DNA of 63,399 nt, filler included, from Psammoneis japonica (taxonomy: Eukaryota), in NCBI GenBank assembly GCA_008632985.1. It is 4 parts of 4 records of this genome, joined end to end, with 100 filler letters (N's around TTAATTAATTAA, not from the genome) between each part and the next. Parts side by side here need not be neighbours in the genome. Positions count along the whole stretch, not along the records: positions 1 to 27,111 come from QPGO01000362.1; 3 more parts are not named here. One strand, written 5' to 3'. The notes under the pieces were generated by a model, which had not been told where the DNA came from, searched no databases, and saw only the letters and a list, made by a program, of their open reading frames with translations. Below are positions 1 to 63,399 of the stretch, piece by piece. How positions within the stretch are numbered: position 1 is the first letter of the stretch; every line of letters begins with the position of its first letter. The translations under genes and the position numbers were made by a program.

Positions 1-244
1 GGATGGCCAGCCTTGTCATGAGCACAGCTGTGCCAATTGTGGTTGTTCTGAATCTAAAAAAGGTGAGAAGAGAGATGTCTTGACAAATGTTTTCTTGACA
101 AATGTTTGAGATGTCTTCAACAATTTGTGGTCCAAAAGAGCCAAAATTTGGGGCCACAAAAATTGAACATTGATGAACAGGTGTTGTGGATGTTGTGAGG
201 TGTGAACAGATGTTGACAGTCACAAAGAAATGGGTGTCTTTTGA

Positions 245-2349
245 ATGAACAAAATGTTGCAGACTGCATCAAACGATTTCTCAATTGATGAGTGCTTTGT
301 CCTTCTTGGCATCTGGGTGACATGTCAAGTCCTTCATTTACAATGAACCACAATGGGATGTCTGTTGTGCCTCTGCATCATTGTGGATCATCCAATGGAC
401 CTTCTCTTCAATGTTGCCCATGTCATCCAGGGAACAGCAGGGTGTGCCATCTTGGCAGAGTCATTGGAGCCCCCTGCTGTCAGACATCAGTGCCCATTTC
501 AAGCTGGAAGCCACATCATTTTCTTCCAGGACAAGTGTCACTTTGCGCTCCAACTGCTCCAACATGGGAAATGTGGATAAAACCAAAGACATCCCATCAA
601 TGGCATTGTCAACCAATTCATCCATTGTGATCAGCTTTGCACAAACTGGGGAAGAGTTGGCATGACCATGCACAACACAACATTGTTCTGCAGCCAGACA
701 ACATTTTCAAACATCATTTTTGGGAAGAGTGGCAACTGTGTCAATGTTGTTGAGATGTGCAAAGACAGTCAGTTGGCCATGAAAGATGGCCACATTCTTT
801 TTTGCTTGCCAAGGAACACCCCTGCTAGAAACATCAAACAAATCGTTGCAATGCCTTCTTGAATTCAGCCTCCAAATGATTGGTTGCAAATGACCCCCCA
901 TTGAATCACATGAGGATCCTTGCACAAATTGCTCATGTTGTCCCAGCAAACTGCACTGGCTTGGTTGTTTCCATGATGCCTGGGGGGCAGTCACATGTTC
1001 CAGCTCTGATTCACTGATTTGTGCATGAAACTTGCTGAAATGGGGGACGCGGAGGTGACGGAGGTCTCTGTCTTCAGAGTTTGTTTTGCGACACATTCTC
1101 AACCTTGGCATTGTTTTGCTTGGAGCAACAGTGGAGGTCTGCCAAAGCTCTCTTGATGCTGTTGGTGTGTTTGTTGCTGGAGCAGTGACTGCATGGACAT
1201 TTCAACATCATGACAACAATGGCACAATGGCGCAGCATCCCCTTGGATGCAAACAAGGAAATCTCAAGTTCAGAGACATGAAACACACCATCCATTTCAA
1301 CAGATGTGCCAACCACAAACACCTGCCTCTCTTTTGCATTGTGCTCTTCTTCTGGCTGAAAAACAGTGAAGAACGATGGCTTGGCAGCTTTGATGGGAAT
1401 GGCAAATCTTTTGCGTTCCATTGCATTTTGGCATGCACCAACTGCCCATGTAAATCTGATGGTCATGAGCAAGCCAAGAAGTGACTGAGTGCCTTCCAAC
1501 AGCTGTGGCAAGGTGAGAAGATTCTCTGGTGGCTCAAGATTCCCCTGAATGACCTCAAGCAGTGTTTCTCTGTCAATCTGCATTGCAACACCCTGTTGGA
1601 CAGTGCCCAGCATCCTCAAATTGAGCAAGCCAAACATGACACCAGTCAACAACCCAGCAAAGACATGCACAAAAGAAGCAGTCAGTCCAAAGCAAAGTCC
1701 CAACATCACCCAAAGGCCCCGCAGAGCTGAGAGTTTGACAAAGAGACTTGTGCTGATGGCAGCAGCACATGGTGGGGCAGCGACACACCCCAGCCCAAAC
1801 AGAAGCACACAAACTTGTTGGCACACATGTTCATTCCTGGTGATGAAACAGCTGCAACAATGGGAACTTGCATGATGACAAGGATTGTCAAAAGACCAAA
1901 GACCAACCAACCACACCATGCTTGGCAGAATGGAATTCACACTTCCTGCTGCGCCTGCGCAGTCTGTCAAGCAGGGCTGCATGCAACCAGAGCAGCAGCA
2001 GCAGAGCAGCTGCTGTCGTGCAAAGCAAAGCCTCAATGGGCATGAAGTTCCATCAGTCAGGTTTCATTTCTGGTGGAGGTGCTTTTGATGTGGAAGGATG
2101 GTGATCACATTTGGCTTCAACTTCTTCTTTGTTGGGTTTCACGTCACATCTGGTGTGGAGCATGCCCCATTTCTGGGTCTGCTTGCTCGGATGCCACATC
2201 GGGTGCTGAATCAGAAACTGGTTTCTCTCCTGCCTGAGTTTTGTTGGCCGCTCCCTCAGCCATGTCCAAAGGAGGTGGCCCATTTTCAGTGGGCTCTTCC
2301 CGCACAGTGAGTGCGGCCGACCCCTCTTTCTTCCCTCACTCATTTTCAC
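245..2349 (-). pseudogene. Glycosyltransferase family 90 (CAP10-like) gene, disrupted and TpA-depleted
   Basis: Fragments in shifting frames resemble GT90 motifs: PIIWRLNSRRH..VPWQAKKNVAIFHGQLT (707-1111), LEENDVASSLKWALMSDS (461-673), then PLDDMGNIEEKVHWMIHNDAEAQ and DL.HPDAKKD near 250-430. There are several stops and frameshifts. The extent upstream of ~1130 is uncertain. Confidence 0.7.
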
Positions 2350-2599
2350 TGTTGCTTGTTCTTGAGCTTGAGGACAGAAAAGAGCAAAACGGAGCGGTTG
2401 GGAATGGGTTCATTGTCACAGTGAAGTCGTTTGCACAGGAAGCACATGACAAAAAGAACACTCTCCTGAACGACTGCTTTCTGCTCTGACATCCACACCT
2501 CGAAATGCTCGAGCAGTCGAAAGTCGAAATCCAAAAATCAAAAAAGAAAGTCATCGAGTCGTCCAAGTCGATTGAATCCGCCCAAAAAGCACGTGGTGC

Positions 2600-2781
2600 C
2601 AAGCAAATCTGGATGGAGGGCCATGTCATAATTGGTGATTGGTTGAGATGTGTGGATCGAGTGGTGCTGCAGCGACACGCTCACAATCTAATCAGGTTTG
2701 GGTTCGCATTGACAGTGTCACCACTTTCTATTTAGACTTAAGGTGTCGTGCTTGTTCTTTCGTTGCATCGAGATTTATTCG
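2600..2781 (+). repeat. 5' LTR
   Basis: Colinear with 9238-9419; ends form an imperfect inverted repeat (caagcaaatct...agatttattcg). Confidence 0.9.
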
Positions 2782-3241
2782 CTTTGTCAGAGCTAAGACG
2801 AAAAAGACAGAGCGAAATGGTTTCGAGTGCAATTCGTCATGGACGATTGTTTGTTGCGTTGTTTGCATGGAACGTGCAGCTGTAGAAACAGCACTGAACT
2901 GTGCGTGATGCATCAGAATTCGGATTGATGCACACGATGATGCGTCTCGTGTCGCTTGTTGTGATGTCCACAAAAACAGCTTGCAATGGCAACACTCGCA
3001 AAGACAGTCACTGTCCTCACATGTGTGATGGGTGTGAAGGGACTGCGGCATTGGGCGACATGCCCGAGCGTGTGCTCAACAATGTCGGTTGACATGAACG
3101 ACACAGGACTGATCACCCTGATGTCGGGTGGCTGTGTGAACCCGTTGTCACAACACAGAGAAAGTGTGGCCATCATGACCATGCAGACTCACAGCTGCAT
3201 GTTCCCGGTGCGGGACCTTTGCACCCTTTCTCTGTTGCAGG

Positions 3242-4786
3242 ATGGCAGCAGCGGCAGCACCAGCAGCAGCACTTGCAGCGTCAGCCGCGGCAGCTGACGT
3301 TGACGCAGTCTCACAAGTTTGTGGTGTTGCTGACCAGAACGCAAGGGCGAGGTTGGTCTTCTGTGAAGGGTTCACGACTTTGGAAAACATCGCAGTGATG
3401 GAGAGTGATCACGATGTGGAAGACATGGCGCAGAGGGCGTCTCGTCGCATGGTGGCCGACGGACGTGTGACTCTTGGGACCACTCAGATCAAGAACTTGC
3501 AGGCGCCAGCATGGTGGTGCCAGGATTTGCTCAAACGGAATCAGCCATTGGTTGTGGCAGACTTTAATGTGGCAGCTGTGGCTGCAGCCCGGAATGGCAG
3601 GCGCATCGAAAAGGAGCGCACAGATTGGGACGCGTCGGCAAGCGGTCTTGTAAAGTTCAAGCCCGATGACTTCGATGTGTGCAAAGATGCTTTCTTGAAT
3701 CTCTTGGCACAGAAATTTGGCGTGTTGAAAGAACCCCTTCGCTGTGTTGCAAGGACAATGCCAGCTCCGGCTGCATTCACGGATGCTCAACAACAGCGTG
3801 TGCACCAGATGCCATTGAATGGCGCCGCATGTGATGAGGACAACTGCAGCGTTTGCCGCATGTTGAAGGAATGCTTGGTCGACACGGCAGGGTGGGCATG
3901 GATCGAACCGTTTGATGCGACAGAAGACGGACGTGGAGCATTCAACGCATGGGTTGACCATTGCAATGGACAGGGCGAGTTGAGCAAGCGCATCCATCTG
4001 GCTACAGCAACTGTTGAAACCTTGTTTTACAAAAAGGAAGCATCGCTCCCATTCGAAAAGTTCAATGAGAAACTTGCCAGTGCTTTCGCTGCTTTGAACA
4101 AATCACCGGACGACCGCAAATCTGAACGACAGAAAGTTGACATTCTTCTAAAAGGGATCCGAACGGATGACACTCGTCTCATTGCAGCAACGGCTGTCAT
4201 TGGCAGTCAGCACCCTCGTGACTTCGCGGGGGCATGTGCTCATTTCTCATCCGAAGTCTCTCGTTTGCATGCAGGTGCTCAGTTGGAAGCCCGGCATTGC
4301 TCGAAGCGCAAGATTTCTGAAATGAGCCATGGTGGCGGCGGTGGCCGCGGTTTTTATCGAGGTCGCGGTCACGGAGGAAGATTTGGACGTGGGGGTGGAT
4401 GCGGACGTGGTGGTGGCCGTCAAGGCAGAGGTGGCGACCACACTACGATGATCAATGAAGTCGATGCATCCGACCCTGCAAGGAGCTTTAGCGCTCAAGA
4501 ATGGGAAAAGTTGCAGTGTAATGGAGGCATGAGCTGCGTGTTCCAAGCTCGCGAACGAATGGGTCATGGACGCAGTGGTGGCCGTGGGTCTCCCGCAGGT
4601 CGACAAGGACGCGATGGGGGCGGCAGGCATGCAGCTGAAGCCCAAGTCTGTCAAGATGGCCAAGGCCAAACCCAACAACAGGATCAGGAGCAAAGGAGTG
4701 GCAGGCGTGGTCGCGGTGCTGACCGGGATCGCGGTGGACACAATGGACGCGCCTTCGGTCGGGGAGCCTGCAATGGTTCCACCTGA
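3242..4786 (+). CDS. gag: Copia Gag-like protein with RGG-rich C-terminus (mutated)
   Basis: 514-aa ATG-started ORF between the 5' LTR and pol; DGRGAF motif and Gly/Arg-rich tail; only 2 Tyr. Confidence 0.8.
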   Translation: MAAAAAPAAALAASAAAADVDAVSQVCGVADQNARARLVFCEGFTTLENIAVMESDHDVEDMAQRASRRMVADGRVTLGTTQIKNLQAPAWWCQDLLKRNQPLVVADFNVAAVAAARNGRRIEKERTDWDASASGLVKFKPDDFDVCKDAFLNLLAQKFGVLKEPLRCVARTMPAPAAFTDAQQQRVHQMPLNGAACDEDNCSVCRMLKECLVDTAGWAWIEPFDATEDGRGAFNAWVDHCNGQGELSKRIHLATATVETLFYKKEASLPFEKFNEKLASAFAALNKSPDDRKSERQKVDILLKGIRTDDTRLIAATAVIGSQHPRDFAGACAHFSSEVSRLHAGAQLEARHCSKRKISEMSHGGGGGRGFYRGRGHGGRFGRGGGCGRGGGRQGRGGDHTTMINEVDASDPARSFSAQEWEKLQCNGGMSCVFQARERMGHGRSGGRGSPAGRQGRDGGGRHAAEAQVCQDGQGQTQQQDQEQRSGRRGRGADRDRGGHNGRAFGRGACNGST

Positions 4787-7700
4787 CTCCTTGGGGTGGC
4801 AACAGCTGCTGGAGTGTTGGCGCATTTGGCACACTTGTCGTTTTTGCTTGTGTTGCTCTTCTTGCTGTTGACCAAACCCCACCCAATGTCTCGTTTCAAA
4901 GGAAAGGCGACAAAGAGGCACATTGCCGTGACATCAAAACGTGTGATCCGATTGACGAGTTCTGCACAGATGACAAATTTGACGACACCTGGGTTTGTCG
5001 CTTGAAATGAATGTGATGCTCACGCGGACACTTGTTGCGCTGGGGCGAACTGGAAGCTCATGGAGATGACAAATGAAGTGTGCAAGGTGCATCCATTTCT
5101 GGACTCTCATGAGCCGATCAAACAGATTCCTGTGGCACGTTGTTGCACCGCATGGACAGATCCGGAAACGACTCGTGAATGTTCACTGGTTGGTGATCAA
5201 ATGCTCTGGTTTGGGACCGACATGGAACACTCACTTTTGAATCCTAACCAACTCCGTGCGCACAACATGCCCATGCACGACAACCCTTGCGACACCCGAA
5301 ACGGATTTGGCATTGAAGCTGACGAAGCTTTCATCCCTTTCAATGCCATGGGGACAATTGTGTCTTTCAAGTCTCGTGTTCCGACGGATTGGGAAGTGCA
5401 GAACTTGCCGGTCATGCTGTTGACAGGTGACACATGGGATCCAGCACAGATGGACATGGGCTTGCCGGAGCGCACTAGAGAGCAGGCGGAGATGTGTGCC
5501 ATTCGATCATTGACCTCTGGCATGCGACAAGAACAGGTCTCGGAATTGAGGAGCGAGAAGGCAAAGTCCCAAGCAGCACGCTGGGGCGAAGTCGAAATGC
5601 AACTGTCGTCCATGTCCCCCATCTGTCAACTTCAATCGTTTTGCGACAGGCTCATCAGCTCAGTGAACGTGGCTTGCACATGTCGCGACGACGTGGACAA
5701 GAGGCAGAGGGCAGTCAAAGATTTGTGTGGTGAGGATCGGCACTCGAAGGTTGACGCTGAAGAGCTGGCCCAAAAATGGAATGTCGGTTTAGAAATGGCA
5801 AAAGACACTCTCAATGTAACAACTCAGCGCGGTGTACGAACGGCGACCCAGCCGATGTCACGAAGAGTGAGGGTGGATCATCTTGACTTGCATCGGAAGC
5901 GTCTGAAAGGAACATGGTTTGTGGACACTTTGATGTCCAAGGTGAAGTCTTTGCTTGGCAACACGTGTGCCAATGTTTGTGCTCAGGGCAAATTCGTGAA
6001 GGTCGTGCCGATGACCGCCAGGTCGGAGGCAGGTTTGTCTCTTGTTGAATTCACAGACGACGTGGGTGTGCCAGAATGTCTCATGTCGGACGGGGCAGGA
6101 GAGTTCACAGGAAGGAGCACCGAATTTGTGAGACACGCACGATGCATGAGAGTGCAACCAAGAACATCAGAGCAGGGTCGGAAGAACCAGAACCAGGCAG
6201 CGGAGCTCGAAATTGGTTTCTTGGCCAAACGTTGGCGGCTGCGGATGACGAAGAAGAAGGCATCAAAGCGACTGTGGGATTTTGGTCTTGTTTGCGAGTC
6301 GGAATTAGTGTCGTGCATGGCAAGAGGCAGGGACAAGAGGACTGGACATGAAGAGGTCACTGGGCAGACACCAGAGACAGGCGAGCATTTGGATTTTGGT
6401 TTCTGCGATGTGGTGTGGTGGTGGGACAGGCCCAACAAGCCGAGTGCAACTGACGATCCTCGAAGGCTTGGACGGTGGCTTGGCATCTCACACAAAGTTG
6501 GCTCGGACATGTGCCATTGGATCATTGCGGAAAGCGGGAAGATTGTCTCCAAAACATCAGTCGAGCACGTGACACAGGCTGATGTGGTGCAACCGGATGT
6601 TCGCGTTGAGGTCGACAACTTTAATGAGCAGCTGGAGAAGCGATTGGACGATGCCAACTTTGTCTTAAAAGGCGATGAAGCTGTGCCCGCATTCGTGTTG
6701 GATGATCTTGCAATTGATGGCAACCTCGGTGTGGAACATGAGGGCAGCATCACGCCAGAGGACGAGGAATGTGGCAACATGCCATCACCCGACGAGCGAC
6801 CAGATGACGACGACGAGCAGGCAATCGATCAACACCTGGGAATGGAGCTCATGTTTGACATCGGAGCCGACGGCGAGCGATGTGGTGTTGTAACGAAACG
6901 TGCAAGAGGACAAGATGGGCGTCCAATTGGGACTCGGCATCAAAACCCATTGTTTGACACTCGCGAGTGCGAAGTGGAACACACCGACGGAACCACAGAT
7001 GAGCACACAGCCAATGTCATTGCCGAGAACATGTTTGCTCAGGTCGACAGCGAGGGCAACCAGCATTCTATCTTACACGAGATGCAGGACCATGAGAGGA
7101 GTGACAATGCGGTGTCGATTGCTGACGGCACCGTACGAACCGCTGACGGGAAGGAGAAGAAGAAGATCACAACAAAAGGATGGAAGTCATTGGTCGGATG
7201 GAAGGATGGCAGCTCATCTTGGGTCAAACTCAAAGATCTAAAGGACTCCAACCCCATTGAAGTTGCTGAGTGTGCTGTTGCGAACAGGTTGACGGAGGAA
7301 CCTGCTTTTGCTTGGTGGGTCACACATGTCCCACGCAAACGGAATCGCATTGCATCCAAGGTCAAGAAGAAGCACTGGCGCACGACTCACAAGTTTGGGA
7401 CCCGATCACCCAAGTCCACGGAGGACGCTTTGCGGATTGATCAGGAAACGGGGACAGATTGTTGGGCTTGTGCAATCAACAAGGAGATGGCAAAGGCAAA
7501 GGTGGCATGGCACGAGCACGAAGCTGAAACCCCTCAAGTCGTCCAGGAAGGTGAGAGTGCAACTTTGCGTGGTCATCAGGAGATCAGGTGCCACATGGCA
7601 TTCGACATTAAAATGGATTTCACCAGAAAGGCAAGGTTTGTAGCTGGCGGACACACGACAGAGGCCCCGGCATCGATCACTTGCTCTGGCGTGGTTTCCA

Positions 7701-9073
7701 GAGACAGTGTGCGACTTGGATTCTTGTCAGCAGCCTTGAATGGTGTCGATGTTGCAGCGATTGATCTGGAGAATGCTTGTCTCAATGCACCGTGCGCAGA
7801 AAAGACATGGTTTGAAGGCGGAAAGGAATGCGGCGAGCACGAAGGAAAGGCACTTGTTGTTGCTCGGGCGTCACATGGCTTGAAGAGCTCGGGATGCTCT
7901 TGGAGGTCTGCACTGTCATCGGTCTTGCGTGACTTGGGCTTCGAATTGACGAGAGCAGACCCAGATGTCCACTTGTGTGCGGCGACTCGTGAGGATGGGC
8001 ACGAGCATTGTGAAATGCTTTTGGTTTGTGTCAATGATGTGCCAATCATTTCCCATCAAGGGAAGTCCACTGTCACTGCAATGGGTGAACACTGTGCCGT
8101 GAAGCCCGGCAGTGAAGGAGAACCAGAAGTTTGTCTTGGAGCCAACGTTGAGAAGGTTCAGACTCAGGATGGGCACACAATCTGGGCGAGTTCACCGAGG
8201 TCATGTGTCAAATCGGCGATTGAGACTGTGGAAGGCCTGTTGGATGAAGACGGCAATGGAGAGTTTCTGAAGAACAGTGCAAAGGATCCACCACCCCCGA
8301 AGCACAAACCGGAACTGGGCGTGATGGACGAGTTAGGCCCCGACTTGGTGGACAGGCATTTGCAGTTGACAGGGATTTGTCGTTGGGCGATCGAGTTGGG
8401 TCGCATCGATGTCTTGCATGAGGTTTCAATCCTGTCTCAACATCAAGCTAATCCAAGGAAAGGACATCTTGAGGCATTGCATCATGTGTTTGCGTGTGTG
8501 AAGAAACACCAGAACATTGAACGCATCGGATTTGATCCAAAGGAGCCGGTGATTGATGAATCTATTTTCAATTCGAACGCAGACTGGACCGAGTTTTACG
8601 GGGACGTTGAGGAGGAACTGCCGCCACGGGCACCAAAGCCTCGTGGTGATCCGGAAAACATCTGTGCATTTGTTGACGCCAACCATGCAGGGAATGGCGC
8701 GCCAGTGGCATGGTTCAGCAAGCGGCAGAACACGGTGGAATCGGCAATGTTTGGAAGTGAATTGGTTGCGATGCGGATTTGCAAGGAATTGATCGTTGCT
8801 TTGCGTCACAAGCTTCGCATGTTTGGGGTTCCCCTTGAAGGACCGGCAAGTGTCTTTTGTGACAATCACGGTGTTGCAAAGAATGCAAGTGTGCCCGAGT
8901 CGGTTTTGCACAAGAAGCATGATGCCATCAACTGCCATGTTGTGCGAGAAGCGGTCGCAGCGGGAATTGTTCGTGTTGGCAAGGAGGATGCGGAAACGAA
9001 CTTGGCCGATCTACTTACGAAGGTGGTTGCAGGAGAGCGGCGATGGAAGCTTTGCTCGTGTGTTTTTTGGCAA
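4787..9073 (+). pseudogene. pol: Copia Pol (protease, integrase, RT, RNase H), inactivated
   Basis: ECDAHADTCCAG protease motif just after an in-frame TGA (5003-5005); integrase SDGAGEF/EIG; RT RKARFVAGGH with CVND in place of YVDD; RNase H FVDANHAG..FCDN..NLADLLTK with a short in-frame deletion near 8695. The probable original stop (9071-9073) now reads CAA. Confidence 0.92.
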
Positions 9074-9237
9074 TGTCCCGACACCAAGGCCAGGCACCTG
9101 TGGCTCGCGCCCACATGTCGTGGCCTCCCAAGCCAGCATGTCTGGAGGTTTAATTTGGGTTCTTGTGGTTTGCCTCTCTGTGAGAGGATGTCACATGTTC
9201 AGACGAATTGGCACTGTCATTGCCGTTTCGCGGGGAC

Positions 9238-9419
9238 CGAGCAAATCTGGATGGAGGGCTGTGTCACAATTGGTGATTGGTCAAGATGTGTGGATCGAGT
9301 GGTGCTGCAGCGACACGCTCACAATCTAATCAGGTTTAGGTTCACATTGACAGTGTCACTGCTTTCTGTTTAGACTTAAGGTGTCGTGCTTGTTCTTTCG
9401 TTGCATCGAGATTTATTCA
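9238..9419 (+). repeat. 3' LTR
   Basis: Colinear with 2600-2781 (cgagcaaatct...agatttattca). Confidence 0.9.
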
Positions 9420-9567
9420 GTGCGGCAGTTCCACAACAACTCTTGAACTTGAACTCCGCAAAACAGAATTTGGATTTTCGATTTCCGATGCCAGAACCCA
9501 CAGAAGAACCAGATGCGACAGTTTGTCATTGATGCAGCTTCATCGCATTCATTCGCTTGTTGAAATC

Positions 9568-11037
9568 ATGGCAGAGGCTGCAGCATCAGCTGCCGCAAAT
9601 TTGGTGGCGTCAAGAGCCGTTGACGCTGCAAAACAATCGATTCTCGCACAAAACGTGGATCAATGCAATGAAGATGACGTAAAGGCAGCAATTCTCAGCG
9701 AACTCGAGCAAATCAAGGAAGACATGGATGTCCTTCGTAGTGCAGACTTTCGTGCGGCTCGCGATGAGCTCCAACATTGGCATGCATCAAGTGAACCCAT
9801 TGAGAGTGAACTTCAAAAGGAGCGTCTTCGGTCCGCTCGTCACAGTTCCGTGCGCGCCTTTAACACTGTCCCGGATCCCCAGGATAAGATCTCGGCAGCC
9901 TTTTTCGTGATTTTCTGTAATTGTCATCTCGTGGCTCTTGGTGACGACAAGAATGCAGAGCCAAATTGGCTTGCTGGAAAGCGAGAAGCGCAGAGTCTGC
10001 TACGACAGTATTTCTTCCAGTCTTGTGTCACGCTTAACTACGCAGTCTATGACCTTGTTCCTCGCAGTGAGAACGGCAACCACCCCACATTTCCAGAGGA
10101 CGCGGAGAAAGCTGCACTCCAGCTGCTTTCGTCCAAAACGTTGCAAATGGGTGTGGTCAGCCCAAAAATATCCCATTTGCTTTCGGAGCCTCTGTTGTGG
10201 TCAACTCTAAGAGGGCACACGGATTGGATCTTTTGCTGCACTGTGTTTGCCAATGACACTCGAGCCCTGAGCGTAAGTGACGACCAAACGCTCAAAGTGT
10301 GGGACTTGTCCAATGGAAACGAACTGCTTACACTCAAAGGGCACACGGATAGGGTCTATTGCTGCACTGTGTTTGCCAATGGTACTCGAGCCCTGAGCGG
10401 AAGTGACGACCAAACGCTCAAAGTTTGGGACTTGTCCAATGGAAACGAACTGTTTACACTCAAAGGGCACAGGGATTGTGTCGGATGCTGCACTGTGTTT
10501 GCCAATGACACTCGAGCCCTGAGCGTAAGTGGTGACCGAACGCTCAAAGTGTGGGACTTGTCCAATGGAAACGAAGTGTTGACACTCTATGGGCATGCGG
10601 GTTGGGTCGGATGCTGCACTGTGTTTGCCAATGACACTCGAGCCCTGAGCGCAAGTGACGACCAAACGCTCAAAGTTTGGGATTTGTCCAATGGAAACGA
10701 ACTGCTTACACTCAAAGGGCACACAGATTATGTCAGATGCTGCACTGTGTTTGCCAATGACACTCGAGCCCTGAGTGGAAGTGACGACCTGACGCTCAAA
10801 GTGTGGGATTTGTCCAATGGAAACGAACTGTTTACACTCAAAGGGCACATGGATTATGTCAGATGTTGCACTGTGTTTGCCAATGACACTCGGGCCCTGA
10901 GCGCAAGTGGCGACAAGACGCTCAAAGTGTGGGCGTTGCCACTCACGATGACGAAAGAAAAGTCGCGTACGCTGTGGCCAAAGAGTGGAAGGACCGATTG
11001 TTGTTCGTTCTTTTCTGCTGTAATGCTGATACGTTGA
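9568..11037 (+). CDS. WD40-repeat protein with an unassigned N-terminal domain and six near-identical repeats
   Basis: Uninterrupted ORF from ATG 9568; repeats of LKGH.D.V.CCTVFANDTRALS.SDDQTLKVWDL. Confidence 0.85.
   Translation: MAEAAASAAANLVASRAVDAAKQSILAQNVDQCNEDDVKAAILSELEQIKEDMDVLRSADFRAARDELQHWHASSEPIESELQKERLRSARHSSVRAFNTVPDPQDKISAAFFVIFCNCHLVALGDDKNAEPNWLAGKREAQSLLRQYFFQSCVTLNYAVYDLVPRSENGNHPTFPEDAEKAALQLLSSKTLQMGVVSPKISHLLSEPLLWSTLRGHTDWIFCCTVFANDTRALSVSDDQTLKVWDLSNGNELLTLKGHTDRVYCCTVFANGTRALSGSDDQTLKVWDLSNGNELFTLKGHRDCVGCCTVFANDTRALSVSGDRTLKVWDLSNGNEVLTLYGHAGWVGCCTVFANDTRALSASDDQTLKVWDLSNGNELLTLKGHTDYVRCCTVFANDTRALSGSDDLTLKVWDLSNGNELFTLKGHMDYVRCCTVFANDTRALSASGDKTLKVWALPLTMTKEKSRTLWPKSGRTDCCSFFSAVMLIR
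10204..10935 (+). repeat. Tandem 126-bp WD40-coding repeat, ~6 units
   Basis: Unit starts at 10204, 10330, 10456, 10582, 10708 and 10834. Confidence 0.95.
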
Positions 11038-11739
11038 TGTTGCGCTTATTGAGCATTTTGTAATCGGGCTTCAGCATCCCTGTCAAGTTCTGCGTTCTTT
11101 CGTCTTTTCGAACACATCTATGGCACATATTGTTGGACATGATGATCGATGACAAGAGCTTTATTGACGTAAAAGTACACGAAACAATTGAATAACGTAG
11201 ATTGCACTCTATATTTTAAACAACGCCAACATGCGAGTCGCTCCGTTCATGATGTAAGCTCTTGCTTCCGCGTACGAACAATGCTGCGAAGTTTCGATTC
11301 AGTCTCAATCGGAACGAAGCTACCGTCGAGAAAAACCAACACCGCTTTCTCAGTCACAAGTGCAAGAATAATCCCCCCCCTTGCAACGTCATTACGCACC
11401 CTCGCAAGCAAAGAAGCAATCACTTTGAGCCAACCGTCGCCGGCCCAAACAAAACCACCAATTCTAGAGAAAACCGCTTTTGTGCGACAAGATAATATAC
11501 TTAGAGCTCGTCTTTGTCAGCCTTGGCCAAAGTGGACTTGACGGACTTCATCAATCGGAGTCCAGCGGCCTTGACAGCCTCCATCTTGGCCTCCTTGTCG
11601 GCATGCTTGTACCAGGCAAACACGTACAGGACTCCTATGAACAACTACTCGAGGAGGAAAAGAGTTACTCGTAGGCGCTGTTGAGCGGGAAGATGACCAG
11701 CCACAGGACGAGCAAGAAGCGTCCGTAAAAGAAGAGATT

Positions 11740-12592
11740 GACAGGGAAAGATGTCGGCTGGTCCTCCGGCGAATGAGACGCCTCGTTTGTTTTGCAGCGA
11801 TTGGACGATTTCTCTCGGGATACAATGTAAGTGAAGTCCGCATATAGCGCCGAAAGATATGTGGTCTCTCGTGACTGACTTGTTCTCCTACAGACTGGGG
11901 TCATATCAGGGGCACCGCTGCCTCTAAAGCGAGTCTTTCAGCTATCCCCTATAGGAGAGGAAGTGATTGTATTTGCCACGATATTCTTTGCTTTTACAGC
12001 TTCGGCTCTTGAAGAAAAGAACGAGTTTGTAGGCCGACGCTTCACCATCATGACTGCTGCTGCTGTTTTCACCCTGGAAGCTCTTGTTATCTTGTCAACG
12101 CAGAACTACACAATGGTCGTCATGGGAGAAGCTCTTCTCGGTATCGGAATTTGAGTCGAATCTCTTACTTCTTCTCCTTTGTATAATTGCAGAGCTGTCC
12201 AAACCGTCTCTTCGCGGCATGATATTTTCGGTCTACGATTTCGTAGTATGCTTTGGTCATTTTTCGGTAAGTATATGACGACACGGCGAGCTCAAAGCTC
12301 TATGGGCCCCACTTTTTCTCTAATTCTATATTCTGACGCTTTTGTAGCTGGAATTTTTGACGGTATTGCTGGCTCCTTCGATGGAGGCTGGCTCTGTATG
12401 TTTGGCTTCGCAGTCATCCCGGGGTCAATCATGTTCATCGGATTCGCTGGTCCACCAGAGTCTCCGGCATGGCTGTTGCACGCGGGTCGAGAAACTGAGG
12501 CAAAAAAGTTTTTTTTCTTGGGGACGCGAAACCCATATAGGTGCCTTACTCAAGTCATTCTCCCTGAACAAGACTCGGCCAAAGCCAATTGA
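11740..12592 (+). pseudogene. MFS sugar porter (myo-inositol transporter-like) pseudogene, N-terminal half
   Basis: Motifs FAAIG.FLSGY/TGVISGA, GRRFTI, IAELSKPSLRG, GW..MFG, PESPAWL; two gtaagt...ag introns (~11827 and ~12267); internal stop and frameshifts. Confidence 0.75.
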
Positions 12593-12976
12593 ATAGCCAC
12601 AGTTATGAGGTCAAAGATGCGCAAATGTAACATCGCGTTCATGCATGCAATCCAATCTGCGGCTGGGAACTTAAGCTGGTCAACAAGACGACTCACGCTC
12701 CGAAGTACCTGATAGGAGGCACCGTACTCATACCCGAGCCGTTTTCGATCCGGATGAAAGTTCTGGCCTTCAACAAAGATTGCAGCTTGTTCTTGGGAAG
12801 GAACATTGGAAAGGCTTGCCGTCGATGCGGCCGGCTACACTCGAGCATTCGCGTGCCGTATTTTTCCATCTTCATCCCACAGTTCGCAGGTGGTGCCAGC
12901 CTTGCAAAGTCGCAAAGTCACAGCCTCAGCGAACGGAGCTATCACAAGTGCTGTGTGGATCCGGAAGTATAGAATC

Positions 12977-14981
12977 TCAACATCTTGCATTAGATGCCGT
13001 AGACCATAGTGCGTGAATGTAGCCTGATGCTGGAAACAAGTTCTGTCCCCGCATAATGTGGTGGCGTAGTGAACTCCGGGGTTGCCGCGACAAGTCGTAG
13101 ACGATCTTTGGCGTTTCCGTAGCATGGAATAGTTCGAACTCTTCCCAGGAAGGGACACGGAAGTTCACGCGTGGATCAAATAGGTTCGGATATCGCTCGG
13201 TGAAGTGGGGACGCCCTGCGCTTAGCGTTACCTCGGAACCTGCTGCACGCAACTCCCCCAACGTCTGTAGGGTTTTTAACGGGTCGTCAAGCACAGCGGG
13301 CTCCCCACGCACAATGAGTCCAATTCTCCCCAAATCCTTCCGTGTCCGTTTGATCTGGCTCAACATCCCACTGGCAGGACCGATCTCAACAACAGTAGAA
13401 TTTTTTGGCAGCGAATCGATGACCTCGTTGAAGTACACCGGCTGGCAAATGTTTTCGACCAGGTATTGAGACGAGAAGACGGTTTGGCGACACGTCGATT
13501 TCCAAGACGACGGAAGCGGCTTCGTAGTCACTTCTCCAAACTCGTTTGTCAGCCATTGCTTGAACACTTTCAGGTAGATGCCGTGGTATGCAATGCTATA
13601 AGTGGGTAATTTTCGGATGAATATGTTCTCGTCCTTCTTCTTCAAATAGTCGATTAGTTTCTGCACCTCCGATGCCGGTCCGCTGACCGTTTGACCGTTT
13701 GGAGCATTGAAGCAAGCAATGCGTGTCTGTAGAAGCCCGAGATCAGCAATAATTCCTGAGATCCGGTCAGCAGAATCTCCGACAACAATCATTAACCCAT
13801 TCATAGAAAAAGACCAATAGCATCAGGGTTGGGCGGTGCGTCCACCGGCGTTCGCTTGACAAAAAGTCTACCGGGAAACGAGAAGGGATGTGTCGCTGAA
13901 ATGTCACTTTTGATCTCACGACCTCCCCCATCCATTGTTTCCATCTCGTAGTCGTGCCCACCTCTTGGCGGGCAATCAAAAACATCCAGCCGAGAACCGG
14001 AGCTAACCTGGGAGACAACCAATTTAGTCCGGACAGCTGCGAAACCCAACACCTCTTCCTCTGTAGCGCATCCTGGAGAACAGAACACGCTAGCTCCCCT
14101 ACCCAATGACCAAGAAATAAGTCAGGGTGAACTCCAGCATCGCGGAGAATCGCCAAGAGGCCAAGCTGAAAACTGACAATTCCAATGGTGCAATTAACTT
14201 CCGTCATCCATTGCGTACCGTCTTCGTAAAGGCGGGTGAGTGGAAGGAAGCGGCTTCGTGGTCGCTTCTCCAAACTCGTTTGTCAGCCATTGCTTGAACA
14301 CTTTCAGGTAGATGCTGTGGTATGCAATGCTATCAGTAGGTAATTTTTGGATGAATATGTTCTCGCCCTTCTACTTCAAATAGCCGATTAGTTTCTGCAC
14401 CTCCGATGCCGGTCCGCTGACCGCTTGACCGTTTAGAGCATTGAAGCAAGCAATGCGTGTCTGTAGAAGCCCGAGAGCAGTAATAGCGCCCGAGGCCCGT
14501 TCAGTAGAATCTCTGAAAACAATCATTATCCCATTCATTGAAAAAGACCCAATAGCATCAGGGTTGGGCGGTGCGCCCCGGGCGTTCGATTGACAAAAAG
14601 TCTACCGGGACCGGGGCACGAGAAGGGATCTGTCGCTGAAATGTCACTTTTGATCTCATGGCCTCCCCCGTCCATTGTTTCCATCTCGTAGTCGTGCCCG
14701 CCTCTTGGCTGACAATCAAAAACATCCAGCCGAGAACCGGAGCTGATCTGGGAGACAACCAATTTAGTCCGGACAGCAGCGAAACCCAACACCTCTTCCT
14801 CTGTAGCGCATCCCGCGAGAACAGAACACGCTAGCTCCCCTACCCAATGACCAAGGCATAATTCAGGGTGAACTCCAGCATCGCGGAGAATCGCCAAGAG
14901 GCCAAGCTGAAAACTGACAATTCCAATGGCTCAATTAACTTTCGTCATCCGTTGCGTACCGTCTTTGCAAAGGCGGGTGAG
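12977..14981 (-). pseudogene. Type I FAS/PKS fragment: acyltransferase (partly duplicated) and start of dehydratase
   Basis: FQLGLLAILRDAGVHPD.FLGHWVGELAC (GHSxG with Ser>Trp), TVSGP, IAYHG, YLVENICQPVYF, VVEIGP; DH motif LRHHIMRGQNLFPASGY; frameshifts; no KS domain seen. Confidence 0.8.
13512..14981. repeat. Tandem duplication of ~730 bp (13512-14240 and 14246-14981)
   Basis: Both copies run from ggaagcggcttcgt to aaggcgggtgag with scattered substitutions and indels. Confidence 0.9.
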
Positions 14982-15195
14982 CAGATACCAGTTTTGTCTT
15001 CTCAAACAGAGCTGGAAGAAGAAACTGGAAAGGGGGGTATGAAGAGAAGAAGGACGAGGAGTCACACTCAGATAATTCGAGTCCCAATCCGTGCAAATAT
15101 AATCTACGGTACCCCTTCTCGTTCACAGCGAACACTTTCTGCTTTGTTTTAAAGGTTTCAAAGAGTTTTTCCAGTAGCTATTTTGAGTGCCATCA

Positions 15196-16476
15196 TTATA
15201 CAAGGTCTAGGAGCATTGTTTCACTCGAGACAAATTCAGCCGGCGGTGTTTGATGAAACAGACGCACGGCATCTTTGACTTTGAAGACTGAATTCTCTTC
15301 CTGTAGACAGCTTGCTGAACCACACGCCAATCCAAAAGTAAAACCGGATACCATGTGACGAACGCTTGGAGAAGAAATATCCGACTCGGGTACCACGCCC
15401 TTTTCAAGCGTCTCCCGCACCTTTTCCTCGACGCACGCCTCCTTTTCGTCGTTGCTTAGTTCCTTGTAGAATTTCCAAGCTGCAAGTGTACCTGCAGCGA
15501 CAGTATCACCAGCTCCAATGGGATACAAAAGGTTACCATCGCCTTGTCCTTTCAAGTCTGAAATGGAGATTCTATAAATTCCCATATGTAATTTGTCTGA
15601 CGCTTCTTGTTCCAAGGTGACGAAATGAGCTGGGTGCTTTCCGTCTGTAATGGCAAAGCCAGCAAGTGCTTCCGAAGCTCTCGGGAATTTCTTTAGAAAG
15701 CCCTTGGTAGCATCCACCAACTCGATCGAAGTCACACCATTGGCTTCACTGCTGCTCTTTTGGACTCCAGCAAGGCGGCAAAGTTCGGAAGCATTAACTT
15801 TTAAAATGGTAACGCATGGACTCTCCGCAATGGCATTCAGCAGCTGTTCAAGTCCGTTCACCGTGTCGATAACACACTGCAAGTCGTTGCTGGTTGATCC
15901 GCCCTGTTGTTGTACGCTTTTATATATTTGAGCATAGAGGTCGTCGGAACACCCCGGGGGCATACTTCCCATAAAGCAGAGTGCTTCAACTCCAGATTCA
16001 GCTTCGAGCTTGTTCAACAACTCTTCTATTTCATCACTGGTTGTTTCTCCGCTAGGCTCGACAAGCTCTGTCGAAGCATCTGTCGCCACCACGGTTGTGC
16101 AGGTTCTCATGTGGCTTGCAGTGCGAACCGTAAGGGACATTGCGTCTGCGCCCAAGCGATCCTGCAATAGCTCATGAACATTGTCTCCCTCGTAACCGCT
16201 CCCAACAAACTGAGCAACCTTGATTGGATTGCGATAGTGCAGGCAAGACAATGCGATTGCTACATCCTGGCCCTTCCCACCAACACCCACTTGAATGGAG
16301 GACGCTCGATGGACATCTCCAGGGACAAGAAGAGTTTCTTGTGGCAATACAAATCGTTTTTGCAGCGCTCCATTCAATCCAACAATCACTGTAGACGATG
16401 AACCAGTTTTAACCTTACTGGATGACGACAACGACATGGCGGAGGTGATCCAGAAGGTCAGCAGGAACAATCGCAT
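15196..16476 (-). CDS. PfkB/ribokinase-family sugar kinase (1-phosphofructokinase/tagatose-6-phosphate kinase-like) with a signal-peptide-like N-terminus
   Basis: Intact 426-aa ORF; GGKGQDVA, RTCTT, GSMPPG, LKVNASE and PIGAGD signatures. Confidence 0.9.
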   Translation of the reverse strand: MRLFLLTFWITSAMSLSSSSKVKTGSSSTVIVGLNGALQKRFVLPQETLLVPGDVHRASSIQVGVGGKGQDVAIALSCLHYRNPIKVAQFVGSGYEGDNVHELLQDRLGADAMSLTVRTASHMRTCTTVVATDASTELVEPSGETTSDEIEELLNKLEAESGVEALCFMGSMPPGCSDDLYAQIYKSVQQQGGSTSNDLQCVIDTVNGLEQLLNAIAESPCVTILKVNASELCRLAGVQKSSSEANGVTSIELVDATKGFLKKFPRASEALAGFAITDGKHPAHFVTLEQEASDKLHMGIYRISISDLKGQGDGNLLYPIGAGDTVAAGTLAAWKFYKELSNDEKEACVEEKVRETLEKGVVPESDISSPSVRHMVSGFTFGLACGSASCLQEENSVFKVKDAVRLFHQTPPAEFVSSETMLLDLV

Positions 16477-16786
16477 CAGATTTGTTGCTTGAGACTACAG
16501 CACTAGCTAGTTGAGTGGTAAATCCACAGGTTGACTGAAAAATGCATCGTCATGGTGAGCAATGGGCAAGGGGGGTCGGCAACTCGGCAAAACATCAACG
16601 GGATAATATTCTTAATTAATACAGCTACGAAGCAATTTCAATATACTAGATTCTGACGTCATCCTCATTTTTCTCCCCCCTTCCAATCCGCGTCCATCAC
16701 CATCAACGCACGACAAGCGGCGGTGGGTGGAAACAGTGCGATCGAACGATGACGGGCCTAAACCCGTGCTCGTGTTTCATAATAAG

Positions 16787-16885
16787 AGTACTCTACTAGC
16801 TCGAGTAGTAGCTACTCTAGTAGCTAGCTCCTAGCTAGCTAGTAGCTACTCTAGTAGTTCCTAGCTACCAGTAGTAGATACCATA
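16787..16885. repeat. TAG/CTA-rich simple sequence tract
   Basis: ctctactagctcgagtagtagctactctagtagctagctcctagctagctagtagc... in intergenic DNA. Confidence 0.8.
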
Positions 16886-16972
16886 CTGCAGTATCGAGTC
16901 AATGTAGGCGAGAAAACTAAGATCCAACACAACTTTTGGCAGTACCGGTATTTGTGTGCTTGATAGACGAAA

Positions 16973-19900
16973 TTAGTTGGTGTTAATCCAAGACAACCAT
17001 TGTGCCGTATCAGGATGTGGCTTGTCGTTCTCGGGCCCCGAGGACAGACCTGAACCCGAAGAGTTCAAATCAAGCGAACGGTCATCCACATCCGAAAGAG
17101 CAGATTCGTCAATTTCCGAAATATCGTCATTACCGTTCTCCTTTGTGGCATCAATTTTATCAGAGTCGGGTGAAGGTGGTGTGCCATCGCCGTTCGACAG
17201 GGACAAGTTCATTCCAACCAATGATTGCGATTTGTAGAGTTCCATTTCTTCCGAGTATCGAGCTTGGTCTGCTGCAGCAATTCTTCATAAAATTCCGTTT
17301 CCCCGTCATCTTGTGCTTTCTCCCACATGCGCAACAGGACGACAGTTGTAACATTTTTGAGATCTTCGTCCTTCACCTTGCCGGAAGCTTTCATTGCCTT
17401 GCTGACTTCACGCCTCTTTTCTGAACAAAAGAAAGCGTATGCTGACTTGGCGGCTTCTGGTGGTTTCTGGACGGCTCGCTTGCTGCTATCACTTTGAATT
17501 TGAAGCAGCCTCCAGGCGTCTTCCACGGGCATGTCCTCTGGCTTGTCTTGATATTCGTCAGGAAGCTTTACGGTTTTCTTTCTCCAACACAGATATTTTA
17601 CAGCAAACTTCCCGCTCCTAACAAGAATCGCGTAGCCATTTCTCATTCCCAGCTCTGGAAAATCTCCTGCCGTGTTCTGTTCATAGACAGAAACGGATCG
17701 AGTGTCAACCTATTGCGTTCATCGCCAAAAAACAAAGGTGGCGAACTTACCAGAATCTGCATTGATGATTCTCTCGGTTACAATCCTCTCGGCGGTCTCT
17801 GGATCAATTGTTTGAGCATCGCCATCCTCTTTGTCAAGGCGAACATAAATGTGATCGTAGAGCAAGTAAGGCCCATACGGACCGATGCCCGCAACGACTT
17901 TCATCTTGTTAACTCTACATACGGTTCGAGGTAGGTTAACGTACCCTACTGCATCGTCCAGCGTGAGGCCAATAGCTTGGCAAAACGTAGACTCCGAATC
18001 ACGGTCTTGCTCCACCTTCATTTCACTGTTGCGATCCAATTCTCCAAAGTGAGTCGGTAACGAATGAGTTGTAGTTTTCTTCTCGCCAGTCTTTCCCCAT
18101 TGAAGATAAACGCCAAACATGCCCACTTTGAAACGGATCTCTCTTCCATCCTTTGGGTGATTCCCAACTAGCACTCCCTCTTCTTCTCGGGCTGCAATAA
18201 GTGCGCGCAACGCTATTGTGTCGACGGTCGAAATATCGGCCGCCATACTGGGAGGTATGACGACTGTAGGTTTCCTAGACTTGGACACACCGGGTTGGGA
18301 CATCTTTTGTGCGTACGACCTGAAGGTCCAACAAACAAGCCAATTTTGTCTTCTTCCACATCATTGTTCAGGAAGCATTCTGGCAGCGTAGCCATGCGAG
18401 CATCGTCTGGGTTGACTTCTTCCTCGATTCTTGCCACTTGTGCCGCGAACCCATCCTCTCCGGCGTAGAAGGAGTCGAGGAAAGAACACGCCATCCTGTG
18501 TCACTACCTGTTCCACTTGCAACTTCATCAAGCCTTCGATGCATTCCTGCGTTACTTCAGGGCTGAGGTATGTGGCGTAGTGTCTCTCCAACATTGAGCA
18601 AAGTACAAAGGCTGGTAGAGAAGGGACCAAGTCATCACAGGAGTCTTGACCTAAAAGGAAAAAAAAAACGGAAGCAACCAGATCAGTCCAAGAGTATTCA
18701 AAAAGAGCGACTCAACAAGAACAGGTGATTACCAACCTTTTTCGGTATCTCTGACTGTACCCGGATTATCTTTCTCCGGTTTGGTTGTTCGTTACCTTCT
18801 TGCTCGTTCTTTCCGATGCTTTGGAGTTTCCTACGAATCCCTGAAGGCGAAGATTCTGAATGATGCGTGTATATGCACGAGGACGACAGCCTAGTTTGTC
18901 GTGGAGCTCACAGACAAAGGCTGCCTCAGTGAATCGAGATGGAGGCTGTGTCGTGTGGCACACCGTGTGCATATCTGAACACTCAAGGGCTTGGCCGGTA
19001 ACAAGAGTAGGCAGAATTGAATCTGATTCCATCCTCGCCCAAGCTAAAGTGTAACCAGGCTGCAAAATTGAGCTTCCTTTTGTAAGAAACAAGCCTACAA
19101 CATCATCTTTTGAGGACTTGCCCGTGATCTCTACAGATGTCTCACTGATCACCGCCAGAGGCATACGTGACGCCAGAGTTCGGAGATAGATAAGTTCGTA
19201 CAGCTTCATGGCCGGTGCAGAATCGAAAACGGAAAGCTGTTCGGGTCGCAAGAACCCACCATCTGGCTGGACGGCCGGTCGAATGGCTTCTTGTACGTCT
19301 TTCGCAATTTTCGGTTTTATGTCACACCCTTTGCGAGGAGGTGATACCATGTTTGGTCCGTACTTCTCGGCTACAAGCGTTTGTATGGCAGAATGAGCCT
19401 CTTCACTCATTAGCGTGCTGTCGGTGTACACGAAAGAGATACAGCCTGCTTCATAGAGCATCTCTGCTGTTTCCATGGTTTCATGTATGGACATACCCAG
19501 CCGTTCGTAGGACTGCTGCAGAAGTGTCACTGTCGTAAAGGGCTTGGGCGGGGCAATCTTCTTATCCTTCTGTTGCACGGAGGTGACGGCCCAACATGAA
19601 ATGATTCTTAAAGCACAACAATATATCAGAACGACAAAAACAAGTGAGACTTGAGGTAGGCGATACGGGACGTTTGCGACACACAAGGCAAGGGTCACTC
19701 ACGGATCTCGAAGGATTGGAGAACCGTCACCAATTCCAAATGTAGCAAGAAGCTCGTCCGCACGATCTGACGTTAGCTGTTGTCGTTCGGTGTCTATCGC
19801 TGACCCATTGCTATCAGTCTCAGTTGCAAATTTCTCGTCATTAAACGCAACCATGATTGCTTCCACGTCACGATCTTGTCCGAACGATGCCTTCACGATC

Positions 19901-20530
19901 CAGAACTTGGCAGTCTTGTAGGCCAGCGTTCTCGTTCTCGTCGTACAAGGAACTCCATGGCAACAGTCTCCAGCTGTCCGGTCGATATTCCTGGAGCGAT
20001 CTTTTCCTCGATAAGTGGTGTCATTGTTGATTCTACCAATCGGTTGTAGATTTTCTGCGCTATGTCAACATGGGCCAGATTTCGGTCCACTTCGCGTGGG
20101 TTTTCAATGGCCTCGCGAATGGCATCTGGTGTGATTTCAACCAGGATGACTCTTTCATGTGGAGTGGCTGACGGAAGAAGGTGAGATAAATGCCAAGCCA
20201 GCGTCTCGCCCTCGCGATCGGTATTTGTTGCTAATAGCACTTTTTGCGCATCGCGAGCTAGTGATCGTAGCTCTTTCAAGACTGGTTTCTTTCCCGGAAG
20301 TATTTCGTATGCTGGTTTGTACTCATTCTGGACATCTACACCCACAATCGGCTGCTCTTCGGTCTTATTGTGCGACTCGTAAGCAAGATCCCTCACATCT
20401 CCATTTGTTGCCTTCACAACGTAATCGTGGCCAAGATCTTTTCCTTCGACGTATTCTTCAAGAAAGTCGAATACGAGTTCAGCCTTTTCATCCGATTCAA
20501 CAACAACCAAATGATACGGTCGTCCGCCTG
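16973..20530 (-). pseudogene. topA: Degenerate bacterial-type (type IA) DNA topoisomerase I with C-terminal repeats and HMG box
   Basis: TOPRIM motifs LVVVES and ATNTDREGETLAWHL; PPKPFTT.TL.Q; LYEAGCISFVYTDS in place of LYE.G.ITY.RTDS; EAIRP; HTTQPPSRFTEA; GPYGPY repeat; KSAYAFFCSEKR HMG box. Intron at ~19607-19702 and several frameshifts (e.g. ~19925). Confidence 0.8.
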
Positions 20531-22327
20531 TGGGAATGATACCACGTTCCTCGTCATTTTCCTCCTTGCTCTTGACCAGCACACAACATGACCCGCATTT
20601 TAAGCCTGCGTCATCGTCTTCAATCCGTACAGTGATTAGTGCGGCCGTTAAACTACTCAGCGTCCCGGCTAGAAAACACGCCGCCAGCGCAGCTACAGCA
20701 TCATTACCAGCAAACTCTCCTTGATCTTCACCGACGTAAGTGTACAGCAAACCACTCCCAAGAGTACCAAACAGGCGCCCCAGGGCGTTGCTCATGTAGT
20801 AGAACCCCACGCTCACTGCAATTTTATCTGTACTGGCATACTTGACCACCAGATAGGAGTGAATGGAAGAATTTACGGCAAAAATAATGGCAAAGATCAC
20901 AATCCCAGTCACCATCCAAGCAATCATACCACCTCGATCGTAGTCTTCAAAAGTCGACGAGAAGGCCAACACAAGCGTCATTATCAATGTGGGAATACAG
21001 TTTATGACACCCCAGAGGACCTCCGTCCACTTATTTGGCGGTCTTTTGGCAAGTCCCAAAAACAGATTAAAGATGAGGAGATGTAATGCAAGTGGCATTC
21101 AAGACAAGCAATCGCACATCATCTTTTCTCTCAACAGCACACTCACGTTTGGTCAAGTGGACCAGTAACCAGCTGTGGCGTCCAACTTTGAACCTGACCA
21201 TAAAGAATGATGTATCCTCCAAGAAAGGCTCCAACTACCACTCGATCCAAACCAACACCACCACATCCTCCACCCGTATTGATATTTTGACAAACCATAA
21301 ATTCGTTATTGCATTCCGCACCGGGATTGCAATCACTATTCACGTCACAAGTGTCCGTTCCCAATCCTTCACACGAGGGACTTCGTAAAAAGAAGGGAAG
21401 TGGCACTTCAAACCAAAAGTCTCGAGACGCAAACAGAAACAAACGCGCCAAGCTCAAAATGTTCAAATTCCGATTGTTCAGGTTGAAAATGTCGGTCCAA
21501 GATGCATTCTTTTTCTTTGCCGTGCCCAAATTCTTATCCAATCCAATAATGGCCCACGGCATGGCAAGCGCTACTAATCCCATCATGACGGACAGGGCTA
21601 AATAATAGGAAACCTGCAATAGCGCAGAGCCGAGAAAGTAACCAACGCCTTTTAGTGAATTCTTCCAACCGGTAATCAGCGATACGAGCTTGAAGAGTTT
21701 GGTATCTTGCTCTTCGGGTGTGACCAGCTTTGTGACTGTCTTGCCTCCCAATTTTGTTAAATCTTTTGCAATGCCTGCAAACATTTGAGCAATTGTAACG
21801 TAAACGATCGAGGTGCCCTTTGACCAGTCTTCTTGCCATCCAAACAGCAGTCTGCAAAACATCACAAAGTTAGAACGGGTTGAAACCATGAAAACGACTC
21901 GCACTTGTCGTTCGACTTACCCATAGGCAAGCAATTGCAGTGACAGTCCCATGACAAGCGTGACTTTGATACCCCATTTTGCACCCATGACACCGGCAGC
22001 AAGATTGGTAAACACGCCAGCCAACTCGTACAGCGTAAACATGATTGCCACCTCAAAAGCGGAAAAGTTGTTGTTGTACGCATGCAACAGGACAATCATT
22101 CGAATCGCACCATCGGTAACCGTAAAGAGCAAATAGGATGTTGAGATAATCACAAAGGGTCTCAACGCTTCCGAACGAGCCGCATCCATAAAGCTCTGCT
22201 GCACCTCTACTGGTGCCGGGGCCACTTTGTCGTCCGTGATGCTGATTTCATCCTCTTCGTCAATGGGCTGCTCTTCTTCCTTGGATTCTTCTACTTGCTC
22301 ACGTCCCTTTTCAGTTACAGTTTCCAT
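20531..22327 (-). CDS. arsJ: ArsJ-like organoarsenical efflux MFS transporter (3 exons), continuous in frame with the TOPRIM domain
   Basis: FTVTDGAIRM, YELAGVFTNL, GIAKDLTK, TGWKNSLKGVGYFLG, ARLFLFASRDFWF and FAVNSSIHSYL..VGFYYMSNALGRL match ArsJ family motifs. Frame-preserving GT-AG introns at 21852-21920 and 21043-21146. Confidence 0.85.
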
Positions 22328-22613
22328 ATTATCTTCGCTTTGCAAAATGCTTTAGCCGTTTACTCGTCACTTGCTGTTGGACTTTTTGGAAGTGCAACAA
22401 GCAAGAGAGAGTGAATAAATTGGTGATCCTTCGTGAAGCTGACGCCGCATTGCCTGCACGAATCTAACGAATCTGGCCAAAAACGGTTCCGAATTTCGGC
22501 CATCATTATATTTGTATACAATTTTTAATGGTATTAATTACATAAACTATGATAGTAAAACCGGTAAAACGTCCGTTGAAAAGTGGCGGGGAACACAGGG
22601 CCTCTCATCCTAA

Positions 22614-23749
22614 TGGGGCAACGTACTTTCAAAAATCCGGTTCCCAGTGGAATTCTACTTACGTAGAACTAGTACCAGCATCTACGAGCAGAACACAACA
22701 ACATTACACTCATCACGACTACAACACGGATGTCTATCATGTCGGGTATGTCGACGTTAAGGGTGGTCGGTTGCTACTTTTTTTAGCTCGAATTCGGCCG
22801 AATAGCTCGTGTTTTGCATGATTTTTCCTGAATTTCACCGTGCTTCACCGTGGTGAAAACAACAAGCCATAAGTCTGTGACGGAGGTGGTCCGTCTACCA
22901 ACTCTCATTTATTTTATGTTTGTTATGTAACAAAGATTGTATATACATGAAAAAGTTGGTAGACGGCAAACTACGTTTTTGAGAAATATCGATGATTGTC
23001 ATCATCGTCGTGCTTCGGTCGCGGTGCTGATGGTTCTCGTTTTCGTGCGCGATCGGGTGTGACTATGAATAATTCTTGTATTCAAAAATAAACACTATAA
23101 AAAACCTTATTCAAATGCAACGGTAATTTTAGGATAAACGCGGGGATGACCCCCCTTAACGCTCTTCTTGCATATAAAAAACACATCATGCGAATTCGAT
23201 GGGATACAGGATCTTTGCAAAATCAGGGCAAAAATTGTTCCTTCGTGCTTCACCGTGCTAAAAACCCTGTGATAATCCTCCATAATGAGTGAAAATCCAA
23301 CTTTTCGTCAAAATCTCTTGTCGCGTGCTCATTCAGTGCTTCATCGATGCAAACAAACGAGAAAACTCCAAATACACTCCACAAAAAGTGAAAATCAACA
23401 GTCCCACCGCGGCCGAAAACTCTACGTGCTTTCAGTACCAAGTTGTACGTGTCAAAAATCAGTTGTCACCAATCGCTCAATCAGCTCCCAAAATAACTCG
23501 ATCATTGTCATCCAACATTTTTACTACACTTATTATCATATAAGTTGTCGTCTCGGTGCACCAGAACCCCCCAGTTAGCTGTTGTTGTCGCGTGCGGCCA
23601 TCGCCGATGTCGCGGCGTCGTTGCCGTGATGTTTGTGTGTGTCGGAGTGAATTCAAATCGATCACTGCGAATTTCGCAGTACATTCTACATACGTAAATT
23701 TTGTGTAGATTAGTACGGGAACCGGATTTTTGAAAAGTACGTTGCCCCA
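22614..23749. mobile_element. Non-autonomous PIF/Harbinger-like element (MITE)
   Basis: ~32-bp TIRs (tggggcaacgtactttcaaaaatccggttccc and its reverse complement at 23717-23749) flanked by TAA on both sides; no transposase. Confidence 0.8.
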
Positions 23750-23760
23750 TAAGCCATGTG

Positions 23761-24225
23761 CACTAGTACAAAAATCACGTAGAAATTTTACGTAGAAAAA
23801 ATTATAAAAATTAGGGTTTGGGCCGATTTTTTTCTCGTGCTTCTACCGTGCTTCTCTGCTCCACCGACGCCTCAAGGAATCGTTTTCCCCTGAAACCATT
23901 GACACTTTACATGATGACTTTTACACAAGTGACACGATTCTGTGCGTGAACACTTCAAAATTCCATTTTCAGAAATTCAATCAACACTTCACTACGGTCC
24001 TGCCACGGCAAACATTTTCCAATGATGGAACTTTGCCGAACGGTGGACATCGTCGTGTTTGTCATCAAAAAGCAAGTGCGCAAAGTGTCAACCGTTGTGA
24101 CTGAAATCGATTCCTTGAGGTCGTGGCCCATTTTTCGCAAAGCACGGGAAAAGCACGACGAACAAAACATTCTGCGCGAATTTTCTACGTGAGTTTTTGC
24201 ACCAGAAATCGGCCCAAACCCTGTT
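23761..24225. repeat. Inverted-repeat-bearing transposon end remnant
   Basis: 23763-23796 is inverted at 24171-24205; agggtttgggccgattt (23813) is inverted at 24206; begins with CACTA. Confidence 0.45.
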
Positions 24226-24514
24226 TTTCGGGGACTCACAACCCCTGCACATGGCTCACAGTGATGGATGAAAAGACGACAAGCCAAAACCAGTGCCTTG
24301 TACATGCGCTGCTGAGTCCTGAGGTCATCTCAGTGCTTGTTGCAACTGTTGGCGAATTCGTTGGCTGAAACAATTGCCAGCTTTGCTCTGCAATGCACAA
24401 GAAGCATCGCGGTTGAGGAGCAACCACGGCAACAGTTGCATGCATTTAGGGCACGTGATGGGAATGGTGTGCTGGCAGCATTGGGCGCCAATTGCCTTGC
24501 TTGCTTGATCTTCT

Positions 24515-25794
24515 TCAGACCAGGTGTTCAGCGAAATCATCAGGCATTTCCGCCATTTCAGTCGAGCAGAATTGCTCAATGTCGCGCAGGTGCGGTGCGT
24601 CCCTGTCGGTGACGAAGTTGATGGCTGCGCCCTTCTGTCCAAACTGACCAGCATGACCAATGCAATGAATGCAGTTTTCTCGGTTCGTCGGGATGTCGCA
24701 GTTGATTGCCAATGAGACCTGTTGGACATCAATTCCCCGAGCCAAAAGGTCCGTGCTGACAAGCACACGAGACGACCCCGAACGGAACTCTCGCATGATG
24801 GTGTTGCGTTCTTCCTGCTCCAAATCACCATGCATGCACGAAACAGTGAAATCACGGTTTTGAAGCTCTTCCTGAAGCAGCTCCGCCTTGCGCCGCGTGT
24901 TGCAACAGATGATTGCTTGACTGATGTTGACAGATTCGCAGAGGTCGCAAAGGCATTCCAACTTCCAGTCTTCACGTCGGAGATCAACATAGAATTGCTT
25001 GATCCCCTCAAGGGTGAGCTCATCCTTTTTTACAAGAACTCGGACTGGGTCGCGAAGGAACTTCTTGGTCACATCGAGAAGATCCAAGGGCGTGGTTGCC
25101 GAGAAGAGGCAGACCTGAGTTGTCTCGGGAATGTGCCGGAAAATGTTGTAGATCTGCTCGCGAAAACCTTGAGAGAGCATCTCGTCCGCTTCATCAATTG
25201 CAACTTGACGCAATCCATTCAAGATGAGGGCACCTCGTTCGATCATGTCGAGGATACGTCCTGGCGTACCGACCACAATGTGAATGCCTCCACGTCTGAG
25301 AATGCGGATTTCATCGCGGACAGAATTATGGCGGCCACCAACACTGACGTGAACACGAACACCCATGCGGTCACCGAGAGACTCCATGACCTGATGGATT
25401 TGCCTCGCCAGTTCTCGGGTGGGTGCCAAAACAATCGTCTGACAGGCCTTTTGCTTGGGGTCAAGTGAAGCAAGCGTTCCAATCGAGAACGCCCCTGTTT
25501 TTCCGGTGCCACTTTGTGCCTGAGTGATCAAATCTGCCCCAGCATCACTGGCTTAATCGCGCGTTGCTGAATGGCGGAGGGTCTCTCAAAGCCATGCGCA
25601 CAGATGCCCCGCAGAAGGTCTTCAGGCAGTTCCATTTCTTCGAAGCTTTCAATGCTTTCGTCTACACGTGTCGTCGACGACTCATCCGTCGCGACGCAAC
25701 TAGGCTGAGATGACTCATCATTGTGGCAAGAGGGGTTTTGTTCATCAACAAGGACTGTTGGTTTGTTGTTGCTCTTGTTGTCTTCTTGGTTCAC
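24515..25794 (-). pseudogene. eIF4A: eIF4A DEAD-box helicase pseudogene (intronless)
   Basis: [43 protein letters not shown]; frameshift at ~25530; motif VI decayed to [12 protein letters not shown]. Confidence 0.93.
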
Positions 25795-27111
25795 AAACCA
25801 GTCAGATGCTTTTGTCCTCGTCCTTCTTCAAAGAGATCAGAGGGTTTTCTTTGGTTTGGTTTGCTGTTGTTTTACTTTGCATTTCTTTGTTTTGTGGCAG
25901 TGCGAACTTCTTGTGTCGCCACTGGGCACGCCCAGACGTGCACATGTGATGCGCACGACTCACAGCGGCTCAGATGCATGACTGACTCAAACCCAACGCA
26001 ATTGCACCTGACGAACAACAAAGAACAATGTGTCATGGATTCACTCCACCTGAGTCTCAAATCAAAACGTTTCTGCTGCCTGCAGAGCAGGCCTCTCTAT
26101 GCAGTTAATTGTCCGTGTACAAACAGCATGTTTTGACCAAACACAAATGATGTGAACATGATGTGCACGTGCTCCAGTCCAAAACACACCACCAGAACAA
26201 TGTCTCGCGCACTCCTTGGCGGTTTTTCCTTTAACAGCAAATGAGCAAACAGTGCAGAGAACAGGGGCACATGCATGGCATTGGGTGTTTTTGGCCAGAC
26301 ATTGCATTGGAGTCTGAAAAATCACAAAAAGACAACATCTGACAAGAGTCGAGTGCTGTTGCTGCCTCTGAGACGCCCCCCCATGCAGCCAATTGAGGAG
26401 CACAGCTTGACACCTCAAGTGCCCACCAGCACAGTTAGAGCAGCTCAAATGGACCCATCACCACAACCAAATGCCCGCTGCCAACACTCTCCCAAGTTTT
26501 TGAAGCACAGACACAGTGCTCCCACATGCCCCTCAGCACAGGACACTGACATGACAAGCCATCATCACATTTTCAATCATGGATGAGTTTGTGCATTTTG
26601 CAAAATTGCCTCTTTTTCTGTTGGTGATCATTGACATTTTCATCACCTGATGACTTCAGTGCAGAGCTCGCACGCAGAATTCTGCGGGCCCAGTGCCACA
26701 CGGATTCCCACCTGCATCTGGAGCGCGTCCACAGCCAAATGCCTGCTGCTGCTGCTGACAGTTTCTCAAGTGTCAAGGACACACAAACAATTTTTTTTGC
26801 CCTGCTCACATGATGCAAACCTGATGGCAATGTTCCATTGAGCCAAATGTGTGCTCTGTTGGAAGGTCAAGAGCTGTTGCAAAAGAAAGTTGAAAAAGAC
26901 TGCTTTGAACTCAGAGACACAGAGCTGATCCACACAGTGTGTTGCACAGAGTTCAATGATGCAGAAGATTCATGGTGAGATGGGAATGTGTTGTAGTGGC
27001 ACCAGACTTGCCAGCAGAGTCAAATGCTTTTGGTCAATTGCAGGAGTTGTTGCACTCTAATTTTTGTGTGACCAAGGGTGCAGTCACAAGTGGATGATGT
27101 TGCACAGCAAG

Positions 27112-27211
27112 NNNNNNNNNNNNNNNNNNNNNNNNNNNNNNNNNNNNNNNNNNNNTTAATTAATTAANNNNNNNNNNNNNNNNNNNNNNNNNNNNNNNNN
27201 NNNNNNNNNNN
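27112..27211. other. Artificial contig linker (N...TTAATTAATTAA...N)
   Basis: The same spacer occurs at 47313-47412 and 51533-51632. Confidence 0.95.
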
Positions 27212-27917
27212 TGGGACCTTCTTCGCTGGCAAGTGCAGTGGGCATCCCCGCCACAGCCACCAATGATGCCACTTTCCTGTGTCTGCAGGCTGTCCGCAGT
27301 GATGCTGATCCTGCAGAAGCATGCACTGGAAAATGCACTCCCAGTGTAAGATCCATGACAGGCTGCGGGAGACCCACGTGACTGAGACCGGCGTGACTGG
27401 CCATCGTGCAAGTGACTCAACTTGCACAGAGGGACTGTGCAGGATGCACACAGTGCCAAGTGTGAGCCTGTGGATTGGCTCTGCATGAGTGTCAACAAGT
27501 CATGCAAAAGACTCATGTGCAAGTCTTTCCAATGACTTGTTGTTTAACAAGAATTCTGGTTTTTTGGAAAAAAGCACCATCGCACACAATGTTTGCACTC
27601 CAACTAAAAAATGGTCTCATGATTTTACACAACACAGAAAATCTCCACCTGAGTGCTTGCACCCTGTTCCTGCACAGGTCAAGGCATTCTGCCTGCAACC
27701 AAAAATCAGTGTCCAATGCACTGTTGGGGTTCATGATGCATGTCCCATGAGGAATTGAATGCCAACAAAAAAGCTGTTTGTGTGTTCACACTCTAAACAC
27801 CTGTGAAAGCCCATCCACCTGAGCACTTTGTGTTCAAATGCTCCACGCATGAGACACATGCAAATCATGTTCAAAATGGATTGTCGTTTTGCGTGTCACC
27901 TGGGGCTGGAACATGTC

Positions 27918-28330
27918 ATTCATCCATTTTCCTTTGGCTGCATCATGCAAACAGTTTTCAAAATTGTCAAACAATTCCAGTCCAGGAGCACACTGCAGTT
28001 GACAAGCAACCTTGTGAAAACGATTTTTCACATGTGGGAGCACTTCAATTCCATGCTCTCCTGTAAAAACAGGGCACACACACGTTGGCTTTGAACCATC
28101 ATTGCACTCTTGCACAAGCTTGACATCCTTCAATTCAGCATGCACAAATGTGGTTTTTTGTGCTCAATGCATGCCATCTCCAAAGCCGCTTGGCACATGG
28201 TGTTGCAAGCATTTGGTGAAAAAAAAAACAGTCCTGCGCAATTGCAGAAATGATGCAATCCCACTGAAACCAGATGACAGCAATGATCAACAGGAACCAA
28301 AGCAACGTGAATTCTGATGCAGCAACATGC
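27918..28330 (-). mobile_element. Possible retroelement gag-like fragment, next to a partial copy of the GACGTG-TIR MITE
   Basis: PVFTGEHGIEVL..V.NRF...LELFDNFENCLHDAAKGKW; 27730-27917 resembles 35815-36003. Confidence 0.35.
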
Positions 28331-30450
28331 GTTTCCAAGTTGAAGAGCCACTGCTCCGCACATCACCAAATTCACTGGCATGATTGCGCTTCTGCTTCTT
28401 TTGTGTTTTTTTCTTCCTCTGCAACTCGAGTTTGAGTGAATTGTTTTTCTCTTTTCACCAACCTTCGTTCTGATGATGCAGCTGTCAATGTCACACAAAG
28501 CAAACTCAAAAGCAAGCTGTTGCAACGACCTCAATTGCAGTGCAAGGTCTGGCTTCAAAAGACTTGATGTTCTTGGGAAAATTGTGAGGAGACTTGGAAG
28601 GGCTCGCGCTGAGAGAGAACCCTCTCCAACACCACCTTGCACTGACCAATCACATGTGTCAGAGGACAGAGGAGGCACTCTCAGTCATTTTAGAGCACGA
28701 ACAACTACAGTGATTTCGTTCATGAGTTGGGATGAGTTGCACAGCACACTGTGTGATAACTTGTGATCACTTGTGATTGCTTTTGATCAGTTGACGTCTT
28801 TCCGCGACCAACTCTCAATTGACATTTCACGATTGAAAACATTGGCCGATTTGGCGAGCACAGAATGTGTCTCATGGCTAAAGCAATGTGAACCTTCATG
28901 GCATGTTTGCACATTTGTCCGTTGTGTCATTGCAAATGTGTTGAGCAATGGCAATTCGCAGAAGGTGCTGAAAAACAATCAACACAAATCAATGAATGTT
29001 CATCTCTTCGTAACTGTGCAACGCCAATCACTTAAATCTGCGTTGGATTTCAATTGGCACACATGACTCCTAGAATTCGGGGACATTAAAGACAAGTGGC
29101 ATTTCAATTTTGAGTTCCCGAAAGGTTCTTTAGTCTCCAATCACTCTCTTGTGCTGCATGACATTGTGCACATTTCTGCGTTTTTCTCTGCCAGTAGAAG
29201 GGCTGAACATGACTGGCTGGCAACGGCCACATGATTTGATTTTGATGTGGAACGGTTTTTGGCACATGTCCGGTCACGCACACTGCAAATGAGAATCACT
29301 CTGAACAAGCTGTTTTCGCTCTAAATAAAAAACAAACAGAGCATTTTGCTCCGATTGCAAGTGCCAAACAATCAATTGTGGCTTTGCTCCATTTGAGCCA
29401 TGGTCAGAGCGACATGCTCTGTGCATGAGACAATCAGAGCAAAATGCCAACATTTGCCCTGTTCAACCGCATTCAGAGGATGCCTTCGATTGAGTGCAAT
29501 TGTTCAGGGCATTCGCTTCAAACAACTGCAGCCTCCTGCGACCTTTTACATTCTCAGAGCAAATGGTTTTTCTTCAAAGCAAATGAACAATGAACACATG
29601 CACACACAATGAGACGCAATGATGGACAATTCAAAGCGTCATTGGCACATGTGCACGCATGCATTCATGGTTGCCAGTCAATGCTCGTAATCTCGTTTTT
29701 GTTTGTGGCGATCTCGACGAGCATCGTTGTTGCTCTGTTGTTGTCAATTGTCGCCTGTGTCGGCGCGCATCGCACACACAACACAATGTTTTTGCATTTC
29801 CACCTTTGTCTGTGTGAGTCATGGCCTCCACAGCCTTCTCCACATGCTGCAAACATTGCTTCTCGACTGTTCCATTGACTCAATGTGACAACTCCAACAG
29901 CATCGTAAACATGGGTGATTGCCTCCATTCCGGCAAATGTCTCAACCCGGAGTGTTCAGTTGATTCCTTTTTTGTCTGCGAATGCTGCTGGAACAGCAGC
30001 AACACAAACAGCGGTGGTCATCATCTTCCAATTCTTAAAGATTGGAAAACCTGCGCCAAGCATGCCAAAACTCCAACTCATGTGCAATCCTTTGAAGCTT
30101 TGAAAGCCGCACCAACAAGCAGTGCAAATGCCGTGTGTGCACCGGCGGAGCCCACACACGACGAATGTTGGTGCAACGATGACAATGACGCCTCTGTTTC
30201 CGAGAGCAAGGAGCCTTCCAACCAAGATGATTGGATTTATGACGTCAATGATGCCGGCTCACGTCCTCCATTGTGCATTGATGATCTCCGACAAGGTTTT
30301 GATCCGGGATCCAACAGCCCGGCCTTTTTTTGGTGCGAGCATTCGCACCCCGGACATGGCATCCAGAGATTGACAGCTGAAGCTTTCGAATTGCCCGTCA
30401 CCGAGGTGACCAAAGAAGAGGCCCATTTTTCACTTGTGATGGCTAGCCTG

Positions 30451-31652
30451 CTTTCACAAGATGACGGCGATGCTTTGTTTGCACAGGCGTTGTCACTGAG
30501 GAAGAGGGAAAGGAAAAAGAAAAGAAACTCAAGGCAGCAGACAGGAGGAAAAAGAGGAAAAAGTCAAGCCGTGACAAGAATGAAGAGAATGACATCCTGT
30601 TTGTGCCGACATGGGATCTGTTTGGCCCAGACACCATCACCGGCGGCAAACGAAGGAACAAGCAGGCGCGCAAGTGGTTCTGTGATCACATCCTGCCTCA
30701 AACCAAGCAAAAGCAGGCATGGAGTGGCGCCATCAAAGCTGGGAACGCACAGGTCTCACAGTTGTTTGCGGTCGGTGACGAAGCTTTGGCGCTGTCAGCC
30801 ATGGAGAATTGTTGGCAGGTGTGGGCATGCAGGAACAAGGAGGAGGCAGTGGAAAAATTGGGTGAGGAAATGGAGCCCGAAGAAACAAGGCCTGCCCCTT
30901 GGCACATGAAGCCAAAGAAACAACAAGTGTCTTGGGGAGACAGCAGAATCAATTGGTCCAACGATTTGTGCAAAGAGGTGATGAAAGACAGAGACTCCAA
31001 GGAGGGCAAGGAGTTTGAAAAGTGGTGTGCGGAGATCAAGAAAAGCGAGTGCGAGAAGTCTGGAGAAGCAAAAAAGAAGAAAAAGAAAGCACCGACCGGT
31101 GATGCAGACAAGGTGAAGGCAATGAACAGCCTGATGGTGGAGAGCAGCAGGGGCGACAATGGCGATGACGATGAGCAGGAGGAAGGTGCTAAAGGCAAAA
31201 CGGACGATGGAGGAGACGAGTCCGATGATGATCGTCAGCTCAGTTCAAGAGAGTTGCAGCAAGAAAATGTGTGCACAGCAAACATGGCACTCGGTCATTG
31301 CACTGCAGATGCAACAAGGGATTGACTTGACTGATGAAATGCTTTTCTCGTTTAAAATGATGTGAGCAAAAATTGACAAACCAAGGATTGTGTGGAAATG
31401 CAACCATGCACTGGCACATGGCAACAAGGTGGAGGCAGATGCAGCAATGTGGGCACAGTGAAAAATGGCACGCACAATTCTCAGCAAGTTGTTGCAAGAT
31501 TGGCGCAGCAAACTTGCAACCAGAGGTTGGCCTTTCACTGCACAACAACAATGTTTTGCAACATTTTGACAAATTGTCGTCATGCAAATCTGCACATTTT
31601 TGACATTTTGTGCACTCTGATGATCAAAGTGCTGCGGCGGTGTCTCAAGCTC
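30451..31652 (+). repeat. ~1.2-kb direct repeat of 46150-47312 (transposon accessory ORF fragment)
   Basis: Near-identical sequence and translations (WFCDHILPQ..DEALALSAME..NDLCKEV). Confidence 0.9.
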
Positions 31653-32678
31653 AAGATGAAATTGGCTGGAGACAGACCCCCAATGGGCGCTTCTCATCTT
31701 TGTGGAACAAAGCTCAGCCATCATGCTTGCTGTCAGCTGGATTGTGCCGCTCCTTGTCGAACATGGAAAAGCGCTCAGATTGGGCCGCTGCGATTGGCAG
31801 TTTTGTGTGGCCCCAGCGGCGGGAGCTCTCCATGATGGCGCTGCACATGGGCGCAATTTGGGCACAAGAAAGTCCTCACAGCACCGTGACGCCGAGGCAG
31901 AAGCACAAGCCATCCACTCCAAGGCAGACAGCTTTTCAGCTTGCAATCGATCCGAGTTGCTCAGTTCAGCGGAGGAGCATCTCACTTGTTTGACCCGCAG
32001 GTTGCGCAGCTGGTTGGCCATGGCTCAACCAGTGTTCAAGCCAAGCATCTGCAAAGCCTGGCGTCTGGCAGCAAGGGGCGCTGGTGCCATCGCAAGTTGT
32101 TTTGGCACAACACCGCCTCAGGGTGATGCCGGCTGAGGACGTGCAAAACCAACAATTTGACCGCAATGTAAAAAGTTGACTCCATCATGATGTTCCATTT
32201 GAGAGGGCAGTCCAGAGATGGCCTGGTGCACTTTTTTTGCAGAAGCTGCACGAGAGCCAAGCACGTGCATTCCTGCACAGATGCAGCACAAAAACAGAAA
32301 GCGCGGCACGCCCATCAGCGACTCACGACAACACCGCGTGACGACCACGCATCAAAATGGCGTCACCCGCATCTTTCTGTGGCTCCTCTTTTGCTTGCCT
32401 GATTGCCCCAAAAGGGCCAGGGAAAGCTCGCGCACTTCTGTCATGATGGATCAACGCAAACAAAGTTTTGGTTTGTGAAGAATGTCCAGGAGCAGCAGAA
32501 GCGCAAGAAAAGGCCCTGTTTGTTTGGGCCACACAGGACAGAAGGAAGTGTTGGTCAGAATTGTTTCTAAAATGGGATGTGCGCATCAATCTGTCATTCA
32601 CTCACAGTGTGTGCATTTTCAGAGCAATTGCTTCCTCATGGATTCCATGCAGTGACCACTTGCGCGGTCCGTTTGGTC

Positions 32679-33232
32679 GACGTGTTCCAGTCCCAGGTGA
32701 CGCACAAAATGACAATCGGATTTTGAATGTGATTTATGTGTGTTTTAGTGTGCAGAGCATTTTAACAAAAATGCTTGGACGGATTGACTTTTGTGGGCTT
32801 CTAGAGCATGAACATTTAAACAGTTTTTTGAGGGGCATTCAAATCCTCATAGGACATGTGTCACAAACTTCCTCAGTAGACTCAGTGCTGATTGTGCGTC
32901 AGCAGATTTATGCTGAGATTTTTTGCAGGTAGAAAACCTGCCAAGCAGCATCGTAGAAAGACACATTTGGGCAACATCCAAATGACGGCAACATTTTCGC
33001 CGAAAATCATCTGTTGTGTTGCGAATCTTTTGACGCAATGAAAAACACAGACAGCACAATGACAATGATGTTGCAACACTCACACGAGTCTTGTCAGTGT
33101 TGCAAAACATTCACATTTGAATGGGTCCACACTTTTGGTGGTGAAAGTTCGATCGCAAGTCAGGGACCGCGCAAAAATCGCGCAAATGTCGTTTTTGTGC
33201 ACGATTTGGTTCACGTGCGGCTGGAACACGTC
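32679..33232. mobile_element. ~555-bp MITE with 12-bp TIR GACGTGTTCCAG and 4-bp TSD GGTC
   Basis: ggtc|gacgtgttccag...ctggaacacgtc|ggtc; the empty site with a single ggtc is present in the other arm (~43121-43132). Confidence 0.88.
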
Positions 33233-34816
33233 GGTCATCCTGTGCCATGAAAAATGGATTTGTTGATGCTGTCAATTGCAGATTGCTCCCTCTCCACCAC
33301 TCTGTTGGTGTCTGTGTCAGAGTTTGCCCTGAGGCTTCTCAGAAGCAATGTCGAGTCACAGCTGTGCAGCATGTGCAGCCTCAACTCTGATTTTTGATGT
33401 CCCGCAACGGAGACTGGGAGCCCCAATTCTTTTGCGTCAAATGCGTCACCATGAAGAAAGCGTTGGAAACTCATTTCTGGTTTGCTGCAATTTTCCACTG
33501 CAACAATGCAGTCGTTGTCTGAATGGTGTGTCTTGGTTGATGACTCAATGAGCTGCGCATGGATGTGCTCAAATTCGCGAGCGGTTGTTGCTTGATTTGA
33601 CAAAGCACTGTCAAGTGCGGTCGTTGCAGCCACAACGGCACAGCGGGCTTCTGCCATTGCTTCTGCCAATCTTGACACAGCAGCCTTTGCATCCTTTGCT
33701 CTCTGTTCCTCCAAACAACGAGCAGCGTCAGCGTGGACAAAACCGCCAACTGTCTCCATCACCCGGCGACGGAAATCCTCAGCAGCGGATGGACGGAGTT
33801 CATCTGACATGGTTTTCTTCCAATGCTCTGATTGTTGTGGTCGTGGGTCCGCCGTTGCATCCACCAGATTGGTCGCGCGTCAGTCACAAAATTCTGGCTT
33901 CTGTGGAAACATGCCAGAGTGGTGCGCGGGAGATGTTGCATGCGCGCCTGGCAGGATTTGGAGTTTTGTGCACAAAAACCTGCCAGATGCATGCGCAACT
34001 TCTCCCAGAGAAATCCCGCGTGAGATTGCACTGGGAAAGGGCAGTGCGGAGTGCAGAATTGATGGAAGAAAACATTGGGAGGAACAGCATCAGGAGAAAG
34101 GGTGCATGCACTGGAGAACAACATGGGTCTCTACATGCGCGGCAAGGTGCGTGAAGAACACGTGGGTGCCTTCAAGTGACGCACGAGAACAACCACAAAG
34201 AAACGTTTGGAAATGGGGGCAGCACAGAGAGAAGTCAGAAACATGGGTCCAAAACAAACTGATGCACGATGAAAGGGATGGCAACTGGGTCGATGAAAAA
34301 GAAGGACTTGGGTGGAAAGACGCCGGAGACGGTGAAAACAGGCAGCACCAAGATGAAGAAGGAAGAGAAAAGCGGGGCGGGAAAAATGAAAAAAGAGAAA
34401 AAGAAGCAGACGACACGACGTCAAGAGGGGAGCAGCGACAAGATTCTGCACTTCGAGGGACCTCCTCCTCTTGATGATGCTCGCCCAAATGCAAGAAGTG
34501 CAGTGTGGCTTTTTTGGAACGGCGACAGGAAACATCCAACGTGGCAGCGGCGCGCACATTTGAAGTTCTTGCAAGAGAGCAGAAAAGACAAAGCAGAAGA
34601 TCAATGACCAGCCAAATGACAAAAACCATCATGTGCAGACAAGCAGATTTTGTGGTGTGGCAATGCATTTTTGTCATGTGTGCAGATGTCGCAACATCGT
34701 GCACTCTGATGACGGGCATTTGCTGGGCACAGCACCTTGTCGTGAAGCCAACACACAAAACACATTGTCGTGCTGACAGACAAGATGTCATGTGCCAAAG
34801 ATTCAGAGACAAACTC

Positions 34817-35025
34817 CAACCCTGACCCCAGCCCCAAACCCAACCCTGACCCCAACCCTGGCCTTTTTTGCATTTTCGCATTTTCGCGTTTTCGCATTTT
34901 CGCGTTTTCGCATTTTCGCATTTTGGCGTTTTTGCATTTTGGCGTTTTGGCATTTTCGCGTTTTCGCGTTTTCACGTTTTCGCATTCGCGTTTTCGCATT
35001 TTCGCATTTTCGCATTTTCACATTT
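34817..35025 (+). repeat. Degenerate telomere-like hexamers followed by an 8-bp microsatellite; mirrored at 41258-41352
   Basis: caaccc tgaccc cagccc caaacc caaccc tgaccc caaccc, then (gcattttc/gcgttttc)n. Confidence 0.8.
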
Positions 35026-35447
35026 CGGTTCTGCCATTGCCTCAATGTCACAGTGGAGAAGTGCATGGCTCTGCTGCTCCTTTTCTGTCTCTCCGGACAT
35101 TTTGGAGAAATGGAGAGCTTCCTTGAGATTTTTGTGTCACAGGACATGCTCGCCTTTCGCTCGGTGGGATTTCTCAACGGGCCAACCTTGGGTCATGGTG
35201 CAGGGCCAAATGTCGGGACAGCCAAGAGTTTTCCTTGCAACGTCATTGGCGTGGATGACTTCGACAACATGTGGAGCACGGCGCGACTTCGGCTTGTTGC
35301 AAAGGAGGGGAAGAGCGAGGAATTCTGGAAAGGGGGTCAAATTCATCAACTCCAAAAACTGCTTTTTGGAGGTGCGTGTTGCAGCCGTGCTTTTGAGCTT
35401 GGGTTGGAACAGCTCAAATCCAAGGCCATTGGTGAGACATTCTGTTT

Positions 35448-36003
35448 GACGTGTTCCAGGCGCCCGCGACCCAAGTCGTGCACAAAAACAACATTTGCGC
35501 GATTTTGGCGTGGTCTCTGACTTGCGAGCGGTTTTTCACCACCAAAAGCATGGATTTGTTCAAGCTCGAATGTTTTGCAACACTGACAAGACTTGTGTGA
35601 GTGTCGCAAAGTCATCGTTGTTGTGCTGTCAATGTCCTTCATTGCGTCAAACGAGCCGCAACACAGCGGATGATTTTTGGCAAAATTGTTGCCGTCACTT
35701 GGGTGTCAACCAAGCATGTCTTTCTGCGATGCTTCTTGGCAAGTTTTCCACTTGCAAAGCACTCTCAGCACAAAATGCACTGACGCACAATCAGCGCTGA
35801 GTCTGCTGAGAAAGTCTGTGATGCATGTCCCACGAAGACTTTGACACCAAACAAAAAACTGCTCAAATGTTCGTGCTCCAGATGCCTGTGAAAGCCAGTC
35901 CGCTCAAGCATTTTGTGCTGAAATGCTTCATGCACTTGAAGACACACAATTTACACTCAAAGTTGATTGTTGTTTTGTGTGTCACCTGGGGCTGGAACAC
36001 GTC
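35448..36003. mobile_element. Second copy of the GACGTG-TIR MITE (opposite orientation)
   Basis: Same TIRs; flanks gttt and attt. Confidence 0.85.
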
Positions 36004-37049
36004 ATTTCATCAAAATTGCAGCCCTCGGAAATTTGGAAAGAAGGGGCAGGGTTGACCTCGTCATCAGACGGGGCAAAGTCATCAGCCACCATGGCCAACA
36101 GTCAGCTGCCGATTCGCGCAGAATGCACAGGAATCACAACAGCACACCCTCTCGTCAAATGCACCCTGGGAAGAGGGTGTGCTGTCATGAAATGGGCAGA
36201 GTCCTGCGCATGTGGAAAATGTGCCAAAATGCAGGCAGGGAGCTGTTGACTGGAAAACTGGTGGGCGCAGGTGAAAACAAGGCAATTTTTTGGTGTTGTT
36301 GACAGAATGAAAAAAGAAGGGGAGGGAGAGGAGAAGAGAGGAGAAGAGAGGAGAAAAGAGAGGAAAGAGAGGAAAAGGGAAAAGAAGGGAGAAAGAGTTC
36401 AGCACTGCAAGTCCAAGTGTGTGTCATCGCACTTTGTTTTGATGCAAAAAATCTGGTTCTTCAGCAGACATTTGTGTGAGCACCAGATGCATCCACAGTT
36501 GGGAAATCAACACTGCGCTGCTGTCGCGCCATTCAGCCAGACCAGTGATCACCAGCAAGAGCAACCTCAAACTTGCCTTCTGTCAACACAAAAAGCAAAT
36601 GTGCCCTCATGACAGGTGCACTCATTTCCATCTCTCGCTGCCGTCTCGACTTTCGACCGGCATCCCGAGGGTGACACCACGGCCCGACGGCGTCACCGCA
36701 GCCCCTTGGCATTTCCGCAGCCCCTCCCCTTTCCCAAGGTCTGTTGATGGCATTGTTGCATTGCAGCCAGCGAAGTCGATTTCATGCTCCCAACATCCGT
36801 CGATGGCGTCACCGTTGCCCAGCTCCTTGCCAACCGTGATGCCAACAGCAGCAAAAACACAGAAGCAGTTTTTGTCCATTTTTGGACTTTCTCATCTCTG
36901 TTTTCTTGGGCACACAACATCAGAGTAAAATGTGGAATTGACTTGCATTGGCGTTGTTTGCAAGAGAAGGTTTGGCGGCAATGGTCGAGCATCAGCTGCT
37001 TCTGTGCCATCATGGTGGTTTTTTGTGATGGTTTTCTGCACTGCGTTGT

Positions 37050-39720
37050 CTCCCCTCGAACAGATGCCAGCTTCGGTGGGATCAATTTGACCCTGTGTGC
37101 CCACATTGCCGGCCCTTTCCAGGCCAATTCAAAAAAACTGTGTCTCAGGACGGAAAATCCCGGTTTGTCTGCAAGACGAGCCAATCAGTGGCCCCGCAAC
37201 TGCACTGGGCTTGGGCATTTTGCCCACCACTGGAATTGCGCTCACCACAAAATGTGACGAATTGACTCCCGGAGCCTCGGTCCAGGCATCAACTTGGTGA
37301 GAACATCAGCAAGATTTGTTTTGCCATCCTCCCAAGCAATGCGCGCAATGCCAGCAGCCTGTGCCTCATGCATCCGGTGACAAGCAATGGCGCTGTGCTT
37401 CTTTTTGAGTGTCGACTCGGGCCGCGTCGAGTTCTTGAACACGGCCTCATTGTCACAGAAGACGTCAGTGGAGCCATCGAGGGGAACACCCATCATGCGA
37501 AGCTTGTGTCAAAAGGCATCGATCTGCTCCATGGCAATCTTCATTGCAACGAATTCCGACCCCAAAGTTGAGGATTCCACGGTGTTTTGCCACTTGGAGC
37601 ACCACAAGATTGGGGCCCATTGCATGAACACAATGATCCCTGAATGGGATCGGCGCATCACTCGACAACCAGCATGACCCACGTTGACAAAACATGCAGT
37701 GGCGACACTGTTCCCCCTGGCCTCAGGGGCATCATGAGGGGTGGCTTTGGCTGCCCCAGGATGGCATTCCGGCCAGTCACATTCCTGAAAATGTTGCTGA
37801 TTAAAGGTTGGTTCCGTGTCATCGAACATCATTGCTGACCTGGCGTGTGCCTTCAAACAGGCAAAGATGTGAAACACCTCATCCAGGTGCCCAACCCTTG
37901 GCGCCGCCAAGCAAGAAGACAGAAGAGAGACTGGCGCTGTGGCATCAATGCACCCCAGTTCCACCATCCAATGCAAAACGCCAGTGAGTCCCTGGGAACA
38001 AAACTCAGTGGGGTTGTGACTCTCTTCTTGAGTCCCCGGCCTGCACGGCCGAGTTCAAACTCAATGTTGGCAGTGGCCCGCTTGACATGCAAGTCAGATG
38101 AAAGGGCCCAACGTGTTTTGCCGTCCAAGTCAGACAGTTGGAACTTCTTTGCTTCGGCACCCAGGTGCTCTTCCGGTTCCTAGACGCATCCCTCTTTCAG
38201 CACATGTCTCAAAGCCATGCAGTCCATGAACTTCTGGGGTTCGTGCGAGACAACTGGCAGGTCGTCCACATGTGCAAGTGCGCACCCCCAGTGTTTCAAG
38301 CCACCCGGCTTGGCATTCTTGCGCATCCACACATCGGGGCGAAACCCGCGAGCCTTGGTGCTGCTGCCATTTGTTCCCTGAAAGCAGTGCCGGAGCTCTT
38401 CAGTCCGCACAGGGCCCTGACAATTTCAGTGGGTCAACCAACACTCTGCTTGCCAAATTCCAGGCCAGCAATCATGTGACAGCACTCTTTCGTTGGTGCA
38501 CTCAGACAAGCGTTCTGAGTGTTGGCACACATGACTTCCAAGAGATTCAGAGCTGCCATCGTAAGAGCTGTTCTCATGCCATTGCATGAAACCACACTGG
38601 AGTGAGTCAATTCCTTCGGCGGATCAGCCACGTGGCCTCCGGCCACACATCGCGCTTTCCCAGTCAAGTCCAACTTGACATCAAACACCAAGTGGCACTT
38701 AATTTCCTTGTGTCCCATCTGGTCATCATCGACAAATTCAAAGGCTGGCACTGCATTGCGCATCTCCTTCTCAGCTGCGTTTCCCCGCAGGTCAAGCCCA
38801 GACTGCTCATCCAGTGTCAAGGCCTGCTCCACGGATTTCGGCAGTTCGACACCAAATTTGTGGGTGCGCTTCCAGCGCCTGGTCTTGACTTTCATGACCA
38901 TCCTGGCATGACGATGCAACACATCTTGAACCCACCAGTTGAGCGCTGGCTCGCCAGCCATCTCATTTGCAACAGCGTGCTCCGCGACTTGGACAGGGAA
39001 CGACTCCTTTGCCTCCGACAAAGGGAGCCAACTGGAGCTTCCATCTTTCCACTCAAACTGTGTGTCCCAGCTGATTGTCGTTTGGCGGGGCCTGCGCGCG
39101 CCGCTCTTTGTGACAAAGAAACTGTCATCTTTCTGCACTGTGTGTGCGTCGCTTCGGTGACCTGCAATCTCTTTGACAATTTGGCAAGATCGTCCCTCCC
39201 CATCAACCTGGGAGCAGATGTTCTCAGCAACTAAATTGGCTGTGAAAGTGTCGGCAGATCTGTCAGGGAACTCCACCTCGCAAAGCTGCGAATCCAGGAC
39301 AGGCTTTTTGTGCCACTTCCCTGTCCGATTTCCATCCACACCGCACTTCCTGGCAACAACTTTTGCGTGCTGCAGCTCGCCAGCTCGTGGGAGCTTGAGT
39401 TCTGCCGTTGGACACTTGTCCATTGCCTCTGGCATGAACTCATCTGCTCCTGGATGAGTTGCATCTTCTTTGAATGGCTCTGCGCTGGCGTCTTCCTTGC
39501 CAAACAGGTCTTCGGGTGGTTCTGGAACTTGTCATTCCCTTCCTGACCATCCCCCAGCCCAAGTTTCAGACTGGCATCGAGATGCTCAATCTTTTGCTGA
39601 ATCGCGCTGGTCTTCAAGTCATCCTCAGGCAGAGCCCACACATCCGTCTGAATGACAGGTGTGCCTGATTCAGGCAGGATCACAAACGCCATGTTGTCTG
39701 CACAGTTTTCTGTGACACCT
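37050..39720 (-). mobile_element. Copia pol fragment (integrase C-terminus, RT, RNase H), degenerate
   Basis: WKDGSSSW, HKFGVELPKSV, KARCVAGGH, HVDDL, VFCDNEAV, NLADVLTK..ILW*; purine tract near 37050. Confidence 0.9.
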
Positions 39721-39814
39721 GCATTGTCTCGCTTGAATGTGGAGAACTGTTTTGCACTCACTGTTGCTTTGTTTCTACAAAGTTTGCATCTTTTTCATGT
39801 TCGTCGGAGGCACA

Positions 39815-42800
39815 CTGAAGAACCAGATTTTTTGCATCAAAACAAAGCGTGATGACACACACTTGGACTTGCAGCACTGAACTCTTTCTCCCTTCTTTTC
39901 CCTTTTCCTCTCTTTCCTCTCTTTTCTCTCTTTTCTCTCTTTTCTCCTCTCTTCTCCTCTCCCTCCCCTTCTTTTTTCATTCTGTCAACAACACCAAAAA
40001 ATTGCCTTGTTTTCACCTGTGCCCACCAGCTTTCCAGTCAACAGCTCCCTGCCTGCATTTTGGCACATTTTCCACATGTGCAGGACTCTGCCCATTTCAT
40101 GACAGCACACCCTCTTCCCAGGGTGCATTTGACGAGAGGGTGTGCTGTTGTGATTCCTGTGCATTCTGCGCAAATCGGCAGCTGACTGTTGGCCATGGTG
40201 GCTGATGACTTTGCCCCGTCTGATGACGAGGTCAACCCTGCCCCTTCTTTCCAAATTTCTGAGGGCTGCAATTTTGATGAAATGACGTGTTCCAGCCCCA
40301 GGTGACACACAAAACGACAATCAACTTTGAGTGTAAATTGTGTGTCTTCAAGTGCACGAAGCATTTCAACACAAAATGCTTGAGCGGACTGGCTTTCACA
40401 GGCGCCTGGAGCATGAACATTTGAACAGTTTTTTGTCTGGTGTCAAAGTCCTCGTGGGACATGCATCACAGACTTTCTCAGCAGACTCAGCGCTGATTGT
40501 GCGTCAGCGCATTTTGTGCTGAGAGTGCTTTGCAAGTGGAAAACTTGCCAAGAAGCATCGCAGAAAGACACGCTTGGTTGACACCCAAGTGACGGCAACA
40601 ATTTTGCCGAAAATCACCCGCTGTGTTGCGGCTCGTTTGTCGCAATGAAGGACATTGACAGCACGACAACGACGACTTTGCGACACTCACACAAGTCTTG
40701 TCAGTGTTGCAAAACATTCGAACTTGAACAAATCCATGCTTTTGGTGGTGAAAAACCGCTCGCAAGTCAGAGACCACGCCAAAATCGTGCAAATGTTGTT
40801 TTTGTGCACGACTTGGGTCGCAGGCGGCTGGAACACGTCAAACAGAATGTCTCGCCAATGGCTTTGGATTTGAGCTGTTCCAACCCAAGCTCAAAAGCAC
40901 GGCTGCAACACGCACCTCCAAAAAGCAGTTTTTGGAGTTGACGAATTTGACCCCCTTTCCAGAATTCCTTGCTCTTCCCTTCCTTTGCAACAAGCCGAAG
41001 TCGCGCCATGCTCCGCATGTTGTCGAAGTCATCCGCGCCAATGACGCTGCAAGGAAAACTCTTGGCTGTCCCGACATTTGGCCCTGCATCATGACTCAAG
41101 GTTGGCCCGTTGAGAAATCCCGCCGAGCGAAAGGCGAGCATGTCCTGCGACACAAAAATCTCAAGGAAGCTCTCCATTTCTCCAAAATGTCCGGAGAGAC
41201 AGAAAAAGAGCAGCAGAGCCACGCGCTTCTCCACTGTGACATTGAGGCAATGGCAGAAATGCGAAAATGCGAAAATGCAAAAATGCGAAAATGCGAAAAT
41301 GGCCAGGGTTGGGGTCAGGGTTGGGTTTGGGGTTGGGGTCAGGGTTGGGGTTTGTCTCTGAATCTTTGGCACATGACATCTTTTCTGTCAGCGCGACAAT
41401 GTGTTTTGTGTGTTGGCTTCGCGACAAGGTGCTGTGCCCAGCAAGTGCCCGTCATCAGAGTGCACAATGTTGCGACATCTGCACACATGACAAAAATGCA
41501 TTGCCACACCACAAAATCTGCTTGTCTGCACATGATGGTTTTTGTCATTTGGCTGGTCATTGATCTTCTGCTGTTCTTCATGTTTGAGCACAGGCGCTTT
41601 TTGATTTTTGTGCTCAGCCTTTTTCACAACAGCTGACGATCTTTGACGACAAGCCAAACACTGCAGTTGCACGCAACGAAATTTTCATCATGCAAAGTGC
41701 ACGCCAATCATTCAATCAACAACTGTGCTCCAGCTGGCCTGTTTGTCCGCATCGTCCTCTTCACTCCATGTGTCTTGTCCGCTCTCTTGCAAGAATTTCA
41801 AATGTGCGCGCCGCTGCCACATTGGATGTTTCCTCGTCGCCGTTCCAAAAAAGCCACACTGCACTTCTTGCATTTGGGTGAACATCATCGAGAGGAGGAG
41901 GTCCCTCGAAGCGCAGAATCTTGTCGCTGCTCCCCTCTTGACGTCGTGTCGTCTGCTTCTTTTTCTCTTTCTTCATTTTTCCCGCCCCACTTTTCTCTTC
42001 CTTCTTCGTCTTGGCGCCGCCTGTTTTCACCGTCTCCGGCGTCTTTCCACCCAAATCATTCTTTTTCATCAACCCAGTTGCCGTCGCCTTCATCGTGCGT
42101 CACTTTGTTTTGGACCCATGTTTCTGACTTCTCTCTGTGCTGCCCCCATTTCCAAATGTTTCTTTGTGGTTGTTCGCGCGCATCACTTGAAGACACCCAC
42201 GTGTTCTTCATGCACCTTGCCGCGCATGCAGAAACCCATGTTGTTTCCAGTGCATGCACCCTTTCTCCTGATGCTGTTCCACGCAAAGTTTTCTTCCATC
42301 AATTCTGCACTCCGCACTGCCCTTTCCCGGCGCAATCTCATGCGGGATTTCTCTGGGAGAAGTTGCGCACGCGTCTGGCAGGTTTTTGTGCACAAAACTC
42401 CAAATCCTGCCAGGCGCGCATGCAACTTCTCCCGCGCACCACTCTGGCATGTTTCCACAGAAGCCAGAATTTTGTGACTGACGCGCGACCAATCTGGTGG
42501 ATGCAGCGGCGGACCCACGACCACAACAATCAGAGCATTGGAAGAGGGCCATGTCAGATGAACTCCGTCCATCTGCTGCTGAGGATTTCCGTTGCCGGAT
42601 GATGGAGACAGTTGGCGGTTTTGTCCACGCTGACGCTGCTCGTTGTTTGGAGGAACAGAGAGCAAAGTATGCAAAGGCTGCTGTGTCAAGATTGGCAGAA
42701 GCAATGGCAGAAGCCCGTTGTGCCATTGTGGCTGCAACGACCGCACTTGACAGTGCTTTGTTAAATCAAGCAACAACCACTCGCGAATTTGAGCACATCC

Positions 42801-43310
42801 ATGTGCAGCTCATTGAGTCATCGATCAAGACACACCATTCAGACAACGACTGCATTGTTGCAGTGGAAAATTGCAGCAAACCGGAAATGAGTTTCCAGCG
42901 CTTTCTTCACGGTGACGCGTTTGACGCAAAAGAATTGGGGCTCCCAATCCCCATTGCGGGACATCAAAAATCAGAGTTGAGGCTGCACATGCTGCACAGC
43001 TGTGACTCGACATTGCTTCTGAGAAGCCTCAGGGCAAATTCTGACACAGATGCCAACAGAGTGGTGGAGAGGGAGCAATCTGCGATTGACAGCATCAACA
43101 AATCCATTTTTCATGGCACAGGATGACCAAACTGACCGCGCAAGTGGACACTGCATAGAATCCATGAGGAAGCAATTGCTCTGAAAATGCACACACTGTG
43201 AGTGAATGACAGATGGATGCGCGCATCCCATTTTAAAAACAAACCTGACCAACACTTCCTTCTGTCCTGTGTGGCCCAAACAAACAGGGCCTTTTCTTGC
43301 ACTTCTGCTG
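39815..43310. repeat. Right arm of a large inverted duplication
   Basis: Reverse complement of 32493-36464; lacks the 32679-33232 insertion and carries ~200 extra bp near 41575-41780. Confidence 0.9.
40284..40839. mobile_element. Third copy of the GACGTG-TIR MITE (mirror of 35448-36003)
   Basis: Same TIRs; flanks aaat and aaac. Confidence 0.85.
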
Positions 43311-45240
43311 TGATTCTCTGGAACAATGGGTTCGTCTGCGTCCTCGTCAAGGAAGCATGACTCACACGCGTTTCGTCCCTCGCTGGCCAACAGGAGAAGG
43401 TAGAAAACAAAAGCCATTCCAGCCCAGTGGTGAGAGTTGAGGAAGGTGAGCGACGTTGCTCCTCCTTTGAAGTTGGTTCGCAAAAAGGATGCTTTGCAAG
43501 TTGACTGGTGATTGCTGAAAATCCTTTCCACCATGCTGTCCACCTCACTTGCGGCCACAGGCGTCATGCTGTCTACAAATGAATTGATTGCCCTTTTCAA
43601 GGTGCCGTTTTCAAAGAGATGCATCATGTTGCTTGCTGTTGCAAGGGCAACGCCGCATGGTTGTGTGCCAAAGTTTGCCTCAAAAAGACAGTTGGCAGGT
43701 GCGTTGTGTTGCTCGAGGCAATGCAAGATGCCCAGCCAGTGCTTCCTTTCTTGGTCTGATCTGTTGTCGTCATTGGCCTTGGTTTGCACTTGGTGGAGAT
43801 CCAGTCCTCGGATGAACTCGCATTCAATCCATGGGTCGTCCAGTTTGTTGAAGCCAGCTGGGCAAAAACGACAGCAACGTTGACAACAGTTGTGACCTCC
43901 GCATCGTCCGACGAGACAGCAGACGCTTTTTGCATCTCCTGTGATGAGAACGATCAGCGGGATCATGTGGAGGTGTCACATCTCATCCCCTCGTTGCATG
44001 CATGTTTTCATGCCTCCTTTTCTCATGACTTCCAAAAGTGGCTCCAAAACGACACGCAAGCAAGTGTGGCAGTCTCTCAACGAGCGTCCCTTCTCCGCCT
44101 TGCGACTGTTTGAGAGATTCTTTGCCACAGATGACGACATCTTTTCCAAATCCGGGAGACAACCAACTGGTTTCCAGACACTCTTGTCTGACCATTTGTC
44201 GAAGGCAACATGCACAGAGGTCATGATCGCTGGTTCTCTGCAGCATGATCCCATCCCTTGTGTCCTGCCAGTCTTGTCAAGGTGGATGACATTGCACTCA
44301 AGAAATTGTTTCTCCGGGTCAGTTGTCCATTCTTCGCAACTGCGCCTGCACCACTCACCTGCCAAAAGGCACTTGTCATCTGGTCCCTTTGCTTTGCACT
44401 TCCCAAAAGGATGGTCTGGATTGGCCACATTCTCTCTGCTGCACCACAGGTGAGGATCGAGTGAAAACTGTTCCCAAACCTTTGTCAAATCCCATCTTGG
44501 CACTGACGCTCGTTTTGGCAAACCGGTTTTGAAATTTTTGGTTTCTAGAGTGACAGGAATAGACTCGCTGGGTGGAAGAGGGAAATGCTTGGTTAAGGTG
44601 CGCATCAACTCTTTTCTCCTTGGCAGAACTGCACCAAGCTCAATGTTGCTGTTGCCAGTGTGCCTCTCAATGAAATCAACAATGCAGCCACACAATTCCA
44701 GGGGAGCACCACGTGTGTCCATGAGCTTCTTGCACAACTCTGTGCAAGCTCTGCCAAGATTTGTCAAAGAGGGAGCAGAAGCCAAGGCCTCTTCTGCAGG
44801 AGCATCACACCTGATCCCCAAATGTTGATCCTCATCATTGATGTCCTCTTCCTCCTCCATTGTCATGTCCAAAGCTGCAGCAAAGGATTGACCACCGCCA
44901 ACATCCAAATCATTCATTGCCAAAAGTTCAACTCCTTGCATGCTGTGGTTTGATGAAATGGAGGACATGTCATCCATTCCGTGTGGTGCGTCATCCAGGG
45001 AGGGGAACAAGGGGCTGCTGCTCGGATCACTTGTTGAAGATCTTGGGAATCTGCTGCAAGTTGATCGCCTCGGATGGGATTCATCATCATCAGAGGACAA
45101 AGAGGAAGAGCTGCAGCTTTCTTTGGGTGGCCCCTCTGTTGTGGCAGGAGTGTCGCTTTGATCTGGGATTGGATCTTGGGTTTGCAGCTCTTGGGCAACT
45201 GAGCAACACGTCGGTGAGTGTCTCCAATGGCAGGCCATTC
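43311..45240 (-). mobile_element. Plavaka-like (EnSpm/CACTA-related) transposase pseudogene
   Basis: PFGKC..AGEWC, IHLDKTG, EPAIMT, WKPVGCLPDL, RDCHTCL, ITGDAKS..LVGRCGG..CRFC, MMHLFENG; Tyr positions appear as Cys or His. Confidence 0.65.
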
Positions 45241-45542
45241 ACAAAAAACTTTGGCCACAACCGGGACAGAGAAGAGGGTTTCCGTCCATTGCAAATCAGA
45301 CAATGTTGACAGGGCCTTCATCAAGACTCACACTCGTGTCCTTGTCTTGTGGATGAGAAGGGAAAAAAAGAACAACACGCAAAAAATGGCGGGAAATTGG
45401 CAAACATTGCATTGTCTTCCAGATTGGGATGATTCTCACAGGTGTGACGTGTCTGCATTTTGATTTTTTGTCTGGCATCCACAGCGACATTGCACTTTTT
45501 ATTTGCTGTCAAAATGCAGGATGTCATCTCCGTTGAAACGCA

Positions 45543-46984
45543 ATGACAGCCACATCAAAAAGCAAGTTGGGCTGTTTGTTGCCACACACAAATGTGTTCT
45601 CAAATTTCAGTGTTGCTGACAATGATTTGTGCAATGCCACAGAGAAAAACAGAGTGCCTGGCTGTCTCAACATGACCCAAATGACAGTTGCACTGTCGAA
45701 CAGTGCCACTCCTGTCATTGTTGCCGTGAAAAGATCAAGATGTTGTCTCCAGCACAACCGGCAAAGAAGAGAAAGAAAAATGAGACCATTGAGCCAATGA
45801 GCCCAAGACTTCAGGCAGTGTTGAAGAGAACAGGTGTGCAGGCAGTGCATGGTGCACTGAAATCAGAAGCAGAGAAGGTGGCCAGAAATGATCTCTTTCC
45901 ACAGGTGAAGTTTCTCAGTCCATCAGAATTGGCAAGCAATGGGAGCGTCTCAATGTTTGTGAAGAAACAGATTGCTGGTGGCAACATGGACACTTCAAAT
46001 TGGTCAGGAACTTGGGAGGAATGGGCAAAAAAGGCGGTGAAAAGGCAAATTGACAATTGCAGAAACACGGTGTGATCGGCCATTGGGGCGGAGGCAATGG
46101 CCCACAAGTCAAGTGACCAACATGTGTGATTCGAGAGTTGCGCGCTTCTCACAAGAAGATGACGGCGATGCTTTGTTTGCACAGGCGTTGTCACTGAGGA
46201 AGAGGGAAAGGAAAAAGAAAAGAAACTCAAGGCGGCAGACAGGAGGAAAAAGAGGAAAAAGTCAAGTTGTGACAAGAATGAAGAGAATGACATCCCGTTT
46301 GTGCCGACATGGGATCCGTTTGGCCCAGACACCATCGCCGGCGGCAAACAAAGGAACAAGCAGGCACGCAAGTGGTTCTGTGATCACATCCTGCCTCAAA
46401 CCAAGCAAAAGCAGGCATGGAGTGGCGCCATCAAAACTGGGAACGCACAGGTCTCACAGTTGTTTTTTGTCAGTGACGAAGCTTTGGCGCTGTCAGCCAT
46501 GGAGGCAGTGAAAGAATTGGGTGAGGAAATGGAGCCCGAAGAAACAAGGCCTGCCCCTTGGCACATGAAGCCAAAGAAACAATGAGTGTCTTGGGGAGAC
46601 AGCGGAATCAATCGGTCCAACGATTTGTGCAAAGAGGTGACGGAAGACAGAGACTCCAAGGAGGGCAAGGAGTTTGAAAAGTGGTGTGCGGAGATCAAGA
46701 AAAGCGAGTGCGAGAAGTCCAGAGAAGCAAAAAAGAAGAAAAAGAAAGCACCGACCGGTGATGCAGACAAGGTGAAGGCAATGAACAGCCTGATGGTGGA
46801 GAGCAGCAGGGACGACAATGGCGACGATGATGAGCAGGAGGAAGGTGCAAAAGGCAAAATGGACAACGGAGGAGACGAGTCTGATGATGATTGTCAGCTT
46901 GGTTCAAGAGAGTTGCAGCAAGAAAATGTGTGCACAGCCAACATGGCACTCGGTCATTGCACTGCAGATGTGACAAGGGATTGA
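45543..46984 (+). pseudogene. Accessory ORF of the DNA transposon, divergent from the transposase
   Basis: Fragments LFPQVKFL, WFCDHILP, SDEALAL, WGDSGINRSNDLC with a Lys/acidic tail; partly duplicated at 30451-31325. Confidence 0.45.
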
Positions 46985-47312
46985 CCCAACCGATGAAATG
47001 CTTTTCTCGTTTAAAATGATGTTTGCAAAAATTGACAAACCAAGGATTGTGTGGAAATGCAGTCGTGCACTGGCACATGGCAACAAGGTGGAGGCAGATG
47101 CAGCGATGTGGACACAGTGAAAAATGGCATGCACAATTCTCAGCAAGTTGTTGCAACATTGGTGCAGCAAACTTGCAACCAGAGGTTGGCCTTTCATTGC
47201 ACAACAACAATGTTTTGCAACATTTTGTCAAATTGTCATCATGCAAATCTACACATTTTTGACATTTTGTGCACTCTGATGATCAAAGTGCTGCGGCGCT
47301 GTCTCAAGCTCA

Positions 47313-47412
47313 NNNNNNNNNNNNNNNNNNNNNNNNNNNNNNNNNNNNNNNNNNNNTTAATTAATTAANNNNNNNNNNNNNNNNNNNNNNNNNNNNNNNN
47401 NNNNNNNNNNNN
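47313..47412. other. Artificial contig linker
   Basis: N...TTAATTAATTAA...N. Confidence 0.95.
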
Positions 47413-48629
47413 GGCGGGGCACCCCATCCAATTTCTTCATTGCTGGATGCTGTGGCGATGCATTGCTGTGGCTGTCACTTGATTGGAGCTGACTGTGCTT
47501 GGGGTTTGTGACAAAATCTGTTGAATGGACAGCCCGGTTTGAAATCCTTTTGCAAAGTTCCTTGGACAAATGAGCGCAGGAGGAGCCGTTGGATCTTGCC
47601 GTGAAAATTCTCGCACAATTCTGCAATGCGTGAGAACCCAATGGCGCGCCGCATGGCTTGCATTTGTGACAAAGAACAAGTTCAACAATCTGTCAACACA
47701 CCATTTTTTTCAACGCAACCTGTCGAGCTTCTGCTCATTTTACATTTTGTGCTGTCAATCACGGCGTTGTTCACCAGATTGACTGGCGTCGTCATTGTTT
47801 GACAAAAGCCGTCACAAATGGGATGCAAACGCTCCATGGCGTGTTGCCTGTTTTTTTTGCATTGTTCAATTGATGACTTGCGCATCTGGTGTGTGGCTCC
47901 GCACTTGCTGGCGTGCAGAACACGCACAAATGCATGAGAGGGGAAGCGCGGGGAATTGCCAATGCTTTGTTTTTTGTTCGTGTGTTGAGCACACATGTGA
48001 CGAAGGGCAGTTTGTGGCAACTCCCTGGGAGCTCACCCTTTCCTCAGAACAACAGGGCAAAAGGTGGCAATCCCGGGGAATTTTGTTCAAAAACACGGCA
48101 AAACCAAACTGAGATGCGCTCCATGTTCTTGAAGACTTTTGCTCTGCACTTGACCTTCACTGAGGTGGATTTGGCTTGAAGTGTGCAGGAGATCACATGT
48201 CAATGTGTTGGCCAAACAGTGCATTCCGGGGTTTCCCAAGTGTTCCCACCGTGGACAGAAGCTCTTTTTCCATTGTGACGTGAACACCAAATTTCAGGCA
48301 TGATGGTGGCGCAGTTTTTGACATGATGCACTTCATGGTTTTGCAGATTTTTGTTCCGCACTTGACCTTCATTGAGGTGGATTTGGCTTGAAGTGTGCAG
48401 GAGATCATTGAGGCTGCATGTCTTGACATCAGCGACGTGTGTTGAGACAAGATCGGCGGGTTGGCAGGTTGGTGGGTCGGCAGGTCGGCGGTCGCCCCAT
48501 CCAATTTCTTCATTGCTGGATGCCGCGGCGATGCATTGCTGTGGCTGATGGGCTCCAGTCCTGGGTGGGACTTTTTGTGACACTGGGCCCGCGGAGTGCG
48601 AGCTCCGTGTTGCTAGAATCCAATCAATG

Positions 48630-48915
48630 GACATTGTGTCTTCAACATCAAATGAACAGCCAAGTTTGTGGCACAATTGTGGCCATCGCTGCTTGACATT
48701 TTTGGCAGTCTGCCTGCCCTGCGCCATTCTTGAGACATTCGCAAATGGCGCAAAGGCAAAAAATGTCAAAAGTTGTTGGATGGATTGCTCAACAAGTGTG
48801 CCACAAAATGACACAAAATTTCAGAAAAGCCACGCTCCTTTCTGCGTGTGCAACATGCGGTGCGATCCAAAAATCTGTCAATGTCACAGTTCAGCAGCAC
48901 AAGGTCCGACCTGCT
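48630..48915 (+). repeat. Dispersed non-coding repeat, related to 61890-62170
   Basis: Shared blocks such as aaaaaatgtcaaaagttgttggatggattgctcaacaagtg and atgtcacagttcagcag. Confidence 0.75.
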
Positions 48916-49819
48916 NNNNNNNNNNNNNNNNNNNNNNNNNNNNNNNNNNNNNNNNNNNNNNNNNNNNNNNNNNNNNNNNNNNNNNNNNNNNNNNNNNNNN
49001 NNNNNNNNNNNNNNNNNNNNNNNNNNNNNNNNNNNNNNNNNNNNNNNNNNNNNNNNNNNNNNNNNNNNNNNNNNNNNNNNNNTGAAATTGTTTCATGCTT
49101 CCCGTTTTGCGCAGCCTCGGGCTTTCTATTTTCAAAATTTGTGACAATGAAAATGCACTGGGCATGTTCTTCAATGTCTGCAGAACACACCCATGCAAAC
49201 TGTCGCTCCTGTGCCAAGAGTGTGAAGGAGGAGATGTGCTCGTAAAATTGCCTCTTTTGGCAGGTTGGCTTGTCAATTGCACCAAAAACACCCAACAATG
49301 ACGGTCTGAGGATTGGCTCCTGTCACCAGGACTGCCAGCACGCCAGGTCATCCTCCGGGTCACTTTCCTTGAATGGCACTGTGGGACGTGGGATGATGCA
49401 AACAGAAATGTGCAAAAACATTTAAATCTGCACTGTCCGAATCAAAGACTGCGCATTTTTTAATGTTCCACAAAGCAACTGAAAATCTTGTGTGACGGCA
49501 ACAAGGCACTGTGAGCAACAAAAAGGGCCAACTTCGAGCAAATCCAGCTGCCAAATGGGCTCAGCCACTCACAGTCTTAGTGCGACAGCGCGAATGCAAC
49601 CAACAAGATGCTTCTGGGCCTGTTGCAACTTCAACAGATGCAACAAGTGAAAACCATTCTGTGGTTGTCGGCATTTTGGTCCGCACACCAGTCACAGTTT
49701 CCCCACCTCACCTCCTGGAGCACACCAGACAGTCCCTGATGCATCGGATTTTGCTCGGTCCCCTCAAAATGTGCCCAACTCGTGCGGCACAATTTGACCC
49801 AATGCTGTGTCAGTGTTCT

Positions 49820-51532
49820 AACTCAAACAATCTTGAAAATCGATTGACGCAAAAACCCTTGGCAGGGAAAAGCCGCCAATCCTCTGTGCATGGTGCAAAC
49901 CCTCACCAGGGAAGAAACTCACCACCGCTCCACGCATCCATCTCAATGCGCGAACTTGTCCAACAGAAAATTCTGCCTGACAGATGACATGACCTTCGTG
50001 AAAGATCGCCAAGGTTTGTCTCTGTTCCCTCCTTTGCAATCCCAACAGTCCCCGCAGCAACAGCTTTGCGGCTACGGTGACACACAATGGAGCGATGCTT
50101 CTTCTTGAGTGTAGACTCAGGAACAGAGCAAATCTTGTGGACGGCCTCATTGTCACAGAAGACATTTGTTGGCCCCTTTGATCAGCACTCCAAACATTCG
50201 AAGCTTGCACCGCAGGCCCTCTGTGAGCTCGATGGCACTCTTGAGTGCAACAATCCCAGCCCCAAATGTGCCAGCCTCCACAGTGTTCTGACGCTTCGAG
50301 TGCCACACGATGGGTGCCCGGTTGACAAACATCAAGACACCTGCATGGCTGCGAGGATCGGCAACATTTCCGGCATGGCTGGCATCCACAAAACAATGTG
50401 TCGACACCACATTGCCTTGAGCTGGCGGTGCATTTGTCGGAATGGCTTCTCTTGCATCTCGGCAGAAGTCGCGCCAGTCGTGCTTCACGAATCGCGATTC
50501 ATTGATCTTGGGATGAGCCGGATCAAATGCCACTTGGCACTTTGGAACCTGTTTGAGGTGTGCAAAGACATGCAGCACCTGTTCCAGATGACCAATGCAA
50601 GGAAGAGCGAGGTGAGCAGACATTGACAAACCTCCAAATGGATGTCCACTCTGCAAGTTCCACAGCCCAAACCAGTGCGCCAATCAGCTCTTGACAGCAG
50701 TGAAGTCCTTCAGCGTCCAACTCGCCAGCAGTGTCTAACTCGGGTTTGTGTCCACTGCTCAATGGGGTTGTCGCCTTGCTGGGCAGACATTTCCCCTCCT
50801 TGCCAAGCCTGTCCTCTACATTTTGGACAGCGGACTTGCAGTGCTTCTCCGCAGACATTGCCCAACAGGTGGTCCCATCAGCTGAAGTCATCTTGGAAAG
50901 CGCAGCACCAAGATGAGAATCCGGCTCGGCTGCCTTGTCACCCTTGAGCTTGAACTTGGACCTGATGCCATCCATCGTCTTCATGGGTTCATGACTGATT
51001 GACAGCACGTCGGCCACATGAACTAGAACGCATTTGCAATGCTCGAATCCGTCGGGTTTCACCGCAGGTCTCATCCACACATCCGGATCAGCCTTGCTCA
51101 GTTTGCACCCCAGATCATAAAGCGTCTCCACCAGGAATGCCCTGAACGCTGCTCCAGAGCTCTTCAATCTGTGTGGAGCCCTGACCACAATCATGATGCA
51201 ACCTTCATCCTCGCCAAACTCGGAGCCGGCTCTGGTCCAAATCTTCTCCCTGCAAGGGGCAGCAAGGCAGGCGTTCTGGACATCACATGCAAAGACTTGT
51301 AAGTCATTGAGCGCAGCAAGCGTCAGTGCAATCCTCGCCGAATCCTGAGAGACAACAGAGAAGCAAGTGATGTGTGCGGGGGCATCAGTGGTGTGGCCTC
51401 CAGCCACCATGCGAGCTTTGCAGCGGAAGTTTTTCTCCCAACTTGATGTCAAAAATCACACGACACTTCACTTCCTGGAAACCAGGCGCGCATGTCCTCA
51501 AGCTCCCCTTCACACTTGTCAAAAGCCACCCG
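49820..51532 (-). mobile_element. Copia RT/RNase H fragment, degenerate
   Basis: KARMVAGGH, ITCFSVVS, DVQNACL, HVADVL, FVDASHAGN..RSHAG, WHSKRQNTVE. Confidence 0.9.
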
Positions 51533-51632
51533 NNNNNNNNNNNNNNNNNNNNNNNNNNNNNNNNNNNNNNNNNNNNTTAATTAATTAANNNNNNNNNNNN
51601 NNNNNNNNNNNNNNNNNNNNNNNNNNNNNNNN
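51533..51632. other. Artificial contig linker
   Basis: N...TTAATTAATTAA...N. Confidence 0.95.
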
Positions 51633-53097
51633 GTCCACCCCATGCAGCCCCTGGCAGAACCTGGCCGAGGCATCCATTTGTGAGTTGAAGAAAAGAGTCC
51701 ATGTGACTCTGCGCCGGACTGGCGCTCACAGATGACTTTGGTCCCACAGCGCCAAATGGGCATGTGACATCCGACGCATGATTGCGGCCAGTGTGTCAGA
51801 CGTGGGAGGACGAGTCCCAGAAGAGGAGGTGACAGGTTCAACACCCGACATCTCTTCCCTCTCTCTCTTTGATTGGCTTCAACCTGTGCATTGCTGCGTG
51901 CCTGTGGTGGAGTTCCCACACGAAAAGAAGTGCATTGGCCATTGGCTTGGCGCAGCTGACAACTGCACTGACGAAATGGCATTCATTGTTTTGCCCGAAT
52001 CAGGCAAACCCATCATTCGGAAGGATGTGTGGGCCATGCCGGAGGATGACCTTAAAACTCCGGTGATCCAGATGGATCTTGCATCGGCCGATCAAGCTTT
52101 GATCAAACGGCTCAGCACCCCAGAAAAGGACGCCAGTGCTGACTTCCCTGAACTCCCTGACGACTTCATGGACAAATGGGACGATGCCGTTAAACCTGTG
52201 GAACCCGACGCTTCCAAACCGGAAGCTGATGAGCACACCCTGGAAGGGCTGGATGAGTGTCTCACAGCTCAAGTCATGTCACCACGAGGAGGCGAGCTGA
52301 CTCATGATGGGGTCATTGCACACAAGTGAGATGGTGGCGGGGTTCCTGTTGGCACTGGGAACGACTTGAGGACATGCGACGTGGAATTCCCTGACGGATC
52401 CACTGACCCCCATGCTGCTGACACAGCTGCAGAGAACCCATTCACTCAGATCGACTCTGAAGGGAATGCCCGCCAGATCATGAAGGAAACAGTCGATCAC
52501 TGACGTGATGCCCGTTGCAGTGTGCATGCAGACAAAAGGTTGTTTTTGTCACGACCTTTGTGACATTTAAATTGCAACACGTCGCCATGATGCATTGGCT
52601 CTTGTCAGCCGCTGCACACTGCACTCCTCCCCATGTGTCGTGCATCCACGCGGCTCTTTGCTGACATGCACTGACACTGCGCGGTTTTGGTGGAACAGTG
52701 TGGGTGCGTGCGAAGGAACACACAGAACTGCACAGAGTTTCGTGCGTTCGACAGTGATCAACGTTGCTGCAGACAAATCCCACTCAGGGTTTCGAACCCC
52801 TGGCCTCCTGCCCAACGGTTGCGATGAACCACTCCGCCAAAAATTCATGATGCAGCATGCATGCAGACAAAAGGTTGTTTTTGTCACGACCTTTGTGACA
52901 TTTAAATTGCAGCACGTTGCCGTGATGCATCAACTCTCATTGGCAGCTGTGCATTGCACCGTGCTGCAACGGCCAATGACGGGTGCACAACGACCAAGAC
53001 TGGCAGGCGTGCTCCTGGGAGGACGACTGCAGGCTGGGACCTGCAAGTCGAAAGGAAGGATGGGACTGCATCCTGGGTTCCTCTCAAGGATTTGAAG
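51633..53097 (+). mobile_element. Copia integrase-to-RT linker fragment, interrupted
   Basis: VTGSTPDIS..FDW, GHWLG, VEFPDG, IDSEG, GWDLQVERKDGTASWVPLKDLK. Confidence 0.8.
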
Positions 53098-56000
53098 TCA
53101 AAGAAAACAAACATGTCTTTTCAAGGAAAACAAAAATGTCTTTTCAAGGAAAACAAACATGTCGTTTCAAGGAAAACAAACATGTCTTTTCAGAGAAAAC
53201 AAACGAAAGGAAGGATGGGACTGCATCCTGGGTTCCTCTCAAGGATTTGAAGTCAAAGAAAACAAACATGTCTTTTCAAGGAAAACAAACGTGTCATTTC
53301 AAGGAAAACAAATGTGCGGTTTCAAGGAAAACAAACACATGGTTTCAAGGAAAACAAACATGTCTTTTCAAGGAAAACAAACGTGTTGTTTCAAGGAAAA
53401 CAAATGTGTGTTTTCAAGGAAAACAAACACGTGGTTTCCAGGAAAGCAAACACGTTGTTTCATGGAAAACAAGCATGTCTTTTCAAAGAAAACAAACATG
53501 TTTTTTCAAGGAAAACAAACGTGTCTTTTCAAGGAAAACAAATGTGTCGTTTCAAGGAAAACAAACATGTCTTTTCAAGGAAAACAAACATGTTTTTTCA
53601 AGGAAAACAAACATGTCTTTTCAAGGAAAACAAATGTGTTGTTTCAGGGAAAACAAACATGTGGTTTCAGAGAAAACAAACATGTCTTTTCAAGGAAAAC
53701 AAACATGTCGTTTCAAGAAAAACAAACATGTCGTTTCAAAGAAAACAAACATGTCTTTTCAAGGAAAACAAACGTGTCTTTTCAAGGAAAACAAACGTGT
53801 CGTTTCAGGGAAAACAAACATGTCGTTTGCAGACAAACATGTTGTTTCAAAGAAAACAAACACATCTTTTCAATGAAAACAAACGTGTCGTTTCAAGAAA
53901 AACAAACGTGTCGTTTCAAGGAATGCCAACACATCTTTTCAGAGAAAACCAAGGTGTCATTTCAAGAAAAACAAACATGTGGTTTCAAGGAAAACAAACA
54001 TGTCTTTTCAAAGAAAACAAACATGTCTTTTCAAGGAAAACAAAAATGTCTTTTCAAGGAAAACAAACATGTCGTTTCAAGGAAAACAAACACGTCTTTT
54101 CAGAGAAAACAAACGTGTCATTTCAAGAAAAAAAAACATGTCTTTTCAAGGAAAACAAACACGTTGTTTCAAGGAAAACAAACATGTGGTTTCAAGGAAA
54201 ACAAACATGTGGTTTCAAAGAAAACAAACATGTCTTTTCAAGGAAAACAAGCATGTCTTTGCAAGGAAAACAAACATGTCTTGAAAACAAACATGTCTTT
54301 TCAAGGAAAACAAACATGTCATTTCAAGGAAAACAAACATGTTGCTTCAAGGGAAAAAATGTCTTTTCAAGGAAAACAAACATGTCTTTTCAAGGAAAAC
54401 AAACATGTTGTTTCAAGGAAAACAAAAGTGTCATTTCAGGGAAAACACACATGTGGTTTCAAGGAAAACAAACGTGTCTTTTCAGGGAAAACAAACATGT
54501 CTTTCAAGAAAACAAACATGTGTTTCAAAGAAAACAAACATGTCTTTTCAAGGAAAGCAAACATGTCATTTCAAGGAAAACAACCATGTCGTTTCAAGGA
54601 AAACAAACATGTGTTTTCAAGAAAAACAAACACGTGATTTCAAGGAAAACAAACATGTTGTTTCACGGAAAACAAGCATGTCTTTTCAATGAAAACGAGC
54701 ATGTCTTTTCAAGAAAAACAAACGTGTCCTTTCAAGGAAAACAAACGTGTCATTTCAAGGAAAACAAACATGTGGTTTCAAGGAAAACAAACATGTGGTT
54801 TCAAGGAAAACAAACATGTCATTTCAGGGAAAAAAAACACGTCATTTCACGGAAAACAAGCGTGTCTTTTCAAAGAAAACAAACACCTTGTTTCAAAGAA
54901 AACAGACATGTTGTTTCAAAGTCACCTCAACAAACATGTCGTTTCAAAGAAAACAAACATGTCTTTTCAAAAAAAACAAACATGTCGTTTCAAGGAAAAC
55001 AAACATGTCTTTTCAAGGAAAACAAATGTGACATTTCAAGGAAAACAAACATGTTTTTTCAAAGAAACAAATCATGTCTTTTCAAGGAAAACAAACGTGT
55101 CATTTCAAGGAAAACAAACATGTCTTTTTAAGGAAAACAAACGCGTTTTTTCAAAGAAAACAAACATGTCTTTTCAAGGAAAACAAATGTGTTGTTTCAG
55201 GGAAAACAAACATGTGGTTTCAGAGAAAACAAACATGTCTTTTCAAGGAAAACAAACATGTTGTTTCAAGAAAAACAAATGTGTCGTTTCAAAGAAAACA
55301 AACATGTCTTTCAAGGAAAACAAACGTGTCTTTTCAAGGAAAACAAACATGTCGTTTCAGGGAAAACAAACATGTCGTTTAAAGACAAACATGTTGTTTC
55401 AAAGAAAACAAACACATCTTTTCAAGGAAAACATGCGTGTCGTTTCAAGAAAAACACGACACCCCTCGCCAGTTTGACCCCAACAGCGCACACTCTGTTG
55501 TTTTCCCTGACTTGAAAATCAGGGTGCTTTTGTGCGCGCAAGGTGAGTTGAGTGCCAGAGCGGGACTTGGGCCTGTCTGCAGAGAAGACTTCAATGTCAA
55601 GGTCAAACAAACATGTCTTGAAGACAAACATGTCTTTTCAAGGAAAACAAACATGTCATTTCAAGGAAAACAAACCTGTCGCTTCAAGGGAAAAAAATGT
55701 CTTTTCAAGGAAAACAAATGCGGCGTTTCAAGGAAAACAAACATGTGGTTTCAATGAAAACAACCATGTCTTTTCTGGGAAAACAAGTGTGTCGTTTCAA
55801 GGAAAACAAACACGTCTTTTCAAGGAAAACAAACATTTCGTTTCAAGGAAAACAAACATGTCTTTTCAAGGAAAACAAACATGTGTTTTCAAGAAAAACA
55901 AACACGCTGTTTCAGGGAAAACAAACATGTCATTTCAAGGAAAACAAACGTGTTGTTTCAAGGAAAACAAGCGTGTCTTTTCAAGGAAAACAAGCGTGCC

Positions 56001-57330
56001 ATGCCCACCATCACATCGGCGCTGCAACACCAACAGAGCCACATCAGGAAAACAAACATGTCATTTCAGGGAAAAAAAACACGTCATTTCACGGAAAACA
56101 AGCGTGTCTTTTCAAAGAAAACAAACACCTTGTTTCAAAGAAAACAGACATGTTGTTTCAAAGTCACCTCAACAAACATGTCGTTTCAAAGAAAACAAAC
56201 ATGTCTTTTCAAAAAAAACAAACATGTCGTTTCAAGGAAAACAAACATGTCTTTTCAAGGAAAACAAATGTGACATTTCAAGGAAAACAAACATGTTTTT
56301 TCAAGGAAACAAATCATGTCTTTTCAAGGAAAACAAACATGTCATTTCAAGGAAAACAAACATGTCTTTTCAAGGAAAACAAACATGTCTTTTCAGAGAA
56401 AACAAGCACGTCGTTTCAAGGAAAACAAATGCATCGTTTCAAGGAAAACAAACATGTCTTTTCAGAGAAAACAAACATGTCTTTTCAAGAAAAACAAACA
56501 TGTTCAAATGTGGGTGCAGCTGAAGCACAAAACAACTCATCTTGTGTGGCCCACAAACTCTTGGCGGTGGTGGGTTTTGACCGCCAGACATCAAACAAGG
56601 AGTTGCTCAATTGTGGGCGCTGCTCAAGCATTCCAGAGGCACCACACACCTTCATCTGGGAGAGGGTCAACCCCACAAATTGCTGCACATTGCAGTCTCA
56701 TGGATCCAACTGCACTTGGGGACAGGCGCAAGCTTCTTGCGGGGCACAGATGCTGTTCTCCTGCACATGCAATCCTGTTGGTTTGCTTCTGTCAGTGCGC
56801 TCTTGCGCAGAATTCAAGGCACACTCATGTTGTTTCAAGAAAAACAAACACGTCATTTCAAAAAAAATGTCATGGGAAAACAAGCGTGTCTTTTGAAGGA
56901 AAACAAACGCGTCGTTTCAAAAAAAACAAACATGTTGCTTCAAAGTCATCTCAACAAACATGTCGTTTCAAGGAAAACAAACATGTCTTTTCAAGGAAAA
57001 CAAACGTGTGTTTTCAAGGAAAACAAACATGTGGTTTCAAGGAAAACAAACACGTGGTTTCAAGGAGAACAAACATGTCGTTTCAAGGAAAACAAGCGTG
57101 TCTTTTCAAGGAAAACAATTGCATCTTTTCAAGGAAAACAAACGTGTCGTTTCAGGGAAAACAAACATGTGGTTTCAAGGAAAACAAACATGTCTTTTCA
57201 AGGAAAACAAACATGTGTTTTCAAGAAAAACAAACACGCTGTTTCAGGGAAAACAAACATGTCGTTTCAAGGAAAACAAACGTGTTGTTTCAAGGAAAAC
57301 AAGCGTGTCTTTTCAAGGAAAACAAGCGTG
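53098..57330 (+). repeat. 23-bp tandem satellite (aaggaaaacaaacatgtcttttc), interrupted by TE fragments; more units at 62180-62237
   Basis: 23-nt spacing (e.g. tcaagg at 53345, 53368, 53391); higher-order duplication of ~54805-55110 at ~56046-56350. Confidence 0.95.
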
Positions 57331-57639
57331 CCATGCCCACCATCACATCGGCGCTGCAACACCAACAGAGCCACATTGATGTTGTTGCATTCGCCGCTGT
57401 GGCAGAACCGCCATGGTGGGTGATGCCTTCCATTGTCCAATTCATTTTTGGCTCCATTCATGTGCTTGCTGTCGATGCTGCTGCTTCTGCTGCTGCAATT
57501 TGACCACGTTCATGCCGTTGCTGTTGTCGCCGCTGTTTGAGACATTGCAGCTGTGAATGTGCTTTGAATTGCAGAAGGGGGGGCGCGGAAGAGATGCAGG
57601 TGAGCTTGTTCTCAGCATCAAAGCAAGTTGCGTTGCTGT

Positions 57640-60600
57640 CTCTTCCCTTGTCATTTGTTGCTCAACACCCAAACCTCTGCACGCGCACTGGCTCATGTTC
57701 TTTTCTTGCGTCAGAGTTCATTGAGATTGCCGCTGAAGTTGCGCGAGAGAGTCAGAAACACCGTGAAGAAGAAAGAGATGCTTGGATTGCAGAACTCGAG
57801 CCAGAATGCACGAAACAGTCGAAGGCGAAAGCCCGAATGCTGTGAAACCAATGCTGCGCCGAAGAAACCAAGTGAGTCTTTCAGAAAATCAACGCGTGCA
57901 AAAAGTCAGAAGACTCCAGCGTACGAACTGTTCAAATTCCAGCAGATCCTCGAGATGATCCAAAGACATGTGAGAATTGGACGACGACAGACACTCCAGA
58001 CGACGTCGAATCTGCACTTCAGCACCGCAATCAACGCCATTTCGGGCAGGCACACGGAACTCCTCCCACGGTTCCTGTCTTGTCAGTGGATCTCGGATGT
58101 GAAGGAGATGCCATCATGGCTGACCTGATCTCAGACAGTGAGTGCAAAACGGAACAACTGAGCCGGGCTGCATCATTGCTGATCCAGCATCTCCGACGAC
58201 GCACACCCCCAGCAGTTCCTGGCGCCCTTTCTCCTGAAGCCCTGCAGTCAAAGATTGCATTGTGGTCTGAATCTACCTCTGCATCATTGAAATCGGGGAT
58301 TAATTTGGGGCACTGGAAAGCTGTGCATGCTCCTCATTCTCATGCATCTGATTACGATGACGACGGGAATCCATCCAAGCGGAAAGAACTGCTGGATTTG
58401 GCTCAACAGACTCTTGTGCCAGTGCGGCTCAACTTGATCAATTGCACTCTGAAGTGGGGCTGCTCGCACGAACAGTGGAAAGACATTGTGAATGTGATGA
58501 TTTTCAAAGAACCAGGCAACAACAAGATTCACAGATTGCGAGTGATTCATGTTTACGAGGCAGATTTCCAATTGATTGCAAGCGTCAAGTGGCAAGAGTT
58601 GGCTCAACATGTGGAGCACCATCGCATGTGCAACCCAGGGATCTACGGATGCAGATCATTCCTCTCCGCTCAAACACCAGTGTTTCTTGAAAATCCAATG
58701 ATGGAGATTTCACGCGCATCCAGGAAGACTTCGCCAACCAGCGACGATGATTGCACTTCTTGCCATGACAGGAACATTCCAGCAATTGTCAGATTGTGTG
58801 CGAAGAGCAATGGCATGCACGAAAGAGCAGTCAAAGTCAACATGGCGACTTTGCATCATGCGCGCCACTGGTTGCGCACTCTTCTGGGACTTGCCCAACG
58901 ACGTTGTTCTCATTCCTCTGAGTGTCCTTTGTGTGGAACAGGACAAGGCAGTGGAAATTCTCCCTGGCACTGGAACACTCTGTGCAGCAGACTCTTTGAT
59001 GTTTTCGACGCAGAAGCTGTCGGATCACATTTCGAAACCCCGGACGGACAGTTTTGCATTTGAGTTTTCAACCGAGGACATGTCGACAACACTTCCAAGC
59101 AAGTGAACGACTTTAGAGCCAGCCCTCAGCCTTCTGCTTTCGAGTTGTCTCAATCTCTACAATCGGACAACCAGTTGTGGTGTGATCCACTGGATGCAGC
59201 CGGGCACAAACCAGAATTGCCAAAATGTTCTTTCCATGCCATCGAGCGGGACTTCACGGAATGTGGCGAACCATGCATCCACCCCCATCAAAGTGGAAAT
59301 CTTTTCTGCAGATCGTTCTGCTTCCAGGCGCAGCACACAATTGTCTGCATGTGCGCCTCACAAAACCTTGGGACACTGCATGGCTCCGACAGGCACACAG
59401 AAGACTCAACTGAAGAAGTTGCTCCACAAGAGCGATGCAGTTTCCCCATTTCTCCAATCATGTCCTTTGGACAGAAGAGAAACATGGCGGCGCCATTGTG
59501 CTTGTCATTTGTCTTTGATGACATGCGTGCTGGCAAATTCAAACTTCCTCCCCAAAGAACTCCAACAGGTCCAACAGAAGGCCATGCGGACGATTTTTGC
59601 CAAATGCGGACACAACAGGAACACCAAACAAGCAATCTTGTGTGGACTGCAATCCCTCGTAGGAGGCGGGTTTCGATCACCAGACGTCAAGCAAGGAGTG
59701 GCCCAACTGCAACAATTGTTGAAGCACTCGAGAGGGGTCAAACACTTGCAGCTCGGGGAGGTCCAACCGCACAAGCTTCTTCACATCGCCGCAGTGTGGA
59801 TCCAACTGAACTTGGGAACTGGTGAGAGTTTCTTGTGGGACGTCGACACCGCATTGCCTCATGTGGAATCTAGATGGCTCGCATCTGTTGGGCTGTTTTT
59901 ACAGCAGATCAAAGGCCGGGTGTTTCTGCGCCACAACGGGGTCCTTCCACTTCAACGAGACAATGACCAGTGCTTGATGGATGCTGCTTTGCATTCCCAG
60001 TCCTTTGCCGCGCGAGAGATCTGGTGGCCAAACTGTTGCCGTCTGCACCTGAAAGTCTTGTCTGTTTCAGATGTTGCTCTGTCGGATGGAATGACGCTGG
60101 ATGGGTCAAAAGCACAAGGGGAACCGTCATTGCAGAGCAGTGTTGGTGCACTCAACAACATCGAGCAGTGCAAGCCATGCCAGCGAGCACGGAAAGTCTG
60201 GAAGAAATTTTGTTCAGCCCTGTGCCATCCGAAGTCACTGCGCTTGAAGGAACCCCCAGGAGATTGGCTTCTGCCACCATCCCAGATGAGAGTGCAGTCA
60301 ACTGCACGCTTTTCTCCATCCAAGGAACACTTGCATGTGCGCTCTCCAACCGGTTGTGACACATTTCAAGCAAACAGGACCATTGCTGATTCTGTCAGAG
60401 AGATGAAGACTGCACCACATCCTTCCGATTCTTCTTGTCCAGTTGAGGTGTCTGCCATCAAGGACGGACGATGGCATTTCGAGATCCCGCGCACTTCATC
60501 AACCGCTTTCCACTCTCCGACCACTCCAGATTCCTTTCTGTCGCATCTTCAGGGACTCGACAAGTGGGAATCTGTGCCATTTGAAGACTTGGTCTTTCAT

Positions 60601-61690
60601 GTTTCTCCACGAACAGTGGTTTGACACTTTCTTTCGTCTCATCTCACCGCAGGCAGTGATGGATCGGTCCAAGAAGGAGCCACCTTTGGGTGGACCATTG
60701 CCATGGATGGTGCACCACCAGTGGATTGTTGCAGGGCCAGTTTTTGGGAAGACTCCGTCCTCTCACCACGCAGAAGCTTGCGGCATTCCATCCATTGCAA
60801 GATTCATCTGCTGGCTGTGCAAATGCTGCCGCGTTGCCGTTCCTTTGGATGCAGTGATTCATTGCGATGACAAAGCACTGGTTGACTGTTTGTCTGAATT
60901 GACTCCCATCCTGCCGGTGAGTGATCTCGAGAACGACGCATGCGAACAACACGACTTTCACATTCGCTGCCATGGGGCCAACGCTGTCGCTCCGGATTGG
61001 GACATTTTGAATGAGATCCTCCACACCCAGCAAGCTTTGACGCAACTGTCGGATGCAGCCAATCTTGCTCTGCCTCCAGTGCGATGGGCAAAAGGACATC
61101 AAGACAGGCAATCTCCCATCCACTCATTGCCATCAAATGCCAGAGTTAACATCCGAGCGGACAAATTGGCAGGAGCTTGCCAAGGACATTGCCTGCACAA
61201 CACGAATCAGGTCAAGCACCTGCCACATTGCCACTTGCATCTGGAGATCAATGGGGGTGCAATCACGACGAATTGCAAGAAACAAATTCGGTGCGCTGCT
61301 GCTGCTCCTGAATTGATGCAACATGTTGTCGAACGGAACAAATGGGATCCTTCAGTGGTTGACCTTGTCGACTGGAATGCTCACGCAGTTCTGGTGAAAT
61401 GTCACTCACAACAGCATGTTGACACAGTCAAACTGGTCCATGACTTGCTGCCGACTGACAAGATTGCAAATCAACACAACCCAGTTCGACTGCACCAATG
61501 CATCACATGTGAGCATCCGATGGAAGACAGGGGCCACATGCTTTGGTGTCCAAACAACGAACAGTGGAGAAGGAAGTTCCTGCAGGGTCTTTGATGCTGC
61601 TGCAACAAGATCGACGCTGTGCCTGCTCTCCGAGACTTCCTCCTGGACATGCTTCAAGCCTGGTTTGATGACGAAATGACGTGCTTCGAC
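57640..61690 (+). mobile_element. Non-LTR retrotransposon (Ambal-like) RT and RNase H, degenerate
   Basis: SGINLGHWKA, VMIFKEPGNNKIHRLRVIHVYEADF, DCTSCHDR, GTGQGSGNSP; RNase H SDGS, AEACG, HCDDKAL, PDWDIL, WAKGHQD, NIRADKLA; stops and frameshifts. Confidence 0.85.
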
Positions 61691-62893
61691 AATGTGGACT
61701 GTCGATGCAAGGAACTTTGGTGAGCTCAATTGGATGTTGGTTGGAGACAGGTTTTCAACGGCAGATGCTCGCACATGTGGAATCTTTTGCAATCCGGACA
61801 CCTGCGCGATTCTGGCATTCTACGACAATGTCAGGAAGAAAACAAACAGCCACCAGATTGGACGGTTCAGATCGGGTCTTTCAATGTGTTTGTCTTCAAC
61901 ATCAAACAAACGGCCAAGTTTGTGGCACAATCATGCCTCTTGCCACTCAACGTTTTTGCAAATGCACCTGCCCTGCACGATTCTTAAGACATTGTAGAAT
62001 CGCGCTGTAACAAAAAATGTCAAAAGTTGTTGGATGGATTGCTCAACAAGTGCACCGTAAAATGACACAAAATGTCAAAAAAATCACGTAGAAATCTACG
62101 TGCGCGACATGCGACGTGATTCAAAAAACTGTCGATGTCACAGTTCAGCAGTGCGAGGTCCCACCTGGACCTGGAACGCGTCAAACATGTCGTTTAAAGA
62201 AAACAAACATGTTGTTTTCAAAGAAAACAAACGTGTCNNNNNNNNNNNNNNNNNNNNNNNNNNNNNNNNNNNNNNNNNNNNNNNNNNNNNNNNNNNNNNN
62301 NNNNNNNNNNNNNNNNNNNNNNNNNNNNNNNNNNNNNNNNNNNNNNNNNNNNNNNNNNNNNNNNNNNNNNNNNNNNNNNNNNNNNNNNNNNNNNNNNNNN
62401 NNNNNNNNNNNNNNNNNNNNNNNNNNNNNNNNNNNNNNNNNNNNNNNNNNNNNNNNNNNNNNNNNNNNNNNNNNNNNNNNNNNNNNNNNNNNNNNNNNNN
62501 NNNNNNNNNNNNNNNNNNNNNNNNNNNNNNNNNNNNNNNNNNNNNNNNNNNNNNNNNNNNNNNNNNNNNNNNNNNNNNNNNNNNNNNNNNNNNNNNNNNN
62601 NNNNNNNNNNNNNNNNNNNNNNNNNNNNNNNNNNNNNNNNNNNNNNNNNNNNNNNNNNNNNNNNNNNNNNNNNNNNNNNNNNNNNNNNNNNNNNNNNNNN
62701 NNNNNNNNNNNNNNNNNNNNNNNNNNNNNNNNNNNNNNNNNNNNNNNNNNNNNNNNNNNNNNNNNNNNNNNNNNNNNNNNNNNNNNNNNNNNNNNNNNNN
62801 NNNNNNNNNNNNNNNNNNNNNNNNNNNNNNNNNNNNNNNNNNNNNNNNNNNNNNNNNNNNNNNNNNNNNNNNNNNNNNNNNNNNNNNNNNNNN

Positions 62894-63399
62894 CTGGTTG
62901 CACTCATCATTGTCAGCTGTCCACCGGACTTTGACGGTCCTTGGCACACACTGACGCATGCGCGCTCTTCCTCCTTTTGCGCCATGGCATCAGCAGAAGG
63001 TTCCCATCCAAGGGATGGCATCAGCTCCAGCCGGGGGAGGTTCTCCATGTCCTCCTGAGTCAGCTCGTGTGAGTCAAAGACCAAAGCAACACCTTGCGCA
63101 CGCAAGTGCACCCTGATTTTCAAGTCAAGGAAAACAACAGAGTGCGCGCTGTTGGGATCAAACTGGCGAGGGGTGTCGTGGACAGTCAGCTCACTTGCTC
63201 ACAGTTGGCTGGGGCACAGCAGGGTGTCAGTCATTCTTTCCCTGAAAAACACAGCCTCGTGGGCTGGCAGTGGGCGTGGCTGTCCATTGGCTGGATCAAC
63301 CCACATGGCAGCAGCCACGCAAATGGGACATTCCTCATTGGCACACACTCTTCGGAGCAAGGATGCACTGCAGCCCGAGACTTCAGGCAGTGTTGAAGA
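62894..63399 (-). mobile_element. Copia pol N-terminal (protease-proximal) fragment
   Basis: DTPRQFDPNSAHS.. and LPRLEL...WEP resemble the corresponding part of the first element; a related piece lies inside the satellite at ~55455-55560. Confidence 0.65.

Follow-up and report, generated by a model that had tools for sequence, protein, structure and literature searches.

Regional erasure of TpA after insertion in transposon-rich blocks of a diatom genome, with adenine deamination as a candidate cause

Why is a single dinucleotide, TA, nearly missing from the transposon-rich parts of a diatom sequence and common in the genes lying between them? The question is raised by a stretch of 63,399 nucleotides from Psammoneis japonica (GCA_008632985.1; four records joined with filler), hereafter called the window. 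An earlier note on this DNA proposed a mutator that converts TA to TG or CA in repeats or heterochromatin. Here we analyzed the extent, direction, targets and possible origin of the TA loss.

Extent and borders of the TpA depletion

The depletion of TpA is a genuine observation. In the depleted domain (42,307 nt of repeat-rich DNA, counted without the satellite and linkers) the observed/expected ratio (o/e) of TA was 0.06, compared with 0.57 in the gene island. Only 162 TA were observed, and 1,484 would be expected from the island o/e, which is a proxy for the ancestral content of transposons. At least about 90% of TpA sites have been lost from the transposon-rich blocks, and TA o/e did not exceed 0.12 in any of the 17 annotated depleted pieces. 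In 1.5-kb windows it was 0.00–0.13 across positions 1–9000 and 24001–61500 and 0.48–0.74 across 10501–24000, with TG and CA reaching 1.4–2.1 within the TA-poor parts. The mass balance of the depleted domain was TA −1,322 and CG −882 versus TG +1,199 and CA +1,109.

The gene island (11019–23990) contains acyltransferase, pfkB kinase and topoisomerase genes on the minus strand, recognized by Pfam, and has a TA o/e of 0.59 in its core. Contigs of run X2 that match the island omit stretches of 93 and 96 bases with CT..AC ends. The regional limitation of TA loss and the near absence of TA outside the island, both claimed in the earlier note, stand within this window, but the borders (9.7 and 23.8 kb) have to be redrawn. 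The right border is sharp: dense TA ends at 23993 and the following TA is at 24186, and across this interval the count falls from 3–10 to 0–1 per 100 bp and the 400-bp o/e from 0.60 to 0.12. The left border is graded. A zone at 9419–11018, occupied by a WD40-repeat ORF on the plus strand (Pfam WD40 matches, 5.7 tandem units of 126 bp), shows o/e of 0.07–0.44 in 400-bp windows, and ordinary values begin at 11019. The left erased domain (1–9236) comprises an old repeat flank (1–2598; TA o/e 0.03, CpG o/e 0.24) and most of a copia element, copia 1 (2781–9236; 0.09 and 0.86).

It is very improbable that this pattern is an artefact, whether from mistakes in assembly or polishing, from systematic miscalls where a base is modified, or from two organisms being joined chimerically at repeats. 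Although high-depth repeats adjoin both borders and the scaffold consists of contigs stitched with artificial linkers, both borders lie inside a single N-free contig (1–27111). Read support comes from one sample, possibly that used to assemble the window, and the stretch is present only in runs of this sample; yet a contig of run X1 matches 25849–26598 with no differences, and contig word depth at 24.4–26.4 kb (44–51, which is not a copy number) is close to that of the island (47–64). In addition, an erased copy and an expressed paralogue were found as separate sequences, copia fragments devoid of Tyr are known from two other public sets, and the flank rule and parallel CpG decay described below look biological.

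Direction of the change at conserved tyrosine codons

Four copia fragments allowed us to determine the direction of the change. Copia 1 has a gag-pol frame that is open but dead (4949–9094, plus strand; Pfam RVT_2, tblastn match to residues 4–1343 of P0241). Copia 2 (37284–39528, minus; tblastn) and copia 3 (49918–51522, minus; Pfam RVT_2, tblastn) are fragments, and copia 4 (51634–53151, plus; tblastn) is an integrase part that continues into a satellite. Among 43 conserved Tyr columns in these fragments, one retained Tyr, 20 had Cys (TGY) and 19 had His (CAY), so that Cys or His occurred at 39 of the 42 lost columns. By element, copia 1 (17 columns) had one Tyr, nine Cys and five His; copia 2 (12 columns) seven His and five Cys; copia 3 (13 columns) seven His, five Cys and one Phe; and the sole column of copia 4 was Cys. 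Ten other types of residues were conserved in 381 of 442 columns of the same fragments. When 33 homologues were aligned with MAFFT, Tyr was kept in 1 of 19 columns versus 252 of 307 for other columns.

The same is seen in an eIF4A-like DEAD-box pseudogene with in-frame stops (24325–25900, minus; Pfam DEAD 2e-40, Helicase_C 7e-31). Its 10 conserved Tyr columns comprised two Tyr, four Cys, and one each of His, Trp (TGG), TGA and Arg. A contig of run X2 aligns to the pseudogene at 24517–25877 with 50 differences; the expressed paralogue thus has a sequence of its own, present alongside the erased pseudogene.

These data bear on the possibility that TA is natively avoided, for example under selection from a nuclease that cuts TA or from RNA decay sensitive to UpA, or is removed by a general AT>GC drive, of which GC-biased gene conversion is one example. 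A mild shortage of TA is common, and even the island is at 0.57. However, Tyr makes up 0.09% of the protein of the window and 2.7–4.8% in each of the 33 aligned homologues, Tyr content was ordinary in 148 of the 150 homologues listed, and a metagenomic copia (L001, 44% identity) has a TA o/e of 0.85; relatives are thus not natively free of TA. Furthermore, the RT motif of copia 1 reads CVND where the motif alignment has YVDD in homologues. Since conserved catalytic Tyr is replaced and this motif is broken, the elements are dead rather than adapted. The eIF4A-like pseudogene has in-frame stops. The o/e of AA, AT and TT is barely altered in the depleted domain and there is therefore no general AT>GC drive. 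Native avoidance and a compositional drive are contradicted by the Tyr columns, homologues and dinucleotide balance, and we regard them as extremely unlikely. The earlier note was right that TAY codons read as TGY or CAY fix the direction as loss of TA.

Divergence of the LTRs and symmetry of the strands

Copia 1 is bounded by a 5′ LTR of 182 bp (2599–2780, plus) and a 3′ LTR (9237–9418, plus) with 94% identity. Their eight difference sites include three of TA versus TG/CA, three of TG versus CA, two of CG versus CA and no others, i.e., six of eight are of TA type and two of CpG type; all 11 mismatched bases are transitions. Nine of 20 ancestral TA site-copies in the LTRs have changed, versus no changes outside TA and CpG in 182 bp × 2, which hints indirectly at a raised mutation rate. 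The difference sites show that the change, apart from CpG, is restricted to TpA. Together with the Tyr columns and the homologues with normal Tyr, the LTR pair leads us to conclude, on sequence comparison, that TA has been lost and is not natively absent. A purine run is located directly upstream of the 3′ LTR.

The two strands are affected equally; the earlier note had claimed that either strand is hit. Cys and His are balanced at the Tyr columns (20:19) in elements of both orientations, and 35 one-kb windows contain 3,413 TG and 3,520 CA without regional skew (chi2 32.0, df 34). Because of the Tyr-column changes and the LTR differences, the mutations must have occurred in DNA, after insertion and on both strands. 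An RNA route, in which an ADAR-like enzyme hyperedits retroelement RNA (A>I) and reverse transcription fixes the result in new insertions, is contradicted both by the equal hits on the two strands and by the LTR pair. ADARs prefer U before the edited A, according to a preprint (Mettrop et al., bioRxiv, 10.64898/2026.01.13.699255), and the identified elements are mostly retrotransposons; nevertheless, editing of sense RNA predicts Tyr>Cys alone, the LTRs were identical at insertion and diverged later at TA sites, erasure extends to non-coding flanks and to sequence of no assigned class, and it ends at chromosomal borders and not at element ends. We consider this route hardly credible.

Flanking nucleotides and parallel decay of CpG

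Survival of TA depends on its neighbours. An estimated 1.6% of RTAY sites survive, as do 8.3% of those with mixed flanks and 26% of YTAR sites; ATAT has no survivors, and TTAA survives at 38%. The rule is significant among surviving TAs as compared with the island (chi2 p 5e-16). RTAY is thus lost first, and YTAR, above all TTAA, is spared.

A second, separate and slower process, decay of CpG to TpG/CpA, operates in the TA-erased blocks. It accounts for some 880 of the roughly 2,300 TG/CA in excess (~40%), and CpG o/e in the erased blocks ranges from 0.24 to 0.88. In young copia 1, TA has already fallen to 0.09 while CpG remains at 0.86. The CpG deficit and the gain of TpG/CpA suggest ordinary-type decay based on 5mC, which the earlier note had wrongly set aside.

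Elements that escape and elements that are erased

The earlier note supposed that the process is targeted to heterochromatin or to repeats. Two findings in the island contradict targeting by repetition as such: a high-depth MITE-like element with TIRs (22610–23753, within the island) keeps its TA (o/e 0.70), and a tandem duplicate with 93% identity shows an ordinary spectrum without TA erasure. We infer that the process is directed at chromatin that is silenced and methylated over a whole domain, rather than at repetition as such.

The list of unrelated sequence classes named as affected in the earlier note is confirmed in part. Erasure is shown for copia (four fragments) and for one eIF4A-like pseudogene. 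The one clear MITE-like element is not erased. A 23-bp satellite (53049–57325, plus; TRF; about 160 units in two arrays) has a TA o/e of 0.00 but is uninformative on direction because the unit itself lacks TA; its units vary in the CG/TG/CA manner. The DNA transposase and LINE are language-model leads only. The former, a possible Plavaka-type remnant (43979–45238, minus; TA o/e 0.04), has an Atlas score of 0.92 with 30 of 30 matches in one family, but its Pfam Plavaka match (E 0.15) is below the cut-off and a sequence search gave no homologue. The latter, a possible non-LTR reverse transcriptase remnant of RVT_1 type (59107–60621, plus), has an Atlas score of 0.93 with 173 shared features, and a Pfam search gave no match.

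Duplications in the right domain carry a different record. An inverted duplication with arms at 33233–36464 (plus) and 39815–43128 (minus), 96% identical, has 121 mismatches, of which 64 are of CpG type and two of TA type (in 3.1 kb), besides two TG/CA double differences. Given so few TA-type differences, the piece was copied when its TA had already been erased. Its erasure is older than the copying and need not be ongoing. A direct repeat (30458–31653 and 46156–47312, both plus, 95% identity) has 56 mismatches, 24 of CpG type and one of TA type, plus five TG/CA double differences.

Comparison with known hypermutation systems

Fungal RIP changes C>T, mostly CpA>TpA, enriches TA and is triggered by duplication. 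The scar described here resembles it in being regional, transition-only, dinucleotide-specific and lethal to transposons, and in its composition with sharp borders. The chemistry and outcome are opposite, as the earlier note stated: TA falls instead of rising. The unmutated island duplicate and the TA-bearing MITE-like element also differ from what RIP does, and RIP was rejected. 5mC-type CpG decay, like the TA process, turns a palindromic dinucleotide into TG/CA on either strand of silenced DNA, and its signature is present (CG −882 with gain of TpG and CpA; the CG versus TG/CA differences of the arms), but it cannot remove TA and is far slower. APOBEC3 (C>U in cDNA) and ADAR (A>I in dsRNA) likewise represent deaminase-driven hypermutation against mobile elements. 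Their substrate is RNA or a single strand of a replication intermediate, so that the runs they leave are strand-asymmetric; here both strands are equal, no kb-scale skew is seen, and the LTRs diverged after integration, so that editing before integration does not account for the pattern.

The statement of the earlier note that no such system has been described proved wrong. In the chlorarachniophyte Bigelowiella natans, viral DNA integrated in the genome undergoes TpA>TpG/CpA hypermutation, according to a 2026 preprint (Mettrop et al., bioRxiv, 10.64898/2026.01.13.699255). Two viral inserts acquired 231 mutations in mutation-accumulation lines; 230 of them were A>G or T>C, and every one of these GC-biased changes lay at TpA. 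The de novo mutations arose at about 1000 times background, in some lines only (Mettrop et al.). The genome of B. natans contains 124 clusters of depleted 1-kb windows, reverse transcriptase and DDE domains are over-represented among its coding sequences poor in TpA, and the candidate enzyme is an ADAT2 homologue (Mettrop et al.).

Homologues place the window in a diatom or a very close relative. The process in P. japonica is of the same kind; it occurs in a second lineage, where it has come close to saturation. As in B. natans, changes are A>G or T>C, confined to TpA (besides CpG) and regional, almost only transitions are seen, and TpA loss is coupled to a gain of CpA+TpG; most depleted pieces pass the cut-offs of the preprint for clusters (Rho TpA ≤0.43, Rho CpA+TpG ≥1.52). 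Ordinary genes are spared (0.59 in the island versus ≤0.12 in transposon blocks), with the exception of the WD40 ORF (0.25). The hosts differ, a diatom (stramenopile) here and a rhizarian there, as do the targets, which are copia, a pseudogene and whole repeat blocks here and giant-virus/virophage inserts in B. natans. TA o/e is 0.06 here versus 0.45 for the B. natans NCLDV insert, and we see the end state alone, whereas in B. natans mutations were observed arising. We describe a flank rule and parallel CpG decay; the main text of the preprint is silent on flanks and context. A literature search revealed no report of TpA hypermutation in diatoms. Rare targeted mutation in two unrelated algae points to a widespread genome defence.

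Proposed mechanism

On the whole, it is somewhat probable that a TpA>TpG/CpA process, with adenine deamination as the candidate reaction, accounts for the pattern. Transposon-rich blocks of diatom nuclear DNA (1 to ~9.4–11 kb; 24–63.4 kb) have been mutated after insertion, specifically at TpA, with TpG and CpA equally likely, probably at a rate far above background, and the adjoining island has been left untouched. Erasure destroys Tyr codons and TA-containing signals, and the elements therefore die with their reading frames open.

The leading candidate for the chemistry, which we put forward tentatively, is an enzyme deaminating adenine to hypoxanthine at 5′-TA-3′ in duplex or transiently opened DNA. 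Hypoxanthine would pair with C, giving A>G on whichever strand was struck. However, since TpA is its own reverse complement, A and T as the damaged base are indistinguishable from sequence. The T of TpA may be damaged instead, through thymine modification in silenced chromatin (such as hmU/fU, as products of a TET/JBP-type dioxygenase) or through some other lesion specific to TpA; the modified T would mispair with G or be misrepaired, yielding T>C on either strand. This alternative predicts an identical pattern, with a palindromic site and TG equal to CA. 5-Formyluracil favours T>C, and dinoflagellate hmU is mainly at TpA. One paper states that T in DNA can be oxidised to hmU and fU by enzymes of the TET family, and discusses as a hazard the presence of hmU on both strands of TpA (PMC11804724). 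In our data T>C prevailed in Tyr codons after A (6:2) as compared with 13:18 elsewhere, but not significantly. We nevertheless regard a T lesion as rather unlikely: glycosylases usually excise hmU and fU, so that breaks or mixed outcomes would be expected in place of clean transitions, a literature search gave no link between diatoms and hmU, and the B. natans authors prefer adenine deamination, as a candidate (Mettrop et al.).

Under adenine deamination, a deaminase of TadA/ADAT2 type would be a fitting candidate. Its natural tRNA substrate, A34, follows U33, hence the fit with a T before the A. To our knowledge, natural ADAT2/3 substrates have no U after A34; they would fit a TAT preference poorly, if this is what the flank rule means.

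Distribution of TA dinucleotides and borders of the depleted blocks

The whole window contains 744 TA dinucleotides (observed/expected ratio, o/e, 0.19), and their spread is very unequal. In 1.5-kb windows, TA o/e was 0.00–0.13 at 1–9000 and 24001–61500 versus 0.48–0.74 at 10501–24000, and wherever TA was missing the o/e values of TG and of CA rose to 1.4–2.1. With the satellite and the artificial linkers excluded, the depleted domain comprises 42,307 nt and holds 162 TAs versus the 1,484 expected from the TA o/e of the gene island (0.06 in the domain versus 0.57 in the island). This depletion is far above chance, and all 17 annotated pieces of the domain have TA o/e of at most 0.12.

Both borders lie within a single N-free contig (1–27111). 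The right border is sharp, the last dense TA being at 23993 and the next TA at 24186. The left one is graded, with o/e 0.07–0.44 across 9419–11018 (400-bp windows) and normal values from 11019. Thus, the near-absence of TA outside 9.7–23.8 kb described in the earlier note stands as a depletion, while both of its edges have to be redrawn. It should be mentioned that an inverted-repeat unit at 23770–24228 spans the right border, with TA in its left arm and CA or CG at the matching places of its right arm.

The contig joins (27112–27211, 47313–47412 and 51533–51632) consist of 44 N, TTAATTAATTAA and 44 N. This linker is artificial, has stops in six frames and contains TAs, and should therefore be masked in any dinucleotide count.

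The possibility of an assembly artefact was considered. A contig built from reads of sequencing run X1 (one sample, possibly the source of the assembly) matched 25849–26598 with 0 differences, and a contig from run X2 of the same single sample showed 50 differences over 24517–25877, within the eIF4A-like pseudogene, so that the data contain both the erased copy and another, differing one. An artefact is contradicted by the exact match, by the two coexisting copies and by the location of both borders in one contig.

Contents of the depleted domain

Copia 1, the only complete copia element, lies on the plus strand, with 182-bp LTRs at 2599–2780 and 9237–9418 and gag-pol at 4949–9094. Copia fragments were found at 37284–39528 and 49918–51522 (both on the minus strand) and at 51634–53151. 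On the minus strand, 24325–25900 is occupied by an eIF4A-like DEAD-box pseudogene that is interrupted by in-frame stops. The domain also includes an inverted duplication of 3.2 kb, a direct duplication of 1.2 kb and about 160 units of a 23-bp satellite, and much of it is unclassified sequence.

ORF-by-ORF Pfam scans of the depleted parts matched only RVT_2 and DEAD/Helicase_C, and tRNA and Rfam scans of the sequence gave no matches. According to a protein language model (Atlas), two ORFs resemble a Plavaka-type transposase and an RVT_1-type reverse transcriptase. The Plavaka Pfam score of these ORFs was only E 0.15, RVT_1 had no Pfam match, and a sequence search with the Plavaka-like ORF found no homologue.

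The earlier note had listed several unrelated sequence classes as erased. This holds for copia and the eIF4A-like pseudogene; the LINE and DNA-transposase identities are leads only, and the MITE-like element and the satellite drop out of the list. The satellite was rejected as evidence of erasure because its unit is devoid of TA and its variation is CpG-type (CG versus TG/CA).

Direction of the change

The copia 1 polyprotein (1,157 aa) was aligned with 33 homologues, namely all those reaching 950 aa in the top 59 of the 150 listed in a full HMMER scan. In 19 columns Tyr was present in at least 60% of the homologues; the window protein has Tyr in one of them, Cys (TGY) in ten, His (CAY) in five, and Val, Trp and Met in one each. 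It retains 252 of the 307 remaining conserved columns, and its Tyr content is 0.09% versus 2.7–4.8% in all 33 aligned homologues.

A tblastn comparison of 15 homologues with the four copia fragments gave a similar picture: 43 conserved Tyr columns were occupied by Tyr (1), Cys (20), His (19) and other residues (3), and ten other residue types were retained at 381 of 442 columns. The catalytic YVDD of reverse transcriptase reads CVND in the window. In the eIF4A-like pseudogene, ten conserved Tyr columns contain Tyr (2), Cys (4), His (1), Trp (TGG, 1), stop (TGA, 1) and Arg (1).

A metagenome scan with the copia protein revealed a single locus (L001; 44% identity, TA o/e 0.85) and no less-decayed copy of the copia family of the window. 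Since TA is normal in L001, the relatives are not natively TA-free; taken together with the losses at Tyr columns, this sets the direction as TAY>TGY/CAY. Native avoidance of TA, which the earlier note had named as a possible refutation, is thus contradicted by L001 and by the Tyr-containing homologues, and its claim that invariant Tyr codons had turned into TGY or CAY by loss of TA is borne out by the Cys and His counts.

Timing of the change and strands affected

The LTRs of a retrotransposon are identical at insertion. Those of copia 1 now differ at eight sites: three TA versus TG/CA, three TG versus CA, two CG versus CA and none of any other kind. The TG versus CA sites are as expected from a single ancestral TA that would have been hit on opposite strands. 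In total, 9 of 20 ancestral TA site-copies were altered, with 0 non-TA, non-CpG changes in 2 x 182 bp. The LTR comparison indicates that the TA change took place at the DNA level, after insertion and on both strands.

The Cys:His ratio was 9:5 in the plus-strand copia, 5:7 in both of the larger fragments on the minus strand and 20:19 in total. Over 35 one-kb windows, TG (3,413) and CA (3,520) were balanced, and their scatter was no larger than expected (chi2 32.0, df 34). The co-occurrence of A>G and T>C on the same strand, reported previously for this DNA, agrees with both counts. The equal ratios exclude editing of the sense RNA followed by reverse transcription, a route that is also contradicted by the divergence of the LTRs after insertion. 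The evenness of TG and CA across windows is evidence against long single-strand runs, no skew indicative of strand-coordinated runs being seen at the 1-kb scale.

Loss of TA and decay of CpG

Relative to the island, the domain has 1,322 fewer TA and 882 fewer CG and 1,199 more TG and 1,109 more CA (2,204 lost versus 2,308 gained), with AA, AT and TT little changed. Because these last three changed so little, the TA loss does not represent a general AT>GC drive, and biased gene conversion is contradicted for the same reason. CpG/5mC decay had been set aside in the earlier note, yet on these counts ordinary CpG decay accounts for some two fifths of the surplus TG/CA. Compared with the numbers predicted from the island, the domain also has 343 GC and 335 TT too many and about 245 too few of each of GT and TC; neither TA loss nor CpG decay accounts for these deviations.

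In the young copia 1, TA o/e is 0.09 while CpG o/e is 0.86; in older pieces CpG o/e is 0.24–0.38. Judging by these ratios, the two processes are unlike in speed. Between the two arms of the inverted duplication, identity is 96%; of 121 mismatches, 64 are CpG-type and only two TA-type (TA versus TG/CA), and there are only two TG/CA doubles. The scarcity of TA-type differences means that the duplication was copied when TA was already gone.

Flanks of the surviving TAs

The 162 surviving TAs differ in their NTAN spectrum from the island (chi2 p 5e-16) and from L001 (9e-14). Estimated survival was 1.6% for RTAY, 8.3% for mixed flanks and 26% for YTAR, the extremes being ATAT with 0 survivors, ATAC/GTAT with 0.8% and TTAA with 38%. 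Each LTR of copia 1 keeps five to six TAs, and the four kept by both (CTAA, TTAG, TTAA and TTAT) are accounted for by this flank rule. A small test on Tyr codons made no distinction between the base before T and the base after A.

The gene island and the target of erasure

The island carries genes for WD40, acyltransferase, pfkB kinase and topoisomerase proteins, within which X2 contigs skip stretches of 93 and 96 bases with CT..AC ends. The best matches of the pfkB kinase reach at most 57% identity; the named members among them are all diatoms, including Seminavis, Fragilaria, Cylindrotheca, Nitzschia and Mayamaea, and none is near-identical. The best matches of the eIF4A-like copy likewise have only diatoms as named members. 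The proteins of the organism itself are therefore absent from the collection searched, and Bigelowiella is excluded as the source.

Two repeated sequences of the island are not erased. A MITE-like element at 22610–23753, with imperfect 49-nt terminal inverted repeats, has TA o/e 0.70, and its word depth in run X1 is very high. A tandem duplicate adjoining the acyltransferase ORF (13509–14240 and 14243–14981, 93% alike) carries 50 mismatches, 19 of them transversions, which is an ordinary spectrum. Thus, repetition alone is no trigger, and of the two targets proposed in the earlier note, heterochromatin or repeats, the second does not fit the island. Conversely, 24.4–26.4 kb is erased although its word depth, which is not a copy number, is similar to that of the island (44–51 versus 47–64). 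The pattern points to a chromosomal domain as the target, which is probably silenced and, as the CpG decay suggests, cytosine-methylated.

It should be mentioned that the WD40 ORF (9340–11037, plus strand) contains 5.7 tandem copies of a 126-bp unit with 89% similarity between them, the variable positions being clustered at unit bases 6–21. TA o/e of this ORF is 0.25, between the values of the domain and the island, which may reflect either spill-over of the mutation process or a repeat unit that is simply poor in TA. Its architecture is similar to that of NLR-type proteins with hypervariable WD40 arrays.

Possible mechanism and relation to known systems

Our leading reading, held tentatively and at slightly less than an even chance, is that an enzyme deaminates adenine at 5'-TA-3' in the DNA of silenced domains. 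Adenine would be converted to hypoxanthine, which would pair with C and thereby turn A into G on the strand affected. In the principal alternative, the T of TpA would be modified or damaged and would mispair with G; we regard it as rather unlikely, although the A-hit and T-hit models give the same pattern and are not separable by sequence alone. We know of no natural targeted A:T to G:C DNA mutation process described before 2026.

The earlier note knew of no described system, but TpA hypermutation has now been reported for Bigelowiella natans (bioRxiv 10.64898/2026.01.13.699255), so that a process of this kind is already in print. According to the main text of that preprint, 302 nuclear single-nucleotide mutations arose in a mutation-accumulation experiment, 231 of them within two integrated viral regions. 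In these regions A>G and T>C made up 230 of the mutations, and every one of these GC-biased changes was at TpA; the rate was about 1000 times the background, and only some lines acquired such mutations. The preprint also describes 324 coding sequences poor in TpA, among which reverse transcriptase and DDE domains are over-represented, as well as 124 clusters of depleted windows, and its authors propose a candidate ADAT2-like DNA adenine deaminase. Flanks of TpA mutations find no mention in its main text.

The two cases share TpA-specific A>G/T>C hypermutation. Unlike the viral inserts of B. natans, as the preprint's main text presents them, the targets in the window are transposon blocks, altered to near-saturation and in the diatom lineage. 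New here are (i) a second, distant lineage, (ii) transposon blocks as the target, (iii) near-saturation, (iv) the flank rule and (v) the joint decay of CpG. Our literature search, with most subscription journals outside it, found the B. natans preprint as the sole natural TpA-directed hypermutation and none for diatoms; in a term search of a diatom mutation-accumulation paper (PMC6604790), the words TpA, hypermut- and transposable were absent.

It can be hypothesized, though we consider it doubtful, that diatoms and chlorarachniophytes have inherited one chromatin-guided DNA-editing defence, SAR-wide or older. Within silenced domains, an adenine deaminase would recognize RTAY in double-stranded DNA and remove TpA until saturation, so that resident elements would die with their reading frames still open. 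This enzyme might act on (methyl)cytosine at CpG as well, and the two activities together would explain why TA and CG, both palindromic, drain into TG/CA in the same blocks.

If the near-saturated scar in diatom transposon blocks is indeed the same, the process would be no oddity of one species; in major marine phytoplankton it would be of ancient origin or have arisen repeatedly. Candidate enzymes could then be sought by comparison (genes shared by diatoms and Bigelowiella), and also by genetics if a transformable diatom shows the scar. The flank rule, with ATAT erased and TTAA spared, may serve as a biochemical fingerprint for testing candidate enzymes, and a natural editor of adenine in duplex DNA, if confirmed, would be relevant to base-editing technology.

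Long open reading frames and Tyr-poor proteins in public data

Stop codons in the depleted and island sequences occur per kb of strand at 1.75 versus 8.9 (TAA), 0.95 versus 9.4 (TAG) and 22.3 versus 18.5 (TGA). The loss of TAA and TAG lengthens stop-to-stop ORFs in six frames (e.g., at 24001–52900). The depleted parts contain 84 of the 95 ORFs of at least 150 aa, nine of those 84 crossing N runs. Such false long ORFs are a hazard for gene callers, and Tyr-less "proteins" that may come from such DNA are already present in public protein sets.

Among the 150 listed copia homologues, P0335 (JGI metagenome; 1 Tyr in 267 aa) and P0353 (Logan assembly; 0 Tyr) stand out by having little or no Tyr and much Cys and His. 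Erasure of the kind seen in the window may have produced both in other samples, which hints that erased elements are already scattered through public data. Both are predicted fragments of copia reverse transcriptase, 43–55% identical to the copias of the window, and one of them has HVDD in place of the reverse transcriptase motif.

Follow-up and report, generated by a model that had tools for sequence, protein, structure and literature searches.

The retrotransposon at positions 2600–9419 of the window (the whole stretch of DNA analyzed here, 63,399 nucleotides with filler, from the diatom Psammoneis japonica, assembly GCA_008632985.1) belongs to a Ty1/copia family in which most TA dinucleotides have turned into CA or TG. 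We consider it very probable that young copies of this family were inserted into the genome and that TpA was afterwards changed to TpG or CpA by a host-driven process acting in silenced domains.

Structure of the Element and Its LTR Pair

The 6.8-kb element is a CoDi-like Ty1/copia retrotransposon, flanked by a 4-bp target-site duplication (GTGC, 2596–2599 and 9420–9423) and bounded by 182-bp LTRs at 2600–2781 (5′) and 9238–9419 (3′), with its features on the plus strand. The stretch at 2782–2795, which is conserved downstream of the family's 5′ LTRs and resembles the complement of initiator tRNA-Met, is primer-binding-site-like. An ORF at 3179–4786 (535 codons, stop to stop) is gag-like by its position and had no Pfam match. 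The pol ORF (5006–9373) has protease-, integrase-, RT-, and RNase H-like parts in copia order, with an RVT_2 match at residues 870–1016; the protease, integrase, and RNase H motifs were identified by eye, and the rve_3 match is weak and lies in a homolog (P0061). The pol frame stays open into the 3′ LTR, and its RNase H part carries a short deletion. Direct LTRs, a target-site duplication, and RVT_2 behind an integrase placed by the by-eye motifs and the weak homolog match together assign the element to Ty1/copia. Among 13 main-family copies, the 4-bp target-site duplication is exact in nine, differs by transitions only in three, and is absent in one.

The nearest named homologs come from the diatom Fragilaria crotonensis. 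The element length and LTR length fall within the 5.2–8.1 kb and 153–844 bp reported for CoDi elements (Maumus et al. 2009, PMC2806351), and the copia RT and two ORFs also agree. The family LTRs differ from most CoDi elements in ending in CG...CG instead of TG...CA, which is found in 23 of 26 CoDi families; three CoDi families lack such ends (PMC2806351).

The two LTRs differ at 12 of 182 positions. The initial annotation placed nearly all differences in YR steps, and in fact all 12 fall there and none elsewhere. It also derived every difference from a TA ancestor. For the six discordant sites that it quoted, all of which are present and which cover nine of the 12 differences, this is borne out: in the LTR alignment (5′/3′) they read CA/TG at 2622–2623, TA/CA at 2629, TG/CA at 2644–2645, TG/TA at 2699–2700, CA/TG at 2722–2723, and TA/TG at 2729–2730. 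The other three differences are CG/CA pairs at 2601, 2706, and 2781, absent from its list and attributable to ordinary CG decay. The 5′ LTR retains five of 15 TA-class and eight of eight internal CG-class sites, the 3′ LTR four of 15 and six of eight. This concentration is not due to chance: in 12 LTR pairs taken together, the 30 TA-class columns carry 107 differences and the 17 CG-class columns 31, against 30 in the remaining 139 columns.

TA Is the Starting State

Family tallies at the six sites, covering 30 of 41 genomic LTR matches, give TA 50, CA 67, and TG 63, with CG in none of 180 cells; the ancestor proposed for these sites is thus the one that the family supports, and each copy was resolved separately, as the annotation had it, with TA, CA, or TG read at the same sites across the 30 LTRs. 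True CG sites keep a CG majority among these LTRs (22 of 30 at 2705, for example). In 13 full-length copies, the 339 variable TA-class sites hold 561 TA, 1,824 CA, 1,956 TG, and 29 CG cells, and the 467 CG-class sites hold 4,980 CG, 504 CA, 515 TG, and no TA cells, so that TA cells were lost at 87%, evenly to CA and TG, against 17% for CG cells; both classes are defined from the same alignment, which misses sites altered identically in all copies. These counts leave aside L045, dropped before alignment for a nested insertion, and L043 and L044, a subfamily at 88%. CG decay is a second process in the same DNA, about 11-fold slower than TA loss, and the two losses are only weakly correlated across copies (Spearman 0.39, p = 0.18, n = 13), a point against the explanation favored below.

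Comparison with 120 outside Pol homologs gives the same polarity, independently of the LTR tallies. Of 23 tyrosines conserved in these homologs, 22 are replaced here, nine by His and 13 by Cys, whereas conserved arginines are retained at 35 of 39 positions. The first 1,335 residues of pol contain one tyrosine, against a homolog median of 3.5%. TA is demonstrably the starting state at the altered sites. Copies are roughly equidistant (pairwise identity 91.7%–94.2%), and the changes clearly arose after integration, independently in each copy.

Spectrum, Context, and Strand of the Changes

The change is a transition-only process with roughly 150-fold specificity for TA: transversions at TA-class columns make up 0.3% of all differences in the 13 full copies, and in the same DNA the hazard of TA loss exceeds that of A>G outside TA by 150-fold and that of G>A outside CG by 590-fold. 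Relative A>G hazards by 3′ base are 1.49 for C, 1.82 for T, 0.63 for A, and 0.65 for G; centered on the A, the motif becomes T-A-pyrimidine, and a 5′ A strengthens it. Background A>G, at 0.0069, is higher than background G>A (0.0017) and shows a like bias toward a 3′ pyrimidine. At TATA, 144 of 196 doubly changed cells were hit on the same strand (p about 2e-19). Flanking context was rejected as the source of this concordance, as it predicts the opposite: beside a pre-existing TG or CA (TG-TA, CA-TA), the change goes in the opposite direction in 65% and 58% of cases. In the 13 full copies, strand concordance is confined to 2 bp, with no positive signal from 3 to 7,000 bp, and a burst or lesion-segregation model was rejected for want of coordination at 3 bp and beyond.

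Chromosomal Position and Escape

The element has a TA observed/expected of 0.12, compared with 0.60 for the gene block at 11038–24000. TA loss is confined to foreign-derived regions and spares normal genes, with some leakage into flanking DNA and a host eIF4A gene. Four LTRs adjoining TA-normal DNA keep 14, 15, 13, and 12 of 15 TA sites, where their twins keep three, six, four, and five. The change must therefore have followed insertion, as the annotation had proposed, and must depend on position rather than copy number; the target is evidently set by where a copy lies in the chromosome. These four LTRs also kept eight of eight CG sites, as did only seven of the other 26. Five of six escaped ends lie 0–121 bp from the 5′ end of an outward-reading open frame of 391–494 codons, and the escape boundary lies about 190 bp into elements adjoining host genes. 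The 3′ LTR in the window did not escape, although a WD40 ORF has its first Met 150 bp away; hence a neighboring gene start is not always protective.

Beyond this LTR, the single-copy flank at 9420–9999, which comprises the upstream region and start of the WD40-repeat ORF, is TA-poor, with no TA in its first 260 bp and five in 580 bp. A second version of the flank, in run X1, has TG for CA at 9527–9528 and CA for TG at 9530–9531; a search for outgroup paralogs of the 3′ flank or the WD40 N-terminus found none. Elsewhere in the family, one target-site duplication has been split, reading TCAT in one copy and TTGT in the other. The older block to the left (1–2599) is depleted of TA (observed/expected 0.03) and of CG, and tandem duplicates at 13509–14981, 91%–95% identical, retain TA. 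The arms of a 2.6-kb inverted repeat share nearly all outcomes, with three TA-type differences and the others mostly CG. Of 80 environmental relatives, two carry the signature, which is absent from six families in other assemblies.

Alternative Explanations

One alternative, ordinary deamination of 5-methylcytosine at ancestral CG, would leave the same CA/TG pairs, and it does hold for the three CG/CA differences in the LTR pair and for about 30% of differences among copies. For the six discordant sites, it is refuted by the absence of CG; with CG also in just one of 299 cells at the 23 conserved Tyr codons, and with CG-class and TA-class sites forming two separate modes, we give it practically no weight as an account of the TA-class changes. 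Change on the element's RNA or cDNA before integration, by ADAR-like editing or reverse-transcriptase error, has in its favor the 5′ U preference of ADAR, as given in the available text of PMC10661471. It is nevertheless very hard to reconcile with CA and TG being near-equal and interleaved within each copy (131–153 and 131–167 per copy), with sharply different twin LTRs, or with a split target-site duplication and an affected single-copy flank and eIF4A gene; moreover, the ADAR hot spot, UAG, is a cold context here. A sequencing or assembly artefact, in which a modified base is misread at TA steps, is only slightly less improbable. Among the matches listed, many differences separate run X1 from the window in unique DNA, so X1 is not a clean same-individual control, but its contig corresponding to TA-poor 25849–26598 (TA observed/expected 0.12) has no substitutions; the agreement of the inverted-repeat arms and the signature in the two environmental contigs also speak against misreading.

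Two further alternatives concern the chemistry. In one, the T of TpA would be enzymatically modified in silent chromatin, to a base resembling 5-hydroxymethyl- or 5-formyluracil, and miscode as C, with purine-T-A as the motif. Dinoflagellate DNA contains 5-hydroxymethyluracil, and 5-formyluracil miscodes. Either base of the pair could bear the lesion and leave the same sequence; a 150-fold preference for a self-complementary dinucleotide would seem to resemble an enzyme that writes a mark, such as a CpG methyltransferase, and tandem marked bases miscopied together could explain TATA. Against this, a TET/JBP search of the genome gave no match (a weak result, since its controls were also silent), and the literature searched shows no tie between such a base and diatom elements. 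We regard it as possible, if clearly disfavored. In the other, repair of T:G mismatches after 5-methylcytosine deamination would recruit a polymerase of low fidelity, and A:T pairs close by would be mutated, much as polymerase eta mutates WA motifs in antibody genes. It is true that both processes, TA loss and CG decay, occur in shared domains and have escaped LTRs in common. However, A is not more mutable after A (0.0065) than after C or G (0.0049 and 0.0053), transversions are too rare, strand coordination is missing beyond 2 bp, and TA loss runs 11 times faster than its supposed trigger; error-prone repair is therefore improbable.

Related Mutational Systems and a Possible Mechanism

The closest parallel is the chlorarachniophyte Bigelowiella natans, where Mettrop et al. 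(bioRxiv 10.64898/2026.01.13.699255) describe, in the available text, hypermutation at TpA in the integrated DNA of NCLDVs and virophages. It arises de novo as TpA>TpG and TpA>CpA on both strands of foreign-derived regions only, at a local rate some 1,000-fold over background and in some lines only, and an ADAT2-type deaminase is proposed as the enzyme. Both systems concentrate A:T>G:C transitions on TpA, yielding TpG and CpA, and both hit foreign-derived regions while sparing normal genes. They differ in host (a stramenopile here, a rhizarian there), in target (LTR retrotransposons and whole repeat blocks versus viral inserts), in extent (TA observed/expected 0.12, near saturation, versus 0.45 in the NCLDV region), and in evidence (fixed differences among copies versus de novo mutations); the available B. 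natans text does not report the preference for flanking bases, the coupling at TATA, or the escape of LTRs beside genes that are seen here. The literature searched holds no diatom report of a TA-erasing process, and places the signature only in the B. natans viral inserts. Our data thus add to it another major lineage and another target class, near saturation.

Repeat-induced point mutation (RIP), known from Neurospora and other fungi, is likewise a dinucleotide-specific transition hypermutation that ruins inserted transposons and leaks into flanks. It makes TA from CA and TG, is triggered by sequence duplication, and leaves repeats with successive changes on one strand. The process described here resembles RIP in its post-insertion, dinucleotide-specific transitions and flank leakage, but it is not RIP: the direction is reversed, with TA destroyed and TA read in 0 of 5,999 cells at CG-class sites; duplication is not the trigger, as the tandem duplicates keep TA; the most repeated part, the LTR (41 matches), can escape while single-copy flank is hit; and long strand coordination is absent. 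TadA-derived editors and ADAR share the A>G change with a preference for 5′ T or U. For engineered TadA, the available text of PMC8065034 gives TA over GA by about 3- to 4-fold (24.5% versus 6.3%), little 3′ effect, and TAC as the motif called preferred for ABE7.10, a few-fold TA preference far below the roughly 150-fold seen here. The substrate of ADAR is RNA, with UAG as its preferred site.

In the mechanism that we favor, a young Ty1/copia family would insert as near-identical copies, and a host process on chromosomal DNA in silenced domains, possibly CpG-methylated silent chromatin, would convert TpA to TpG or CpA (A:T to G:C). Either strand would be hit at equal odds, mostly at single sites, with losses building up over numerous rounds of cell division to about 87% of TA cells. 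The lesion would be made by an enzyme. Within this explanation, deamination of adenine to hypoxanthine by a TadA/ADAT-type deaminase would be likeliest, with roughly an even chance; thymine modification would come well behind, some other chemistry further behind, and error-prone repair last. The effect would be to kill elements by missense, above all Tyr to His or Cys, because a TA-to-TG or TA-to-CA change cannot create a stop codon. Alternatively, the change could arise as a side effect of a chromatin mark. We suggest tentatively, with somewhat less than even confidence, that a chromatin-guided enzyme editing chromosomal TpA (A:T to G:C) is common to diatoms and chlorarachniophytes, whether through descent or through convergence. 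It would be a natural adenine editor of double-stranded DNA for genome defense, a chemical mirror of RIP that would read silent chromatin instead of homology and be on in some lineages only. If true, such a TA-specific A:T>G:C editor of DNA, occurring in nature, would be of interest to the genome-defense and base-editing fields.

Candidate Enzymes and LTR Dating

Deaminase profiles match the genome at nine (PF00383) and five (PF14437) places, which by motif and family we take to be of dCMP deaminase, TadA, ADAT2, RibD, and guanine-deaminase types; the deaminases look like an ordinary set. Within the four deaminase frames scanned, no chromatin-reader domain was found. A deaminase–dioxygenase fusion (G000:C79), resembling guanine deaminase plus thymine dioxygenase, was rejected as a lineage-specific candidate since it is widespread in diatoms, and 27 matches to PF00145 showed no link to TA loss. 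Any candidate enzyme would have to account for three fingerprints: T-A-pyrimidine, same-strand double hits at TATA only, and the ~190-bp boundary.

The signature also bears on LTR dating. A 2025 preprint (10.1101/2025.10.24.684338) dates LTRs by sequence identity and describes "more ancient" peaks for araphid diatoms; its available text does not mention dinucleotides or hypermutation, and its genomes are not necessarily under TA loss. In the family studied here, such dating is broken, with identity-based ages inflated by an estimated ten-fold or so, because TA- or CG-class sites account for some 85% of what distinguishes the copies; the LTR pair in the window has no differences elsewhere.

The element and its family

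The retrotransposon at 2600-9419 spans 6,820 bp and carries 182-bp direct repeats (LTRs at 2600-2781 and 9238-9419) with a 4-bp target-site duplication. Its pol frame matches the RVT_2 profile, and visual inspection finds protease, integrase and RNase H motifs arranged as in copia elements. The element homologs with names come from Fragilaria crotonensis, and the named matches listed for the neighbouring eIF4A gene are all diatoms. On these sequence grounds it is a CoDi-like Ty1/copia element of a diatom; CoDi features, and CpG methylation of diatom elements, are reported in Maumus 2009 (PMC2806351). LTRs of the family end in CG...CG, not TG...CA (window 2600-2601 and 9418-9419; LTR loci L001-L030), and its target-site duplications are 4 bp. 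A second copia RT fragment lies at 50523-51455 (-), in TA-poor DNA.

The genome holds 41 LTR matches, 30 of which were fetched as loci along with 16 element regions. Fifteen elements were aligned (L045, which is nested, was left out) and 13 counted, leaving out L043 and L044 (an 88% subfamily). Every pair of the 13 copies is 91.7%–94.2% identical, a pattern that separate decay of near-identical copies would produce. Site classes were drawn from the same alignment, and sites altered identically in every copy escape counting.

TA as the ancestral state

The element has a TA observed/expected ratio of 0.12 and the gene block at 11038-24000 one of 0.60; from 24 kb onward, 1-kb bins range from 0.00 to 0.20. 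The initial annotation placed nearly all differences between the two LTRs at YR dinucleotides; in fact all 12 differing bases lie there. The six sites it listed hold nine (three CA/TG, two TA/TG and one TA/CA pair), and the rest are CG/CA pairs, one each at 2601, 2706 and 2781. It further proposed a TA ancestor resolved separately in each copy, which the family LTRs bear out: across 30 LTRs the six sites read TA 50 times, CA 67, TG 63 and CG never. The alternative derivation of CA/TG pairs from CG is contradicted; at true CG sites, CG stays the majority state in these LTRs.

Three independent lines show TA to be the starting state. The first is the six-site tally above. The second is a set of four nearly unaltered LTRs, with 14, 15, 13 and 12 of 15 TA-class sites (ancestral TA) kept. 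The third comes from Pol: 23 of its positions hold Tyr in 80% or more of 120 outside homologs, and there the element of the window shows nine His, 13 Cys and one Tyr, while 35 of 39 conserved Arg are retained; over the 13 copies these Tyr codons begin TG 150 times, CA 118, TA 28, CG once and otherwise twice. Counted along the full element, the 339 variable TA-class sites gave TA in 561 cells, CA in 1824, TG in 1956 and CG in 29; at the 467 CG-class sites the tally was CG 4980, CA 504, TG 515 and TA 0. TA-class columns account for 55% of all pairwise differences and CG-class columns for 31%. Because TA change cannot create a stop codon, long frames persist in dead copies.

Five TA sites, including window 8597-8598, are intact in every copy; one of them follows a T run and sits in TTAC, a context that is sensitive elsewhere. 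In general, a T lying two bases upstream is protective (34%–37% kept). A 23-bp satellite at 53040-57500 is essentially TA-free over ~4 kb at 33%–40% GC.

Mutational fingerprint

At TA the per-strand hazard is 1.03; away from TA, A>G has a hazard of 0.0069, and G>A at non-CG positions one of 0.0017. TA is accordingly ~150-fold and ~590-fold more mutable, respectively, and its change runs 11 times faster than CG decay. By the base 3' of A, the hazard is 1.49 for C, 1.82 for T, 0.63 for A and 0.65 for G, and a 5' A ahead of the T about doubles it. The 3'-pyrimidine bias is also seen in background A>G, a probable sign that the mutator spills over to adenines outside TA. CA and TG outcomes interleave randomly at distances of 3 bp or more, which argues for gradual, single-site accumulation. 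TATA is the exception: of 306 cells with both steps changed, 213 read TGTG or CACA (z 7.4 versus permutation), as are 144 of 196 doubles at strict TATA sites. Stepwise change predicts the opposite, as pre-existing TG-TA became TGCA in 324 of 495 cases and CA-TA became CATG in 308 of 532 (p ~2e-19). Neighbouring TA steps are thus often altered jointly on one strand.

Timing and chromosomal position

Reverse transcription yields two identical LTRs per element. Twins of the four spared LTRs (12–15 of 15 TA-class sites kept) nevertheless keep just 3, 6, 4 and 5 of 15, so TA loss came after integration, as the initial annotation held; editing at the RNA stage is contradicted. In one target-site duplication the two copies themselves differ, reading TCAT and TTGT.

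Six of 30 element ends escaped, every one adjoining TA-normal DNA, and protection declines ~190 bp inward, at the LTR's inner boundary. In five cases the end lies 0–121 bp from the 5' end of a 391–494-codon frame directed away from the element; for the sixth, the frame has only 132 codons. All eight CG sites are intact in the four spared main-family LTRs, versus seven of the other 26 LTRs. Spared LTRs thus keep CG as well as TA, indicating that TA loss and CG decay share one domain, which we infer to be methylated silent chromatin, although per copy the two losses correlate weakly (rho 0.39, p 0.18). Against a simple gene-neighbour rule, the window's own 3' LTR is mutated although a WD40 frame has its first Met only 150 bp away. 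That frame (9340-11037, +) has six 126-bp repeats ~90% identical, a single-copy N-terminus and a TA-poor start. Among 15 elements of L031-L046, none has TA-normal DNA on both sides and six have it on one; the opposite flank is frequently CG-poor as well, which marks it as older. Old silent blocks may be where the family inserts, either internally or, in many cases, at a border next to a gene start.

The single-copy flank is also TA-depleted (no TA in 9420-9679, five in 9420-9999). A contig from sequencing run X1 has TG for window CA at 9527-28 and CA for window TG at 9530-31, suggesting that these TA steps disappeared independently in two versions of the locus. X1 has further differences from the window, and could represent a different allele or isolate. 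Tandem duplicates inside the gene block (91%–95% identity) retain TA, so duplication alone is no trigger. Inverted-repeat arms at 33233-36464 and 39815-43128 are 94%–97% identical and both TA-free; they differ mostly at CG sites, which implies duplication after TA exhaustion and makes them a relative clock.

Just within a TA-poor block, an eIF4A-I-like host gene (24515-25549, -) has conserved Tyr changed to Cys/His in five of eight cases and Arg to Cys/His/Gln, helicase motif VI included; the next best assembly match is a 54% eIF4A-III-like gene. A contig from run X2, whose contigs omit intron-sized stretches, spans the gene with 50 differing letters and is possibly an intact expressed allele. 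TTAATTAATTAA, bordering the gaps at 27112-27211, 47312-47412 and 51532-51632, is likely a technical spacer.

Mechanism and relation to known systems

Direction, timing, specificity, motif, TATA coupling and dependence on position are shown by these comparisons. The agent would be an enzyme working on chromosomal DNA within silent chromatin, with adenine deamination as the putative lesion chemistry. Deamination is the simplest path to pure A>G, and we put its chances at about even; TadA-derived editors prefer TAC, but their TA-over-GA preference is only a few-fold (PMC8065034). A miscoding thymine mark, the main rival, is less probable. Error-prone repair fits poorly, as AA shows no preference and transversions are few. 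An artefact is unlikely, since an X1 contig matches a TA-poor 750-bp stretch with no substitutions.

A search of the genome for the enzyme returned ordinary-looking deaminases only. Locus L058 (G000:C79:87318-88790) encodes a zinc deaminase joined in one protein to a 2OG-Fe(II) dioxygenase, a fusion widespread among diatoms. Guanine deaminase and thymine dioxygenase are among its closest relatives of known structure, and its role is probably base salvage. Several cytosine-methyltransferase gene copies (L073-L075, on G000:C301 and C297) lie in TA-depleted DNA, almost without Tyr and some with stops, and are possibly mobile-element cargo.

RIP has an established direction, trigger and strand pattern; its outcome is alike, but in all three respects the diatom process does not fit it. 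The TpA>TpG/CpA signature of Bigelowiella natans does match that of the window element; Mettrop et al. (bioRxiv 10.64898/2026.01.13.699255) describe it as arising in two viral inserts at ~1000 times the background level and propose an ADAT2 homolog. No report of a TA-erasing process in diatoms was found in the literature searched, outside which most subscription papers lie.

Spread beyond this genome

In six families found in multiple copies on long contigs from other assemblies (the 64 of 159 members listed), Tyr>Cys/His occurs in two of 1,852 cells; Arg>Cys/His/Gln/Trp does occur. Among the 120 homolog representatives, 106 have no conserved Tyr as Cys/His and five have 3–8. Within the best 80 of 527 metagenome loci the median TA observed/expected is 0.69, but two, L135 and L140, reach just 0.30 and 0.25; they have conserved Tyr as His/Cys in five of five and four of five cases, versus 13 of 1,419 in the rest. 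L140 DNA is 66% identical to the window element. The process is thus patchy and occurs in at least one other host.

Follow-up and report, generated by a model that had tools for sequence, protein, structure and literature searches.

A gene for an eIF4A-like helicase of the diatom Psammoneis japonica appears here as one haplotype's allele of a single-copy gene, lying in a transposable-element-rich domain that is under dinucleotide-targeted hypermutation in cis. We give this reading a probability of about three in four. Adenines of TpA have been converted to G on either strand, preferentially within 5'-TAY-3' and to saturation in the affected patches, and some CpG have become TpG or CpA, regionally and in part. 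Together, the TA and CG changes removed the start codon, eight of eleven conserved tyrosines and four arginines of helicase motif VI, and thereby killed the allele. The sequence analysed, here called the window, is a stretch of 63,399 nucleotides, filler included, joined from four parts of assembly GCA_008632985.1; all positions count along it.

Results

A diatom-type eIF4A-like gene

The gene lies on the minus strand at 24515-25794. Two open reading frames, 25528-25794 and 24515-25531, join by a one-base shift into a single frame of 426 codons that has no intron. Its product contains the Pfam domains DEAD (3.5e-39) and Helicase_C (6.2e-31), which place it in the eIF4A-like DEAD-box helicase family, and the best matches of solved structure are human eIF4A-I (E 2e-127) and then yeast eIF4A (4e-121). 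In a search of 5.8 billion proteins the nearest relatives, from diatoms or from marine and freshwater metagenomes, are about 70% identical, and among them are the diatom proteins P0004-P0007 and P0016 (the latter named by its source as Epithemia). No near-identical protein was found among these 5.8 billion, the best match standing at about 70%, so that the product of neither allele described below is present in that collection.

Which eIF4A-like protein is this? In the alignment, two small insertions (GGRxxxVR and RGGIH) and an N-terminal extension are common to the gene product and to P0004-P0007, P0012, P0016 and P0022; the N-terminal MxQED…VFDE-like stretch is also seen in the window's protein. 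Four canonical diatom eIF4A proteins lack both insertions and the extension. Judged by these features, the gene belongs to a paralogue group of eIF4A-like proteins that is specific to diatoms, and not to canonical eIF4A. A PfkB kinase reading frame elsewhere in the window finds its best matches in pennate diatoms (50–57% identity), and given this and the diatom-group features of the gene we treat the window as diatom nuclear DNA.

Damage to the coding sequence

The altered motifs that an earlier note on this DNA had quoted are all found on the minus strand of 24515-25794: GICAHGFE (tyrosine columns 25602 and 25596), DLCE (24940), IICCN (24907), INCD (24700) and ENCIH (24673). Tyrosine is retained, as that note also claimed, in QIYN (25150) and QFYV (24991), and its ggtacg is the reverse of 25265-25270. 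Its proposal that the start codon GTG after T derives from ATG is borne out as well. At 25792-25794 (minus strand), T|ATG has become T|GTG, a change of TAT to TGT, and the GTG aligns with the methionine of the diatom relatives. What the note overlooked, while reporting the strings correctly, is the frameshift. Relative to a contig from one of the sequencing runs introduced below (X1), one base is absent between 25534 and 25535 (site 25531-25542, minus strand), and the extra T of the X1 contig restores the frame; a contig from a second run (X2) has no insertion at exactly this place. The frameshift may be a real difference between alleles or a slip of the assembly.

The damage falls on conserved residues. 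Just upstream of the Q motif, two conserved tyrosines (25594-25604, minus strand) now read Cys (TGT) and His (CAT). Counting tyrosine columns conserved in at least 10 of 11 relatives overall, or in at least 6 of 7 within the paralogue group, there are eleven, and the window keeps Tyr in two (25150 and 24991) and has Cys in six, His in two and Arg in one. Helicase motif VI (24629-24667, minus strand), in the family HRxGRxGR, reads HCIGHAGQ: four CGN arginine codons have become TGC, CAT, CAG and CAG, that is C, H, Q and Q. In the other allele all four codons are CGN. Motifs I, Ia, II, III and V remain, but the catalytic set is incomplete. The loss of motif VI, of the tyrosines upstream of the Q motif and of the ATG makes the allele non-functional whether the frameshift is real or not. 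The window's allele is thus a pseudogene of the eIF4A-like DEAD-box helicase family.

One-way loss of TA

The gene contains 9 TA dinucleotides against 73.2 expected from its base composition (ratio 0.12), compared with about 45–55 in relatives of similar G+C. Seven intact-looking reading frames in the same window have ratios of 0.47–0.64. Among the 50 related metagenome loci tabulated, of 80 fetched, the ratio runs from 0.28 to 0.96 (13–135 TA), and none is a second case of TA depletion.

In which direction did the changes run? Ten or more of the 11 relatives agree at 238 columns, and at 31 of these the window departs from the consensus. Ten departures need only TA to TG or CA, giving Tyr to Cys or His, Val (GTA) to Ala (GCA), and Ile to Val after T. 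Six need only CG to TG or CA, four of these being the arginines of motif VI, and the arginine of the frameshift codon is a probable seventh; the remainder comprises five other transitions, seven transversions and two double changes. The CG component is limited: four coding CpG changes cluster within 28 bp, and 14 of 19 conserved CGN arginine codons survive. Columns in which Cys or His is conserved are unchanged, which shows that the traffic is one-way. The direction TA to TG/CA that the earlier note had proposed is therefore polarised by the protein family, and again by the second version of the locus described below; CG to TG/CA changes accompany it. The note's further contention, that the process acts on DNA other than transposable elements, also holds, the affected gene being an eIF4A-like host gene.

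A second, unmutated version of the locus

We aligned contigs (Logan) from three public runs, all of the same sample, to 21000-27100 with a likeness threshold of 80%; these runs are possibly the window's own assembly data, and their independent support is accordingly weak. Bubble popping can leave a Logan contig a mosaic of the two alleles, and the depths given here are contig means, not copy numbers. Two versions were found, the window's (W) and another (O). Over 24332-24738, one X1 contig is identical to the window (407 bp, depth 33.5), and the other, at depth 23.7, shows 35 differences in 407 positions and 7 gaps. The two depths sum to 57.2, against 57.5 for the contig over neighbouring single-copy genes. 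In X2, O is represented by a 1562-bp contig whose depth is 13.7, the neighbouring genes standing at 27.5; this contig spans 24258-24448 and 24517-25877, with 13 and 50 differences, and thus runs on into the same 3' flank as W. In both runs the unmutated version has roughly half the depth of single-copy sequence, which suits a second haplotype, and W and O are most likely the two haplotypes of a single-copy locus.

The O allele was read over 24303-24923 from the 28 differences listed there (40 of 387 differences, and 12 of 47 indels, are listed in all), and a position outside these is no evidence of identity. Among the 28, W has TG or CA where O has TA in 13, and the reverse does not occur. Seven have TG or CA in W where O has CG, with three in reverse, two adjacent differences form one CA/TG pair, and three are transversions. 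All 25 transitions thus lie at TA or CG, with no transition elsewhere. With the listed differences applied, O has Tyr in IIYCN, INYD, ENYIH, PYLRD and QFYST; it also encodes Val at the site of W's Ala, and its motif VI, HRIGRAGRFGRKG, is intact. Its 3' third holds no fewer than 11 TA, or some 7 per 100 codons, which is within the 6.6–17.9 of related genes. The losses of TA are confined to one version of the locus.

In the neighbouring gene stretch 21000-22347, 7 of 1348 positions differ, transversions among them. Divergence is therefore 0.5% in the neighbouring genes and 8.6% at the 3' end of the gene, about sixteen-fold higher. Since the change is W-specific at 13 of 13 TA sites, the TA losses are younger than the split between W and O.

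Could the window's gene instead be a duplicate, with O a functional paralogue elsewhere and the damage the work of a repeat-triggered, RIP-like process? An unmutated second version does exist, and fungal RIP is triggered by duplication and can leak into neighbouring sequence. We nevertheless regard this as unlikely. Each version stands at about half the single-copy depth in X1 and X2, the sum equalling that depth; no third version at 80% identity or more was found on the gene among the contigs of the three runs; and the O contig shares the 3' flank 24258-24448. Besides, a very high-copy element next to the gene keeps its TA, and the hypermutated region of the chlorarachniophyte Bigelowiella natans is single-copy, according to the main text of the preprint that describes it (bioRxiv 10.64898/2026.01.13.699255). 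The earlier note had taken the gene for a copy of a functional paralogue elsewhere; the half depth in both runs and the lack of a third version at that identity among these contigs make it probable that it is not.

It is far less probable that the changes exist only in the assembly, as they would if base modification at TA, for example 6mA or an altered T, had led to miscalls. Two findings would suit such an artefact: the frameshift adjoins four identical bases in a row (C on the plus strand, G in the coding sense), a typical site of long-read error, and at 24906 and 24923, where the window has TG/CA, the entire aligned X1 depth shows TA. Contigs of X1 alone nevertheless match the window exactly over 24332-24738 (0 of 407 differing, 35 allele-distinguishing sites included), and X1 contigs of depth 32–34 match it over 25849-26598 (no other letters, one gap) and 26666-27100 (0). 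Noisy reads would presumably not give such k-mer contigs. Nor are CpG changes, transversions and an allele-specific pattern what miscalls at TA would produce.

Ordinary pseudogene decay or allelic divergence, by methyl-CpG deamination and drift alone, is just as improbable. Allele-specific methylation has been reported in a pennate diatom (PMC13398520), and CpG to TpG/CpA changes occur in both versions, seven in W and three in O. Decay of this kind does not, however, account for 13 TA-type changes in W and none in O, for listed transitions that all lie at TA or CG, for a divergence of 8.6% against 0.5%, or for the disappearance of every TA over 24448-24989. GC-biased gene conversion was considered and rejected as well: it is not TA-specific and would not give CG to TG/CA.

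Least credible of all is a processed retrocopy of an mRNA that an ADAR-like enzyme had hyper-edited, the A-to-I changes being read as G: the gene is intronless, several related loci have matches longer than the coding length, and ADAR favours U before the edited A (main text of bioRxiv 10.64898/2026.01.13.699255), yet the changes, far from keeping to the transcribed strand and the limits of a transcript, interleave both strands (8 TG, 5 CA) and extend into the non-coding flank and tens of kb around; the unmutated version has the same flank, and ADARs are known as metazoan enzymes.

The target motif is TAY

Which TA sites are hit? We compared 42.7 kb of TA-depleted with 11.6 kb of normal DNA from the window and computed survival as per-kb ratios from the counts. 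Survival is about 0.29 for YTAR (TTAA, CTAA/TTAG and CTAG), about 0.08 for sites with TAY on one strand, and about 0.017 for RTAY. The counts of RTAY in depleted and normal DNA are 0 against 33 for ATAT and 2 against 66 for ATAC/GTAT, and RCA (= TGY) products are the most enriched in depleted DNA. These ratios are roughly those of independent hits on each strand. The allele comparison agrees. At all eight strand-asymmetric allele sites the changed strand is the one with TAY (p = 0.004); of the other allele TA sites, four are RTAY and one is YTAR. The mutation therefore prefers 5'-TAY-3'.

The 13 allele sites comprise 8 TG and 5 CA with the strands interleaved. Strand-coordinated clustering of the kataegis type was rejected on this account, the strand alternating with the local TAY context.

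A spared centre between damaged ends

The earlier note described both ends of the gene as hit and the centre (24980-25330, minus strand) as spared. The profile bears this out, hits being dense at either end and in the flanks and sparse over some 350 bp between them, with the qualification that the 5' part still has three TA. Six TA survive in the centre (24990, 25031, 25149, 25255, 25267 and 25327), all of them 5'-TAY-3', and none in the 3' part; TA is absent throughout 24448-24989. Expressed as TA per 100 codons for the 5' part, centre and 3' part, 16 relatives of similar G+C average 9.2, 9.6 and 11.4 and W has 1.9, 5.1 and 0. The central value of W lies within the relatives' range (3.5–16.5); both end values lie outside theirs. 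That six of nine survivors fall in the centre has a binomial p of 0.025. Of the columns that 10 or more of the 11 relatives conserve, none of the 69 in the centre and 17 of the 169 elsewhere carry a replacement of TA or CG type (Fisher p = 0.004). Both p-values are descriptive, because the borders of the centre are those of the earlier reader, chosen after seeing the data. The products follow the same outline: in the centre CA+TG stays at its baseline value (49 against 43.8 expected), and at the ends it is elevated (86 against 57.9, 80 against 57.6).

The contigs give a similar picture. The heavily affected 3' patch (24303-24940) takes in the 3' third of the gene and its flank, and here the two X1 contigs differ at the 35 of 407 positions of 24332-24738 given above. 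Further in, X1 contigs differ from the window at 5 of 490 positions over 24709-25198, three of them at 24896-24923, and at 8 of 460 over 25268-25726. Allele differences thus amount to about 1% in the centre against 8.6% at the 3' end. If these are subtracted from the 50 differences that the X2 contig shows, 25727-25877 would seem to be another dense stretch.

The claim that the middle keeps its TAs stands for these six survivors; it fails for the tyrosine at 25135, present in seven of seven paralogue-group relatives, which reads His in W. This Tyr-to-His change inside the spared centre also counts against our reading of the locus.

Why has the centre survived? Two of its six survivors are in RTAY, and the whole 42.7 kb of depleted DNA holds only 8 RTAY survivors. 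All six stand in the favoured TAY context, which means that the centre was unexposed or has been restored, and is not intrinsically resistant. The cause may be patchy action or gene conversion by O, both of which predict that W equals O there. The earlier note's phrase was patchy or inward-spreading action. The profile of hit ends and spared centre is confirmed; inward spreading is inseparable from patchiness or from gene conversion of the centre.

Domains and repeats around the gene

The gene lies within a TA-depleted domain, 24001-63399, in which TA odds are 0.00–0.18 per kb to 62000 and those of CA and TG are 1.3–2.2. This domain includes a Copia RVT_2 remnant (50526-51455), a very high-copy repeat (26508-26915) and a 23-bp satellite. 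A second depleted stretch, 1-9000, has a Copia RVT_2 remnant in 5006-9370 and grades into a WD40 gene (9340-11034) of intermediate TA ratio, 0.28; over 1-10000 the odds are 0.00–0.21 per kb. The control stretch 11000-22600, with acyltransferase, PfkB kinase and type IA topoisomerase reading frames, has TA ratios of 0.46–0.83 per kb, and the same range covers 11001-24000. CpG is also lowered in the depleted parts, unevenly (ratio 0.06–0.9).

Repetition as such does not predict what is hit. A 1144-bp element with 37-bp terminal inverted repeats (22610-23753) adjoins the border of the depleted domain; its word depth is very high and its TA normal, and the affected gene is single-copy. BLAST found no other copies of 22600-24300, 24300-26500 or 26500-27100 within the window. 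That a high-copy element close to the border has normal TA while a single-copy gene is hit is a further observation unfavourable to our reading; the element may simply be a younger insertion.

Discussion

What kind of process removes TpA in this way? TpA-directed A-to-G hypermutation of chromosomes has been described once so far, in a 2026 preprint on a chlorarachniophyte. Its main text reports, from mutation-accumulation lines of Bigelowiella natans, de novo A>G/T>C changes at TpA only, found in two viral insertions that are silent and arising at a rate near 6e-7 per site and generation; 210 of 211 changes were AT>GC, the TA ratio of the NCLDV region was 0.45, and clusters poor in TA and rich in CA+TG carried an excess of reverse-transcriptase and transposase domains (Mettrop et al., bioRxiv 10.64898/2026.01.13.699255). 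Set beside that account, our locus shares the conversion of TpA to TpG or CpA according to strand, the confinement to regions (kb to hundreds of kb) with low TA and high CA+TG, the reverse-transcriptase- or transposon-like targets and the possibility of a single-copy target. It differs from the B. natans case, as presented there, in its much deeper depletion, with a TA ratio of 0–0.2, in its host, a diatom (stramenopile) and not a chlorarachniophyte, and in the ordinary host gene affected, apparently on one haplotype only. The evidence also differs in kind, being de novo laboratory mutation there and a footprint here. The main text of the preprint makes no mention of diatoms or of flanking-base context, and our literature searches brought up no report of TpA hypermutation in a diatom. 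The locus is thus a new, diatom instance of a recently described hypermutation, with an unusually clear polarity and a newly resolved TAY preference.

The B. natans signature, as the preprint's main text gives it, has no CpG component, and here CpG changes accompany those at TpA: the 28 listed differences include 13 W-specific TA to TG/CA, 10 of CpG type and 3 transversions. This CpG component weighs against our reading. Methyl-CpG deamination in silenced transposon domains shares the change of CpG to TpG or CpA; it cannot remove TpA and so explains at most the CG part.

RIP, known from fungi only, is triggered by duplication in ascomycetes and converts C to T at CpA, which makes TpA. The likeness to our locus lies in dinucleotide-targeted transitions that inactivate repeated or foreign DNA, saturate and leak into single-copy neighbours. 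The direction is nevertheless the opposite: TpA, made by RIP, is destroyed here and depleted. Nor is dependence on duplication seen, the affected gene being single-copy by depth and the high-copy neighbour unaffected.

Under the hypermutation reading that we prefer, adenine in DNA would be deaminated enzymatically to hypoxanthine, giving A>G. A putative TadA/ADAT2-like deaminase may be the enzyme, as the 5' U/T preference of its relatives suggests. Native TadA depends on UACG and TadA-8e favours UA (PMC12296453), and this makes the candidate attractive. Members of the TadA/ADAT2 family, to which the engineered deoxyadenosine deaminases of base editors belong, turn A into I, which is read as G, and require or favour a 5' U or T. 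Unlike what we propose, the natural members act on tRNA, and domain-specific action on chromosomal DNA is hypothetical; ADAT2 of amphioxus and of trypanosomes has been reported to act on DNA, at A and/or C (work cited in the main text of bioRxiv 10.64898/2026.01.13.699255). The CpG changes might come from decay of cytosine methylation in the silenced domain or from a side activity of the same enzyme. The centre of the gene would have escaped a patchy action, or would have been restored by gene conversion from O.

This locus offers two things that a footprint seldom has, a sister sequence that escaped mutation and a highly conserved protein, and from the two together the original state of each site can be told. 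On our reading the mutation works in cis and strikes a single haplotype, its patches being a few hundred bases long, and a host gene can be put out of action by it. Its TAY motif points to TadA/ADAT-like chemistry, and the mechanism becomes testable through haplotype-resolved methylation, chromatin and deaminase candidates. TA-depleted compartments in other algal genomes could be mistaken for ordinary divergence. They could also confuse gene prediction, because the loss of TAA and TAG leaves long spurious reading frames.

Do diatoms, then, possess a defence of this kind? Tentatively, and with somewhat more doubt than belief, we suggest that they have a cis-acting, adenine-deaminating defence that resembles RIP in its working but has the reverse chemistry, turns TAY into TGY, is aimed at silenced, methylated transposable-element domains and here engulfed a host gene on one haplotype. 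The same TpA signature in a chlorarachniophyte means that such a system is possibly old and widespread in the SAR supergroup, and it could be a hidden source of strongly diverged alleles in some diatom genomes.

Borders of the TA-depleted compartment

The left border is graded and falls at a long, open WD40-repeat ORF (9340-11034, + strand; Pfam WD40, 7.8e-48), where TA density climbs toward position 11000. With a TA ratio of 0.28 and a CA+TG ratio of 1.43, observed over expected from base composition, this ORF is intermediate between normal genes and the depleted domain; possibly a second host gene is undergoing erosion here. The depleted domain at 24001-63399 directly adjoins a 1144-bp element with 37-bp terminal inverted repeats that are 94.6% identical (22610-23753). 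Word depth in this element reaches ~13800, compared to 57 in single-copy DNA, and despite this high depth its TA content is normal. The element may represent a young DNA-transposon insertion that either escaped hypermutation or postdates it. Just 3' of the stop codon of the eIF4A-like gene, 68 bases (24449-24516) are skipped by the contig of the other allele, an indel difference between that allele and the one in the window.

Repeats and CpG content

CpG ratios of 0.06-0.28 at 1-2000 and 26000-28000 are far below the 0.5-0.9 found in the remaining depleted domain, an unevenness that suggests elements differing in age or methylation history inside one TA-depleted compartment. The highest summed word depth (~66800 in the public sequencing run X1) is reached at 26508-26915, a stretch depleted of both TA and CpG, of which no second copy was found within the window. 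A satellite with a 23-bp unit, A-rich on the + strand and without TA in its consensus, occupies two blocks of ~143 copies (53253-56503) and ~19 copies (56875-57325), with 78-83% matches across both; it accounts for the low-G+C block and for some spurious Pfam 'ice-binding' matches of long ORFs in this region. Runs of N lie at 27112-27211, 47313-47412 and 51533-51632 (44 N, 12 bases and 44 N each), at 48916-49082 (167) and at 62238-62893 (656), the last of which skews the 1-kb composition values for 62001-63000.

Open reading frames

Because TAA and TAG are almost gone, stop-to-stop ORFs of 150-600 codons are plentiful on both strands of 24001-63399, where they frequently overlap. Most of these long ORFs have no Pfam match. 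Gene finders could therefore be misled in TA-depleted domains.
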